Shown here piece after piece: positions 1-64,000 of a stretch of DNA of 64,000 bases (positions are counted from its first letter, which is position 1; each line of letters opens with the position of its first letter). The stretch is from NCBI RefSeq assembly GCF_004010195.1, contig NC_057749.1, positions 14,725,429 through 14,789,428 on the forward strand, in the 5' to 3' direction. The translations under genes were made by a program, and so were the position numbers. Under the pieces are notes generated by a model. That model was not told the DNA's origin, ran no database searches, and saw only the letters and a program-made list of their open reading frames with translations. Origin of the DNA: Chiloscyllium plagiosum. Lineage: Eukaryota.

Positions 1-769
1 CTGCAAAGCCACATTGAAATGTCTGGTGGGTGCTACATAAATGCAAGTCTTTCTCCCAGCACAAGGCTTGGAAACTAATCAACATCCATTGAATTCGGAC
101 TCGCTCAGAACCTATGTGCTTTCTCGGTGTTAAAATCTGACCCATGACTGTGAACTGTCATTAATTTTCACATCAGATAAATTGTTGGACCAACTCCAAG
201 AAGTTCTTTCAAGGAAATAACTTGCAATGGAAGAGCTGCATTTTATCGCCCTATTTATATATTGCACCTTCATGGGGGTAAACACTAAAAAAAATGAAAT
301 AGGAAATAAAAATATAAATTGATTTTTCTCATTGAACATTGACAAGCCGACACATGACTTAAAATGCTGACTAGCAGTTTTAAAAAGCTGATAGTTGGTA
401 CACATGGATCTTAAAGCTTAGAGCACTGCAGTTAGCTTTAACTCCAAACTCTCTCTGTGCACCATTGGGTGGATACTAAGCTGAGGTGAATGTCAGTACA
501 GACAACTGCAATGATCTAATTTAATTGCAGAATAGGCTTGAAGGGCTGAATGGCCTGCTCCTGTTCCTATGTTCCTGTGATATTTATCCTGGGAGTATGA
601 ACAGAATACCCACTCCCCCATCAAATTCCACCCCTCTAAACTAAAATGCCCCAAAATGTACTCAGCATTTTGACTGTGGGGTCCACAATGCTCTGTAGGA
701 GTTTGCAATAAATTATAAATGGCTGTTTGACTCAGATGGTTATAGGTTCAAGTCCTAATCCAGTCCCAC

Positions 770-1318
770 CGATGCTGCCTGTGCAAGATCCTGTGAATCC
801 ACTGGGAAGAAAGATGCACCAACACAGGCATCCTTGACCAGGCCAATATCCCCAGCATCGAGGCACTGACCCGCCCGCCCTCACTCCTTATTTGGCTACG
901 AGGGGCTGGGCACATCATCCCCACGACTGACATGAGGCTCCACAAGTAGGTGCTCTACTCCCAGCTCCGAGACAGCAGGTAAGCCCGAGGTAGACAAAGT
1001 GCTACAGGGATACCGTCAAAGTCTCACTAGGGAAGTGCAGCATTCCCACAGACACATAGGAATCACCGTGCCAAGACTTTCCAGGGTTGGGGAGGAGCAT
1101 CCGGGGCACCTCGAGGCTTGCCGTTGGGAAAAAGCAGAAGCCGGGCGTAAACAGTGAAAGGAACGTGCTTCCACATCAATGCCCTACCCACCCCATTCCC
1201 AAGACCACCTTCTGCCCCAAGTGTAACAGAGTCTGTGGTATCCCCATCAGTCTGTACCGCCATGACAGTGGGAGAGAGTCATCCTCGTCTGTGAGGGATC
1301 ACCGATGAATGAATGAAT
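770..1318 (+). mobile_element. RTE-clade LINE, degenerate 3' fragment
   Basis: Degenerate RTE ORF C-terminus (ILDQANIPSIEAL, VLYSQLRD, and the zinc-finger-like CPKCNRVC..ISLYRH), ending in a (GAAT)n tail. Confidence 0.7.
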
Positions 1319-1344
1319 CCAGAAAGGTACACATGACATCTGGC

Positions 1345-1690
1345 CTGATCCTGCAATGCCTGTACTGAGGATCGGCTACACTGTCAAAGACGCTGCCTTT
1401 TAAATGGGACATTAATGTGAGACATCGACTCACTGTTCAGATGAATGTTTCCCTTCCAGCATTTGAAGAAAAACAGTAGAATTCTTTCAACATCCTGAAA
1501 AATACTTATCTGTCGAACAACACAATCAAAAACAGATCATCTGGCCATTTATCTCAATGCTGCTTGTTAGACATTACATTGTATAAATTTACCTACGATG
1601 GTGATTTAGAAATAAATCATTGAGAATAAAAGCACTTTGGGATGTTGCAAGGATCTTAAAGATATCAGATAAAAGCAAGTCCTGTCTTTC
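1345..1690 (+). mobile_element. Deu-domain SINE (SacSINE1/AmnSINE1-like), old copy
   Basis: tttgaagaa...cagatcatctggccatttatctcaatgctg central segment and a gcactttgggatg...gcaagtcctgtcttt tail; related pieces recur across the window (1-55, ~3000-3240, ~7980-8130, ~8350-8560, ~23870-24010). Confidence 0.6.
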
Positions 1691-1964
1691 AGTCCACAGC
1701 CAAACATTCCTGAGAAACATCCTCATAATCATTGATAACAGCTTCACATTGATTGATGTGTTCATTGAATGGTCAATAATCACTCTCATGCGTTTCCGTT
1801 TTCCACCTTCACTAATGGGCTTTCTATCATTTTATACATTCATATAGATGGGAGACTGGGGAGATCAGTGGAAAGGGCACAGTCTGAAGTCATTTTCAAA
1901 CAGAAACTTTATAATTTGATTGCTCCTTCAGGTTAAGGTGGGGGCGGGGGAGGTTGGTGGCGAT

Positions 1965-2700
1965 GCAGCACGATGGCTCAGTGGTTAGCATGGCTGCCTG
2001 GCAGCATCAGGGATCCAGCTTTAATTCCAGCCTCGGGCGACTGTCCGTGTGGGGTTTGCACATTTTCCTCGTGGATTTTCTCCGGGTGCTCTGCTTTCCT
2101 TCCACAGTCCAAAAATAAGGTCAGAGGTCACACGACACCAGGTTATAGTCCAACAGGTTTATTTGATTTGGAGGTGCCAGTGTTGGACTGGTGTGCATAA
2201 AGTTAAAAATCACACAACACCAAGTTATAGTCCAACAGTTTTATTTGGAAGCACTAGCTTTTGGAGCGCTGCTCCAACATCAGGTGGTTATACTCCAAAA
2301 CCACCTGATAAAGGAGCAGCGCTCCGAAAGCTAGTGCTTCCAAATAAATCTGTTGGACTATAACCTGGTGTTGTGTGATTTTTAACTAGGCTTATTTGAA
2401 ATCACAAGCTTTTGGACTGTAGCCCTTCATTAGGTGGAGTAAGAGGGAAGCACACAGAACACAGAATTTATGGGCAGAGGGATCAAAAGATCTTACAAAG
2501 ATATGCAAGTTAGGGTGGATTGGCCATGCTCAATTGCCCATTATTTCCAGGGATATGTAGGCTAAATGAATCATCAATGGGAAATGCAGGGATGGGGTAG
2601 GGGGTTGGGTCTGGGTGGGTTGCTCTTCAGAGGGTCAGTATGGACTCAATGGGCCAAATAGCCTGCTTCCACACTATGGAGATTGTATGATTCTATGATC
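1965..2700 (+). mobile_element. HE1-type V-SINE interrupted by nested Penelope-like terminal fragments (~2114-2495)
   Basis: tRNA-like head gcacgatggctcagtggttagca, V-domain up to ccacagtccaaa (2113), resuming at caaagatatgcaagttagggtggattggccatgct (~2496), then a tail ending ttctatga. Confidence 0.8.
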
Positions 2701-3856
2701 AAACTCCAGTTAATTTGACCACCATTCAGTGAAATCCTTGAGATATTTGTGGTCACTAATTAGTGAAGTAAATGCATTAATGTTGTCTAACTGATGGCCT
2801 CATTGTGCTCACTTGTCAGCAATAATGTTATGAAAAGGACTGCTGTATTTTGTTGTAGTGTCATGATTACTGAGTTCTCTCCATGCAAATTCAATTAGGT
2901 TGATCAACTATGTGACAATTTACAGCAAACACATCTAATTTTCTGCATGAGAGGTAGCATCAAGATTCCTGCCTTATGTTCGTATTTACAAAGAGGACAG
3001 AATTTCTCTACCGCCTTTCAAGACCCCAGGGTGTTCTGCAGAACTTTACATCCGATGAAGCCTTTTTGGACATGTTGTCACTATTGTAAGGCAGATATTT
3101 TCGCACAGCAAGATCCCAAAACGGGCAACGTATTAAAATGACTGGATTGTCTGGTTTTGTTGTGATAATGGTTGAGAGCTAAATATTGACCAGATCAGAA
3201 ATCTGCTGCTCTACTTCATATAGTGCACTGAAATTTATATAAAACATGAACAGAGAAATTTATGTTAAGACTATTCCACAGATCCAGCTTTGTTGAATCG
3301 AGATCAGGCTGTTAGACAGCAATGCAATGCTTTCAGTTATTGAAATTGTCTTGTAACTGAATAACATCTCTTGCATCATGATATGTGGGTGTTTGACACA
3401 AAGTACTTCAGAGAATTTACAAAAAAAAGGAAAAGAAATTCTTATATGTGTTCAGTCCCTCATCTCTTTGAGGTCTCCCAAAATACTTCACATACAACAG
3501 ACAATTTACGATCCAGTGAACGTTGGTATGGGACCCTGACTAAGGCACTTCGGAGCACACCAGTGAATCTCTTAGCTTTCTGTCAGACAGTATCATGAGA
3601 TCTTTAATCTGAACTGACAAACAAGGCTTTGGTTTAACTCCTTATGCAAAGAATGGGAGCTTCCACACAACCACACTCTCTCAGAATGTACGGCAGTGTC
3701 AGTCTGGGTTACTTACTGAAACCCTGGAGTGCAGTCAGACATGCCTTTGTGTCTCACTTCATGAGGTGTGTACATAATCTGGACTGACACCATGGCTGTA
3801 ATGAGGGACTGGTGCATTGTTAAGTTGAGACCCCCATTTGCCTGCTTAAGGGAGTA

Positions 3857-4020
3857 CAAAACAACCGAATGAGACGGGCGGGGAAGATTTTGTTCGGATA
3901 ACTGATTGTTCGAATAACTGATTGTTCGAATAACAGATAACATTTTTATGGGACCTTGAAATCTAGTTTGGATAATCCGAAATTCAGATAATTGACGTTC
4001 AGACAACTGAGGTTGTTCTG
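3857..4020. mobile_element. Tigger/pogo-like MITE with TA target duplication
   Basis: Ends TA|caaaacaacc ... ggttgttctg|TA are inverted with one mismatch; internal ttcggataa/ttcgaataa subrepeats; sits inside a Deu-SINE-like sequence. Confidence 0.65.
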
Positions 4021-4084
4021 TATATGAGATCCTAATATACTATTTTGAAGAGGAGAGAGGAGTTCCCTCTGTGTCTTGAGCCAA

Positions 4085-4890
4085 CAGTGGACAGTGGAGA
4101 AGGTTATTTCACACTACAACAGGACCTTGATCAGATGGGCCAATGGATGACAGATGGAGTTTAATTTAGATAAACGTGAAATGTTGCACTTTGGTAAGGC
4201 AAACCAGGCAGATTTATATAGTTAGTGCTAGGGCCCTATGGAGTGTTAACGAACAAAAAGAGCTGTAGTTTCACACTTGCTTGAAAGTAATAGTAGACAG
4301 GGTGATGAACAAGGCATTTGGCACACTTGCCTTAATTAATCAGTGCATTGAGTAAAGGAGTTTGGTGAGGCCACTTTTAGAAAACTGCATTCAATTCTGG
4401 TCTCCCTGCTATAGGAAAGATGTTGTTAAAGGGTTTAGAAAAGATTTATGAGGATATTGCTGGGATTGGAGAGTTGGAGCTATAGGATGAGGCTGAATAA
4501 GCTGGGACTATTTTCCCTGGAGCATTGAAGGCTAAGGGGTGACCTTATAGAGGTTTATAAAATCATGAGGGGCATGGTGTGGGTGAATAGGCAAGGTCTT
4601 TTTCCCAGTGTAGGGGAGTCCAAAACTAGAGGGTTAAGATTTAAGATGAGAGGGGAAAGATTTAAATAGGACCTGAGGGGCAGCTTTCTCATGCAGAGGG
4701 TGATGTGTGTATGGAATGAGCTGCCAGAGGAAGCGGTGGAGGCTGGTACAATTACAACATTTAAAAGGTATCTGGATTGGTAGATGAATAGGAAGGTTTA
4801 GAGGGATATGGGCCAAATGCTGGCAAATGGGACGAGGACAGTTTAGGAAACCTGGTCTCATAGATGAGTTAAACTCTACGACTCCATGAC
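4085..4890 (+). mobile_element. CR1/HER1-type LINE 3' fragment
   Basis: Degenerate ORF2 C-terminus (aggggtgaccttatagaggtttataaaatcatgagg = RGDLIEVYKIMR), 3' UTR and ctccatgactcta tail. Confidence 0.85.
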
Positions 4891-5699
4891 TCTATCGGCA
4901 AAACAGATGATGTGATCATTATCACTTTGTTTTTTACAGGAGCTTCCTGTGCACAAATTGGCTGCTGCCTTTCTGGCATAACCAGAAATGGTACGTGAAA
5001 AGTATTTGATCAGGTATAAAGATGGCAAGTGGTCATGAAATGCACTCCGTAAATTCAAGTCTCTTTTTTCATAAGAGGTCCCAGGACAGGACATTCTCTT
5101 CCATCAAATGCAAATTAGCTGGTTGTTCAACTCATTGCTGTTTGTGGGATCTTGCTATGCATGGAATATTTGCAAAAATAACAAGTGTTCACACTTCAGA
5201 AATAATTAATTGGTTGGAAAACACATTCACACATCCTGAGATGTTCAAAAGTAGAAAATTATTTCTTTTGGGGTCTTAGGTGAGGGATAAACACTGATCT
5301 CTACTCTTTTTTTGAAAATAGTGGTCATCTGTTTTTCTCTTCATCCAGCTGAGAAGGCAGAGTGACTTTGGTTTCAGGTTTCAAGTTTCAACAGAGAGAC
5401 AGTGCTTCAGGCAGTGTGGCACTCCCACAGTACTGGCTGCAGTCATAGCTTGTCTTTCCACAAACAAAGGGTTGACCTGGGGGAAAAATCAATGAGACAA
5501 AAATGGCAAGAAGATATCAGGAAGTATCAGCCACAGACTAGACCATGGATGGAGGACAGAATGAGGTGGTGATAATAAATATATGTACAGAGGAACTTGC
5601 TGGAATTGAAAAATTGGCTCTCTGTTATAAGGAACATTAAAGTAGATATTGATTAAATGGATTAAAACTATGTAAACTACATTGTTCCAAGGCATGTTG

Positions 5700-5990
5700 G
5701 TCTGCAAAAACAAAAACAGAAACTGCTGGAAAAGTTCCACAGCCTCTGTGGAGAAAAATCAGAGTTAACGTTTCAGGTCAAATGACCCTTCCTCAGAACT
5801 GATGGTAGCAAGGAAAGTGTTGATGTTTTGTGCAGAAAATAGGGCGGGTGGAGGCTGTAAGGAGTAAACAATAGGTTGGATTGGAGCCCAAAGAGAGAGA
5901 AGGACAGTTGTACAGACAAAGCAGTGGATAACGATCAGGCTAGGAGAGTGAACAGCTATTAATGAGGACTGTTAGCGGCTAACAATGGTC
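5700..5990 (-). mobile_element. Penelope-like element terminal fragment (family B) carrying a hammerhead motif
   Basis: aaaaacagaaactgctggaaaag...agagttaacgtttcaggtcaaatgacccttcctcagaact; same terminal family as the fold-backs at ~38.5, 41.9, 44.9 and 56 kb. Confidence 0.6.
5763..5800 (-). ncRNA. Minimal type I hammerhead ribozyme motif
   Basis: Minus strand: AGTT-CTGAGGA-A-GGGTC-ATTT-GACCT-GAAA-CG-TT-AACT. Core CUGANGA/GAAA, stem II, stem I AGTT/AACT, palindromic stem III ACGT. Confidence 0.65.
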
Positions 5991-7527
5991 TACAGATTGT
6001 GATCGAGACAGAGATCTCAAATCCAGCACTAAAGTCATGGTCTCTAGGTCTGCAGTGTCACTTACTTGGTTGTATGTGTCAGAGGCAATGGATAGTAGCT
6101 AGCGGAAACCTCAGGTCCTTGGAGACTATCATCATCCACAAGATCCTGCAAATCCAATGGCAGGATGTTAGTGTCCTCTGTTAGGCCACCATCCCCAGCA
6201 CCAGTTACGGTCAATCATCTGTATGCATGGCTCCTTAAAACAAGCCTCTCCACTCCCAGCTCAGTCAAGGCAAGTCAATGGTTCCCAATGGTATATGGGA
6301 GGTTCTTGCCCAAAGCAGAGAAGAAGCCAACCATTTCCTCAACCAGCTGGATCAGGAGGAGGCCAAGTGCAATCGGCAGATGGAGCAGTCATCCACGTGT
6401 GTGTGGGGATCCACCATTGGACTGTTTGATCATCTTGGGGCCACAATACCAGAATGGAAGACAGTGCTCCTACATCCCGAGGGAGCGCCTGAGGAGGAGG
6501 ATGGGCAGTAACTGGGAGACTCAGCATGCTTTATAAGTCTCCAGGGTGGGGCTCAAAGATATGACCTTCTGACACAGCGACTGGTTTTCTCCTACTCAAT
6601 GCCCCCTATACATTTGTAACCCCAGCAAATGTACACAAAGTGGTCAGGGGAAGTGGCAGGCCAGGCAGAGAGAGGGAAGGTGGAAATGGAAAAGCATTTG
6701 AAAATAAAATCAATTCAGTGAGGAATCCCACACAGCTGCAGCTGCAGTTTTTACTGTGAAGGCTGGTGACTTTATTTATTCTATTGTGAATTTATTGCAC
6801 AGTCGTACTTGGTCGTTGTTTACATACATGCATAATGTATAATATACAGAACTGAATGTAATCCTTCGTAAGCCTACTCCTCAGGTCAGGTTTTATGGTA
6901 ACTTCTTCCTTTTCTGTTGCTGAATTCAATTTGATTTACTCTTGTATCCAGTGAATCCTCTTTATTTATGCATGTATGGTTAGCTGGGATTTTAATAAGG
7001 CTTCTTTTCCATTCCTTTAGGGTTTTATGGCAGTTTCCATTGTGCTGTAACTGTTTCCTTTCATCACCTGCTACATTCAGTGTCTGTGCAAAAATTAAAT
7101 CACTTCATCCTCCTTTCTTACCCTCTCCATAATCTTAAAGCCATCTCATCTGTGCTATGCAGTTGTCAGCTCACACCTTGTCCCATTCAACCTTCACTCT
7201 GTGTTTGTTGACTCAAATTGGTTCCTGTTAGGCAATGCTTTGATTTAAAGATTCTGATCCCACCTTACCTTTTCAAGTCTATTAATAGACTCATCCCTTT
7301 TTGCCTCTGTAATTTCTTCCAGCCCACAGCCCTCTGAGATATCTGCACTTCTCCAGTCTTCCTCCTTGTGTTTGGTCAGTGTTAATTGCCCCACTGTTAG
7401 TGGCTGTGGCTTTAGCTCTCAGGGCTCTATGATCTGAAAGTCTCTCACTAAACCTCTTTAACTTGCTTTCCTCTTTTAAAATGCTTCTTAAAACCTAGCT
7501 CTCGGCTCAAACTTTTGTCATTGACCA

Positions 7528-7830
7528 GCGGTTAGCACTGCTGCCTCACAGCGCAACCTGGATTCGATTCTACCCTCGGGTGACTGTCTGTGTGGAGTTT
7601 GTATATTCTCCCCGTGTCTGCGTGAGTTTCCTCCAGGTGCTCTGGTTTCCACCAACAATCCAAAGATGTGTAGGTTAGGTGGATTGAACATACTAAATTG
7701 CCCATAATGTCTAGGTGGATTAGTCAGGGGAAATGCAGGGTTACAGGGATAGGGTGGGATGTTGTTCAGAGGATTGGTGTTGACTCAACCAAATGGCCTG
7801 CTTCCACCCCTGTACAGATTCTATGATTCT
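7528..7830 (+). mobile_element. HE1-type V-SINE
   Basis: ggttagcactgctgcctcacagcgc head, gtgtggagtttg...ctccccgtgtctgcgtg V-domain, gattctatgattct tail. Confidence 0.85.
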
Positions 7831-8654
7831 AATGTCTGCTTAGAGTCAAACTTCGCTTGATAGTTCTGGTGAAGTGCTTTGGGACTTTTTGCTACATCAA
7901 AGTTGCTATATAAGTGCAAGTTGTTATTCTGAGATAGTCCAGAATAGTATTATCCCACTGTATCCACTACCCTTTACAATTTTTCATGGAAGAGCAGGGG
8001 AATTCTCACCAATGACCTGGACCAATATCTAACCCTCAACCCACATCACTTAGCAAGTGTTTACATATGTTTGCTACTTGTGGGATCTTGCTGTGCCTCA
8101 GTTAACTGTTACAGCAGTGACTACATTTAAACAATGGGATGGTGCTGTGTGGTTATGCCATATGGAGGAGGACCCCTCATGTCCAAAGATCCATTGAGTG
8201 CAGTGAGTTTGATTTCCCTGCCTTTGGAAATACTCTCCCCTCAGAACAGAAAGGGAATGGTTGTTGAGTGACAATTTCTCTCTTTAATCAGACAGGATGG
8301 AAAAGCTCATTCTGGGATTATGCTGTGTACAAGATCACTGTAGCCAAATGATATGCATTTGTATAGCACCTTCAGGCTGTCCCCAGAAATCTTTACAGTC
8401 AATGAAGGACTTTTGAAGAGTAGCCTGTGTTGTATATAATTTAAGAAACACAACAGCCAATTTGCATACACCAATCCCCGGCAAATAGCAATGGGATAAT
8501 GACCCAGCTCATTTTGTTTTTCAGTGAGGGTGATTGAAGGATAAATGTTGGACAGTACACCAGATAATATGCAAATAAACAATATGGATGCTGGAAATCT
8601 GATATAAACACAGAGCACACTGAATAAATGCAGTTCTTCAAACTGAAGAAAAGT

Positions 8655-9120
8655 CATAGAGTCGCATAGCATGGAAACAGACCTTTTGGACCAACTCAGC
8701 TGCGTGCACAGATATCCTAAATCTAGTCCCATTTTCCCGCATTTGGCCCATATCCTTCTCAATCCGTCCTATTCATAAACCCATCCAGCTGCCTTTTAAA
8801 TGCTGTAATTGTACCAGCCTCCACCACTTCCTCTGGCAGCTCATTCCACACACACATCAGCCTCTGTGTGAAAAGGTTATCCCTTAGGTCCTGTAAAACC
8901 TTTCCTCTTTCATCTTAAACCTATGCCCTCTAGTTTTGGATTACCCTACCCAGGAGAAAAGACCTTGTCTTTTACCCTATCCATGATTTTATAAACCTCT
9001 ATAAGGTCACCCTTCAGCCTCCAACACTCCAGGGAAAATAGCCCCAGCCTGTTCAGACTCTTCCTATAGCTGAAACCTTCCAACCCCAACATCAACATTG
9101 TAAATATTTTTTGCATCCTC
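8655..9120 (-). mobile_element. CR1/HER1-type LINE 3' fragment inserted into a Penelope-like terminal fragment
   Basis: Reverse complement of the LINE 3' end (catagagtcgcatagcatggaaacagacc...ataaacctctataaggtcaccc). Confidence 0.85.
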
Positions 9121-10394
9121 CCATGTTGGACTCAAAATGTTAACCATTTCTCTTTCTACCTGACCTGCTGAGTTTCTCCAACAATTCCTGTTTTGTCTTT
9201 AGTATTTCACCCCACCTGCTCTTCTTTAACCTAATGTCGGGAAGGTTTTCACACTCACTTGTGCGGCTTTAGCCAAAAGAACTCAGAGTGCACAGTTCTC
9301 CCATGGTATGACAGCAAGTGGTTGGGTTTTCTGATCAACACTGGGGACTCCAACTTGAACCCACAATGTTTGGACCCAATGAACCCCAACTGGCACCAAT
9401 CAGTCACCCCTTACAAAACACAGGACATGCTTCTGTAACAACATGTTGAGATGCAATATAAATACAAATCTTTCTCAAATTGGAGTCAAACAGTGAAACA
9501 GAAAAAAAAACAGATAACTGAGCCCATTACAGAATCCCGAGAAGCCAGTGATATTTTTCAAAGTGTCCTTCATGAGGAGATTGAATGATTCTCTATCTGC
9601 AGCAGGCTGAGATATTCCCCTGCTGTCCTGTTATAAATCCCATTTCCTTCCACACAATACGGAATAAATTTAATTTAATTTGTTCTTTCCCTTGGCCGTT
9701 GACAGGATTCATGTTTGTTCTTGTGTTGCTCTGCTCTCCTCTGTGCCTGTAAGCTGGGGTCCGATTCCATTAGTCCCCTCATAACATTTGAGGCAAAAAG
9801 AAAACATCTCCAACGCACTGAAAAGGCACTGGATCTGCATCTGGAGTTCTGTAATGTGCAAGGCTACAGACCCAGGTGCTGGCAAGTGGAAGAGAATGAG
9901 TAACTATTCTTCAGCCAGCACAGACATGATGAGCTGAGTGGCCTCTTTCTGTGCTGTATTGTTTCTGCATTTCTAACATTGCACAAGTGTAAAGCCTCTT
10001 CACTCCTGGCCCCTCTAATAGCGAGGTTTGCTACTAAAGCTGACATTCTCTGTCACTTTGCATTAAAATAGCTTCTCTGATTTTGCCTGGGAGAGGATGG
10101 GTTAGATAGAAAGAACAGACTTTGTTTCCCCTCTTTTGTCACCTCAGGATGACCTGAAGCATTTTGCAGCTAATGGATTACAACTCCAGAGAACAGTCAC
10201 AGCGCTAATGCAGGGAAATGCAGGCATTCTGTCCACACTCCGAGTCCAATGCACAACCTTTAATCCCAATCACTTCAGCTGATCATCATTGCTGTTTGGG
10301 GGAGCTTGCTGATCACACACATTCGCTTCATCACCTCAATGAGGAATCCTCAGTAATCGCCTTCAGGTCATTAACGGAGATGTATAAATACAAT

Positions 10395-10630
10395 AAATAT
10401 CTGGAATTAAGATTCTGACGATGACCATAAATCCATCATCGATTGTTGGAAAAGCCCATCTAGTTCACTAATGCCCTTCAGGGAAGGAAACTGTCATCCT
10501 TACCTGGTCTGGCCTACATGTGACTCCAGACCCACAGTAATGTGGATGACTCTGAACTGGCCTCTGGGCAATTAGGGATGGGCAATAAATGCTGGTCCAG
10601 CCAGTGACATCCTCATCCCGTGAATGAATA
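10395..10630 (+). mobile_element. tRNA-derived SINE (family containing gggaaggaaa...ggcctacatgtgactccagacccacagc), 5'-truncated
   Basis: Same body as the fuller copies at 17318-17680 and 47575-47900; tail gggcaattagggatgggcaataaatgctgg. Confidence 0.75.
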
Positions 10631-10679
10631 ATTTTGTTAAAAAACTCATATTTGAGGAATTGTCAGGACCATGTTTTGC

Positions 10680-11345
10680 TGTCAGTCCCTCTCCCTCTCT
10701 GGGGTCAGTGTCTACCTCCTTACTGCTGGCCTCAACGTCTCCACTGCCAGTCCCTCTCTGCTGCCAGTCTCTCCCCTCTCCACTGCCAGTCTTTCTCCCC
10801 CCCCCACTGCTAGATCTCCCCTCTCCACTGTCAGTCTCTCGCTTATTCTCTCTCGTTGCCCTCTCTGCTGCCAGTGTGTCCATTTCTGCCTGCTGCCTGT
10901 CTTTCTCTCTCTCTCCCTTTCCATGGTGTCAGTCCCTCTCTCTCTCACCCTGCCTGAAGCCAGTCTCTCTCTCTGTCTGGTGCCAGTCCTTCTCCCTCTC
11001 CTCCCTGCTGCCAGTCCCTCTGTCTGTCTGTCTGTCTGTCTCTCTCCCTCTGCCTGGTGCCAGTTTCTCTCTCTGTCTGTCTGTCTCTCCCTCCCTCTGT
11101 CTGGTGCTAGACCCTCTCTCTCCCTCTCCTCCCTGGTGCCAGTCCCTCTCTCTCTCTCTCTCTCCCTCTCCCTCTGCCTGGTGCTAGACCCTCCCCCCTC
11201 TCCTCCCTGGTGCCAGTCCCTCTCTCCCTCCCTCTGCCCTGGTGCGGCCTGGTGCTGTACCTTCTCTCCCCCCTCTCCTCCCTGGTACTAGTCTCTCTCT
11301 CTCTCTCTCTCTGCCTCTGCCTGGTGCCAGTCTCTGCCTCTGCCC
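10680..11345. repeat. Pyrimidine-rich low-complexity repeat upstream of SHF exon 1
   Basis: Recurring ctggtgccagtccctctctc-like units interspersed with (CT)n. Confidence 0.85.
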
Positions 11346-11930
11346 GGTGCCAGTGCCTGGCAGAGCTATGCCGCTGTAAGGGCCCACGGTACCGGCTGGC
11401 GGCGCTGAAGTTCCTCTGTGCCTCGCCCTGGGAGGGAGCCGGAGCCGGAGCCGGAGCTGGAGCTGGAGCCAGTCGGTGTGAGGAGCCGAGCGGGACCGGC
11501 CCGGTTAGAGCGATGCGCGGCGGCGGCAGCGATGGCCAAATGGTTCAAGGAGCACCTGGGTTTCAGGAGCAGCAAGGGGCCCCCGCAGCCCCCGAAACCC
11601 GACTACCGCCCGCGGCCGGGGGCAGAGCCCGACATCCTGGCCGCTTACAAGCTGCAGAGGGAGCGGGACTTCGAGGATCCGTACACCGGCGGCTCCAGCT
11701 GCCTGCAGCGGCTTCGCTCCGAGGCGGCCGGGCCAGGGGCAGCCCCTGTAGCCGCGGCTGGAGTCCCCGGCGCCGGCTCCTCTCCACATCACCACCCGGC
11801 CAAGAAAGCTGCTTCTCCCGAACTCAAGTACATCTCCCCGAAACACCGGCTCATCAAAGTGGAAAACCCCGAGAAAAACTGCAGCAAGTTGGCTACATCT
11901 CCCGAGGACAACAAGCAGGACAAGGTGAGA
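11340..11930 (+). promoter_or_regulatory. CpG island over the SHF 5' UTR and exon 1
   Basis: Very GC- and CpG-dense block (ccggagccggagccgg, gcgcggcggcggc) in an otherwise CpG-depleted window; coincides with the first coding exon. Confidence 0.8.
11532..11924 (+). CDS. SHF: Coding exon 1 of SH2 domain-containing adapter protein F (SHB/SHD/SHE/SHF family)
   Basis: ATG in gcgATGg context at 11532. 131 codons: MAKWFKEHLGFRSSKGPPQPPKPDYR...DILAAYKLQRERDFEDPY...YISPKHRLIKVE...KQDK, then donor AAG|GTGAGA (phase 0). AKW..EHLGF, PDY, DILAAY.LQRERDFEDPY and HRLI.VE are SHB-family N-terminal motifs; as recalled they are closest to SHF. Confidence 0.9.
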
Positions 11931-11974
11931 GAGGGAGACAGAAAGTCCCCTACTGTTTCCCAGATACTCCACAC

Positions 11975-12060
11975 TTTTGTTTCCAAATGAAATACTTTTG
12001 TTTCCAAATGAAATACTTTTGTTTCCAAATCAAACGTTGTTTCCGAGTGAAATACTTTGT
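11975..12060 (+). repeat. 21-bp tandem repeat (ttttgtttccaaatgaaatac), about 4 degenerate units
   Basis: Direct reading; explains the repeated FCFQMKY in the ORF track. Confidence 0.85.
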
Positions 12061-12069
12061 CCCTCAAGA

Positions 12070-12318
12070 CTCTGCTCCACATTATGTACGAGCTACTGTT
12101 CGAGATTGACCACCCCCAACCCCTTCTGTTCGACCTTCTTACGAATTCCTTTGAATTTCCCTTATCCCAGGAGACAGAGGGCTGTATGAAACCTCTCTGC
12201 TCCACATTATGTACGAGCTACTGTTCGAGATTGACCACCCCAACCCCTTCTGTTCGACCTTCTTACGAATTCCTTTGAATTTCCCTTATCCCAGGAGACA
12301 GAGGGCTGTATGAAACCT
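12070..12318 (+). repeat. Near-perfect 125/124-bp tandem duplication
   Basis: 12070-12194 and 12195-12318 are identical except for one C in a homopolymer run. Confidence 0.95.
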
Positions 12319-14233
12319 CGCAACTTTCTCTTGCTCTCCTCCCAGGTGTAAGCTTGTGTTTCCTCTCTCTGGAAAGGCGAGAGAGGCTGCTCCTGGGAGC
12401 TCAGAACTGGACCTGAAAGGATTTTTATTTGGGGGCGGGGGGGTTGGGAACGAAAGCACCACTGTTTTCGTTTGGGAGTGAGAGTTTATTAGTTTGCACT
12501 TGCCTCTGAGAATCTAGCAGGGCGTTTTGAAGAGATGTCTCTAACAGAGAAGCTGCTTTGCACTGTTTCCTTGCAGAGATGGGGAAATCAGATCAGGCAT
12601 GAGCTTATTGAATGGGCAAGTATACTCAAGGGAGCGAGTGGTCCACTCCTGGTATTTTGAGAGTTGGTAACTCATTACCCAGTTTTGTTTTCCTTGTGAG
12701 GGATAAAGGTTTTCAAGGAGAGGAGGCAGAACACTTGGCTTGGCTCTGACAAAGGGCTGGTACAATTGAGATGGGCCAAATGGGCACGTGTCAAGTAAAC
12801 TGTGTAATTACACCTCAATCGGGGCTAAGGGAGGAGAGAGCCTATTTAACTACAGAAAGCATCACAAATGACCTTGATCTTGCTGCATGACCAAACTGAA
12901 TGTGGAGGTGGCAGTGTTGGACTGGGGTGGACAAAGTCATAAGTCACACGATACTCAGTTATAGCTGAAGGGGCAGCACTCCGAAAGCTTGTGATTTCAA
13001 ATAAACCTGTTGGACTATAACCTGGTGTTTGTGTGACTTCTGACTTTGTCCATACTAAAGATCAGGGGTTGTTCACTGACTGTGCCCCACATAGGAAGCA
13101 GGGTGAATGGTATCTTTGGGGTTTGATGGAGGGGTCACTGGATAGGACATCAAGAATGCTGCCTCTTCTCTCCCCCACCCCCCCGCCAACTCCATTCCTT
13201 AACTTCTCGAGGTTAACCACAGTTGATAAGTTGCTGACTCTGACCGTGATGAATTCACAGTGGGATTGTTCTTCTCCCATACCCCCAGAACAAATTGAAA
13301 GCTCCCCTTGGTTTGTGTTGTGAAATATCTTGCTTGTGATTTTCAGCAGAGCGTGCTGGTTTGTGGTGAGACTCTTGTACCATGTCAGCTTGGAAAAACG
13401 CCCAGTCTTGTGTGAACAGATCAGTCCTTCCAAATTTGGCCTGACTCTAGGGAGAGAATGTTAAACTGTGTTTAAAAAAAACCCAGGGGTAAAGAGCTAC
13501 TGATATTTTCTTCCCCAATCCTGCAAATTGCAGGCTACAGCCACTGTCTCTCACTTACAAAAAGTGCTCTTGGTTTCAGTTTGTGTTCACTGCAGTTCTC
13601 TCTCTGCAAAGTATAGGTTTGGAAACCTGCAGATGACAATGATGTTGGTTGAGGTTATCTCTGTTCTTGTTTAAAGGTTGAGTACAGGGTCAGTTTTGTA
13701 AAGGAATCAGAAATGGCCAGCACATCGTGTGGGTGGTTGCTCCTCTGTTCTTCGAAAATTAACATGAAGTGATTTCATTGTGATCATTAACTCTCTAGTG
13801 TGGAATTAATCCACCATCAACTGTGAGAGACGTTGATGGAAAGCAATTACAAAAAAAAACTTTCAAGTGAGTATCTGGAGCAGATTCATTAAGCAGGTAG
13901 TGGGCTGAAGTCCCAGTGGATAGAAGTCTGTCCCTGTATAACACTGGGGTATAGTACTGGTGGGGACAGGTCTGTCACTGTATAACACTGGGGTACAGTA
14001 CTGGTGGGGACAGGTCTGTCAGTGTATAACACTGGGGTATAGTACTAGTGGTGGGGGACAGGTCTGTCAGTGTATAACACTGGGGTATAGTACTAGTGGT
14101 GGTGGACAGGTCTGTTACTGTATAACACGGGTACAGTACTGGTGGGGACAGGTATGTCAATATAACAATGTGGTACAGTACTGGTGGAGACAGGTCTGTT
14201 GTTGTATAATGCTGGGGTACAGTACTAGTGGGG

Positions 14234-14916
14234 CTGAAAATGTGTTGCTGGAAAAACGCAGCAGGTCAGGCAGCATCCAAGGAACAGGAGAATCGACGTT
14301 TCGGGCATAAGCCCTTCTTCAGGAATGAGGAAAGTGTGTCCAGCAGGCTAAGATAAAAGGTAGGGAGGAGGGACTTGGGGGAGGGGCTTTGGAAATGNNN
14401 NNNNNNNNNNNNNNNNNNNNNNNNNNNNNNNNNNNNNNNNNNNNNNNNNNNNNNNNNNNNNNNNNNNNNNNNNNNNNNNNNNNNNNNNNNNNNNNNNNNN
14501 NNNNNNNNNNNNNNNNNNNNNNNNNNNNNNNNNNNNNNNNNNNNNNNNNNNNNNNNNNNNNNNNNNNNNNNNNNNNNNNNNNNNNNNNNNNNNNNNNNNN
14601 NNNNNNNNNNNNNNNNNNNNNNNNNNNNNNNNNNNNNNNNNNNNNNNNNNNNNNNNNNNNNNNNNNNNNNNNNNNNNGAAGGATCCCTTGGGGCCTTGGA
14701 GGGAAGTAAGGGGGGAGGTGTGGGCGCAAGTTTTGCATTTCTTGTGGTTGCAGGGGAAGGTGCCGGGAGTGGATGTTGGGTTGGTGGGGGGTGTGGACCT
14801 GACGAGGGAGTCACGGAGGGAGTGGTCTTTTCGGAACGCTGCCTGACCTGCTGCGCTTTTCCAGCAACACATTTTCAGCTCTGATCTCCAGCATCTGCAG
14901 TCCTCACTTTCTCCTC
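14234..14916 (-). mobile_element. Truncated Penelope-like retroelement (family A) with inverted terminal segment; spans an assembly gap
   Basis: Minus-strand ORF remnant FRKDHSLRDSLVRS...PGTFPCNHKKCKTCAHTSPLTSLQGPKGSF, the Cys-rich linker preceding the GIY-YIG endonuclease in PLEs. Terminal segment 14234-14275 is inverted relative to ~14838-14880. Flanked by tacagtactagtgggg at 14218-14233 and 14917-14932. Confidence 0.8.
14290..14327 (-). ncRNA. Minimal type I hammerhead ribozyme motif in the PLE terminus
   Basis: Minus strand: cattc-CTGAAGA-A-GGGC-TTAT-GCCC-GAAA-CG-TC-gattc. Core intact, stem I imperfect. Confidence 0.65.
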
Positions 14917-15136
14917 TACAGTACTAGTGGGGACAGGTCCGTCACTGTATAACTCTGGGGTATAGTACTGGTAGGGACAGGTCTGTCACTGTCTAACACT
15001 GAGGTATAGTACTAGTGGTGGGGACAGGTATGTCACCGTATAACAATGTGGTACAGTACTGGTGGGGATAGGTCTGTTGTTGTATAATGCTGGGGTACAG
15101 TACTGGTGGGGACAGGCCTGTCACTGCATAATGCCT

Positions 15137-15174
15137 GATTCCTGAAGAAGGGCCTGTGCCCGAAACGTCGAATC
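15137..15174 (+). ncRNA. Minimal type I hammerhead ribozyme motif (best-formed copy)
   Basis: GATTC-CTGAAGA-A-GGGC-CTGT-GCCC-GAAA-CG-TC-GAATC: 5-bp stem I, 4-bp stem II, palindromic ACGT stem III, GUC triplet with predicted cleavage after 15169. Confidence 0.75.
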
Positions 15175-17317
15175 TCCTGTTCCCTGGATGCTGCCTGACC
15201 TGCTGTGCTGTTCCAGCAATAAAGTTTCAACTGGGGACAGGTCTGTCACTGTATAACACTGGGGTTTGGTACTGGTGGGGGACAGGTATGTCCTTGCATA
15301 ATGCTGGGGTATAGCACTGGTGGGGACAAGTCTGTTGCTGTTCAATGCTGAGGTACAGTACTAGTGGGGACAGGTCTGTTGCTGTTTAATGCTGGGGTAC
15401 AGTACTGGTGGGGACAGGTCTGTTGCTGTTTAACACTGGGATACAGCACTGGTGTGGACAGGTCTGTCACTGTACAATGGTTACATTTCAATGGAGGACA
15501 GGTCTGTCACTGTGTAACATTGAGTACAGTACTGGTGGGGGCAGGTCTGTCACTGTATAAAGGTTACTGTACAAGGAAGGACAGGTCTGTCACTGTATAA
15601 CACTGGCGTATGGTGCTAACTGGATCTCTCTTTGGTGATTAAAGGGATGAATCTACAAGTATAATCAGAGACTCTCTCATGAGAAATATAACAACAAAAA
15701 AGTCAGGTTGTGTGTGTTGGCCTGCAATGTTGTGTTAGTTTATTAGCTGTGGGTCTGTGTCCTAATTTTGTAGTGAGTTTTAACTGTTTAGGTTCACAGT
15801 TAACTAAAATAATCATCCAGCATCAATAATTGAGATGTTGTACCAACAATGTATTGACCCTTTGTAAGCTGATAACCCAAATAAATTCTGCAGTTATTTC
15901 CGAGACACTGAGACAGACACTGAATCAGATCGTGATGCTCCCTCCACTGAAACCTTCAATGTTTGAAACATTTACTAAAAATTCTGCTGAAAGCTGGTTT
16001 TGAATTTTACCACTTTCTGCAGCATTTACTGAACTCTTAGCATAAGAAGCTGAAACAAGAGGAGGCCATTCAGCCCCTCGTAGCTCATCTGCCATTCAAT
16101 AAGATCATGGCTGATCCAGCTCAACTCCACCATTCTGCCCTTCACACATTCCTCCATTTCCTTAGTGCTGAGTTAGATTTTAAATTAAATCATTTTTGGT
16201 GCTTTTAAGGATTTTTGTGTGTTTCTTTTTTAAGCCTCTGGGTTCAGAAGGCCATGAGCTTACAACACCACTGCAGAGATCATGCTCTCCTTTCTTAGTG
16301 TAGTAGTGAGGGAGATGCTGCACTGTTGGAGATGTCATCTTTTACAATGAGAGGATAGAGGGAGGTCCAGTCAACCTCAGGCAATGTTGTCGCAGTAAAG
16401 AGTCATTTATATGCGTTCATCAAAGGAAATCCCAGTTTAAAGGTCAAGGTTCATAATGCAGGGTGGTACCAAAATTGACAAAATGCTGATGTCCCCACAA
16501 TTATTAGCATCAGACTTGGGTTTTCGGACTGAAGGGGAAGTTTGGTTGTGATTGGGGGTTGAGGGGGTGGGGCAGAGTTTGCATTTTAAGATCCTGGTCT
16601 AAGAAATTTCAGCACTTTGAGATCGAAAAGATTACGGGATTGGGTATGTAGAATTGAGGAGGAACAAGGAAGGTATATTCAGAAGGGTGTTGACTTAGGT
16701 TCAGTGATAGAGAGAAAGGATTATTGCGACAGAACTATGCAACATCCCACATAGCTATACCGCTGTTGGAATGAACACTGTTGACTCATACCTGAGCTTA
16801 ATTGACTGAAATTTCAAAACTGTTTATGCTCTGGCAGCTTAAAATATCATTCTGATTTCCTGACTGAGTTTCAGGAGCGGCTGTTTGGACGAGGAGAGAG
16901 TGGAAGAAAGTACAGGAGGGCTTTTTTAAAAAAAGGCGTAATATTCTATTTTGAACACCTTGCTGCTGTTTGTTGACTAACTTTGATTGCATTGGTTCAT
17001 TCTGCTGTTTGTGAGCCACAATCATGTTGGTAACACTGACACAATGTCAGTGCTGAGGATTTGTATTGTCATGTGGGCCTTGATCCCTCATTGGTGGGAA
17101 CTGGTTCTGGCTTGGGCTCCCCATCCTCAGGCACCAGTGCTGCTGTATCTGCCAGGTTTGAGGTGAGGTATCAGCATGGCTGTTCTACCCGAGTGGGGTG
17201 GAATACAGCAAGTCAACTCTTGTCCCCCCCCCCCCCAGAGATTCATGGGCGTACATTGTAGAGCATTGCAGTCTTTGTCCCAACATCTTTCTTCCTATCA
17301 GACAATAAGCAAAATGG

Positions 17318-17680
17318 GGAGGCAATGGCCTAGTGGTATTATCACTGGACTGTTAATCCAAAGACTAAAGTGACATTCTGGGGACCAGAGTTCGAATCCC
17401 ACCATGGCAGGCAGTGAAAATTGAATTCAATTGGTAAAATCTGGAATAAAATTCCAGCCTGATGATAACTATGTAGTAAATGTCAATTGTCGTCAAAATG
17501 TCATCTGGTTCACTCATGTCATTTAGGGAAGGAAATCTGCCATCCTTACCTGGTCTGGCCTACATGTGACCCAGACCCACAGCAATGGGGTTGACTCTTA
17601 ACTGTCCTCTGGGCAATTAGGGATGGACAATAAATGCTGGCCCAGCCAGTGAAGCCCATACCCTGTGAATGAATTTAAAT
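17318..17680 (+). mobile_element. tRNA-derived SINE, near full length
   Basis: Box A-like tggcctagtgg and box B-like gttcgaatccc, family body, LINE-like tail ending gaatgaattt. Confidence 0.8.
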
Positions 17681-19069
17681 GATCTCACTCTCCCAGATTT
17701 TGTTACTTTTCAGTCTTCTACTCTAGAACAAGATGCCGCTGATGGTTAGCCACCTTGTTGACCAGTTGCAGTCCACATGGTGATGGTGTTTCCAGGTCAG
17801 GGTCAGTCTGGAATTCTGGGAAGGGAAGAGAACAGAACAGCGATTGTAATTCCACGTGAGTTACATGTGTGTTTTAATTTCACTTTTTAATCGTACTTTA
17901 GCCAGATTTAGTTTCCAATAATTGACCTTAAAGCAACAGGAGGTTGACAGTGGCTGAATTCTGTCCCTGTGCGATGATGGAGATCATGGTGACATCACCC
18001 CAAAGTATCCTGCAGCAGGTGCATCACTATGTGATAGACAGAGTAAATATTAATGCCAGTGTCAAGGGGGATGACCAGCCAAACTGCATTTGTGTATCCT
18101 CCAGTCTCTCTACTCTGTCACTGATGGCTGTGCCTTCAACTGCCTGGGTCCCATCTTCAGAAACTCACCCCTAAAATTTCTCTTTTCCTCTTTGTGACAT
18201 TCCTTAAAGCCATCTCTTTGGCTACACTTTTAATCACCTATCCTAATATCCCTTCCTTGGCCTCAGTGACCATTGTCTTTGATTGCATTGCTGTGAAGCA
18301 CCTGGGGCAGTTTTAAAACATTTATGGTGCTATATAAATGCACATTTGTTGTCACTCAGTCCTGGTTACTGTAAACACTTTTAACAGTAAGTGTCAGGTA
18401 ACTGACTGAATCAAAGCATTCATGAGAAGCACTTTTTCTACAAACCTTTCATGGTACATTACAGTGAGACCCTGCTATGCTTTTAATCCAGAGCTTTTAA
18501 CTTGGAATAAAGAAATAATGCAGATGTTAAGATTAAAATGCGTTTACCTTGTCATGTCACCACTCACTGCTGAGAATCCTTTCTCTAAGGAGGATTTGTG
18601 AGCACGATGCTTGCCTGGTGAGATACCAAGGGGCCAATGCTGTTCTGTGCAACCACCCTATCCTCCCCAAAAGGGCATCTCACTACAGTGTCCACAGTTG
18701 AATTAGAGTCCATAGGTCAGAACGTGAGAGAAGCTGCAAGGGAGAGTTACAAGGATTTGACCCAGGACTGGAACAAGGCAGCTTTGACGAAAGGTTAGAT
18801 AGGGCAGGTATTGTTCATGGAACTGAGGAGATTTGAGGGGAAACTTGACTTGCAAGGGGTGTGGAAATTGCAGATGGGAAGATGGGTGCACCACCTCGGT
18901 GCAGTGTCAGTGACTAAGGGACATGATTTAAACTGGTAAAGGATTAGAGTGGAGATGACAAGGCTGTTTTCACCTGAAGGATCCAGGCACACTCCCTGAA
19001 AGAGCAGGAGAGGCAGAAACACTCAACTCAGTTCAAAGGTGTCTGGATAAAGGTACAAGTTAAGAGAGT

Positions 19070-19515
19070 TATGGAATACTCCCCACTTGCCTGGATGGGT
19101 GCAAGAAATTTTCCAGGGCAAAGCAGCTCCTGTTTGATTGGCACCACATCCACAAACATTTACTGCTTCCACCACTGACACTCAGTAGCAGCAGTGTGTA
19201 CTGTCTACAAGATGCACTGCAGAAATTCACCAAAGATACATAGATAGCACCTTCACCATGACCATGTCATTCTCAAAGGTCAGCACTTATTTGGAGCACG
19301 AGCACCTGAAATTTCCCCTCCAAGCCATACACCGTCCTGATTTTGAAATATATCGCCAGTCCTTCAGTGTCACATCCTGGAATTTCCTCTCAAACAGAAG
19401 TGTGGGTCTATCTACAGCAAGCACACTGCAGCTCACCACCACCACCTCAAGGGCAACTAGGGATGGGCGATAAATGCTTATCCAACTGGCAATGCCCACC
19501 TCCTATGAGTGAATT
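19070..19515 (+). mobile_element. CR1/L2-group LINE 3' fragment (second family)
   Basis: atggaatactccccacttgcctggatg (MEYSPLAWM) and ...tacaagatgcactgcagaaattcaccaaag; same family as 40215-41165. Confidence 0.75.
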
Positions 19516-20494
19516 TGAAGAAAGCACCTCAGATATCATAACCTGCAGGGTTATGGGTTAACTGCTGGGAAGTGGGAATGGGCTGAGTGGATAGCTCATT
19601 AGAGAATGTTTTTCAAAGTATTTTCAAGGACCGTAGTCCATTATGATCTGTGATAATCCAACACCCAATCACTGTTCAGTCAGCTTTTGTGCAATATCGA
19701 TTTTACACAGGGAATGGGGACAAGATTAAACTTGTTTATGACAATGATTCCTCTCAATGTGGAGTAGCACTTTTATCCTCGCTGGTGGGGTGTTCAAAGA
19801 ATGTTACCGTATCCTCCATGGTTACGGCTCCAAGCAGTCACTCATTAAGGATATAAACACCAGGAGTGTGAATGATCCTGACTGTGAAACAAATGAAACA
19901 GGTCCTGGGTGAGTGAAAAGCAGAGGATCTGAAATAATAGTAAAGCAATTTCCTTTCTGTTCAAGCAGTTGATGTTGAGTTAAATTTAATTTCTGACAAT
20001 TTATTTTACGTATACTTGTAAAATGTAGGAAACGGCTAGATAGTCTCTGGCATAGCCATAGTGTTCTGTCTGAAGTTGCTGTTTGATCCTGGCTGATTAT
20101 ACTGCGCTGTTTTAAATTAGTTTTGTTCTTACTACACAGAAAACCCCAATGAATAAAAGCATTACTTTCCATGTGAAACTCCAACCAACTGACATCTTCA
20201 GCAGAAATCTTAAGTTGTTCCACATTTTGCCTCCTTCCCCATGTACTTGATGCTCTGTGGTTGATTTAAAGGCCAGTTTTTTTTTCTCATCTACGGATCT
20301 GCTTCTCACTGTGGACAGAGAGGGGGAGGGCTGGGCTTCCAGCTGCTTTTGGTACCTCAATCTGTCAGCCAATCTTCACCTGTGAATTGGGAGGCATGTT
20401 TGCTACTGGGCAGTTTGACCAGGAGTGACATCACATTTGAACTGGGATCTGTCTTGAGCCAACTTTGCATTTACTCATTCTGGTGAGCAAGAGT

Positions 20495-20775
20495 CCACTC
20501 AGAATTAGAGGGGATCAGTTTAGACCGGAAATGAGGAGACATTTCTTCAGCCAGAGAGTGGTGGGCCTGTGGAATTCATTGCCACAGAGCGCAGTGGAGG
20601 TCGGGACGTTGAATGTCTTCAGGGCAGAGATTGATAAATTTTTGATCTCGCAAGGAATTAAGGGATACGGGGAGAGTGTGGGTAAATGACGTTGAAATGC
20701 CCATCAGCCATGATTGAATGGCTGAGTGGACTCTAAAGGCCGAATGACCTTACTTCCACTGTCTTATGGTCTTAT
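20495..20775 (+). mobile_element. CR1-type LINE 3' end
   Basis: LRIRGDQFRPEMRRHFFSQRVVGLWNSLPQ...FRAEIDKFL, with a cttatggtcttatg tail. Confidence 0.85.
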
Positions 20776-20779
20776 GGGC

Positions 20780-22460
20780 ACAGGACAGATTAAACTTCTC
20801 CCACATCTTCCCATTAAACACTCCCAGGATAGGGACAACATGGAGTTAGACAGTGAAACTCCTCTACCTTTGGGGAGGGAAATTGTCATCCTTACCTGAT
20901 CTGGCATCCGTGGACTCCAGACCCACAGAATTGTGGGTTGACTCCTTAGTGCCCTCTGTGCAATTAGGGATGGGCAATAAATGCTGGCCTAGTCAGCAAT
21001 GCCCACATCCTGTGTCCCCCTCCAACACTTCCAGGATTGGGACAGCAAGGGGGTTAGAAGCAAAGTAAAGCTCTCTCGACACTGTCCCCATCAAACACTC
21101 CGAGGGGTGGTCTTATGGAGGTTCCCAAAATCATGAGGGGCATGGATAAGGTAAAAGGACAAAGTCTATTCCCCAGGATAGGGGGAGTCCAGAACTGGGG
21201 GGCATAGGTTTAAGGTGAGAGGGGAAAGATTTAATAGGGACCGAAAGGGCAACCTTTTCACACCGAGGGTGGTGTGTGTATGGAATGAGCTGTCAGAGGA
21301 AGTGGTGGAAGTTGGTACAATTGCAACATTTAAAAGGCATCTGGATGGGTACAAGAATAGGAAGGGTTTAGAGGGATATGGGCCAAATACTGGCAAATGG
21401 GACTGGATTAAGTTAAGATAGCTGGTTGGCATGGATAGGTTGGACCGAAGGGTCTGTTTCTGTACATTTCTATGACAGGGACAGCACGGGGTTAGATGCA
21501 GAGTAAAGCTCCCTCAACACTGTCCCCATCAAACACCCCAATAGCACTGTGGGAAAATTATCCCACCTTAGGAATGCTAAAGTCAATTGTGACTCTTGAC
21601 TGTCTATCACACAAAGAGCAAAAAAACTGGACACAACTGAAGGATCCTCTAGCAGGTATACTTGGCACCAGTCTGGGCAGTGCCATTGAATGTGTCTTTG
21701 CCCCCTTGTGTTCTACCAGAATTGGTTGTAGCTGAGTGATTAAACTCCCTGCAAAGCAGAGATAGGCAATTGGCCCTTTGCAAACTATAGAAACTTTATT
21801 CAAACAGAACATTGTTTTGGCAAACCAACCTTGGCATAAAAATAAGTTCTGATTTGATAGTGCACATTATAACTGAAGCACAGAAAAACAGAATGCTCAT
21901 ATCAAGATTTAAGATCTGGCAGGGAGTTCACTCTCCTATGTACGATTGCATCTGGTGCTTACAGAGCAGTCTAACTCTCACTGTTGTATGGCCCAGTTTG
22001 CTCTTATGCCACAGAGACGAGGAACAATCAGGATTTTGATTCCGCTGTCCTGCTCCTGTGTGTTCTGAGTTGGCTGTTTCCTGTAGGGACTGCACTTGCC
22101 TTGGAGTTATTACGTTTAGTTTGAATGTTCCTGAGGTGACAGGCAGCAGATCTGTTAGTCAGGGTGCCCACTCATCACCTGCTATCCTGCTATTGGTGCT
22201 GCAAAGTACAAAGCAGGAAGAGGCTATGATGAAGTCTGTAGTTCAGTAGCTAACATCAGTACCCCCTCAGCACAACTCCCATCAGATCTCTCCAGGCAGA
22301 TGCAACACCGGCTCTCTCTATATTGTCCCCCATCAAACACTCCCAGGACGGGGACAGCACGGGGTTAGATACAGAGTAAAGTTCCCTCTCACTCTCCCCC
22401 ATCAAACGCTCCCAGGACATGACAGCATTGAGTTAGATAGAGAGTAAATCTCTCTCAAGT
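20780..22460 (+). repeat. Dispersed ~65-bp satellite-like units (gggacagcacggggttagatacagagtaaagctccctc...ccccatcaaacactcccagga)
   Basis: Units at ~20780-20870, 21010-21100, 21475-21540 and 22310-22460, separated by SINE/LINE inserts and unique DNA. Confidence 0.75.
21110..21475 (+). mobile_element. CR1/HER1-type LINE 3' end
   Basis: RGERFNRDRKGNLFTPRVVCVWNELSEEVVEVGTIATFKRHLDGY followed by the 3' UTR. Confidence 0.88.
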
Positions 22461-23800
22461 CTCAGTAATGTGTTTCAGCCCTAATATAGAAAGAATGTGT
22501 GGCAGTATGTATGCTTATGGTGACCACTCTGTGAAACACTATTTGAAGTCCCTGGAATGAGGGTAAAATGCAATCACTTAAACCTTTGATCCCAGCATCA
22601 AAGTGTGCAGGAAATTGGGACCATTGGCACTTTGTAATGGATCCTGCTCTGCTCCCATCCCCCGCCCCCTCGAGCCGTAATGTGAAGGGAGAGTCCATTT
22701 CTGATGAAGGTGTTGGGAATTGCTCTTCACATTTCCTGAGCTAACACGTTGACCATCCGTTGGAAATGTAAAGAAAGTGTTTGGCATTGGCTCCTCAGGA
22801 TCAAGTGGGTTATTGAGCAGGACAATGTGGAGTTGCAGCTGGGGTGGATTGTGGGAGGTGGTCACTCTTGCTACAGTGGCACTGGGTCGGTTGCTGAGTT
22901 CTATGTATTAGATGGGGAATGACTTGTATGTCTTCACCAGGGAGATGTCAAGCCAGCTTGATTAACACTAGAGTATGTGAGTGTGAAATCTATTTCCTTG
23001 CTGGGATCCTGGTGACTAATACAATTACAAGTGGCTTTATTGGTTTGTCACAGCTTCCTGTCTCCAGTCCCATGGGTAGGGAACTAACTGTTCACCACAT
23101 CCAGCTTGTGACACTGTTGGTTCCAATCCTGCTGTGAGCATCTCTGCTGGAGGAGTCAGCCTGGTGTGCAGTGGGAGTAATGGATGACCCCCGGTGAATG
23201 TAGTGGACAGATGAGTATATCTCACTGAATCAGGAATGGAGCAAAGAGCCTTCGCACATTGAGCTTGTGTAGTCACTGCCGACTGCACTTGCCTGAGTGT
23301 TGGGTGTGAGCTACCTGTGGTGTGGAAAGCAGGCAGGGCCTTTGTTGAACAAAGAGTTTTGAAACTGAATTCCTGAAAATCCTCAGGTTCGCTGTCACCC
23401 CAGATGACTGGAGCCAGCAGTCTGGGTGGAGGGGGTGGGGTACTTTGCCTGTCTGCCCCCTCCAATCTTTGGAGCAGAGCAGGATCCATTACAAAGTGCC
23501 AATGGTCCCAATTTACTACATTCTTTGATGCTGGGATCAAATGTTTAAGTGATTACACTTTACCCTCATTCCAGGGATTTCAAACAGTGTTTCATAGAGT
23601 GGTCACCATGAACACTCCGATTGCTGACCACACTGTTAGTATATTAGTTAAAAATCACACAACACCAGGTTATAGTCCAACAGGTTTATTTGGAAGCACT
23701 AGGTTTCGGAGCGCTGCTCTTTCATCAGGTGGTTGAATATTAGGGCTGAGATACATAGGGTGAGAGTTGAGGGAGCTTTACTTTGTATCTAACCCTGGGG
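22430..23800. repeat. Long inverted repeat (arms ~22430-22655 and 23471-~23800) around an ~815-bp spacer
   Basis: ggagcagagcaggatccattacaaagtgccaatggtcccaattt... at 23471 is the reverse complement of the sequence ending at 22655; the ORF track shows SRAGSITKCQWSQF on opposite strands. Confidence 0.92.
23648..23736 (-). mobile_element. Penelope-like terminal fragment (family C) with hammerhead core, flanked by an ATATTAG duplication
   Basis: Minus strand: CCAC-CTGATGA-A-AGAGC-AGC-GCTCC-GAAA-CC-TA-GTG. ATATTAG at 23641-23647 and 23737-23743. Confidence 0.75.
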
Positions 23801-26339
23801 TGTTCTCCTTGCTGTCATGGCCATTACTGTTTCCATCAAACCAACTTTGTGGAAGAAAGTTATATCCAGTTGTTACTAGCTTGCTGTTTGTGGGATCTTG
23901 CTGTGCAGAGTTTGGCTGTTACAGTTCCTGACATTAGAACCACGACAGTAATTCATAGCTCTTTGGGGGTGTACCAGAGTTGTGAAAGGCACTATGTAAA
24001 TTGAAGTCCTTCTTTTATGCTGGATTCTAGTTGAAGTCTGACTGTATGACCCAGTGTGCTGAATTACACAATTTGAACTATAATTTGCATTACTGAAAAA
24101 TGTGTTGCTGGAAAAGCGCAGCAGGTCAGGCAGCAGCCAAGAAGGTCAAGAAGGCGGTGCTGAGTCTGAGGGTTGGGACTGAGAAAAAGTGGGAGGGAAG
24201 GGAAATGAGGAAGCTGGAGAAATCTGCAAATTTGGATAAGTTCATGAATAAGAAATGTTCAAGTGCAGGCAGGTGGGACTAGTTTAGTTTAGGTATAGGG
24301 CCTGTTTCTGTGCTGTATGTCTATGACATGAGCTAATGCAGAATTGTATCCAGGTATGATACTGAGCCAGAGAATGCTTTTGTTTGTTCCTGTAAGCGAT
24401 CTAATCAATGTTCTTTCTTTAATAGTGCTCCAGTTCAGATTCTTGGGCTCTGAAAGGTCACTGGACTCGAAACATTTTCTCTCTCCACAGATGCTGCCAG
24501 ACCTGCTGAGTTTCTCCAGCACTTTCAGTTTTTGTTCTATTTCAGATGCTCTGCATTGCTGTGAAGCTTAGGGCCAGTTCGGAGTCAGGCTCCCTTTTGT
24601 TGTACCCCATCAGCTTCCTCTGAAGGAGACCCCTGGCAATTGGCCCTCCTCTTCAACACTGCCCTGAGATAGCTAGTGTTCTGTCCCACACTGGGGGCAA
24701 TCTACCCACCAGCACGCACACTGAGGTAGGAGATAGTGGTGTAATGGTAACATCACTGGACCTGTAATCCAGACGTCCACCCTAATACTCTGGGGATGTG
24801 GGTGCAAATCTCACCATGATAATTTATCGGTCCTTGTGTGGTGTGGTGGTAATGATGCGACCCCTGGACTGGGAGGTCTGGATTCAAATCCCAGCTGCTC
24901 CAGAGCTGTGTAATAACATCTCTGAAAAGGGTGATTGGAAGAAATAGGTTACATTTAAAAAAGAAAGAATTGGTGAAATTTTTGTTCTGTCAATGAAATA
25001 AAAAATCAGTACCAGTGATGGGAACCCCAATCTGGTTCCCACACGTCCTTACCTTGGCTGGCCTACACTTAACACCAGACCCACAGCAATGTGGGTGACT
25101 CTGAAATGGCTGAGTAGGGCACTCAGTTCAAGGGGCAATTAGAGAGGGGCAGAAAATGCTGGCATGGCCAGTGATGCCCACATCCTGTGAAATCCCAGGC
25201 TAGATTTGAGAGAATCTATTAAGTAAGAGAATCTAAAGTGGGAAGGATCAGAGTCTACCATGTCTTTGTTTCCACTGAGACGGGGATCCTAAATCCTCTC
25301 ATCTCTCCCTGCTGTCTTCCAGCATCCTTGTTTCCTCCTCCTTCACCCTCACCCCATCCACTTTGCAAAGGTTTAGGGTCTGAGTGAAATTTTGGGAAGG
25401 GATGGGATAGTGGTTGCCTTGTCCTAATAAGTGTGTTTAATCCAGGTATAGTCCTCCTTCCTATTGGGATCCTCTGGAATAATATGTTTTGTTAATGTGT
25501 CAGGCTTTAATCCACGAGGAAATTGCCTGACCTCTGTGTGTAACCTGCTGGAGACTATTGCCATTTATTAGAGCTTCCGCAGTCAGTGCTCCTGTTCTTT
25601 CAGCTCCTGCAGCAAGTACTCAGGAGACTGGGAAGCTCAGTCACCGGCACAGAGAGTGAGCAATGCTGCAGCTACACCAGCCTGGTTTAACATTCCTCCC
25701 CCCAATCTCCACTATCCCCAATCCTTTTCAGTGGTCTCTCCACCTCTCAGCTCCTCATTGGGATCTAGTTCAGCAGGCACTTAAACTGCAGTGGCTGCGG
25801 GCATCAGTGCGCCCTGAGAGTGAGACGGGCTGTTCAACTCTGCAAGCATCACGATTGAGGCAATTGGAAGGTAGGAGAGAGAACTACAGACTGAGACACA
25901 GGGGCATGGGGGGAACATTAATTATTTACACGTTGGAAAGCGGTAAAGAGAGAAACCCAGAGATTGGAGTCACAGTGATACACGTTGGCCTACAGATAGA
26001 GAAAGCAGAATAACAGAGAGAATGAAAAGCACTGATAAGAAAGAACCACAAATGGAGAAATAAAAACAGAGATAGAGACAGCCACATCGATGTAGACAGG
26101 GAGAGGAAAATCACAGCACAAATTAGTTTTGATTATTCATGACCATAGGACAATGTGTTTTCAAAATGTAAAAAAAATCAATCTTTTTACTCCAGAAATT
26201 GAAAGGTATTGCTCCATCAGAGTTAGGTGTTCCCATTTCTCTGTGATATTATTCTCGTTCTGTGTGTTTCATGTGAATGGGCAGATCTACGTTTGTTTCT
26301 GTGTTTGCACACCACACCCCCCTCCCTGTATGTGTCTCT

Positions 26340-26840
26340 ATTTTTGCTCTTTTTGTGTGTGTGTCTCTCTCTCTGTCACTCATTATCTCCCTGTGCACTC
26401 GTGTTTGTCTGTCTCTCTGCTTCTCCCTCTGTCTGACTGGATCTCCTCTTCCTCTTTCCCTCTGTCTGTCTGTCTCCCATCCCTCTCTGAGTTTCTGTCC
26501 CTGTTCCTCTCTTTTTCTCTCCTTGACTGTCCTTTCAGTTCGGACTTTGTTGGTTTGCTTTTCTCTGTGGCTCTGTCCCTGTCTAAGAGAAAGAGAGATC
26601 TAAGAGAGAGACTCTCACTGTCTCTCGGTTACTTTGTCTTTCTCTCTCTCTATGTCTCACTCTCTCTTTCTCTCTCTCTCTCACTATCTGTTTCTGTGTG
26701 TATTTCTCTCTCTCTCTGTCTATCTCTCTCTCTCTCAGTGTATCTCCCTGTCTCTCTCTGCCTTTGTCTGTGTCTCTGTGAGTGTCTCTGTGTGTGCGCT
26801 GCTCGCTCTCTCTCTCTCTCTGAATGTGTGTGTGTGTTTA
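26340..26840. repeat. CT/GT-rich low-complexity tract
   Basis: (CT)n, ctgt and (GT)n runs; source of several spurious ORFs. Confidence 0.88.
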
Positions 26841-28034
26841 ACCGGGAGCTGGAAACTGGCTGATTTTGAATACTGTTCCTTTGGCTCGCTGGGAATGTCA
26901 AGGCTGTGAGACTCGGAATGAGACTGGCCAGACAAGTGAAGTTAGTCTAAAAAGAATCATAGAGAGTTGAGCTCGAGCGCGTGGAAATGTACCGTGGGGA
27001 TCTGTCAATGTCTGAACGAGACAAGGCAAGGTAACAGACGGAGAGTCAGGGGAGCTTTTGAGTGTGTCTCAGTTGGCGTGCTGGAGGAAGATTCCGGCAT
27101 GTCCCTGAGATTGCTTGTGATTGACAGGCTGTAATTGATATTACTCCCGTCCTGCACTCGCTCACAAGACAAAAGCTCATCTCGGCAGCAAAACCCTAAC
27201 CTGCTAAAGAACGGAGAAATTCCTCGGCTCTGGCATGGGCTGACATATCCAATTGCTTCTCTGTCCAGTGCTGCAGGCGTGTGTTTCTTAACTGGCTTTT
27301 CAATCAGCTAATGGCCCACTCTCCCACCCTATCCCCAGGGGAACCCTGGCTGACAAAGGGTTGATTGTTCCGTTCACCCCCCTCCTGCTCGGTTTTTGGA
27401 ACTTTTTTTTTCAGGGGGAGACAGCTAGGATTCCTCCACCCAGGGTGTTGAGGGCTGGCTAAGTCTCCACAAATCCTGGGTGTCAGACCCAAGTGACTGT
27501 GAGGCTGAGGGTGACAACGTGTCCTGGGGGGGTGGAGGGGGAAGAGGTGAGCCATGCATTTGTGTCTTTCCACCTTCCTGGTTTAGAACGCAGGAAAGAC
27601 TTTACATTTAGATAGTACTTTTTAACAATGTGAGAACACCACAAAGGTGTTTAGAGTTGGCTAAGTATTTGAATTGGGGTTTCACAGGCAAGGTAGGAAA
27701 TGCAGCAAATACCTCCCCCAAGCAGCAGTGACCCACTACTCTGCTTCAGGGATGTTGGGTAATGAGTGAATATATTACAGGGAAAAGTGCCCCTCTTCCA
27801 ATAGGAGGCTTTGAGCCAGATAGGGCCCTTTTCCTGCCTCATCTAAAACAAACAGCAACAGTGCAGCACTCCTGCAGCAGAGAGCTAGCCTCAGTAATGT
27901 ACTGGAGCGGGACTTTACACCTCCAGAATAAAACTCAGCTGCTGTGTCAGTCTTTCAGGTAGCAGAACAGCCCAAGGTACATTGACTCACATCTATCAAT
28001 CTCAAGAGAGGCAGCTGTCAGGGAGAATAGAATC

Positions 28035-28320
28035 CTTTCATAGAATCCCGCAGAAAGGGACCATTCAGCCCATCAAATCTGCACCCATCCACCAAAGGGC
28101 ATTCTACCTCTATCCCTGCATTCCCCATGACCTAACCTGCACATAGAGTCATCGAGTTGTACCACACAGAAACAGACCCTTCGGTCCAACTCATCCATGC
28201 CAACCAGATATCCTAAATTCATCTGGCCCCATTTGTCATCTTTGGATTGTTGGAGGAAACCGGAGCACCTGGAGGAAACCCACACAGACACAGGGAGAAT
28301 GTCCAAACTCCACACAGACC
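28035..28320 (-). mobile_element. HE1-type V-SINE fragment with an internal CR1 3'-tail insert (~28142-28235)
   Basis: ggaggaaaccggagcacctggaggaaacccacacagacacagggagaatg is the reverse complement of the V-domain. Confidence 0.78.
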
Positions 28321-30925
28321 CACTGTAGGGTAGCAGCTCAGCTGCTGCTCTGCTTGAGTTGGCATTAACTGGGCACAGATTGCACAATCTTCTTCTTGCT
28401 GCTGTTCAGTTAGCTCAACAGGTCAGACCGAGTTAGTGGAGATAGACAGCAAAGTTGCTGTGCCAAGTTGATGGGGGTGGAGGGCTTGGCGCCAATGTTT
28501 ATTTACCACCTCTCCACAGGAATGGAGCTGGAGAGAGTCAAAGGGAAGGAGAGAGTCGGAGATAACGATGACATAAGGGCAGAAATCGGATTTCCAGAAT
28601 CTGCTGTATTTTGTCAGTTTTGCTATTTATTTATGAGATGTAGGAATCCCCAACCGGACTAGCATCTAATACCTTTTCCTGATTGTGCTTGAGGAGGGTC
28701 AGTAGTTGGTGTGGTTTCAAATAGCTCGTTTAGTTTGATTTTGATTTGACTTTGATTTTATGTCATGTGCATTCAAGTACAGGCGTCCAGTGAAAAATGC
28801 ATAATGTCACCACACAAGGTGTTATCTTGGGGATAGTACTGAGGTACAGAATCATAAGAACAAGGTAGAAAGAAAGAACAAAGTTAAACGCTAAACATTG
28901 CAGTGATTATAGTGCAGTGTAAAGCATACGAAATAAGGTTAAAAGTTACACATTGCAGAGCTTCTTAGTTTTAAGTAGAATTTAAGGAAATAAAGCTGAA
29001 AGTTCAAACGTTATAGGCTTTGTTAAGTGCATAGCAATGGTGGGATTACACTTTGAGGAATCACCTTGAGATCAGAAGTCCATGCTCAGGCCACATTGGT
29101 TTTGTTGTCCAACCAAGTGGCTTTCTCAGACGTTTCAGAGGGCAGTTAAGAGTCAGCCTTATTCCTATGGGATAGAGTCACATGTAGGTCAGACCAAGTA
29201 AGGACAATGGATTTCCCTCCTTAAATGACGATAATGAGCCAGACAGGTTTGAACACCACCACAGTCATTTCATGCTCACCGCCTTTTATTTAATCCATAT
29301 TAATTGCATTTAAATTCCTGTACTGTGGAAGTTGTGCAAGTGTCTCCTGATCAGCGGCCTTGGGAATACCTCTCCACGATCTGTGATACTGTGCTTTTTC
29401 TATATGAGAAATGCTGGTCGCCTCCTGTGTCTGTTCCCTCCACAAATGGTCAAAACCTTCAGGGCCAGGTAGGCGAGAAAGCATAGCAAAGTTCAGTTTG
29501 CCAAGCAGATGGCAAAGTACAATCTGTGTTTCTTTGCCTTTAACCTTATGGCAATAAACAGAAAAGCAATCGCTTCAGGAGTGGGGTTTGCTTATCCAGC
29601 CAGCAAACATTGGGTGTTTTTCTTCCTGTGGCTGGAGAATGATATTTCCTGAACTCTCCTCTCCACCTTCCAGCTGTCTCATCACTCGTCCTGTTTTATG
29701 CAGTTTGGATCCTACGCCCTGCGTTCGGAAAGCTTCTGAATTTAATTCTCAGGAACACCCTATGGGTCATGACCGTACCTATGCAAATGAAATTTTGTGA
29801 TGCTCTCAGTCTGCACCCGTGTGTGACTTTCCTTTATCAGCTGCCTTTGTTATGAAATTAGCTGACAAAACCAACAATGAGCTACAACCTTTTGGTTGTA
29901 CAGAACTTAAGTATTGCTGGATAAAGATGCATGCAACCAATATGTCTTTGTTTAGTGAAAATCACAAGAATGCCAAAAATGTAAGGGATGCCAATTTGTA
30001 CTGAATGAAAATATGGTTCATGGCATCACTCTGCAATCAGCGTTCACTTGACAACCATTCAGCAGTCTCTTCTCATCCAGGATAAATTGTTGTTCCCTGT
30101 ATGATTTGCCATTCTTGCAATTCAGTCCTGATGATTGCAAAATGAAAAACTTTTGACAGTACTTTTTTAATTTTAGCAATACTCTTTCCCTTCCAGGTGC
30201 CCCGCTCTCCTTGAGTGCAGTTTCCTCATTGCCTGGCAATGTCTAGACACTCGAATTGTTTGAGTGTACAAGCGTCAGATTCCAGTTAGATGCTGAGTAT
30301 TTTGTAATTGGGTTGAACACCCCTGGGGGTTAGGAACTGAAGAAGAGAATTGACTCAAGATTCTGAATGCCAGTTGCTGCTCACAGTGGGAAGCACAGAG
30401 ACCAGGGAGGAGTTGCTGGGTCTGTCAGAATCAGGTAGCCTGGAGTTTTACAATAGGGCAGTGCCGACTACCCCTGACCTGTTGATGGGCCACGAATCAA
30501 GGTGTATAACTTGAATGATTCCCAAGCCTAAGGATGAAAGTAAAACCGAAAGAATGAGGTAGGCAACATTTGAAAGAACGAGGAAATGGTACCTATGGTG
30601 ATGAATCTGCCGTCACTTCTTTTATTCCCTGTGTACTTGTGAGAGAAGTTAACGATTATCTGCCAGTTCACTCTTACCACGTATGCTGTGTTGGTATCAA
30701 ATGTTCGACCTCAGCATTATTTACACGTTGCAGTTTGTCACCTTTTACGAAGCTTCTCTCTCTCTCTCTCTCTCTCTCTTTGTCTACTTTATTGAGAGAC
30801 TCTCAGTTCCTGGTGCCCACAGGCCGTGGAATACAGATTTTTAACACATTACAGAAACAATTACGCATTCAACGAGCGCTGTGTGTATAATGTGTCTCTT
30901 TTGTGTTTTAATTTGTGCCCACTGA

Positions 30926-31066
<141 letters not shown>

Positions 31067-31647
31067 TGAATATATAATATAAAAGGTCATTTTGTACAGA
31101 GCAGAGCTGATAACATTTCCAGACGGGTTCTGTTTAATGTGGGCCAGTTTGGTATTGAATTATGGTCTGCCCACACTCTTTATTGCAATGCTTTGTCAGA
31201 TGGCATCCAGACAGGTTTACGATGAGGGAATAAAGTTGGGAGCAAGTATTTTGCCGGTGTTAACACCAACTTGCATTTATAAAGCACTTAAATTTAGTAT
31301 ACGTACTTCAAGGTGCTCCACATTGGAAAGTTATCAAGTATCATCTGATACTGAGTCCCAAGAGAATGGCAAAAGCTTGGTCAAAGAGGTAGATTTTAAG
31401 AAGCATTTGGAAGGAGCGGGGCGAGAACTCCAAGGCTGACACCCCAGGCGTTGAGCACATTGTCACTGGCGCAAGAGTGGGGAAAAGCTGAGATGTGTTG
31501 TGTATTTGCTCCGTTGTTCATTTCTCCTTTCAACTGAGCGATGACCCTCATGGTTAAGCACCATGGTTTAAAGTAGAATATAGAGCTCCAGAACCGCTGT
31601 GGGGCAGAAGGAGGTCTGTGGGCCCAGCCTGCCTGTAGTGGTTCTTC

Positions 31648-34600
31648 ATAGAGTCAGAGTCATACCGCAAGGAAACAGACCCTTCGGTCCAACCAGTTCA
31701 TGCTGAACAGTATCCCAAACTAGTCCCACCCGCCTGTTTCTGGCCCATAACCCTCCAAACATTTCCTATTTGTGAACTTATCCAAATGTCTTTTAAACAT
31801 CGTAATTATAGAACATAGAACATTACAGCACAGTACAGGCCCTTCGGCCCTTGATGTTGCGCCGCCCTGTCATACTAATCTGAAGCCCATCCCACCTACA
31901 CTATTCCATTTGCCTGTCCAATGACGACTTAAATGCACTTAAACTTGGCGAATCTACTACCGATGCAGGCAAACCCTTACTACTCTCTGAGTAAAGAAAC
32001 TCCCTCTGACATCTGTCTTATACCTATCTCCCCTCACTTTAAAGTTGTGTCCCCTCGTGTTTGCCGTCCCCATACTTGGAAAAAGGCTCTCCCAGTCCAC
32101 CCTATCTAACCCTCTGATTACCTTGTATGTCTCTATTAAGTCACCTCTCAACCTTCTTCTCTCTAACGAGAACAGCCTTAAGGCCCTCAACCTGTCCTCA
32201 TAAGATATTCCTTCCATATCAGGCAACATCCTAGTAAATCTCCTCTGTACGCTTTCCAAAGCTTCCACATCCTTCTTATAATGCGGTGACCAGAACTGTA
32301 CACAATACTCCAAGTGTGGCTGTACCAGAGCTTTGTACAGCTGCAGCATAACCTCATGGTTCCGGAACTCAATCCCTCTATTAATAAAGGCCAAAACTGT
32401 ATGCCTTCTTAACAACCCTGTCAATCTGGGTGGCAACTTTCAGGGATCTGACACCGAGATCTCTCTGCTCATCTGCACTCCCAAGAATACTACCATTAGC
32501 TCAGTAATTTGCATTCCGATTACTCCGGCCAAAGTGTATCACCTCACACGTGTCCACATTAAACTCCATTTGCCACCTCTCAGCCCAGCTCTGCATCCTA
32601 TCTATGTCTCTCTGTAACCTACTACATCCTTCGTCACTATCCACAACTGCACCGACCTTAGTGTCGTCCGCAAATTTACTAACCCACCCTTCTAAGCCCT
32701 CATCCAGGTCATTTATAAAAATGATGAACAGCAGCGGACCCAACACTGACCCTTGCGGTACACCACTAGTAACTGGACACCAAGATGAACATGTTCCATC
32801 AACTACAACCCTCTGTTTTCTTTCAGCAAGCCAATTACTGATCCAAACTGCTATGTCTCCCACAATCCCATTCCTCTGCATTTTGTATACTGTGGGGAAC
32901 CTTATTGAATGCCTTGCTGAAATCCATATACCCCATATCAACTGGTTTACTCTCATCTACCTGTTTGGTCACTTTGTCAAAAAACTCAATAAGATTCGTT
33001 AGGCATGACCTACCCTTCACAAAATCATGCTGACTGTCCCTGATCAGATTATTCTTTTCTAGATGGTTATAAATCCTATCTCTTATAACCTTTTCCAACA
33101 CTTTACCAACAACTGAAGTGAGACTCACTGGTCTGTAATTACCAGGGTTGTCTCTACTACCCTTTTTGAACAAGGGAACCACATTTGTTATCCTCCAGTC
33201 CTCAGGCACTATTCCTGTAGACAACGATGATTTGAAGATCAATGCTAAAGGCTCGGCAATCTCTTTCCTTGCTTCCCAGAGGATCCTAGGATAGATCCCA
33301 TCTGGCCCAGGGGACTTGTCTATTTTCACACTCTGCAGTAATTCTAATACCTCTTCATTGTGAACCTCAATCTCTTCTAGTCTAGATGCAAATATTTCTG
33401 TATCTTCCTCGCCAACATTTTCATTTTCTATAGTGAACACTGTCGAAAAATATTTATTTAGTACTTCCCCTATCTCCTCTGACTCCACACACAACTACCC
33501 ACTATTATCTTTGATTGGCCCTAATTTAACTCTCGTCATTCTTTTATTCCTGACATACCTATGGAAAGCCTTAGGGTTAACCCTGATCCTATCCGCCAAC
33601 AACTTCTCATGTCCCCTCCTGGCTCTTCTGAGCTCTCTTTTTAGGTCTTTCCTGACTTCCTTGTAACCCTTAAGCGCCCTGACTGAATTTTCACATTTTG
33701 TCCTAACATAAGCCTACTTCTTCTTGACCAGGGATTCCACTTCCTTAGTAAACCACGGCTCATGCATGCTATATCCTCCTCCCTGCCTGACAGGTACATA
33801 CTTATCTAGGACACACAGGAGCTTTTCCTTGAATAAGCTCCACATTTTTAATGTGCTCATCCCCTGCAGTTTCCTTCCCCATTCTACGCTTCCTAAATCT
33901 TTCGTAATTGCATCGTAATTTCCCTTCCCCCAGCTGTAACTCTTGCTCGGTGGAGAACACCTGTCCCTTTCCATCACTAAAGTAAACCTGACAGAATTGT
34001 GATCGCTGTCTCCAAAGTGCTCACCTACTTCCGTATCTAAAACCTGGTCAGGCTCGTTACCCAGTACTAAATCGAAAGTGGCTTCGTCCCTTGAAGGCAC
34101 GTCTGCATACTGTGTCAGCAAGCCCTCCTGCACACACTGGACAAAAACTGACCCATCTATAGTACTCGTACTGTCGTGATCCCAGTCAATATTTGGATGG
34201 TTGAAGTCCCCCATGACAACTACCCTGCCTCTCACACTCCTATCGAGAATCATCTTCCTCAGGGTTTTCATTCCACACACGAATCACCCCCTGTGTAAAA
34301 TATTTGCCAATCCTGTTTTTTTAAAAATTACTCTCCTTTCATCTTAAAAATGTGTCTCAAAATCACCCATTGTAGGGAAAAGACACCCACTGTTAACACT
34401 ATCTATACTCGTCATGATTTTATAAACTTCTATAAGGTCACCTCTCAACCTTTTATGCTCCAATGGTAAAAGGTCCCAGCTTATTCAGATTTCTTTATTG
34501 CAAAAACCTTCCATACAAGGCAACATTCTGGTAAATCTCATCTGAACCCTCTCCAGCTTAATAATATCCTTCCTGCAACTGGGTGACCAGAATTGGACAC

Positions 34601-34720
34601 AACATTCCAGTAGAGGCCTCACCAATGTCCTGTACAACATCAACATGATGTCCCAACTCCATTACTCAAAGGACTGAGCAATGAAGGGAAGCATGCGAAA
34701 AGCCTTAACCATCCTATCTA
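31648..34720 (-). mobile_element. Older CR1 3' fragment (31648-31808 plus ~34256-34720) split by a younger CR1
   Basis: The LINE 3' UTR stops at ttttaaacatcgtaatta, and the expected continuation (ttcattccacacacgaatcaccccctgtgtaaaa...ataaggtcacctctc) resumes after the inner element. Confidence 0.7.
31809..34255 (-). mobile_element. 5'-truncated CR1-clade LINE, ORF2 with frameshifts (end of APE endonuclease, RT, C-terminus)
   Basis: VVVMGDFNHPNIDW and DSDHNSV (APE); KSPGPDGIYPRIL, GNYRPVSLTSVVGK, GVPQGSVLGPLLF, SKFADDTK (RT); PHLEYCVQFWSPH, RGDLIETYK; tail (ttctatg)n at ~31809-31822. Confidence 0.96.
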
Positions 34721-34999
34721 GAAGTCAAGTGAACATTATTACCTCGTGCCAATTTCTTGCCTTTGTCGACATGGCCTTGTACTCTATTTCAATCCAAATA
34801 ATCATCGAATGCCCCGATTGAATGCCTCAATTGAACCTGCCTCCGCCACATTTCCAGGCAGTGCGTTTCATGCCCCTAACTACTCGCTGGGTGAGAAAAG
34901 GTTTTTCTCCCATCCCCCTGATTGCTTTCGCACTTCACTTTAAAACATTGTGGGCTCGCGCCTCATTCTAGGTTTCAGGTTTGGTGCAGGTCCAGATCA

Positions 35000-35236
35000 C
35001 TTGGTACTTTTTCACGCAGAGGGTGGTCCGTGTATGGAATGAGCTGCCAGAGGATGTGGTGGAAGCTGGTCCAATTGCAACATTTAAGAGGCATTTGGAT
35101 GGATATATGAATAGGAAGGGTTTGGAGGGATATGGGCCGGGTGCTGGCAGGTGGGACTAGATTGGATTGGGATATCTGGTCAGCTTAGTCGGGTTGGACC
35201 GAAGGGTCTGTTTCCATGCTGTACATCTCTATGACT
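35000..35236 (+). mobile_element. CR1/HER1-type LINE 3' end
   Basis: ttcacgcagagggtggtccgtgtatggaatgagctgccagagg...catctctatgactc. Confidence 0.88.
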
Positions 35237-35974
35237 CGGCTTCTCACTGTGTTAAACCCCTTCCCTGCTCGCTGCCTCAGGTACCTGCTGTGCTGTATAC
35301 GCCTCTGGATCAACAGCGCTATGTGGTGTTTAGAGACCAGTGAGGCTCTGTCCTAGCCTACTTTCCCCTTGCAGCCAGCACCACCAGAAAAGAGCTGAAC
35401 TGCTCACTCACCTCAGACTCTGATCATGCTGTGCACACATTGGCTGCCATTGTTGTCTAGATAATAGAGTGACTGCACTCTGGATGCAAAGATATTTTTC
35501 TCTCGCTGGCATGCTAAAAATATAAATATTTATTTCCCCTCATTTCTTTTATAAAAAAACTGCAAAAGCCTCAGTTTGAATAAATTCAGTGGTCTGTTCT
35601 TTTACCGTCAGTTCAATTATTTCAGGTGGTACTGGAGTCTAGTGACAGTAATAAGGATGGACCAGATGTCTCTGACCTTTCTAAAACACTTGGGCAGGAA
35701 CCTGGCATTTTTCCTTCTCCTCATTCTCCTACAGACAAGAGTAGCCCACTCGGCCCTTCTAGGCCTACTCCCCCATTCAATAAAATTGTGGCTGCTCTGG
35801 CTTTAACCTCGACTCTGCATTCTTGCATATCCCCGAGAATCTTTCATCTCTTTGGTCTGCCAGTTACCTCCGCCTTACAAATGTTTCAACCTTTTTGCAT
35901 CCACTGCCTTTTGGGGAAGGTAATTCCAAAGTAAATTTGTAAATTTAGTAAATTTGTTAGTAAATTTGCAGGGG

Positions 35975-36855
35975 GTTAGTAAATTTGTGGATGAAACTAA
36001 GGTCGTTGTGGATAATGACAAAGGATGTTGTAGGTTACAGAGAGACATAGATAAGCTGCAGAGCTGGCTGAGGGATGGCAAATGGACTTTAATGCGGAAA
36101 AGTGTGAGGTGATTCACTTTGGAAGGAGCAACAGGCATAAAGAGTACTGGCCTAATGGTAAGATTCTTGGTAGTGTAGATGAGCAGAGAGATCTTGGTGT
36201 CCAGGTACATAGATCCCTGAAAGTTGCCACCCAGGTTGATAGGGTTGTTAAGAAGGCATACAATGTGTTAGCTTTTATTTGTTGAAGGATTGAGTTTTGG
36301 AACCATGAGGTCATGCTGCAGCTGTACAAAACTCTGGTGCGGCCGCATTTGGAGTATTGCGTACAGTTCTGGTCACTGCATTATAGGAAGGGTGTGGAAG
36401 CTTTGGAAAGGGATCAGAGGAGATTTTCCAGGATGTTGCCTGGTATGGAGAGAAGGTCTTATGAGGAAAGGCTGAGGGACTTGAGGCTCAGAGAGAAGAA
36501 GGTTGAGAGGTGACTTAATTGAGACATATAAGATAATCAGAGAGTTAGGTAGGTTAGTCAGTGGGAGCCTTTTTTATTGGATGGTGATGGCTAGCACGAG
36601 GGGACATAGCTTTAAATTGAGGGATGATAGAAATAAGACAGATGTCAGAGGTAGTTTCTTTACTCAGAGTAGTAGGGGTGTGGAACGCACTGCCTGCAAC
36701 AGTAGTAGACTCGCCAACTTTAAGGGCATTTAAATGGTCATTGGATAGTCATATGGACGAGAATGGAATAGTGTAGGTTAGATGGGCTTCAGATTGATTA
36801 CACAGTTAGGTGCAACATTGAGTGCTGAAGGGCCTGTATTGTGCTGTAATGTTCA
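35975..36855 (+). mobile_element. CR1-clade LINE 3' ~0.9 kb, same subfamily as 31809-34255, opposite orientation
   Basis: CEVIHFGRSNR, MLQLYKTLVRPHLEYCVQFWS, RGDLIETYKIIR, KTDVRGSFFTQ. Confidence 0.92.
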
Positions 36856-39629
36856 AAGAGGAATCCTCTCCCTGAGCCTGATTTTAAAGTGGGTCTTACC
36901 AGAATGGAGGCTGGAGCTGGGTTGCTTGGTTGACTCAGGGGATCTCCCTTGTCCCAAGCTGTGACCCTGGGGTTGATCTTTGCAAACTTGAGCAAAGAGC
37001 AGCCAGGAATGGGTCTGCACTGAGGAGGGGATGGAAACCAGTTTCCACATGGGATCCAAAATGCTTTAGGCATCGAGGGTGCAGGAGGGGAGAGCTGAAA
37101 TTTACAGGGCCCCATCGCCACCTCAACCTGCCCAGGAGTGGGCAACAGAGACCCTCCCCTCTGTACTCAGACAGGAGGAGTGAGCAGTCGGGGAAGAGGA
37201 GGGTCGCAAGTGAGAGCAAGTCACTCCTAGTGGTTCTCCGAGGTTCCTCCTGTTTCAGTCCTTCAGCCTGTTATGAAGAGTGTACTCAATTAGCCGGACG
37301 GCTGCTTTTTGATGCAGAGTGACATCAACAAGCATGGGTTCAATTCCAATACAGGGCTGAGGTCACCATGAAGGATTGACTCTCCTTCTCAACTTCTCCC
37401 CTCATCTGGGGCATGGTGAGCCCCAGGTTTAAACCACCAGCAGTCANNNNNNNNNNNNNNNNNNNNNNNNNNNNNNNNNNNNNNNNNNNNNNNNNNNNNN
37501 NNNNNNNNNNNNNNNNNNNNNNNNNNNNNNNNNNNNNNNNNNNNNNNNNNNNNNNNNNNNNNNNNNNNNNNNNNNNNNNNNNNNNNNNNNNNNNNNNNNN
37601 NNNNNNNNNNNNNNNNNTCTCTTCCTCCCTCCCTCGCCTCTCGCGTGCTCTCTCTCCCCCTCTCGCTTGCGCTCTCTCTCTCTCTCTCTCTCTCTCCCTC
37701 CCTCCCTCTTGCGCCCCCTCTCTTGCTCTCTCTCCATCCCCCTCGCCCGCGCTCTCTGTCTTTCTCTCTCTCGTGCTCTCTATAGTCTGGTAGGACTATG
37801 CTGATGTTATATAGGGTACACAGAATGAACTTTTCCCCGTGGGTCAATGACCAGAGGGTATAGATTTATGGTAAGGGGCAGGAGGTTTACAGAAGATGTG
37901 GGGAAAACATTTTTCACTTGGCTTGGGGGGAATCTGGAGCTCCCTGGCTGTGAAAGTGGGAGAGACAGAAACCCTCCTAACATTTAAGAAGGTGTTTTGA
38001 TGTACAGTTGTAATACCAAGACAGCACAAGGCTATGAGCCAAGTGCTGGGAAGTGAGATTAGGTGGTAATTTTTGACTGGCGCAGGCTTCATGGTCCGCA
38101 GGGCTTTTTCTCTGCTGTAGATCTCTCTGACTCCATGTACAAACATCCTTGTTTGGATTCAACTGAATAGACTCTCTTGCTTAATGACTATTCAGAAAGG
38201 CTAACATCAGTCTACTCTGACCACTCTCCTCATGTTGGTTCACTGACAATGTCTGCTTTTGAACAGATTTTGAAAGCCTTTTGTCTGTTGGATACTAAAG
38301 ATGTGTTTTCTTCTTTATTCCTTTGAGTTGTTTGTTATTCTTTAACATCACGTTACCTCTCCCACACACACAAGCCAACACCACGCCCCCGCATCACTGA
38401 CAAGTTCTCTCCTTTTATATCTGTGCTTCTATTATAGCAGCTGTTTGTCTGTGAGTGCTTTTAGTGGCTGGTTGTGACAGTCTCTCTGTGTGGTGCCTGG
38501 TGGAAAGCGATAGAGAGAAGTAAAAACTGGAAGAACTGCAGATGCTGTAAATCAGAAACAAAAACAGAAATCACTGGAAAAGCTCAACAGGTCTGACAGC
38601 ATCTGTGGAGAGAAATCAAAGTTTAATGTTTCCTTAGAACTGACTCAACCTAAAGATGCTACCAGACCTGCTGAGCTTTTCCAGCAATTTGTTTTGGATA
38701 GAGAGGAGTAGCTCTCTCCCATCCCCCTCCCCAGGTCAGTCAGTCGCCCAGAGACATTTGCAGCATAGAAAGGAGGCCATTTGGCCCATCCTGAGTGTGC
38801 CAGCTAATAACGATCTGACCACACTAATTTCATCTTCCATGGGTTTTGGCCCATAGTCCTGGAAACGGTGGCAATTCAAGGTGGATCTGTCAATGCTGCT
38901 TAAATATTACAGTAGTGAGTGCCAGCAGGCTGATGTCATCGTGAGGGGAGCACAGAGTTTCACCAGTTTGATTTAAAGTGAAGCCAGAGCTTTGAAATCC
39001 CATCTCATTGCGTATGCAGAAGCAAAATGTTAATGCATTCACTTGTGATTATATTAGCTTACAGCCACGTCTCTGAGCACAAGAAAGCTGGTGATTAACA
39101 CAAATATGATCTCGGTGAAGTAATGGGACCAATTGTATGTAAAGGGCAGCTACAGTCAAGTCACTAACTGTTGACGTGCGTAATTATAACTCCCATAAAA
39201 ATGATTCTGCCTATTGTCACAATCTCCGTAGAGACTGATAACTTTGTTCAAAGGAGAATTTTTGAACTTCCGGTTGCCAGCTGAAATAACGACATAGCAA
39301 GCTTTCACAGTCTGAAACGTTTACTGTAATAATAAGTGCGCTGAGAAAAAAGTACTCTAAACTAGAATCATTTCAGTTTTGAAGGCAACTTGCCCTTGCG
39401 AAGACAGAGAGGGTATTTCCCTTGTTTCCAATATTTACACTCACTCCCTTTACAGAGCAATGTCGCCCACAGCTGCTGGTGGCTTGCTATATTCCCTGTT
39501 TTGCTGACTAAGAACTTTTTGAATGATCATGTCCAGCCTCTCTCCTCAGTTTTCAGTGTTTCTTCAATCCACCATTTGCCAAGAAGAGGCCATTCAGCCT
39601 CTCCAGCCTCCTTTCCCCATTCAACTCCA

Positions 39630-40185
39630 TCATAGAGATATACAACATGGAAACAGACCCTTGGGTCTAACTCATCCATGCTGACCAGATATCCTAAATA
39701 AATCTAATCCCATTTGCCAGCATTTGGCCCATATCCTTCTAAATCCTTCCTACCCATCCAGATGCCTTTTAAATGCTATAATCGTACCAGCCTCCACCAC
39801 TTCCTCTGGCAACTCATTCCATACATGCAATACCCTCTGCTTGAAAACGTTGCCCCTTCGGTCCCTTTTAAATCTTTCCCCTCTCATCTTAATCCTTTGC
39901 TCTCTAGTTTCGGAACCCCCCCCTCCCCCCCCCCACCTTTCCAGGGAAAATACTTTGTCTATTTACTTTATTCATGCTCCTTATTATTTTATAAACCTTT
40001 ATAAGGCCACCTCTCAGCTTGCCAACGCTCCAGGGAAAACAGCCCCAGCCTATTCAACCTCTCCCTAAAGCTCAAATCCTCCAACCCTGGAAACATCTTT
40101 GTAAATCTTTTCTGAATCCTTTCAAGTTTCACTGCATCCTTTCTATAGCAGGGAGACCAGAATTGCACATAGTATTCCAATAGTA
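39630..40185 (-). mobile_element. CR1/HER1-type LINE 3' fragment
   Basis: LEYYVQFWSPCYRKDAVKLERIQKRFTKMFPGLE plus the 3' UTR. Confidence 0.9.
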
Positions 40186-40214
40186 TCATAACTAGTCTGT
40201 CTCAATGTCTTTTT

Positions 40215-41165
40215 TAATTCACATGTGGGATATGTGTGTCACTGGCTGGGCAAACATTTATTGTCTGCCCCTACCTGTCATTAAGGTGAGGGTGAGATGC
40301 CTTCATTAACCTCTGCAGTCCATGTACTATAGGATGCCATTAGAGGGGGAATTCCAGGATTGTGACCCAGTGACACTGAAGGAACAGTGATATATTTCGA
40401 AGTCAGGATGGCGAGTGGCTTGGAGGGGATCTTGCAGGGGATGGTGTTCCCATGTACATGCTGCCCCTGTCCTTCTAGATGAAAGTGGTTGTGTGTTTGG
40501 AAGGTGCTGTCTGAGGATCTTTGGTGAATTTCTGCAGGGCATTTTGTAGATGGTACACACTGCTGCAACTGGACATCGGTGATGGAGGGAGTGGATGCTT
40601 GTGGATGTGGTGCGATCGAGCAGGAGCTGCTTTGTCTTCAATAGTGTCAAGCTTCTTGAGTGTTGTTGGGGCTGCACTCAGACATGTAAATGGGGAGTAT
40701 TCCATCACACTCCTGACTTGTGCCTTGTGGTGGACGGGCTTGGGGAGTCAGGAGGTGAGTTACTCGCTGCAGGATTCCGAGCCTCTGACCTGCTCTTGCA
40801 CCAAAGTATTAATGTGGTGAGTCCAGTTGAGTGTCTGGTCAACGGTAATCCACAGGATGTTGATAGCAGGGGGCTCAGTGGTGGTAATAGCATTGAATGT
40901 CAAGGTACAATAGTTAAGTTGTCTCTTCTTGGTGATGGTCATAATCCAGCATTTGTGTGGCACAAATGTGACTTGTTATCGGCCCAAGCCTGCTTATTTT
41001 CCAGATCTTGTTGCTTGCTTGAACATGGACTGCTTCAGTATCTGAGGAGTTACAAATGGTGCTGAACATTGTGCAATCATTGGCAAACATTCTCACTTCT
41101 GACTTTATGGTGGAGGGAAGGTCATTGAAGAAGCAGCTCAAGATGCTTGGATTGAGGACACTAAC
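40215..41165 (-). mobile_element. CR1/L2-group LINE 3' fragment (second family)
   Basis: FFNDLPSTIKSEVRMFANDCT (RT motif), MEYSPFTCLSAAPTTLKKLDTIEDKAA, HSLHHRCPVAAVCTIYKMPC. Confidence 0.88.
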
Positions 41166-42027
41166 CTCACTGTCCACGATTTCTTGGATGTCATCAATAT
41201 CTACTGTCCTGCACTTGCTCTCTGGTTGAGCTCACACTGCCTTCTCGGGTAGAAAATTTCAAAGGCCACCAAAGGTGTCTCTCCTACTCAACCTCCGTGA
41301 TATTCTGAAACTCTGTCCCCTAGTGCTAGAGGTACTGACTGGAGGAAATCTCTGTCCTACAGCATCTCTGTCGAGTCTTGTAAGATTTCAATGGGATCAC
41401 CCTCTCGTTATTCTAAGCTCAAAATATTCAGGCCAAGTCTCTTTGTAAGAGAGCCCCTCCATCTCTGGGATTGCACTCTCCCACGTGTGGGTGGAGGAGT
41501 CTTCAGAACTCTCTTCCTCAAAAGGCCATGGAAGAAGTACCTTGTATTATTTTTAATGCAGGGTAGATTCTAGATTGGGTAGATTCTTGATAAGCAAGGG
41601 GTGGTGGGGTTGAAAGGTTACGGGGGTTAGGTGAGAGTGTGGAGTAATCAGTCAGACATGATCATCTGGAATAGCAGTGTAGGCTCAAGGGATTGAAAAT
41701 CAGAGGCTGTTCCTGTTGTCCCCAGTCATAAATGCCTCGTATCTTTTACTCAGTAAAAAACATGTTACAGCTTAAAAGCTGCAGTCCCAAAATCATGACA
41801 AACTTTTAAAACTCACAACTATAAGACCATGCTTTAAAGATTTCTTCCAGCCATGGCCCACCCATGAACCTGATATAAGGAGAAAAATTGATGGAGAAAC
41901 TCAGCAAGTCTGGTAGGATCTGTCGAGTGTGAAACAGTTAACATTTCTAGTCTGTTCAGAACTGGATAAGAGTCATGTCGGCCTCTGTTAATTTTGTTGT
42001 TCCACAGATGCTGCCAGACCTACTGAA

Positions 42028-42371
42028 TCATACAATCCGTACAGTGTGGAAACAGGCCATTAGGATCAACGGGTCCACACTGACTCTGCAAAGAGTATCC
42101 CACTCAGACCCACTCCCTACCCTCAAACACTACATTTACCCCTGACTAATGCATCTCACCTACACATCCCTGAACACTGTGGGAAAATTAGCATGGCCAA
42201 TTTGCCTAACCTGCACATCTTTGGGCTGTGGGAGGAAACCGGAGCACCCAGAGGAAAATCATTGCAGTCACAGGGAGAATGCGCAACCTCCACACAGACA
42301 GTCGCCAGAGATGGAATTGAACCCGGGTCCCTGGAACTGTGAGGCAGCAGTGCTAACCACTGAGCCACCAT
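42028..42371 (-). mobile_element. HE1-type V-SINE, full length, inside a Penelope-like fold-back remnant (~41890-42425)
   Basis: Ends ctgtgaggcagcagtgctaaccactgagccacc; splits gatgctgccagacctactga / gctgagtttctccagc. Confidence 0.85.
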
Positions 42372-42769
42372 GCTGAGTTTCTCCAGCATCTTCTCTTTGT
42401 TTATTACAGATTTCCAGCATCTGCTTCTATCATGTTCCTGACATCATTGTTCAGAACAAGTCGGGGAAGTCAACAAAGTGAAAGCAAAGTTGGAAAGCCT
42501 GTAATGTCCAGGAATCTACTCTCCTTACCTAGCCTGGCCTATATGTGACTCCAGACCCACAGCAACACGGTTGACTCTTAACTGCCCTCTGAAATGGCCC
42601 AGGGAGCCACTCAAGTGCAATTAGGAATGGCCAGTAAATGCAGGTCTTGCCAGCAATGCCTACGTTCTGTAAACGAATAAAACAAAAGGTGGATGCCATC
42701 TAAATGGAAAGAAGCTGCAGAAAGCTGTAAGACAAAGGCATTCAGGGAGACCTGTTCAATAGAATGGTA

Positions 42770-44180
42770 AGAAATTGCAGCCCACTGCTGTGCAGAGGGA
42801 TCTGGGTGTCCTTGTGCATGAATCACAGAAGGTTGGTTTGCAGGTGCAACAGGTAATTAAGAAAACAAACAGAATTTTGTCCTTCATTTCTAAAGGAATG
42901 GAGTTTAAAAGCAAGAGATTATGTTGCAGCTGAATAGGGTGCTGGTGAGGCCACACCTGGAGTATTGCGTGCAGTTTTTGGTCTCCTTACTTGAGAAAGG
43001 ATGTACTAATACTAGATGGGGCGCAGAGGAGGTTCACTAGGTTGGTTTTGGAGTTGAGGGGGTTGGTTATGAGGAGAGATTGGATAGTCTGGGATTATAT
43101 TCATTGGAATTCAGAAAAATGAGGGGGGATCTTATAGAAACATGTAACATTATGAAGGGAATTGATAAAATAGAAGTAGAGAGGATGTTTCCCTTAGCGG
43201 GTGAAACCAGGACAAGAGGGGATAGCCTCAAAATTAGTGGGAGCAGATTTAGGACTGAATTGAGAAGGAACTCCTTCACCCAGAAGGTTGTGAACATATG
43301 GAATTATCTGCTCAATGAAGTGGTTGAAGCTTCCTCAGTAAATGTTTTTAAAGCTAAGACAGATAATTGTTTGAACAGTGAAGGGATTAAGGGTTATGGT
43401 GAATGGCTGGGTAAGTGGAGCTGAGGTCATGAGAAGATCAGCCATGATCGTATTGAATGGTGGAGCAGGCTGGAAGGGGCCAGATGGCCTCCTCCTGCTC
43501 CTAGTTCTGATGTTCTTATGTTATATTCATGAAACACAGAAAGCTAGCACACAGGAGCAGCAGGTAATCAGGAAGGGTATTGGAATGTTGGGCTTTATTT
43601 CAAGGGGGTTGAAGCATTAGAGTAGGGAAGGTGCTGGGGAGACCACATCTGGAGCACTGGGAGGAGATTTGATTCCCTTATTTGAGGAAAGGTATCACCT
43701 CATTGGAGGCAGTTCAGTGAACGTTCAGTAGGCTGATTCCTGATATGGAGGGATTGTCTTACAAACAAAGACTAAACAGGTTGGGAGTCTACTCACTGGA
43801 GCTTAGAAGTCTGAGAGATAAGCTCATTGAAACATATCGGATTGTTAAGAGGTTTGATGGGATAAATGCTAAGAGAAAGTCTCCCTTCAGAGGAGAGTCT
43901 AGCATCTGAGGGCAGAGTCTCAGAATAAATTTCAGACTGAGATGAGGAGGAATTTCTTCTCTGAGGGTCGAGAGTATTTGGAACTTGTTGCCACAGAAGA
44001 GATGTGGGGGCAGAGTCCTTGTGGATATTTAAGGCTGAGGGAGATTAGATTCTTGATCAGTCGGAGAATCAAGGAAAGTGTAGGAAAGTTGACATGAGAA
44101 ATGTCAGGTCAGCCACGATCCCATTGAATGTAGAGCAGGTTTGAGAGGCCAAATGACTTATTCCTGTTCTTGGGTTCTTG
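42770..44180 (+). mobile_element. Two tandem CR1-type LINE 3' fragments (~42770-43522 and ~43525-44180)
   Basis: LGLYSLEFRKMRGDLIETCNIMKG...RRNSFTQKVVNIWN, followed by a second, more degenerate copy. Confidence 0.85.
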
Positions 44181-44477
44181 TACAAAAACTGATCTAATTG
44201 AATGGGAGAGTGTTCTGGCTCAAGGGGCTGAATGGCCATCTCCTGTTTCTCATGTGTGCAGTAGTTTTTTTTTGCTGAAACTCATTTTCTCCTAACTGTT
44301 GGAGATGGGAGCCACTGGTGTTAACCAGGAGGGAGGCAGGGCCTGACTGGGAGAATCGCAGCTCTGAAACACAGGCCTCTCATTCTCACCGTCTCGCTGG
44401 CTCTGGCTCTCTGTGTCTTGGTGTCTGCTGTTTTGCTCTTGCGCGCTCTCTCTCTCTCGGTCACGCTCATTCATGCT

Positions 44478-44770
44478 GTGGCAGCACAGTAGCTCAGTGG
44501 TTAGCTCAAAGCGTCAGGGACCTGGGTTCAATTCCAGCTTCTAGTGATTGTCTGTGTGGATTTTGCATGTTCTCCCTGTGTCTGTGTGAGTTTCCTCCAG
44601 GTGCTCCGGTTTGCTCCCACAGTCCAAAGATGTGCTGGTTAGGGTGGATTGGCCATGGGAAATGCGGGGTTAAGGGGAACTTGGTCTGGATGGGATACTG
44701 TTTGGAGGGTTGATGTGGACTTGATGGGCTGAATGGCCTGCTTCCACACTGTAGGGATTCTATGATTCAT
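44478..44770 (+). mobile_element. HE1-type V-SINE
   Basis: ggcagcacagtagctcagtggttagc head, V-domain, gggattctatgattc tail. Confidence 0.85.
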
Positions 44771-46289
44771 ACTTTCCTGATCTGACCTGCTGAAAATAAC
44801 GCACTGTATTTCAGCGGTGCAATGAGTGGAAAAAGTTGTTTCTTATGGGGAAAGAAAAGTACATTACTGACAGTGAGTTTGCTTCTGACTTCTAATTACT
44901 TTTGACAAAAAAAGTGCTGGAGATCCCAGTGGATCAGGCAGTATCCACAGAGAGAGAGCAAACTAGAGTCTAGATGACACTACACAGAGCTGATGAACTA
45001 TCATCGAGACTCGAGACATTAGCTTACTCTCTCTCCATTGATGCTGCCTGACCTACTGTGATCTCCAGCATTTTTTTGTTTTCAGTCCAGATTCCAGCAT
45101 CTGCACTAATTTGCTCCTCCTAATGACTGTTGTTTTGTAACTGTAATTAAAAGGAGAGGTTAACCTCCACTCCCCCCTCCCTCCACACTCTGTGCCCTCC
45201 CAGCCACATAAGTTGCTATTTTCTAATGAGCTCCCCACATGGAGATGGGAGGGACCGGTTCCTGTGCCACTGTCTGATATTATGATTTACACCTTGCCTC
45301 CCATTGCTGCCTACCTCAGCGCAACTGAAACGAGTTCAATGGCCCACAACGTGGGGAGCCAAGCCTCTGGAGTGTCAGAGAGAATGCTACATGGATGAGG
45401 CAATGGCAGCTTTCACTATCAATGTCTCTGATGAGCAGCAGCGAGAGGCACCAGGGAGCTGAGCGGTGCACCGTAGCACTGATTAAACACAAACAATTCA
45501 TTCAGACAACACAACACGCCAGGCGACTGGTAAAATCAATATCTACTGCACACTCCAGTAATTCCTCGCTCTCTGGTTGCCAGCACCTCCTAGGATTGTT
45601 TCTTTATTTTCCCCCAACCTCCCTTCCTCAAGATTCCCACTTCGGCTCTGGGAGTAGGATGTGGTCAGGCTATTCGATCACAAGGGGCATCAGAGTCAAA
45701 CGTGAGGATGAACCTCTTCCACCCCCTTGCCCCAGTCTAGTACCTCACTTCAGCATCACTGGACTGCAATCCTGATTAGAAACCTCTCTTTACTCTGTTC
45801 AAGATGATCCAATATAGAAACAAATGCATAGAAATTTTGCAGAACTGTGCAGAGAGAAATGGAGTTCACATTTCAAGTCCTGTCTGACTTCAGAAGAGGT
45901 TTGAAAATGGTGGTTGTTGAGGGGTGAGAGGAACAGATGGTGTAGAGGCAGTCACTAATGCTGTGGAAGGGGAACTTGAGCTGTAAAGAAGGTGTACATT
46001 AGCATGTGGAAAGGGTGAAAATGGGTCCTCTCTCCAGCTGGGATCTTCCTGGTCCACCCTGGGGCAGGGGTAGGGGTAGGCTGCTGTTGAGACTGGCGAT
46101 TGACCAGTGTAGATGTTGGGAACAGACAAGGCCTTCACTGCATTCTGTAGGCAGCTTCACTATGAAGCGATGAATTGTCGCAACAAATTCTCCTCCTGAG
46201 ATTTTCCATGTGCCAGTTCAGTTCCACCCTTAAAGGCGTCCAACTCCTTCGCAACCAGAGGGTTCTCGAGTGTTCGCTGCTACCTTTTC

Positions 46290-46755
46290 CGAGCAGGGTG
46301 TCAGCAGGTGACACCTTTGCCTCCGAGTCAGAACGTTGTGGGTTCAAGTCCCTCCACGGACCTGAGTACATAATTCTGAGGGCTGAGGGAACCCTGCTCT
46401 GTCAAACATGACGTCACCGTGAGGTACCATCTGCACTCTCTCTCTCACGTGCGCGCGCTCTCTTTCTCTCTCTTTTCTCTCTCTTTCTCTCTCTCTCTCT
46501 CTCTTCCACCCCTCCCCTCTCTTTGGTAGACCTGAAAGATCTCATGGTAACTCTGTTGAAGAAGGGCCAGGGGTTGAGTTCTTCCCTGGAGTCTCAGCCA
46601 ACGGTAATCCCTGAATGGGATCTTGCTGTTCGCAGAGTGGCTGCTGCATTTCCCATACTCCAGCAAAGAGTTTTCTTTTAGTAGGTAGATAATTCATTGG
46701 CTGTACAACACATTCGGAAATCCCAAGGATGTGAAGGATGCTGTAGAAATGTGAA
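46290..46755 (+). mobile_element. Deu-domain SINE with tRNA-like head and an internal (CT)n expansion
   Basis: gcctccgagtcagaacgttgtgggttcaagtccc head; gttgaagaagggccagggg and gggatcttgctgttcgcagagtggctgctgcatttccc; tail gtgaaggatgctgtagaaatg. Confidence 0.7.
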
Positions 46756-46924
46756 TCATTGAATTAAATGCAGCAGTCAGTCAGTGACCCTGGTTTTAGT
46801 AGCTCATGGACAGGCGGCTAAACTGAGAAGGCTGAATCCTTCCAGAATTTTGAAGCGTATGTTCTGAGCAATGTAGTCTAATGCGGCCTGAGTAATGCAA
46901 GGCTGTGACACACTGGCTGAGTCA

Positions 46925-48025
46925 CTATTTATTATCCGGCCCTAGTTGCCCCTGGAGAAGGTGGGGGTGAGCTGCCTTCTTGAACCGCTGCAGTCCATGT
47001 GCTGTAGGTAGACTACAATGCCTATAGGGAGGGAATTCCAGGATTTTGACCCAGTGACACTGAAGGAACGGCGATATATTTCCAAGTCAGGATGGTTTGT
47101 GGCTTCGAGGGGAACTTGCAGGGGGTGGTGTTTCCATATATCTGCTTCCCTTGTCCTTTGAGATGACAGTGCTCATGGATTTGGAAGGTGCTGTCTAAGG
47201 AGATGTGGTGAGATGTCGCAGTGTGTCTTGTAGATGGTACACACTGAAGCCTTCGAGAGAGTGAATGTTAAAGGTGTTGGAATGGGGTACTGATCAAGTG
47301 ACCAATTTATCCTGGATCGTGTGTAGCTCCTTAAATGTTGAAGATGTGCTCATCTAGGCAAGTGTAGAATATTCTATCACACTCCTGGCTTTTACCTTGT
47401 AGCTATTGGACAGACTCTGGGGAGTCAGGGGGCGAGTTACTTGCTGCTGTATTCCTAGTCTCTGACCTGCTCTCATAGCCACTGTGTTTATGTGGTGAGT
47501 CCAGTTCAGTTTCTGGTCAATGGTAATCCCCAGGATGTAGATAGTGGGGGACACAGTGATCGTAATGCCATCAGGGGAGACAATGGCCTAGCGGTATTAT
47601 TGTTGGAACTGTTAATACAGAGACCCAGGTGATATTCTGGGATCCTGAGTTTGAACTTGCCACGGGCAGATGGTGAAATTTGATAAAATATCTGAAATTG
47701 AGTGTACTGATGACCATGAAACAATGCTGATTTTCATAAAAGCCCATCTGGTTCACTAATGCCCTTCAGGGAAGAAATCTGCCATCCTTATCCCATCTGG
47801 CCTACATGTGACTCCAGACCCACAACAATGTAGTTGACATTACCCTTTGGGTAATAAGTGCTGGCCTAGCCAGCTATATCCTCATCCTGTGAATGAATAA
47901 AAACAAATACCAAGGCACGATGGGTAGATTCTCTCTTGTTTGGAGAAAGTCATTGCCTGGCACTTGTGTGGCTCAAACATTACTTGTCACTTGTCAGTGC
48001 AAGCCTGAAACTTGGTCCAAGTCTT
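46925..48025 (-). mobile_element. CR1/L2-group LINE fragment interrupted by a + strand tRNA-SINE (~47575-47905)
   Basis: ILGITIDQKLNWTHHINTVA.RAGQRLG on the minus strand; the SINE matches 17318-17680. Confidence 0.82.
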
Positions 48026-50611
48026 GTTGCAGATTTGTTCGGGTTTGATTTACTCCTTGAATTTAAATTCTGCCAACTGCGTGGGCCTCTGGATTGCGAG
48101 TCCAGTGATATTCCTCCAGACACACACGTCAGCTGTACCGAGACCAGCACTGTGTGTGTGTGTGTGTGTGTGTGTGTCCCAGTGTGAGCAGCACATGCCA
48201 TACCTTTATGAGCAGCAACGGAGAGAGGAAATCAGCTGACAGTGAGACTCGAGAGAGGCACAAAATAGCAAATGGGTAGAAGAGTCATAAAGTGCAGTAG
48301 GCATTTATTGACGAGGTAATTTCCTGCACTGAAGGAGCCCTCATAAAAAGCAGCAACAGTGGTCAACCTCACTGGGAGGTAAGTGCTGTAGGTGTCCTCC
48401 CTGCTGGGAGATTTCCTTCTGTTTCTACAGAGGCAATTAAATATTCTCCTTTGCCAGCTACTAGCACCTCCCTTCCACTTACACCCAGCAGATCAGAGTG
48501 ATTAGTCAGGTGGGGGGATGAGATGGTTACTCAAAGGCTGACCATAACAGGAACTGACAATTTAAATTCTCAAATTCCTCTGTAGTTTCTCCAACGGCTC
48601 CAGTTGCTTTCCTTTTAAACCTTGTGTGTTTTATTTGATAAAAAGCTGCAGATTTACACAGTTGCTCTCGAGTTTATATTAAAACCTTCGTTTCTGTTTG
48701 ATGAAGGAAGCAGTCGGGACAATTATTCGCGATCAATAACATTGAATTCTGCTAAAGAGACAATTAAGAATGTAATGAAGAAGGGTATGTGCAACTTGCT
48801 TCTAAGTTTGCATCTGGGAAAGTGAGTGAGTGCATGTTAAACCAGTCTGTTGATTTTTCCCATGTCACCTTTTGATTAAGAATGCTTTAAAGACTCAAAT
48901 CAATGGTTAGTTGATGAGCTGAGGGCAGTTCGGGCCTAGTTACTGCCAGTGTGGAGTGGATTCATGCTACAAATGTATATCCACTAGGGGCAGGATTCAG
49001 ATTGGTCCCCTCTCATTGTTACGTGGCTGGGCTGACCAGTCACCTTGGCTGGGCTGGACTGGATTTCCACTCAATCCTTGGTTGACAGCACCGTCCACCC
49101 CCAGGAGGGAAGACCATCCACTGGCTCTTCAACCTTTTCAAATTTTGTTTTGAAGAAATCTGCATGATCAGGATTGCTTAGGATATACAGCACAGCAAGA
49201 GGCTATTTGGCCTGACAAGTCCATGCTGGTGTTTGAGCCAATCCATTCACCTTATGTGGTTGCCTTCTCTCCTCTCAATGTAACAAACTCCCTGTGTGGC
49301 CAATTTCACAATCTCACCACCCTGATCATAGAGCTCCTCTGAGTTTGCTGTTGGGTTTCTTGCTATCTTTTATTGACAGTCTTAAGATATGCTTTAGCCA
49401 CAAGAGGAAACTTTCTCGCTGTCGTATCCATAAAATTCTCTGTTAGCTCAACCTGCGGCCTCTTTTTTAAAAAAGTTATCTGGGAGTCAGGTTCATTTGT
49501 TGACTCTCCATCAGACTGCTCTACAGTTCCCATGTACTGTCAGTCCAGAATGCAACCTTCCTTCCAAATATTCCACCTCCCAAAACAGTGACCTTTATCA
49601 CCTAGAAGGACAAAGATAACATTGACATGGGAAAGCCACCACTTGCAAGTTCTTGGAATAAGTGGGGAAGAGAAAATTCAGCTGGTTTCAATGATGGTGG
49701 AAGTGAAGTTATCTACAGTTGTTGTAAAAACACATCTGGTTCACCAATATCCTTCAGGGAAGGAGATCTGCCATCCTTACCTGGTCTGGCCAACACGTGA
49801 CTCCAGATCCACGGTAATGTGGTTGACTCTTTAATGCCCTCTAACCAAATCTAAAAAGCCACTTCATTCAAGAGCAGATAGGGAGGGGCAATAAATACTG
49901 GCCTTCCCAGTGATTTCCTGATCCCATGGGAGAATAAAAACAGTCTTATTAAAACATGCCACGTCCCCACCACCACACCCTCTGTAAAGGTTTGGACCGT
50001 GTAGTGGTGAGGGGGACAGGCTGGTGTTGCAGTGGGGAGTAGATGACACTGCCCAGGCTATAAAGCTGTTCTCCGTTCAGTGCGAGGGTATTACCCACTG
50101 AGCTATTTCAGAAGGCTCGTTTGTCCTTCAATGGACCCCAATTAACTGGTTATTTATCTCATTTAGACAGTGTGGCATTGCAATTTGTACAAAGTGCTTG
50201 CCAAGTTTATCCACACAACCTTCAAGTGATTTATTGCATCTGAAGTGCTTTGAGATGTTTCTGAGAGAGATACAATTGGACACAATTTCCTTTTTGTAAC
50301 TTGAGATGTTTATCCAATGTTGCTCAGGCTCAAGGTCTGTTTCCATTATTATTCTGTCACTTGCTGGGGGCCAGGTTGGAAATATTTCATCTTCGTTGTG
50401 TCATTCAGTTGACAGTTTGAGCTGAGGCCTTGGTTTGTGGGATGGAGGTTACTGGTTCACAGACTCTCCAATAAATAACCTTTAATCGACAGCTTGGCAT
50501 TCCGACATTTACTGCACTCTCTGTCGGAATTATCTGAAAGGACTCCGATTCCAGCTGCTGCCCATCTCTGAACCCACCTCCAGTCTCATTCATTTATCAC
50601 CTTCAACAGAG

Positions 50612-50830
50612 GGTCAATTAGCTCAGTTGGCTGGATGGTTGGTTTGAGATGCAGAGAGTCAGGATAGCCGTGTGAGTTCAATTCCTACACCAGCTAAGGT
50701 TCCCTTGAAGGACTCTCTTTCTTGATGTCTCATCTTTGCCTGAGGCATGGTGATCCTCAGGTTAAACTACCACCATTCGTCTCTCTCTCTCTCTCTCTCT
50801 TTAATGAGAGTAGCTTTCTGGGACAACAGT
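50612..50830 (+). mobile_element. tRNA-derived SINE (tcaattagctcagttggctgg... family; related copy ~37285-37446)
   Basis: Box A-like tagctcagttgg, box B-like gagttcaattcc, and a ggcatggtga..c.caggtt.aa.c.accacca segment shared between copies. Confidence 0.6.
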
Positions 50831-51939
50831 CTCTTTTACTGCTTGTCCCTACTGGTCTACACTGGCTTGAAGTGTTGATTTGGAAATTCTCAGCCTCATT
50901 CTCAAACTCATCCACTATGCTCTGCCCAGATCCACAACCCTCCAACATGTCTGCTCTCCTCCAATTCTGGCCCCTTGAACATTCCTGATTCTGATCACCC
51001 TGCTCTTGGCAATCCTAATCCCTATCATTCCCACACCGTCAGTCGTTTGAGGTGCCCCCTAAAGTCTGCCTCTTTTCCATCCACCTGCCCGAATGTTTCT
51101 TCACGTGGCTTTCTCATTGATTTTGATGTGGCCATTGTGAGATCCCCTTTGAGATGTTTTACAAAGTTAACGGTGCTACGTCAATGCACATGGCTGCGAG
51201 AGTGACAGGGTGGCATTAGCGGAGCAGTCATTGTTGAACCAACCCAACGCTAACTGATGTGCAGGAGCAGAAGCAGTGGTAACATTGGTGTAATCAATAG
51301 ACATCAGAGGATCAGGTCAATTTAATGCAGGTCATAATTTCAAGCAGCATATCATGTCCTTAATTTGAAGTCTGATTAACTGCTCCCTATAAATTATGTC
51401 TTTCATTAACTTCTGTATTTTGTAATGTCTGAACTCGATGACGAGATAGGTCAGTAGTTCACAATCTCTATTATGGAAATAGCATCTCCCTCAGTAGGAT
51501 ATCATTAGTCTTTCATTGCCATGGCAACAGGCAATGTTTAACTTCAGTTGTTTAAGCCGCCCTCATGCATATTACCCAACGTGCTATTGAAGCTGTTGAG
51601 AGTCGAGCTTGTGTTGGGCTGTCAGCAAACACTGCCTCCTCCGTCCTTTCTCGGTTGAATAGTCGTTCTCCCCATTCCTTGCCCATTTTGTTTTTCAGAA
51701 GTCCTAACAATGTTTCAAGCAAGTGCAGGAAAAGTGTGATTTGCTTTTACAACACAACCCACAGTTCATTGCTCCCAGCTCTGCTTGCAGCTTGGAAGGT
51801 CAGGCTTTCTCGCAGGGTTTGGTAAGCCCAGCTTTGTTGGCCTGATTCCCCTCGATTCCCCTTCTTACCGAATGAGCTTTCACTGAAAACCACTAGTGCC
51901 TGAATATTGAGTGAGCATTGAAGTGTGAATAGCAATACA

Positions 51940-52490
51940 TAGGGTCATAGAGATGAACAGCATGGAAACAGACCCTTCGGTCCAACCCGTCCATGCCGAC
52001 CAGATATCCCAACCCAATCTAGTCCCACCTGCCAGCACCTGGCCCATATCCCTCCAAACCCTTCCTATTCATGTACCCATCCAAATGCCTCTTAAATGTT
52101 GCAATTGTACCAGCCTCCACCACTTCCTTTGGCAGCTCATTCCATACACGTACCACCATCTGAGAGAAAACGTTGCCCCTTAGGTCTCTTTTATATCTTT
52201 CCCCTCTCACCCTAAACCTATGCCCTCTAGTTCTGGACTCCCCGACCCCAGGGAAAAGACTTTGTCTCTTTATCCTATCCATGCCCTTATGATTTTATAA
52301 ACTTCAAAAGATCACCCCTCGGCTTCCGAACGTGCCGGGGAAAACAGCCCCAGCCCCTATAGCTCAAATCCTCCAACCCTGGCAACATCCTTGTAAATAT
52401 TTTCTGAACCCTTTCAAGTTTCACAACATCTTTCCGATAGGAAGAAGACCAGAATTGCACATAGTATTCCAACAGTGGCCTAACCAATTT
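51940..52490 (-). mobile_element. CR1/HER1-type LINE 3' fragment
   Basis: VRPLLEYYVQFWS..YRKDVVKLERVQK; RTRGHRFRVRGERYKRDLRGNVFSQ. Confidence 0.92.
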
Positions 52491-52496
52491 GTTACA

Positions 52497-52818
52497 TGGG
52501 CGGTTTGGTGGTTAGCACTGCTGCCTCACAGCGCCAGGGACTTGAGTTTGATTCCAGCCTCGGGGTGACTATCTGCGTGGAGTTTGCACATTCTCCCTGC
52601 GTCTCCTCCAGGTGCTCTGGTTTCCTCCCACAATCCATAGATGTGCAGGTTAGGGTGGATTGGGCAATGCTAAATTGCCCATTGTGCCCAGTGATGTGCA
52701 AGCTAGGTGGGTTAGCCATGGGAAATGCAAAGTTACAGGGATAGGGAAGTGGGATTGGATCTGGGTAAGATGCTCTTTGGATCTGTGTGGACTGAATGGC
52801 CTGCTTCTACACTGTAGG
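52497..52818 (+). mobile_element. HE1-type V-SINE
   Basis: gtggttagcactgctgcctcacagcgccaggga head and V-domain. Confidence 0.85.
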
Positions 52819-54835
52819 AGCGGAGGACCAAATCAGCATTGGCACCCTGCTGTGCCGAGGCATCATTTCAATGTAATGTTAAACTATGGCCGCTCCAGTG
52901 TCTGCAAACATTCCCCTGGTACCAGTGAGAAGGAGAGCAGAGAGAAGTACTCCATGGTCACTGTGTAATACTGAACCCTGTCAGTAATAATCTTGCATAC
53001 ACAAAACCAACAGAAATTTCATCCCTGGTTTTATAAAACCTTCTGATATTCCTTTGCAATCAGTAATGTAAGAGTGATGCACACCGACTGGATTTGAATG
53101 CTGAATGTTTAGAATGAATGCTGTGAATTTTTTTGTTGTCCTTTGTGAGGTGTGGCCATTTCTGACCCATCCCTAACTGCCCAGAGAGCAGCTGAGAGTC
53201 AACTACATTGCTATAGGTCTGGAGTTACATGGAGGCCAGACCAGGGAAGATGTTCTTCCCTAAAGGATATTAGTGAACCAACAATTAGCAATGTTTTCTT
53301 GATTATCCTTAGACTTTTAATTCCAGAATTTTGAGACTGGTACGATTACAACATTTAAAGGCATCTGGATGGGTATATGAATAGGAAGGGTTTAGAGGGA
53401 TATGGGCCAAGTGCTGGAAAATGGGGCCAGATTAATTTAGGATATTTGATTGGCATGGATGATTTGGAGCAAAGGATCTGTTTCTGCACTGTACATCTCA
53501 ACGACTCTATTTTTATACAATTTAAATTCCACCATCTGCCGCAGTGGGATTTGAACCTGGTTCCCCAGAATGTTACCTGGGGTTAATTGTCTAGCGATGA
53601 TACCACTAGGCCTTAGCCTCCCTTGTGCAACGCTGTCTTGGTATCTTGCGGTGCGTGAATTGGTGGTTACGTTTCATTCCATTCAAGAATGACCAAACTT
53701 CATTGATGGTAAAATACTTCCAGAGGCTGGCAGATGTAGTGCAAGGTGCTATCCAAATGTTAACCACAGTGCTGGTGGCCACCTTTTTGAGGAAATGCTG
53801 TCCTGAGTGGGGTAAGAGATGTCAGCCAGTGCCCATGGAATTGAATCTCCCTCTCCCCAAGACAAGGACTAAGGTTAGAGAGTGAAGCAAAGCTTGTGTC
53901 TGACACTGTGGACTGTGGGGCAGAGCGTGAGTGGGAGACTTGCTCGGATCATTCTGCTCGAGATTGCTGAAATATTAATCCAAAATGCAACATCTGGGTT
54001 TTCAACTGGTCAGAAATAGCTCGCGGCTGACATCTTGGTCTGCTTCACAATTTGCCGCAAGGTGGTAAGCGGCAATAACTGGAAGAAATCTTCAATGCCA
54101 GGGTTTCCAGCACATACAAATTCAAGAGAAATTTCACCCCTGCTTATAAAACAATTACCTCCTGATATTCCTTTGTAGTCGGTAATGTAAGAGTGTGCAG
54201 GATTTTTAGAACAAGATTTCCTTTCCTGAGGTTACATTTTCAGAGAATGTTATTCTAACCAGGTAAATTCGAGAAACAAAAATAAGACCAGACGGGCAAT
54301 CTTGATGCATCTTGATCTGTCTCTGGTTTCAGGGAATTGATTCCTGCTTATTAGAATTGATAAACCTGTTTTGTGTTTTTTTTTGCATTTTTAGCTGTCT
54401 GGTTATTGGTTGCCAGGGTGACGGTGATTGCCTGTGAGCATTTGCTTGCAACAAGTGAAGAAAATCAATTTGGGGAAATGCTGATTGACAGGGCCTTTAA
54501 GCGGCTTTTAGCTCATCCAATTGAACCTTTCTCTTTCCATAGCTGCTGCTGGGTTATTACACAGTGGGATGACTTTTCTGTCTGGAAAGAGACTGGAGGT
54601 CACTCTTTGACCTAAAGGCACTGCGAGTGATGGGTTCAGCGCTGCAGCCCACCATCACTCGACAGTTTCCCCCATCTCCACTGCTGCCCTGCTCCCGATC
54701 TGCCGACCACTGCCTCAGACGGTGGGCCTCTTGACCTCTGGGTGGCCATTCTATGTTTGAACCCATATCCCCACAAATACCCTTTCACTGTGTGTTCACT
54801 ACGGAGGGATCAGAAGTGGGAATTTGCATTTTTTT

Positions 54836-55177
54836 GGGCAGCACAGCGGTTTAGTGGTTAGCACTGCTGCCTCACAGCGCCAGGGACCCAGGTTTGATTC
54901 CAACCTCAGGTGACTGTGTGAAGTTTGCACATTCTCCCCGTGTCTGCGTGGGTTTCCTCCGTGTGCTCCGGTTTCCTCCCACAGGTGTGCAGGTTAAGTG
55001 GATTTGCCATGCTAAATTGCCCGTAGTGTCCAGGGATGTGTAAGATTAGCCTTGGGCGATGCAGGGTTACAGGGATAGGGTAGGACATTGGGTCTGGGTG
55101 GGATGCTCTTCAGATGGTCGGTGTAGACTCGAGAGGCCGAATGGCCTGCTTCCACACTAGAGGGATTCTATGATTCT
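54836..55177 (+). mobile_element. HE1-type V-SINE (a partial second copy follows at ~55388-55597)
   Basis: Head, V-domain and gggattctatgattct tail. Confidence 0.87.
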
Positions 55178-57462
55178 TCCATTGCTGACAAGTTGCTGAA
55201 TCTTTTCATCTGGCATTCACTGGGGCAAATGCAAGATTGCCAAATTTGAATTGGTCACAACAACTTATACTACCGGAGAGAAGGTTCTGATTGGCTGGCA
55301 AGTAACCTCTATTTGGATGACAGGTTGCCATGGAGAAAGCAACAGCCAGCTCCCCAGAATCCTATGCAATTCAAATATGGTGGAAGGCATGGGTTTCCTC
55401 TGGGTGCTCCGGTTTCCTCCCACAGTCCGAAGATGGTGGATAGGCCATGCTAAACTGCCCAGGGATGTCCAGGTCCTGTGGGTTAGCCAGGGGAAATACA
55501 GGGATAGGGTGGGTGAGTCTGGGTGGGATGCCCATCGGAGGTTCAGTGTGGACTTGATGGGCCGAAGGGCCTGCTCCCATACTGCAGGGATTCTATAACT
55601 TATTCCTTTATTTTGCAGAGAATAGGTCACTGTTTCTTATGAACATGAATGGGCACATTGCATGATTATTAGAAATTGGTTATTAATGTAGCTATTAGCA
55701 TACTCTGGGTTGTTCAGTTAGTGCTGCTTAACCATAGAATACATTAATAAGACTCGCCTGGGCCTTTGTCCTGTGAGGTTAACCCATTGCTGACACCTTT
55801 CTGTTGATAAGCACTACCTCTCAGTCATTGATGTGAGCACTTGTGAATTGTCTCAAGATTTGTTTGGGAAGGTTATCAGGAAAACTGTGAAGGTTATATG
55901 TAGGAGCACCCGCTGTCATCTCGAGGGGAATGGGAGGGTGGGCAGTGTGAATTCGCCATGTCACACTCGAGCGTACAAACTGAAGGAACTGCCGATGTTG
56001 TAAATCAGAAGTGGACACAGAAGTTGCTGGAAAAGCTCAGCAGGTCTGGCAGCTCCTGTGAAGAGAAATCCAGTGACCGGACCCGAAACATTAATTCTGA
56101 TTTCTCTTCACAGATGCTGTCTGATCTGCTGAGCTTTTCCAGCATATTCAAGGATGAGCTCAGTGAGAGCCTCTGGTCCAATGTCACATGTTCATGACCA
56201 GCAGAGTGGATGGTCCCCTTTTCTGTCTTGTAGCTTTTCCTTGCCTTCTGCATTGTTTCTATTTAAGCAATGTACAAGAGCATGGGAAAGGCAGGAAAAT
56301 GACACTAAGTAATGGCGCTCACTTGAAGAGCTAGTGCAGACACGTTGGGCTGAATGACCTCTTTCTGCACTATAACACCTCTGTAATTCTTGAGCTGCTG
56401 CAGTCAATGTGATGGAGGGAAGGAATTCCAGGAATTTGTGTCAGTGATGGTGCAGGAGTAGTGATATGCCAACACCTTGGGTGCTTCCATTGATTAGAAA
56501 CTGAATCAGACCAATTGTCTCATCACGGTGACTCCAAGAGCAGATCTGAGACTAGGAATCCTGCAGCAAATAACTGCCACCATTTAGAAGGGCAAAACAC
56601 CACCCCCTGCACATTCCCCTCCAAGCCAATCACCATCCTGACTTGGAAATATATCACCGTTCCTTCAGCACCGCTGACTCGGAATCCTGGAACTCCTTGC
56701 CTCACGGCATTGTTTGCCAACCCATAGCAGCAATTCAAGAAGGTGGCTCACCATCACCAGGGTAACTAGGGATGGGCAATTAGGGGTAACTAGGGGTAGG
56801 CCCAGCTGGCGATGATAAATTGAAAAAAGGTCCAAGTTAAGATGGCGTGTGGCTTGGAGGTGAACCTGCAACTGGTGGTATACCTGCTGTAAATTGTGGA
56901 TCTGCTGTCCTTGGTCTTCTAGGTTGTAGGGGTCATGGATTTGGATTTGTTGTTGAAGAAGCCTTGGTGCATTACTAAAATGCATCTGGCAGGTTTGTAC
57001 AAGTATCTGGTACATCAGTGAAGACGACTGGGGGATAAATACTTGCCAGGACATTGGGTAGAACTCCCTGCACTTCCTGGAGAGGTGCTATTGCAATCCT
57101 TTCTCTCCACCTCAGGGGGGTTGGGGGGGGTGGGGTGTCGTGTCACATGGATCTTTGTTTCATGTCTCGCCTGATGGACAGCACCGCTGTCAGTGCTGCA
57201 CACCCTCAGTACTGCACCAGGACTGTCAGGGTTACTCCGGAATGGGACTTGAACCCCAAATCTTTTGCTGAATAGGATTATTTTCTACAAGCTGCCAGGC
57301 AACACTGCTTTTCAAATAGTACTGTTTCCCTGAGCTAATTAATATTTGAGGTGCTGTTGAAAGCAGAAATATTGCTGCTTGGATTTGCATTTACTATGGG
57401 CACAGACAGTGACCAAAATAGACTCCAACCATTTGAAAAGGAAATTGAATAATTGCACTTTC

Positions 57463-57788
57463 AATCATAGAGTCCTCACAGTGTGGAAACAGGCCATTCA
57501 GCCCATTGCGTCCACACTGACACTCTGAAAAACATCCCACACAGGCCCACCCTAACCCTGCATTTCCCATAGCTAGCCCGCACATCTCTGGACACGGGCA
57601 ATTTAGCATGGCCAGTCCACCTCACCTGCACATCCTTAGACTGTGGGAGGAAACCGGAGCACCCAGAGGAAATCCACACAGACACAGGGAGCAGATGCAA
57701 ACTCCACACAATTGCCTGAGGGTGGAATCGAACTGAGGTCCCTGCTGCTGTGAAGCAATAGTACTAACCGCTGAGACACTGTGCCACC
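57463..57788 (-). mobile_element. HE1-type V-SINE
   Basis: Reverse complement of the same head, V-domain and tail. Confidence 0.85.
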
Positions 57789-58632
57789 CATTTTGTTGCT
57801 TCATTGAACAGAACCTGAGAATTACTGAAAAGAGAGATTTTTCTTGAAGCTTCTTGTCTTGCACTATCAGGATAGTTGCAAGAATGCCAAATATCGATGG
57901 GAGGAACAATTTAGACCATATGATAAAAAGGGTGCTGATTGGTTGAGGTAATGCAGCAGGAAGCAATCCAACGAATCATTGTTACCAGGTCTTTGGTTTC
58001 ACTTAAAAAGGTACAGTGCTTGGACATGGTCCTCTTTTGTGCGGAGGACAGATCCCTGAGTGTGAATACACCTGGCTTTCTAGCAGGCATAAAGGAACCA
58101 CATTGAAAGACAGACTGATCTAGTAGTTAACGGGTAAACTGAGAAACAACCCTAATATGGTTGTTTATCTATTCATCCTCTGTCTGATCACCATCTTGCA
58201 GTTATGTCTGTTTGATTGTTAATTCCTTTGTCTACAGCAGAGATCTATAGTGTGAGATGGCCTGACTGCAGTCATACACTCCCGAGTTACAACATCGATT
58301 CACCAGGATTAGACCAGGATTTAGAGAGTTAAGTCACAAAAACAGGTTGCATAGATTCAGCTTATATTGCCTTCAATATAGATTATTGGAGGATAAAGCT
58401 GACTGGTGTGCTTAAAATAACTTAATGATTTGATCGTGTAGACATTGGAGGAACTGTTTCCTCTGGTGAGGGATTTGAGAGCGAGGGGCAAAATCTTAAA
58501 ATTAGATCTTAGCTGTTCAGGAACAAAATCAGGAAGCATGTTTGTATACAAAGGGCAGTGGATGTTTGGAACTCTCACTCAAAAGGCTGTCTGCTGGTGT
58601 CAGAGCAGTTTTAAGAACTGAAAAGTCACTTT

Positions 58633-58992
58633 GGGCGGTACGATGGTTTAGTGGATAGCACTGCTGCCTCACAGCACTGGGGTCACTGGTTCAATTCCAG
58701 CCTTAGGCAACTGTCTGTGTGGAGTTTGCACATTCTCTCTGTATCTGCATGGTTTTCCTCCTGGTGCTCTGATTTCCTCCCACAGTCCAAAGATGTGCAG
58801 GTTAGAGTGGATTGGCTGTTATAAATTGGTCATAGTATCCAGGGATGGTGCAGGCTAGGTGGATTAGCCATAGGAAATACAGGGTTACAGAGGCAATGTA
58901 GGAGGTTGGGTCTGGGAGGGATGCTCTTCGGAGGGTTGGTGTGAACTCGATGGGCTGAATGGCCTACTTCCACACTGCAGGCATTCTATGAG
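58633..58992 (+). mobile_element. HE1-type V-SINE
   Basis: gggcggtacgatggtttagtggatagcactgctgcctcacagc...cattctatga. Confidence 0.85.
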
Positions 58993-60794
58993 ATTGAGCT
59001 AGTGTTACCTCTAAGCCAGGAAGCCTGAGCTCAAGTCCCATCTGCTCCAGATGTGTGTAATAACATCTCTGCACAGGTTGATTGGAAGATATCTATCAGT
59101 GAATTCAGAGTTAAGACAAATAGCTGGCAATAAGGCACAGATGTGATTATAATCGACCAAATGGCACATTTCTACATTCCTGTTTGTACACATTTCCATG
59201 AACATTGCGATTATGGAATGGGCTGGAGGTTTGGAATGAACTGCTCCTGTTGGTGTGAGCAAAAGTGTTCCAGTAAATAACTCTTAGTTATTATCCATTA
59301 TTAAATAATTGAACATTGCGTGGTGGTGGTGTAGTGATCATGTGACTGGACGAGAGATCCAGGATCCCAGGTTAACATTCTGGGGATGTGTGTTCGAACC
59401 CTAACACAGCAGATGAAGGAATTAGAATTCCATAAAAACCTGGAATAAAATGCCAGCCTAATCATTGATTGTGTGTTGGTTGTTATAAATACTCAGCTGG
59501 TTCTTTGGGAAAGGAATTCTGCCATCCTTACCTGGTCTGCATGTGACTCCAGAGCCCCAGAAATGTTGTTGATTCTTTAATTGCAAAGGATAGGTAGTGT
59601 CACTGCAGCTGAGATGTTTCCCTTTGGCTGGGGAGTCTAAGACCAGAGAGCTCACCTTAAAAACTAGGGGAATATCACTCGCATCCAAGAGGAGGAGAAA
59701 TTATTTTACCCGAGTTCTGAGACCCTTTGGGAATTCTCTAGCCCAAAGGGATGGAAGCTCAGTCTTTGCGTATGTTTAGGGTACAGATGAATAGATTTCT
59801 GATTATCAGTGGCGTGCAAGGTCGTAGGAAGGGGTGACTAAGAGGCTCAATGCACTGAACCTATTCCTAAACAGGATTATTGGAAGAGGCCATTCAGCTC
59901 CTCAGGCTTATTCTGATATTCAATGAGATTACCGTTGTACTGTATATATGATACATGCTTTCAGAGGCTGCTTTCTCTTGCAACTTGGAGGGGACAATCA
60001 TTCCCAGGACTGATTTCCTTCCAAGTCCCACACCTCTCCCAGTGAAAGGGGAGGGGGGTAGGGAAGACTGATGGCACCAACTTGCTGTTGAAGGGGCTCT
60101 GCAGAGCTCATGTTAGTCCTCGAGCTATCAGCAGAAGGCAAACTGTGACTATTCACGTAATGTCCAACTGCTGCCAGCCCCTAGCTCCTGGGCTTTCCTT
60201 TTGAATTGGAGGGGGGAGCGGAGTGGGAAGAGAGACCATGGGAAGCAATGGACAGTTTGGCTGTGAGCATGTGGAGTCGGAGTGAGAACTGACTGCCCTA
60301 TTTCTCTCTGCATTTTAAGGCTTTGCTGCTTTATTCAGGAGAAACCACTTCTCTGTACGTACCTTTTGTACAATTTTAAATGGCCCTGAGCCATCTAATC
60401 TCAGGCGAATGCAGCCCCACTCCATTCAATATATTCTTCTCGATTAACCCCCTTCTGCCCTCTAGTACATGTGTGCAGCTTTCCCTTAAAGGGGCAGTAA
60501 CTTCTTCCTGAGGGGTGATGCCTAGTAATGTATCCAGTTACTTCCCCCCACCCCCCCCCACCCAATGTCTGAGGGTCCAACAGCAACAAGGAGTGATGGA
60601 GACCTAGAATCAGTCTGAGCTCATCTGGACACGGGACAAGGGCAGAGCCCCGCTATTATTTTAATCAGAAAACGATGGGGGATTGTTATACAAGGAGTAT
60701 TTCTTGTCTTTGCAAGTTCTGTTTTTCCCTCTCTTTGACATTTCTCTCAACCTCGAACTTTCTACCTATCAAGTTTTACTTCTCATCTTTAGGC

Positions 60795-61460
60795 CATTCG
60801 CTCATGGGATGTAGGTGTCTCTGGCTGGGCCAGCATTTATTGACTATTCTTAGTTGGCCTTGAGGAGATGGTGGTGATCTGTCTTGGTGAACCACTACAA
60901 TCCATGTGATGTAGGAAGGCAAGAACGCTGTTAGGGAGGAAGTTCCAGGATTTTGATCCGGTGACACTGAAGTGACAGCAGTATAGTTTCGAGACAGGAT
61001 GGTGAGTAACTTGGAGGAGAACGTACGAATGTTAGTCTTCCTCTGAATCAGCTGCCCTTACCCTTCTGAATGGGCAAGGATTTGGAAGGTCCTGTCTAAG
61101 TAGTCTTGATGCATTTGACTGTGATTAGATTTTCCCTTGTTATACATGGTCTTTACCTGATACTTGTGTGACAACAAATACTGGTTGCCACTTGGCAGCT
61201 CAAAAATGGATATTGTTCAGGTCTTCCTGCAAATGGACATGCACGTCTTCAGTATCTGAGGAGTTGTGAATGGTCCAATCATCAGCAAATATCCACACTT
61301 CTGACCTTGTGATGGAGGAAGGTCCGTCATGAAGCAGAAGATACCGAGGTTAAGACACTACCCTGAGGAACACCTGCAGCAATGTCCTGCAGCACAGATG
61401 ACTGACCTCTTAAAAACCACAACCATCTTCCTTTGTGCCAAGTGTGTTTCCAACCAGCCT
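60795..61460 (-). mobile_element. CR1/L2-group LINE fragments (second family), degenerate
   Basis: Matches 40215-41165 (ttccaggattttgatccggtgacactgaa; cttcagtatctgaggagttg). Confidence 0.75.
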
Positions 61461-62587
61461 GACTGAATTCCTATATTGTGCGAGACTGACTCACTCAGCT
61501 GTCTGGGACCAGTTTGGAGAAATGGTCTGTCCGGCCGCTGTCCCACTGACACTTGCTGGGGTTTGTGATTCTCAGAAGCATTGTCCACCCTCTGGTATCT
61601 CACCCAAGTGACTGTTACTCACGTGGGTGCCAAAGTCCTAAGTACTCGTTGGCTCTTCCTCCAATAGACTGTAACAATAAGAAGCCTAGTATTAGTAAGG
61701 ATGCCATCACCAGCAATACTCTGTACAGGACATTCTTGTGGCATTTAGTCTCCCTACCTTCAGATCAGAAGGTCCAGGTTCCAATCCCACCTGGAGATGG
61801 ACAGACTGCCCAATGAGGAGAGATTGGTTTGACTGGTCCTGTATTTGCTAGAGTTGAGAAGGATGAGAAGGGGGTCTGATTGAAGCATAAAAAATTCTAA
61901 CAGGGCTGGACAGACTAGATGCAGGGAGGATGCTTCCTCTGATTGGCGAGTCTAGAATCAGAGGTCACAGTCTTAGGATACAGGGATGGTTTGGGACTGA
62001 GATGAAGAAAGATTTCTTCAGTCAAAGGTGACTGGACTTGTGGAAAGCTGTGGAGGTTGCATCACTAAGTATGTTCAATAAACAGATGGATAAACTTTCA
62101 AATATTAAAGGCATCAAGGGGTGTGGAGAGATGATAAGATAAAGGTTCTGCCTTGATCATATTGAATGGCAGAGTAAGCTTGAAGCTTTTATGTATCGTT
62201 GACTGCAAAGCAGTTTGAGATATTAGGTTGTTGTCAAAGGTGCTACATAAATGCAAGGCACTTCAGTTTTTGTATCTGCTGCCCAGTGTTGCTCCACAGC
62301 AACACGGTTACACAACTAGGCAGCTCGGGAAGAATGTTTCACAACCCGTTTCCTTTTTCTGTATCCAAGGAGATAAAGAGCACTTGATGGATTGAATGGC
62401 AGGCATTGAATTTTTTTTTTATTTTCTGGCCCATTGAGCTGGCCCATGGCCAGCAGAAGCTGATGATATACCAGTGTTAAGTGGTGGCACGGGGCTGGCT
62501 GTGTTATTTCATGGAAATTCTCCATCTGTTCCCTTCCGATGTCGCTCTGTGCATAAACCATGAAGGGCAGTCATAACTGCACCACCA

Positions 62588-63130
62588 CTGTGTGTGTATG
62601 TGTTGGTGCGAGCAAGTGTGTGTGTGTTTGTGTGTGTTGGTGTGAGCAAGTGTGTGTGTGTGTTGGTGTGAGCATTGTGTGTGTGTTGGTGTGTGTGTGT
62701 GTGTGTGTGGGTGTGAGCGCAAGTGTGTGTGTGNNNNNNNNNNNNNNNNNNNNNNNNNNNNNNNNNNNNNNNNNNNNNNNNNNNNNNNNNNNNNNNNNNN
62801 NNNNNNNNNNNNNNNNNNNNNNNNNNNNNNNNNNNNNNNNNNNNNNNNNNNNNNNNNNNNNNNNNNNNNNNNNNNNNNNNNNNNNNNNNNNNNNNNNNNN
62901 NNNNNNNNNNNNNNNNNNNNNNNNNNNNNNNNNNNNNNNNNNNNNNNNNNTGTCTGTGTGTGAGTGTGTGAGCAGTGTGTGTGTGTGAGCAGTGTCTGTG
63001 TGTGTGTGAGAGCAATTTCTGTGTGTGAGAGCAATTCGATGTGTGTGTGTGTGTGAGAGCAATTTCTGTGTGTGTATGTGTGTGTGTTTGTGCGAGCAAG
63101 TGTGTGTGAGAGCAATTTCTGTGTGTGTGA
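62588..63130. repeat. TG-rich compound microsatellite spanning an assembly gap
   Basis: (TG)n with gagca/gagcaatttc spacers; Ns at 62734-62950. Confidence 0.95.
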
Positions 63131-63664
63131 ATGAACAAATGAGGGAAAGTGTTTGTGTGTTGTGAGGGAGTGAGAGTCAGTGAGGGAAGCCTGTTACTGA
63201 ATCGAGCAGCCTATAGCTTGAAGTCTGGGAAGGGCTTGGTCTCCTGGAGCTGATTTAAAATAAAAAATTTGATTCAGTGTTTGCACCTCTACCTAGAGTT
63301 TCCAATGCTGCAACTTCCACGACCTCAAACTCATAAGTTGAGTGCAACATCCTTTTCCACAGTTCCACTTTTGTTTTTAATGATCTATAGGTTTCCTCCA
63401 TTTAAAATGGCATGAAGGTCTTAAACATTGGTTTCTCTGGCTCATTCTATTCTCTGCAAACTCCATCTTCTCTTGGCTTCATGTCCAGGGACGTTATTCA
63501 GCCTTGGGTGGCCTGTTTGAGGGTACTAAGGTGATGTTTCAGCTCAGTTGGACTGTTCCATTGCAGCCATGGATATAAGTTAGCTGCCAACACAGGCAAG
63601 CATTCAGAGAAACCTCTGTGCATAGTTGAGGTGAATGACACAGATATGTTTAGGGCAGATGGGC

Positions 63665-63830
63665 AGAAGGCTGGAAAAACAGAGGAAGCCAGGCAGCATC
63701 TGGACTAGAGAAGGGTTATACCCGAAACATTGACTTCGGCACCTCCTGATGCTGCCTGACTTGTTGTGTTCTTCCAGCCTCCTGCTTGTCTACCTTGGAT
63801 TCCAGCATCTGCAGTATTTTTTATTGTCTC
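63665..63830 (+). mobile_element. Penelope-like fold-back remnant with a degenerate hammerhead
   Basis: ggctggaa...caggcagcatc is inverted against gatgctgcctg...ttccagcc; the centre reads gaagggttatacccgaaacattgactt. Confidence 0.6.
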
Positions 63831-64000
63831 TAAACAGATATGTTTAGTGTGGAAATCCATGACAGAGGAAGAAATTGGATTATCAGATAGGATTAAAGGA
63901 AGTCAAACAGGGAAGGACCTTGTGCAGAACATTAATGTCAGCTGTCTTACTGGAGACATATGAGGACAAGAGCAAGGAAGTGGTGAAAAATGTGCATAAG

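What the first reader, a model, noticed from the sequence alone, without database searches (positions are those of the whole stretch)
2299..23736. Three Penelope-like families share one hammerhead fold with compensatory changes and two different palindromes
Seen: family A (14290-14327 minus, 15137-15174 plus) has stem I GATTC/GAATC in the best copy, stem II GGGC/GCCC and palindrome ACGT. Family B (5763-5800 minus) has AGTT/AACT, GGTC/GACC and ACGT. Family C (~2302-2336 plus, 23698-23731 minus, ~12966-12993) has CAC/GTG, GGAGC/GCTCC and palindrome AGCT. Stems differ in sequence but keep pairing around CTGANGA-A...GAAA, which argues for selection on RNA structure in the source elements. Individual copies are damaged: 2305-2311 reads CTGATAA and the 23.7-kb copy has ACCT. 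Inference: ACGT versus AGCT palindromes could act as dimer-compatibility codes, so A and B might cross-activate while C is orthogonal. PLE hammerheads are a known class; I cannot tell whether these shark families or a cross-activation code have been described.
Basis: partly seen in the sequence, partly recalled or inferred. Interest (0 to 1): 0.72.

Follow-up and report, generated by a model that had tools for sequence, protein, structure and literature searches.

The report
Shark Penelope-element minimal hammerhead ribozymes
The motifs are real copies of the small, dimer-type hammerhead ribozyme that Penelope-like jumping genes carry at their tail ends, here in three shark repeat families, which makes them new examples of a kind already described rather than a new kind.

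Summary
At the stated places the window carries minimal type-I hammerheads: CUGANGA, one extra base, helix II, GAAA, a self-complementary A-N-N'-U in place of helix III, H17, and helix I. Four copies have an intact core. With helix II of at least 4 bp, 3 are seen against 0.03 expected.

They belong to short interspersed repeats of about 100-300 bp. No Penelope-like element (PLE) gene lies in the window. Elsewhere in the same 3.56-Gb genome, longer copies of all three families continue upstream into reverse-transcriptase plus GIY-YIG-type reading frames.

Intact forms are abundant genome-wide: 12,020 exact copies for A, 2,154 for C. The stems differ between families but keep pairing.

All of this matches Cervera and De la Pena 2014, including the extra base, G10.1-C11.1 and the palindrome. 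Their supplementary alignment already shows CG, GC and UA palindromes coexisting within single genomes. It lists no shark.

The "dimer-compatibility code" follows from base-pairing rules but is untested. I did not find it in print.

This scan has noted PLE-type minimal hammerheads before in other genomes.

The parts
15133..15230 (+). Family A, young subfamily (A1): 98-nt unit made of hammerhead plus tail. Hammerhead at 15137-15174, core at 15142-15169, predicted cut between 15169 and 15170. Inserted in a roughly 44-bp tandem repeat.
   Evidence: (65.1 bits, E 6.5e-17). Its 33-mer occurs 12,020 times exactly in the genome.
14235..14330 (-). Family A, older subfamily (A2). Hammerhead at 14290-14327; helix I has only 2 contiguous pairs. 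The element continues upstream (to the right) into a run of N at 14398-14677.
   Evidence: 66 bits; 88.5% identity to A1.
14838..14877 (+). A-type tail without a hammerhead, facing the A2 copy in inverted orientation.
5700..5996 (-). Family B copy. Hammerhead at 5763-5800, predicted cut between 5767 and 5766. About 200 nt of family sequence lies upstream of the motif.
   Evidence: 63.8 bits.
2297..2387 (+). Family C unit. The core reads CTGATAA (G8 replaced by A). Palindrome AGCT; A17 at 2333.
   Evidence: This exact variant occurs 66 times in the genome, against 2,154 for the CTGATGA form.
2201..2289 (-). Family C copy, inverted and head to head with the 2297-2387 copy. Core decayed (CTGATGT, AAAA).
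   Evidence: 93% identity. Seen by Rfam only as a mir-875-like hairpin.
12968..13045 (+). Family C copy that begins inside the motif; reads CTGAAGG.
   Evidence: 87% identity, query positions 15-91.
23646..23734 (-). Family C copy. Core intact, palindrome broken (ACCT), one helix II mismatch.
   Evidence: 95.5% identity.

Best explanation
These are the 3'-terminal modules of Penelope-like retroelements (PLEs), or of short non-autonomous elements that PLEs mobilise. Each consists of a minimal type-I hammerhead followed by a tail of about 55-60 nt. They are scattered through a shark genome by target-primed reverse transcription with heavy 5' truncation, often with an inverted truncated partner.

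On RNA the motif can form helices I and II around the conserved core. It cannot form helix III alone. Two motifs pair through the self-complementary A15.1-N15.2-N16.2-U16.1 to make a 4-bp intermolecular helix III (a double hammerhead), which cuts after H17. This probably happens with help from the element's protein.

Shown here: the motif, its pairing and covariation, its abundance, and the link to PLE reading frames.

Inferred from the literature on this class: dimer formation, cleavage, and what cleavage is for.
For: **Motif.** All features listed for the published class are present.

**More than chance.** 3 copies with helix II of at least 4 bp, against 0.03 expected.

**Abundance.** Intact forms are the common ones genome-wide. 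Exact copies: 12,020 for A1 and 2,154 for C; 1,387 matches to a degenerate B pattern; 0 for the reversed controls.

**Pairing and covariation.**
- On 17 A/E/B copies, 89.2% of cells pair against 15-46% with slid partners. Three pairs change on both sides. 0 of 500 shuffles reach the score.
- Across A1, B, C and D, each family's own strands pair 3 of 3 (helix I) and 4 of 4 (helix II). Foreign strands average 1.0 of 3 and 2.0 of 4.

**Link to PLEs.**
- The reading frame upstream of a C unit matches shark proteins with RVT_1 and a C-terminal VVY...YIGET...R..GH domain.
- That C-terminal part sits among GIY-YIG clusters in the Atlas, score 0.96.
- tblastn with three such proteins hits 21 of 93 loci. 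Hits on the same strand and just upstream of the unit include C units in L068, L084 and L090, with E down to 1.6e-145 (L084). B units are hit in L036 (5e-13) and L055 (5e-7).
- An A2-type copy is hit in L048 plus L094 (6.5e-24).

**Insertion signature.** 28 of 32 young A copies and 11 of 44 C copies have inverted same-family sequence within 60 nt of their 5' end. This is the arrangement described for PLEs by Craig et al. 2021 (passages).
Against: - No PLE reading frame lies in the window. Its only reverse transcriptase belongs to a LINE at 32.5-34.3 kb.
- Pfam's GIY-YIG model does not match these proteins in the local copy, so that domain rests on motifs read by eye and an Atlas lead.
- The link for family A rests on one composite, L048 plus L094.
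- No cleavage was measured. In one RNA run, 294 reads lay on the A unit in both orientations, with no pile-up of ends at the predicted cut. The library was single-cell poly-A and says little either way.
- Published work reports low in vitro activity for this class. It also reports that cleavage was not needed for insertion in vitro.
Confidence: 0.85

Rival explanations
1. The palindrome acts as a dimer-compatibility code. Families with ACGU (A, B and others) can activate each other in trans, while AGCU (C) is kept orthogonal. That separation would be selected between co-resident PLE lineages.
For: - A mixed ACGU/AGCU helix is predicted to be unstable: +0.4 against -1.7 and -2.5 kcal/mol.
- The C lineage is also distant at protein level. 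C loci show 57-70% identity to protein P0002; B and A loci show about 25-35%.
- Young A units are mostly solitary or in inverted pairs, so a sense-strand partner would have to come in trans.
Against: - The palindrome difference coincides with deep lineage divergence, so descent alone explains it.
- A 4-bp helix of about -2 kcal/mol is too weak for free trans pairing.
- Published models place the partners in cis on tandem transcripts, or invoke the element's protein, which is predicted to form a dimer.
- Cleavage was dispensable for insertion in vitro.
- Nothing here measures cross-activation.
Confidence: 0.1
2. The hammerhead shape is kept mainly as a passenger, or as an RNA handle for the element's protein. 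RNA cutting would play no needed part in copying.
For: - Frangieh et al. 2024: core mutants did not affect insertion in vitro, and the ribozyme cut only when protein was present (passages).
- Craig et al. 2021: PLE clades without hammerheads proliferate well, and hammerheads may 'simply parasitize PLEs' (passages).
- The young A unit keeps exactly the whole motif plus tail and nothing upstream, in 12,020 exact copies.
Against: - The catalytic core, not only the helices, is intact in the abundant forms.
- The core-dead G8A form of C has 66 exact copies against 2,154, which is no more than scattered point mutation would give.
- A palindrome at 15.2-16.2 is kept in every family, which a mere protein handle would not require.
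Confidence: 0.25
3. These are retrozyme-type elements that spread as tandem repeats through circular RNA, rather than PLE tail modules.
For: Li et al. 2026 (preprint; abstract and passages) derive animal non-LTR retrozymes from PLE pseudo-LTRs and report them in their one chondrichthyan genome. The A1 unit is short (98 nt) and has fixed ends.
Against: - Among the first 100 listed A1 sites, none show same-strand neighbours one unit apart. By my reading of the list, 13 pairs are inverted, minus then plus, 37-256 nt apart.
- 28 of 32 young copies have an inverted partner, not a tandem one.
- The published retrozymes carry canonical type-I hammerheads with loop-loop contacts, not this minimal form.
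Confidence: 0.08
4. These are chance matches to a short consensus inside unrelated repeats.
For: The bare core pattern alone is not rare: 1.93 expected against 4 seen.
Against: With helix II, the palindrome and helix I, 0 of 100 simulations gave any match against 3 seen. There are thousands of exact copies with reversed-pattern controls at 0, and covariation.
Confidence: 0.01

Closest known systems
Minimal hammerheads (min-HHR) in the pseudo-LTRs of metazoan Penelope-like elements (Cervera and De la Pena 2014, PMC4209133; main text and supplementary PDF parts 1-2 read)
   Same: - Type-I topology, CUGANGA and GAAA core.
- One unpaired base between A9 and G10.1; G10.1-C11.1.
- No helix III hairpin; palindromic 15.2-16.2.
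- Several consensus families per genome with compensatory changes.
- Most copies solitary and on truncated elements; some pairs on opposite strands.
   Different: - No cartilaginous fish is among the 40 species of their figure S3 or in table S1.
- Helix II here is 4-6 bp.
- One family (A1) is far more uniform than the variable families they stress: 12,020 identical copies, comparable only to their D. virilis case.
Small PLE-associated hammerhead variants that cleave as dimers (Lunse, Weinberg and Breaker, RNA Biol 2017; not held; known to me only through the review PMC6765202)
   Same: Short palindromic helix III and a dimer as the active form, as summarised by the review.
   Different: I could not read the paper. 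Whether it tested mixed dimers or discussed partner specificity is unknown to me.
Hammerhead of the Poseidon element PAc of Anolis carolinensis (Frangieh et al. 2024, PMC11167929; passages read)
   Same: A PLE hammerhead with helices I and II and no helix III hairpin, in the pseudo-LTR.
   Different: In PAc the motif overlaps the start codon, and its activity was measured: protein-assisted, and not needed for insertion. Here the motif lies about 320-600 nt downstream of the reading frame, near the element's 3' end, and nothing was measured.
Animal non-LTR retrozymes (Cervera and De la Pena 2020, PMC7229834, passages; Li, Clavereau and Pollet 2026 preprint, abstract and passages)
   Same: Short non-autonomous repeats with type-I hammerheads that work as dimers in vertebrates, and are argued to derive from PLE pseudo-LTRs.
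   Different: Those are tandem arrays with canonical hammerheads that have a short helix III and loop-loop contacts. These are dispersed or inverted units with the minimal form.

Membership tests
PLE-type minimal hammerhead (min-HHR) | Conserved core C3-U4-G5-A6-N7-G8-A9 and G12-A13-A14 | tested here: met
4 window copies.
PLE-type minimal hammerhead (min-HHR) | Helices I and II paired in type-I order, with covariation | tested here: met
   89.2% of cells paired against 15-46% with slid partners, and 3 pairs with changes on both sides; own strands pair 3/3 and 4/4; foreign strands average 1.0/3 and 2.0/4. The sequences for one search were picked for helix II of at least 4 bp, so only helix I is an unbiased test there (77.6% paired).
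PLE-type minimal hammerhead (min-HHR) | One unpaired base between A9 and G10.1, and a G10.1-C11.1 pair | tested here: met
   The extra base is A in families A, B, C and E, and U in D. G-C is present in A and C. In B, 33 of the first 100 listed copies keep C and 67 have T, at a CpG (hand tally).
PLE-type minimal hammerhead (min-HHR) | No helix III hairpin; self-complementary A-N-N'-U followed by H17 | tested here: met
   ACGU in A, B and E; AGCU in C. H17 is C, U and A respectively. For D, the 5 copies seen read ACGT (2), ACCT, ACAT and ATGT.
PLE-type minimal hammerhead (min-HHR) | Lies in the pseudo-LTR or 3' end of an element encoding RT plus GIY-YIG endonuclease | tested here: met
   Met at other loci of the same genome for C (strong), B and A2. 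Not met inside the window, which has no PLE reading frame.
PLE-type minimal hammerhead (min-HHR) | Site-specific self-cleavage as a dimer | not testable with these tools
   Energy models do not capture the hammerhead fold. The RNA reads showed no pile-up of ends, but the library is unsuited to the question.
Rfam hammerhead families (type I and III models; names recalled) | Score at or above the family's gathering threshold | tested here: not met
   0 matches at gathering score. None of the 8 matches at E up to 10 is a hammerhead. This is expected when helix III is missing.
Penelope-like elements (canonical, endonuclease-bearing) | Reverse transcriptase domain | tested here: met
   RVT_1 in P0002 (5.2e-9) and P0007 (5.9e-9); P0008 falls below the cut-off. 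Fragments of it lie upstream of the units.
Penelope-like elements (canonical, endonuclease-bearing) | C-terminal GIY-YIG endonuclease | tested here: inconclusive
   No Pfam PF01541 match. A genome search with PF01541 gave one weak hit. The motifs VVYLIRC...C...WYIGET...R...GH are visible. The Atlas places residues 690-882 of P0007 among clusters where 13-23% of members carry PF01541, score 0.96.
Penelope-like elements (canonical, endonuclease-bearing) | Heavy 5' truncation with an inverted truncated copy at the 5' end | tested here: met
   28 of 32 young A copies and 11 of 44 C copies. The junctions are listed. The feature is as described in Craig et al. 2021.

The most novel reading that the evidence does not exclude
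The two central bases of the helix III palindrome work as a partner-choice code: ACGU in the A, B, D and E lineages, AGCU in the C lineage. Co-resident Penelope lineages would then form active double hammerheads only with their own kind. Under this reading, the very uniform 98-nt A1 unit (12,020 identical motifs, mostly without a sense-strand neighbour) depends on such trans pairing, or on pairing inside a dimer of its element's protein.
Probability: 0.1. Interest if true: 0.55.

Novelty: new member of a known kind. Interest (0 to 1): 0.25.

Why it matters
What PLE hammerheads are for is still open. Published passages disagree on whether cutting serves the element at all.

This shark genome offers natural material for a clean test:
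- two palindrome types side by side;
- a family whose youngest subfamily gained a full 5-bp helix I through two changes;
- thousands of identical natural copies, so no reconstruction is needed.

As a finding it extends a known class to cartilaginous fishes and changes no current view.

Tried and rejected
- **Rfam** at gathering score and at E up to 10 found no hammerhead.
- **The DNA search** with a wide gap was rejected as a pattern error. I used a script instead.
- **Genome search with Pfam GIY-YIG** gave one weak hit and did not find PLEs.
- **Pfam on reading frames:** among 86 window frames it gave only a LINE. Among 38 frames upstream of long B and C copies it gave nothing relevant.
- **PDB sequence search** with P0007 gave nothing useful.
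- **Cross-family alignment:** MAFFT put families C and D out of register. The formal pair count therefore covers only A/E/B, and the cross-family count was scripted.
- **Covariance model R1**, built from A/E/B, found 3 strong hits in the window but none of the C copies.
- **RNAcofold** dimers did not use helix III. Nearest-neighbour energies cannot judge a hammerhead dimer.
- **Core-dead C subfamily:** I considered that a C subfamily with CTGATAA had amplified. My sample was biased by the query. Genome counts are 66 against 2,154, so I rejected the idea.
- **RNA runs:** no RNA holder is listed. One raw RNA run gave 294 reads in both orientations and no pile-up of ends; a second run gave none. 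This says nothing about expression or cleavage.
- **Papers:** Lunse et al. 2017 is not held. I did not see the supplements of the 2026 preprint; they may name the chondrichthyan species and its families.
- **Search of this scan's earlier notes** for Penelope, hammerhead and shark found none holding all three words.

Full report
**What is in the window**

Reading the stated coordinates confirms each motif.

- The plus copy of family A reads GATTC / CTGAAGA / A / GGGC-CTGT-GCCC / GAAA / CGTC / GAATC at 15137-15174.
- The minus copy at 14290-14327 has the same core but only two contiguous helix I pairs.
- Family B at 5763-5800 (minus) reads AGTT / CTGAGGA / A / GGGTC-ATTT-GACCT / GAAACGTT / AACT.
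- Family C reads CAC / CTGATAA / A / GGAGC-AGC-GCTCC / GAAAGCTA / GTG from 2302. It reads CTGATGA...GAAACCTA at 23700-23728 on the minus strand, and begins inside the motif at 12968.

A regex scan of both strands finds four intact cores. In 100 first-order Markov simulations of the window, the bare core pattern appeared 1.93 times on average, so four is unremarkable (15 of 100 simulations reached it). With helix II of at least 4 bp the mean was 0.03 against 3 observed. With a true palindrome and helix I of at least 2 bp as well, no simulation gave any match.

Rfam reports no hammerhead at gathering score or at E up to 10. These motifs lack the helix III hairpin that the Rfam models expect.

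BLAST of the three units against the window gives 18 rows.

- an inverted C copy at 2201-2289, head to head with 2297-2387;
- decayed A/B-type pieces at 14838-14877, 24097-24139, 24442-24521, 38553-38688, 45034-45070, 56024-56144 and 63709-63778.

**What the repeats are**

The window lies in a 3.56-Gb assembly that could be searched.

| Family | Unit | Genome search | Identity of matches |
|---|---|---|---|
| A | 98 nt, begins 4 nt before helix I | 74 matches, 40 scored of 355 candidates | many at 100% |
| B | extends about 200 nt upstream of the motif | 41 matches, 40 scored of 1,773 | 78-89% |
| C | about 98 nt | 48 matches, 40 scored of 2,138 | 94-99% for full-length matches |

Exact-pattern counts over the whole genome:

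| Pattern | Copies | Reversed control |
|---|---|---|
| A1 33-mer | 12,020 | 0 |
| C 32-mer with intact core | 2,154 | 0 |
| Degenerate B pattern | 1,387 | 0 |

So the common form of each family has the paired stems and an intact core.

**Link to Penelope-like elements**

None of the 86 window reading frames of 90 aa or more is PLE-like. The only reverse transcriptase belongs to a LINE with an AP endonuclease at 32.5-34.3 kb.

Some fetched loci carry longer copies.

- The frame upstream of a C unit (L068) finds shark proteins of 360-1,137 aa.
- It aligns at 46% over 130 residues to the C-terminus of an 882-aa protein.
- That protein has RVT_1. Read by eye, it also has an IKPADKGG motif, a C-x5-C-x2-C linker, and VVYLIRC...C...WYIGET...R...GH.
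- Pfam's GIY-YIG model does not match. The Atlas places the last 193 residues among clusters where 13-23% of members carry that family, score 0.96.

tblastn with three such proteins against the window and 93 loci hits 21 loci and nothing in the window.

- Upstream of C units, on the same strand, hits include L068, L084 and L090, with E down to 1.6e-145 (L084).
- Upstream of B units, hits are in L036 (5e-13) and L055 (5e-7).
- An older A-type copy (L048), extended by L094, gives E 6.5e-24.
- The motif lies about 320-600 nt after the reading frame and 55-60 nt before the element's end.

Young A copies have inverted same-family sequence within 60 nt of their 5' end in 28 of 32 cases. The figure is 5 of 17 for older A copies and 11 of 44 for C (junctions). 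For B it is 0 of 39, but my B query starts at the motif rather than at the element's 5' end, so that number is not comparable.

Heavy 5' truncation with an inverted truncated partner is the insertion pattern described for PLEs (Craig et al. 2021, passages).

**Covariation**

The fetched loci also hold two further hammerhead families:

- D, with helix II GUUACC/GGUGAC;
- E, like A but with N7 = U and loop UUUU.

On 17 A/E/B copies with the structure I specified:

- 89.2% of cells pair, against 15-46% when partners are slid;
- three pairs change on both sides (19 cells);
- 0 of 500 shuffles reach the covariation score.

Those rows were chosen for helix II of at least 4 bp, so only helix I (77.6% paired) is an unbiased test there.

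MAFFT misaligned C and D, so I scripted the cross-family comparison.

- For A1, B, C and D, each family's own strands pair 3 of 3 in helix I and 4 of 4 in helix II.
- Strands from another family average 1.0 of 3 and 2.0 of 4.
- Position 10.4-11.4 is C-G, U-A, G-C and A-U in the four families.

Within family A, the older subfamily has CATTC against GATTC (two contiguous pairs). The young, 100%-identical subfamily has GATTC against GAATC: two changes that together give five pairs.

**Decay**

In the first 100 listed B copies (hand tally):

- position 11.1 is C in 33 and T in 67;
- the palindrome centre is CG in 26, CA in 38, TG in 30 and TA in 6.

Both sites are CpG, so this is ordinary methyl-CpG decay. 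The window's B copy has T at 11.1 (a G.U pair). The AGCU palindrome of C has no CpG.

The G8-to-A change in the window's C+ copy is shared by only 66 exact copies against 2,154. That is no more than scattered point mutation would give. The apparent majority in my sample was a bias of the query.

**Comparison with what is known**

Cervera and De la Pena 2014 (whole main text read) define exactly this motif in PLE pseudo-LTRs. They list the following as its emergent features:

[quoted passage not shown] - G10.1-C11.1;
- a palindromic 15.2-16.2.

Their supplementary figure S3 aligns 56 motifs from 40 species.

- CG is the commonest centre. GC, UA and AU also occur.
- Single genomes hold families with different centres: Schistosoma mansoni 1-4, and Nematostella vectensis 1-2.
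- No cartilaginous fish is listed there or in table S1. The main text does not contain "shark", "chondrichth" or "heterodimer".

Other sources:

- A review summarises that these motifs probably cut as dimers, helped by tandem layout, and slowly in vitro.
- Frangieh et al. 2024 (passages) found that a lizard PLE hammerhead cut only with the element's protein, which is predicted to dimerise. Core mutants did not affect insertion in vitro.
- Li et al. 2026 (abstract and passages) derive vertebrate retrozymes from PLE pseudo-LTRs and include one chondrichthyan.
- Three full-text searches found no paper on shark hammerheads of this kind, nor on mixed-dimer specificity.
- Lunse et al. 2017, the most likely place for such a test, is not held.

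**The compatibility code**

Duplex energies are -1.7 kcal/mol for ACGU with itself and -2.5 for AGCU with itself. For the mixed pair the best structure is +0.4. The logic holds: A and B could share a helix III, and C could not join them.

But a 4-bp helix this weak needs tethering. The palindrome split also coincides with a deep split between PLE lineages at protein level. Cleavage itself may be dispensable.

One point favours trans pairing. Among the first 100 listed A1 sites, none has a same-strand neighbour one unit away. By my reading of the list, 13 pairs are inverted.

RNA data could not decide. No RNA holder is listed. The one informative raw run showed reads in both orientations and no pile-up of ends.

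**Verdict**

The identification as PLE hammerheads is supported, with the correction that the window holds only tail modules. The selection argument is supported for the source elements. The code idea is untested, and its premise (mixed palindromes in one genome) is already in print as data. These are new members of a known kind.

Noticed in passing
window 2259-2329 (-) and 63660-63788 (+): Rfam's weak 'mir-875' (23 bits) and 'mir-641' (32.3 bits) matches are long hairpins. The first is formed by the head-to-head pair of PLE tail modules at 2201-2387. The second overlaps a decayed A-type copy at 63709-63778 and may be the same kind of pair. Transcripts through such pairs would fold into long double-stranded RNA.
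   Followed up: partly
window 14900-15300: The young A unit sits inside a roughly 44-bp tandem repeat (ggggacaggtctgtcactgtataacactggggtacagtactggt...). Contigs from other runs join the flanks without the unit, but these may simply be other repeat units. PLEs are reported to favour repeats as targets.
   Followed up: partly
window 32504-34283 (-): Broken LINE with AP-endonuclease (Exo_endo_phos_2, 6.3e-9) and RVT_1 fragments (about 1e-13). It is unrelated to the hammerhead repeats.
   Followed up: no
window 24736-24815 (+): tRNA-like match below Rfam's threshold (22.9 bits against 29), with a 22-nt insert. Possibly a tRNA-derived SINE head.
   Followed up: no
loci L005:1957-2006, L035:2245-2294, L060:1936-1985; L052:2258-2301, L056:1302-1345, L041:1801-1844: Two more minimal-hammerhead families in the same genome: D (extra base U, helix II GUUACC/GGUGAC, 6-nt loop) and E (like A, with N7 = U and loop UUUU).
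   Followed up: partly
window 14398-14677, 37447-37617, 62734-62950: Three runs of N (280, 171 and 217 bases). The first interrupts the body upstream of the older A copy.
   Followed up: no
window 56668-57087 (-): Weak, below-threshold match to the PI3K p85 inter-SH2 domain (E 5.4e-4, 20 bits against a cut-off of 31.5). Possibly an exon or chance.
   Followed up: no
runs X1-X20: Runs labelled with four different coded organisms hold about a fifth of the sampled words of window 15000-15400. That is roughly the share of the 98-nt A unit, so the unit may be shared among related species.
   Followed up: no

What the first reader, a model, noticed from the sequence alone, without database searches (positions are those of the whole stretch)
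15137..15174. Intact minimal hammerhead ribozyme motif on the sense strand of SHF intron 1
Seen: GATTC-CTGAAGA-A-GGGC(CTGT)GCCC-GAAA-CG-TC/GAATC has the full hammerhead core, a 5-bp stem I, a 4-bp stem II, one extra A after A9, and a stem III reduced to the palindrome ACGT, which cannot close within one molecule. Known: Penelope-like elements carry minimal type I hammerheads with palindromic stem III that cleave as dimers. Inference: this copy is transcribed in the SHF pre-mRNA and could cut the intron after 15169 if it finds a partner motif in cis or trans.
Basis: partly seen in the sequence, partly recalled or inferred. Interest (0 to 1): 0.7.

Follow-up and report, generated by a model that had tools for sequence, protein, structure and literature searches.

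The report
Retroelement hammerhead copy in shark intron
The motif is a real, intact copy of the small "dimer-type" self-cutting RNA carried by Penelope-like jumping genes, but it is one of tens of thousands of near-identical copies in this shark genome and is most likely an inert leftover of an insertion, not a device of the SHF gene.

Summary
The 38-nt motif at 15137-15174 (+) is exactly as described. It lies on the sense strand of intron 1 of an SHF-like gene.

It is not a private feature of that gene. Its core pattern occurs 65,074 times in the 3.56-Gb genome, and the 88 nt from 15142 occur 9,668 times letter for letter.

The family is the terminal-repeat hammerhead of a young, very abundant Penelope-like element (PLE). 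The element carries a reverse transcriptase, a GIY-YIG-like endonuclease, a 3'UTR, then the hammerhead and a conserved "tail".

The motif shows four published hallmarks of PLE minimal hammerheads: the core, an extra base after A9, G10.1-C11.1 and palindromic 15.2-16.2 (PMC4209133).

The finding's copy is a 96-bp solo "hammerhead + tail" piece inside a 44-bp minisatellite, beside an older head-to-head PLE insertion.

I found no same-strand partner in the 64-kb window. An inverted copy 803 nt upstream would pair with 35 of its 38 bases. RNA reads of the repeat family show no ends at the cut site.

Host-intron cleavage is unlikely. This is an ordinary member of a known kind.

The parts
15134..15229 (+). 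Solo 96-bp 'hammerhead + short tail' unit of PLE subfamily B (loop CTGT, GAATC, tail ending ...AATAAAGTTTCA). This is the repeat copy that contains the finding.
   Evidence: It is one arm of the 96-nt inverted repeat. Homology to other copies starts at ATTC (15138) and ends near 15229-15231. The stretch 15142-15229 is identical to 9,668 genomic copies.
15137..15174 (+). Minimal type I hammerhead motif: stem I 15137-15141/15170-15174; core CUGAAGA 15142-15148; bulged A 15149; stem II 15150-15153/15158-15161; loop 15154-15157; G12A13A14 15162-15164; palindromic helix III ACGU 15165-15168; C17 15169 (cut site 15169/15170).
   Evidence: Sequence. The MFE fold equals stems I and II. Descriptor hit.
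15186..15205 (+). Conserved tail box GGATGCTGCCTGACCTGCTG, part of the PLE 'tail' downstream of the hammerhead.
   Evidence: 165,276 exact genomic copies with control 0. 10 matches with up to 3 mismatches in the window against 0.01 expected.
15218..15223 (+). AATAAA hexamer within the subfamily-B tail, in sense orientation in the intron.
   Evidence: Sequence. Shared by B copies. Its function was not tested.
14235..14330 (-). Second hammerhead + tail unit (subfamily A, loop TTAT, stem I with a U.U mismatch) on the opposite strand. Its core pattern is at 14295-14322.
14331..14837 (-). 5'-truncated PLE body continuous with the minus-strand hammerhead: the 3'UTR, and an endonuclease-region ORF fragment at 14678-14839. 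It is interrupted by a run of N at 14398-14677 (assembly gap or withheld).
   Evidence: The 54-aa fragment P0001 has 51,299 first-look candidates in the genome, and all 150 scored are 93-100% identical.
14838..14916 (+). 5'-truncated tail-only fragment (A type, long tail ending ...CACTTTCTCC) abutting the minus-strand PLE head to head. It has no hammerhead.
   Evidence: 42-nt inverted repeat at 98%. Sequence. Listed as L010 + 1656.
13926..15610 (.). 44-bp minisatellite (13926-14233, 14917-15133, 15230-15610) that was the target of the insertions. Its orientation relative to the two hammerhead units differs, so it is not part of the element.
   Evidence: TRF. Sequences.
5767..5796 (-). Another intact min-hammerhead of a different, older PLE family (CTGAGGA, bulged A, stem II GGGUC/GACCU, ACGU palindrome) with a degenerate tail.
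11538..11925 (+). Exon 1 of the SHF-like gene (MAKWFKEHLGF...). The 3' limit is approximate.
   Evidence: P0002 is 95% identical to named SHF-like proteins of a carpet shark. tblastn of P0004.
30926..31057 (+). Exon 2 of the SHF-like gene (residues about 127-170 of P0004, 97.7% identity). It places 15137-15174 inside intron 1.

Best explanation
The motif is one sequence-intact copy of the minimal, dimer-type type I hammerhead that sits in the terminal repeat (pLTR) of a young and extremely abundant Penelope-like retroelement (PLE) family of this shark genome.

In the element the order is: ORF (reverse transcriptase, then GIY-YIG-type endonuclease), 3'UTR, hammerhead, conserved tail. In longer copies the 5'UTR and the ORF start of the next unit follow.

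The copy in SHF-like intron 1 is a 96-bp solo 'hammerhead + tail' piece of subfamily B. It inserted into a 44-bp minisatellite 217 bp from an older head-to-head PLE insertion.

Shown here: the anatomy, the copy numbers, the PLE linkage and the intron position.

Inferred from the literature: within the element's own life cycle the hammerhead cleaves multimeric PLE or retrozyme-like transcripts after C17. It does so by pairing its ACGU with that of a second copy, probably helped by the element's protein. The tail is where reverse transcription starts.

Inferred for this copy: it is a by-product of retrotransposition with no host function. Alone it cannot form helix III, it has no same-strand partner nearby, and in the pre-mRNA it is more likely locked in a long hairpin with the inverted copy upstream than folded as a ribozyme.
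For: Motif and coordinates.

Repeat nature:
- 65,074 exact core matches, reversed control 0.
- 165,276 exact tail boxes.
- 9,668 copies identical to 15142-15229 over 88 nt.

PLE linkage:
- The window's minus copy continues upstream into an EN-region ORF.
- L038 has a 674-aa frame with RVT_1 (E 8e-9, 35.9 bits against a cutoff of 29.6), followed by the EN end, about 230 nt of 3'UTR, and the hammerhead plus tail.
- L016 shows ...IIYCIRCTRCGLLYIGET....
- GIY-YIG hits at E 6e-4 and 0.0099 in 2 of 4 ORFs, both below the cutoff.
- L058, L084 and L074 show 3'UTR, hammerhead, tail, 5'UTR and ATG as one continuous homologous block.

Published hallmarks of PLE min-hammerheads, all present here: a base between 9 and 10.1, G10.1-C11.1 and palindromic 15.2-16.2. 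Pairs on opposite strands 100-700 bp apart are also described there (PMC4209133, Results and Discussion read).

The head-to-head arrangement is typical. Of the 12 neighbouring pairs no more than 2 kb apart among the first 100 listed hits, 11 are (-,+), 1 is (+,-) and none is on the same strand.

Selection pattern in 62 tail-anchored copies (share of copies differing from the majority base, per column): core 0.020, stem II 0.021, loop II 0.125, tail outside the box 0.099.

Against activity of this copy:
- It is the only + strand min-hammerhead in the window.
- The inverted-arm duplex is -163.5 kcal/mol and pairs 35 of 38 hammerhead bases.
- The double-hammerhead scores -18.9 against -20.0 for two monomers.
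- In a 131-nt context the hammerhead fold is not the MFE.
- 291 RNA reads cover only the repeat (289 only partly on the stretch), with no place where molecules begin or end and no drop in depth across 15169/15170.
- The PAc hammerhead needs protein, and no RNA-seq ends were seen at its cut site (PMC11167929, passages).
Against: - No cleavage assay was possible, so 'inactive here' is an inference.
- The copy keeps every core base and all three CpGs, whereas only 31 of 62 tail-anchored copies are fully intact. It is therefore among the copies most able to act.
- Subfamily B has the better stem I (4 of 4 pairs against 3 of 4 in A).
- With tens of thousands of copies, trans partners could exist in nuclear RNA, and repeat-family RNA is present in both orientations.
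- The variability comparison is biased by my filter (at most 8 mismatches in the 52 nt that include the hammerhead) and by mixing subfamilies.
- GIY-YIG Pfam hits are below the curated cutoff.
- The RNA library was poly(A) single-cell RNA-seq. That design is poor at catching 5'-OH and 2',3'-cyclic-phosphate ends. Only about 2 in 100 of the run was read.
- The N run at 14398-14677 hides part of the neighbouring element.
Confidence: 0.88

Rival explanations
1. One reading: the copy is an active ribozyme in the SHF pre-mRNA that cuts intron 1 after 15169 by dimerising with a partner motif in cis or in trans, and so affects SHF expression.
For: - It is in sense orientation in intron 1.
- The core is fully intact, with a perfect 4-5 bp stem I and 4-bp stem II.
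- Family transcripts exist in both orientations.
- There are thousands of possible trans partners.
- Dimer-type cleavage is the accepted mode for such motifs (PMC4209133; PMC6765202 passages).
Against: - There is no same-strand partner in the window.
- Only 4 bp (ACGU) plus a 4-bp swapped stem I would hold a trans dimer, and the model energy is no better than two monomers.
- A far stronger competing hairpin forms with the inverted copy 803 nt upstream.
- Min-hammerheads cleave poorly in vitro even as dimers (PMC4209133). Eight of nine Xenopus retrozyme dimers gave no product (bioRxiv 10.64898/2026.07.22.740005, passage).
- No read ends were seen at the cut site.
- 9,668 identical copies argue against locus-specific selection.
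Confidence: 0.04
2. The insertion matters to the host through features other than catalysis. Either the two inverted units form a long intronic double-stranded hairpin, or the sense AAUAAA of the B tail acts as a cryptic polyadenylation site, with side effects on SHF transcripts.
For: A 96-nt inverted repeat, 89% complementary, modelled at -163.5 kcal/mol. AATAAA at 15218-15223 on the sense strand.
Against: Nothing was tested. No reads with poly(A) tails after 15223 were reported among the loose ends (table 7). Such features are common in introns full of repeats. Intronic insertions of these elements are frequent: about 43% of Xenopus retrozymes overlap introns (bioRxiv 10.64898/2026.07.22.740005).
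Confidence: 0.07
3. A chance match to the hammerhead consensus with no relation to any ribozyme family.
For: The loose CTGANGA...GAAA pattern is not enriched in the window. Rfam gives no hammerhead hit.
Against: 0.00 matches are expected for the specific pattern and 0.05 for the structural descriptor. There are 65,074 genomic copies against 0 for the control. The motif is linked to PLE ORFs. It also carries hallmarks that a core-only match does not require: the bulged base, G10.1-C11.1 and the palindrome.
Confidence: 0.01

Closest known systems
Minimal hammerheads (min-HHR) in the pLTRs of Penelope-like elements (Cervera & De la Pena 2014, PMC4209133)
   Same: The conserved core; an unpaired base between A9 and 10.1; G10.1-C11.1; palindromic 15.2-16.2 with no helix III hairpin; a short helix I (4-5 bp); location in the terminal repeat of an RT + GIY-YIG element; mass dispersal as single motifs; pairs on opposite strands a few hundred bp apart.
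   Different: - The host is a shark.
- Helix II is 4 bp; the S. mansoni families have 7-8 bp.
- The copy number of this one family (65,074 exact cores) exceeds the about 4,000 and 9,000 given there for coelacanth and Xenopus.
- The copy in question is a 96-bp solo fragment, not part of a full element.
PAc (Poseidon of Anolis carolinensis) hammerhead and 'tail' (Mob DNA 2024, PMC11167929)
   Same: The hammerhead lies at the pLTR/ORF junction, upstream of a tail region where insertions end. Both DNA strands are cut and extended in vitro, which fits head-to-head insertions. No RNA-seq ends appear at the cut site.
   Different: In PAc the ORF starts in stem II. Here the element's ATG lies about 135 nt after the cut site (L087; L058). 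Protein-assisted cleavage and the RT start site were not tested here.
Animal non-LTR retrozymes: tandem type I hammerhead repeats and their solo 'monomers' (NAR 2020, PMC7229834, search listing only; bioRxiv 10.64898/2026.07.22.740005, abstract and passages)
   Same: Subfamily B also occurs as same-strand tandem units 224 and 291 bp apart. Each unit has a hammerhead and is built from pLTR and 5' pieces of the PLE (L087). Solo derivatives are dispersed, many of them in introns.
   Different: The finding's copy is not tandem and is shorter than the tandem unit. Circular RNA was not examined.
Conserved intronic type I hammerheads of amniotes (RECK, CTCL introns; PMC6155905 figure legend)
   Same: A type I hammerhead on the sense strand of an intron of a protein-coding gene.
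   Different: As I recall, not from a call, those are single-copy, conserved motifs with a closed helix III and loop-loop contacts that are active as monomers. This one has no helix III hairpin and no Rfam match, and it is one of tens of thousands of identical repeat copies.
Dimer-only hammerheads of newt satellite 2 and avocado sunblotch viroid (Forster et al. 1988, as cited in PMC4209133 and PMC6765202)
   Same: An unstable helix III, so the active form is a double hammerhead made from two copies.
   Different: Those retain a 1-2 bp helix III with a small loop and occur in tandem multimeric RNAs. Here helix III is reduced to ACGU and the copy is solitary.

Membership tests
Hammerhead ribozyme, type I topology | Conserved core C3 U4 G5 A6 N7 G8 A9 ... 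G12 A13 A14 ... A15.1-U16.1, H17 | tested here: met
   CTGAAGA, GAA, A...T and C17 at 15142-15169. Descriptor hit.
Hammerhead ribozyme, type I topology | Three helices around the core, with helix I open-ended | tested here: not met
   Stems I (5 bp here, 4 bp in the family) and II (4 bp) form in the MFE fold. Helix III cannot form in one molecule, because ACGT leaves a 2-nt 'loop'. It exists only as an intermolecular 4-bp helix.
Hammerhead ribozyme, type I topology | Match to a curated Rfam hammerhead covariance model | tested here: not met
   No hammerhead family at gathering score in the window, nor at E<=10 in 13000-17500 or 15100-15215. That Rfam holds several hammerhead models is recalled, not taken from a call.
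Hammerhead ribozyme, type I topology | Site-specific self-cleavage after H17 giving 2',3'-cyclic phosphate and 5'-OH ends | not testable with these tools
   Only indirect evidence: no pile-up of read ends at 15169/15170 in 291 family reads from a poly(A) single-cell library.
PLE minimal hammerhead (min-HHR, PMC4209133) | [quoted passage not shown] | tested here: met
   A at 15149. The column is nearly invariant in 62 copies, with variability 0.016.
PLE minimal hammerhead (min-HHR, PMC4209133) | G10.1-C11.1 closing pair of helix II | tested here: met
   G15150 pairs with C15161.
PLE minimal hammerhead (min-HHR, PMC4209133) | Palindromic 15.2-16.2 (and loop 3 if present), allowing an extended helix III in a dimer | tested here: met
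   A-CG-T at 15165-15168. ACGT is kept in 42 of 62 tail-anchored copies, and the losses are mostly CpG decay to ACAT or ATGT.
PLE minimal hammerhead (min-HHR, PMC4209133) | Residence in the terminal repeat of an element encoding an RT and a GIY-YIG endonuclease | tested here: met
   Met for the family: RVT_1 above the cutoff in L038, followed by the hammerhead plus tail; GIY-YIG-like motif and sub-threshold Pfam hits; the window's minus copy. The finding's own copy is a solo fragment with no ORF attached.
Non-LTR retrozyme | Tandem same-strand repeat units, each with a type I hammerhead | tested here: not met
   Not met for this copy: it is the only + strand min-hammerhead in the window. Relatives of the same subfamily do form such arrays, with spacings of 224 and 291 bp in L087.
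Non-LTR retrozyme | Circular RNA of unit length | not tested
   No back-splice-type joints were reported for the raw-read run (table 5), but the stretch laid was not a tandem array.
Exapted, conserved intronic hammerhead | Single-copy orthologous conservation across species | tested here: not met
   9,668 identical copies in the same genome. Orthologous loci in other species could not be examined, because no relatives are held (header).

The most novel reading that the evidence does not exclude
In cells where the PLE protein is expressed, sense-strand intronic copies like this one are cleaved. They would form trans double-hammerheads with the abundant repeat-family RNA, assisted by the element's protein as shown for PAc. 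Bursts of PLE activity would then nick thousands of host pre-mRNAs at defined sites, including SHF intron 1 at 15169/15170.
Probability: 0.03. Interest if true: 0.7.

Novelty: new member of a known kind. Interest (0 to 1): 0.15.

Why it matters
For the SHF gene it probably does not matter. The motif is a passenger of a retroelement insertion, and such intronic copies are common.

The useful result is negative. An 'intact hammerhead in an intron' should not be read as a host ribozyme when the same 88 nt occur about 9,700 times in the genome.

At genome level, the family shows how far PLE hammerheads can spread in a vertebrate. There are at least 65,000 exact cores and 165,000 tail boxes in 3.56 Gb. 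Autonomous, internally deleted tandem (retrozyme-like) and 96-bp solo forms sit side by side.

That makes this genome a good place to test whether these minimal hammerheads ever cleave in vivo.

Tried and rejected
- **Rfam.** Searches at gathering score and at E<=10 gave no hammerhead. I take this as the models' blindness to motifs without helix III, not as evidence against the motif.
- **Loose pattern.** CTGANGA...GAAA was not informative: 11 matches against 7.3 expected.
- **Long PLE ORFs.** Frames reported as 600-3,800 aa mostly ran through runs of N. Only L038 gave a 674-aa frame without N.
- **Pfam.** Nothing was found for 2 of 4 EN-region ORFs, and GIY-YIG was below the cutoff in the other 2.
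- **The 44-bp minisatellite as part of the element.** Rejected. It has opposite orientation relative to the two units, and other copies have unrelated flanks.
- **The loop-II ATG of subfamily A as the ORF start, as in PAc.** Rejected. That frame stops after 26 codons (my reading), and the element's ATG lies about 135 nt downstream. Subfamily B has no ATG there.
- **Thermodynamic support for the double-hammerhead.** Not obtained: -18.9 against -20.0 in trans, and -8.7 against -15.4 in cis.
- **RNA runs.** No RNA holder was listed for the stretch. In the lay, one raw-read run gave 0 reads and the other covered only the repeat unit, so expression of this locus is untested.
- **Tail-anchored sample.** A sample of 30 loci could not be cut out. 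I used the copies already held instead.
- **Lunse, Weinberg & Breaker 2016 (PMC5785218).** Not held. I know it only from the reference list and one sentence of PMC6765202.
- **Print search.** A search for a shark PLE hammerhead (terms 'Penelope-like', 'shark', 'ribozyme') returned one paper, in which 'shark' refers to the shape of the motif. A search with 'Penelope', 'bamboo shark', 'transposable' returned 2 papers. In the one I opened, the whale shark genome paper, Penelope is listed only as a repeat class. The preprint's supplements, which might name its one chondrichthyan species and families, are closed.
- **Earlier scan notes.** None for this genome.

Full report
**1. Observation**

One search shows, at 15137-15174 on the + strand, GATTC-CTGAAGA-A-GGGC(CTGT)GCCC-GAA-ACGT-C-GAATC. 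C17 is 15169, so a cut would fall between 15169 and 15170.

The isolated 38-mer folds into stem I plus stem II as its minimum-free-energy structure (-10.0 kcal/mol). A15.1 and U16.1 are separated by only CG, so helix III cannot close within one molecule.

A loose hammerhead-core pattern is not enriched in the window: 11 matches against 7.3 expected. Two more specific tests are far above chance:
- The specific pattern with up to three mismatches gives 2 matches against 0.00 expected.
- A structural descriptor of my own gives 3 motifs, against a mean of 0.05 in 100 dinucleotide shuffles. It requires the core, an optional bulge, a 4-8 bp helix II, GAAA, a palindromic helix III insert and H17.

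Rfam gives no hammerhead hit at any threshold tried. That fits a motif lacking a helix III hairpin.

**2. Gene context**

An open frame at 11409-11990 starts MAKWFKEHLGF.... Its translation P0002 is 95% identical to proteins named SH2 domain-containing adapter protein F-like from a carpet shark. It is 88% and 79% identical to those of two other sharks.

A local tblastn of P0004 puts residues 3-160 at 11538-12002 and residues 127-170 at 30926-31057.

**3. It is a repeat**

| Pattern searched in the 3.56-Gb genome | Forward | Reverse | Reversed control |
|---|---|---|---|
| Core pattern CTGAAGAAGGGC-N4-GCCCGAAACGTC | 32,568 | 32,506 | 0 |
| 20-nt box 44 nt downstream | 82,857 | 82,419 | 0 |
| 88 nt from 15142 to 15229, letter for letter | 4,857 | 4,811 | 0 |

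Comparison of ten copies shows a unit of about 96 nt:
- ATTC;
- the hammerhead;
- a tail containing GGATGCTGCCTGACCTGCTG and ending ...TTCAGC or ...TTTCAAC. Some copies add about 35 nt ending ...CACTTTCTCC.

Two subfamilies are visible.
- **Subfamily A:** loop TTAT or TCAT; GATTC after the cut site, giving a U.U mismatch in stem I.
- **Subfamily B:** loop CTGT; GAATC, giving a perfect 4-bp stem I; AATAAA in the tail.

The finding's copy is B. G15137, the fifth pair of its stem I, is flank sequence and not part of the unit.

**4. The family belongs to a Penelope-like element**

In the window a second unit lies on the minus strand, with its core at 14295-14322. It continues upstream into a 3'UTR and an ORF fragment (...GTFPCNHKKCKTCAHTSPLTSLQGPKGSF). 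That fragment is interrupted by a run of N at 14398-14677.

The 54-aa fragment has 51,299 first-look candidates in the genome. All 150 that were scored are 93-100% identical.

Copies without N show the rest of the domain (...IIYCIRCTRCGLLYIGETGRLLAEHFREH...). GIY-YIG Pfam hits there are below the cutoff, at E 6e-4 and 0.0099, in 2 of 4 ORFs.

Walking upstream led to L038. Its 674-aa frame carries RVT_1 above the curated cutoff (E 8e-9). It is followed by the endonuclease end, about 230 nt of 3'UTR, and the hammerhead plus long tail.

L058, L084 and L074 share one continuous homologous block: 3'UTR-like sequence, hammerhead, tail, 5'UTR, ATG. This is the pLTR arrangement described for PLEs.

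Every long copy I looked at is 5'-truncated and abuts an inverted copy.

**5. Match to the published kind**

Cervera and De la Pena (PMC4209133; I read the abstract, Results, Discussion and part of the Methods) define PLE min-hammerheads by:
- the core;
- a conserved base between 9 and 10.1;
- G10.1-C11.1;
- palindromic 15.2-16.2;
- a short helix I.

They describe the motifs as mostly dispersed single copies, sometimes paired on opposite strands 100-700 bp apart. In vitro cleavage was low even for dimers.

The present motif shows all of these sequence features. The 'extra A after A9' is a hallmark, not a defect.

For the Anolis element PAc, passages of PMC11167929 report:
- cleavage only in the presence of the element's protein;
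- cutting and extension of both DNA strands;
- insertions ending in a 'tail';
- no RNA-seq reads ending at the hammerhead cut site.

**6. Local anatomy**

A 44-bp minisatellite runs from 13926 to 15610. It holds two insertions.

- **Insertion (i), a head-to-head PLE insertion.** It has a minus-strand copy of at least 600 bp (14235-14837) and a plus-strand tail-only piece (14838-14916).
- **Insertion (ii), the 96-bp subfamily-B unit at 15134-15229.** It lies 217 bp further on. It belongs to a different subfamily, so I take it to be an independent insertion.

The (-,+) arrangement is the rule in this genome. Among the first 100 listed core hits, 12 neighbouring pairs lie within 2 kb of each other. 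Eleven are (-,+), one is (+,-), and none is on the same strand.

**7. Conservation within the family**

I collected 101 tail-box contexts from all DNA held. I dropped the 8 copies that had been fetched by the hammerhead pattern itself. I also dropped copies with N or with more than 8 mismatches in the first 52 nt. That left 62 copies.

| Region | Share of copies differing from the majority base, per column (non-CpG columns unless noted) |
|---|---|
| Core | 0.020 |
| Stem II | 0.021 |
| Loop II | 0.125 |
| Tail outside the ascertained box | 0.099 |
| The two CpG columns of ACGT | 0.145 |

Thirty-one of 62 copies keep the core, the palindrome and a 4-bp stem II. ACGT survives in 42 of 62.

The pattern is what selection on the source elements' hammerhead would give. 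My mismatch filter and the mixture of subfamilies bias it in that direction, so I treat it as suggestive only.

On contig C1, 34 of 45 + strand hammerhead hits have an exact tail box at +44. Only 34 of 100 + strand tail boxes have an exact hammerhead at -44. Many copies are therefore truncated inside or after the hammerhead, or have decayed.

**8. Can this copy act?**

- **No cis partner.** It is the only intact min-hammerhead on the + strand of the window. The others are on the minus strand, at 14295-14322 and at 5767-5796. The latter belongs to a different family.
- **Competing hairpin.** In a + strand transcript the minus-strand unit is read as antisense 803 nt upstream. The two 96-nt arms co-fold at -163.5 kcal/mol, against -42.4 for the arms folded separately. 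The duplex pairs 35 of the 38 hammerhead bases.
- **Local context.** In a 131-nt context the hammerhead fold is replaced by pairing with minisatellite sequence.
- **Dimer energetics.** The domain-swapped double hammerhead evaluates at -18.9 kcal/mol, against -20.0 for two monomers. For a natural tandem pair it evaluates at -8.7, against -15.4.
- **RNA reads.** In one raw-read poly(A) single-cell run with the same species label as the best holder, 291 reads were laid and 289 lay only partly on the stretch.
  - They cover only 15126-15237, in both orientations, so they come from other copies.
  - Depth does not drop across 15169/15170: 51.9/110.6 before and 57.5/128.7 after.
  - No place was flagged where molecules begin or end.

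That library type is a weak detector of ribozyme ends, and about 2 in 100 of the run was read. Expression of this locus itself is untested.

**9. Relatives of the same subfamily**

The listing shows same-strand runs of identical B units. One of them, L087, has hammerheads 224 and 291 bp apart. Each is followed by the tail, the 5'UTR and the first codons of the PLE ORF, then about 18 nt of 3'UTR end and the next hammerhead.

These are internally deleted, tandem, hammerhead-bearing units. That is what the literature calls non-LTR retrozymes and derives from PLE pLTRs (bioRxiv 10.64898/2026.07.22.740005, abstract and passages). The finding's copy is a shorter solo derivative.

**10. Verdict**

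The step from 'intact motif in a sense intron' to 'could cut the SHF intron' is not supported and is unlikely.

The motif is a new member of a known kind. I found no shark PLE hammerhead in print with the searches. For the gene, it is ordinary.

Noticed in passing
genome-wide (G000); window 15134-15229 and 14235-14330: The copy number of this one PLE hammerhead family is very high for a vertebrate: 65,074 exact cores, 165,276 exact tail boxes, and 9,668 copies identical over 88 nt. PMC4209133 calls about 4,000 (coelacanth) and about 9,000 (Xenopus) min-hammerheads 'remarkable'.
   Followed up: partly
L002, L006, L008, L022, window 15134-15141: Solo units do not start at random. In 5 of 6 solo copies seen, homology to the family begins at (A)TTC, 3-4 nt before C3, which is exactly the 5' edge of helix I. 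One idea is that reverse transcription starts at the tail of a transcript whose 5' end lies at the hammerhead, giving about 96-bp mini-insertions. The sample is small and the idea was not tested.
   Followed up: partly
L003, L004, L005, L007, L047; contig C1 listing: Head-to-head (-,+) pairs of hammerhead units with cores only 32-55 bp apart are frequent: 6 of the 12 close pairs. Their junctions fall at or inside the hammerhead's 5' part. This would fit priming on both DNA strands, as reported for PAc in vitro (PMC11167929).
   Followed up: partly
L087 1-801 (G000:C1:26522100-26522900): A tandem array of subfamily-B units 224 and 291 bp apart. The units are made of hammerhead, tail, 5'UTR, the first codons of the PLE ORF and a stub of 3'UTR: a retrozyme-like, internally deleted PLE.
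   Followed up: partly
window 5767-5796 (-), with tail to about 5700: An intact min-hammerhead of another PLE family (CTGAGGA, bulged A, helix II GGGUC/GACCU with a G.U closing pair, ACGU palindrome). It lies about 5.7 kb upstream of SHF exon 1 and is followed by a degenerate tail.
   Followed up: partly
window 23703-23728 (-); 24119-24138 (-), 24489-24508 (+), 38654, 42006, 45039, 56112, 63747 (+): Further decayed hammerhead-like cores and tail boxes (GATGCTGCC[A/T]GACCTGCTG...TTCCAGCA) of older families. The hammerhead-plus-tail module is shared by several PLE lineages in this genome.
   Followed up: no
window 31957-34283 (-) and 36055-36733 (+): Long open frames that, by my recollection of such motifs and not by any search, look like a non-LTR (LINE-type) endonuclease/reverse transcriptase. 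They are unrelated to the finding.
   Followed up: no
window 14398-14677, 37447-37617, 62734-62950; many loci: Runs of N of varied length sit inside or next to PLE copies and simple repeats. In several loci fetched through the PLE N-terminal region they are about 1,400-1,500 long and cover the ORF interior. I cannot tell assembly gaps from withheld stretches.
   Followed up: no
runs X1 and X2: Contigs of runs labelled with two different organisms (A and B) hold the hammerhead-tail unit at 95% identity or more, so the family is probably shared by related species.
   Followed up: no
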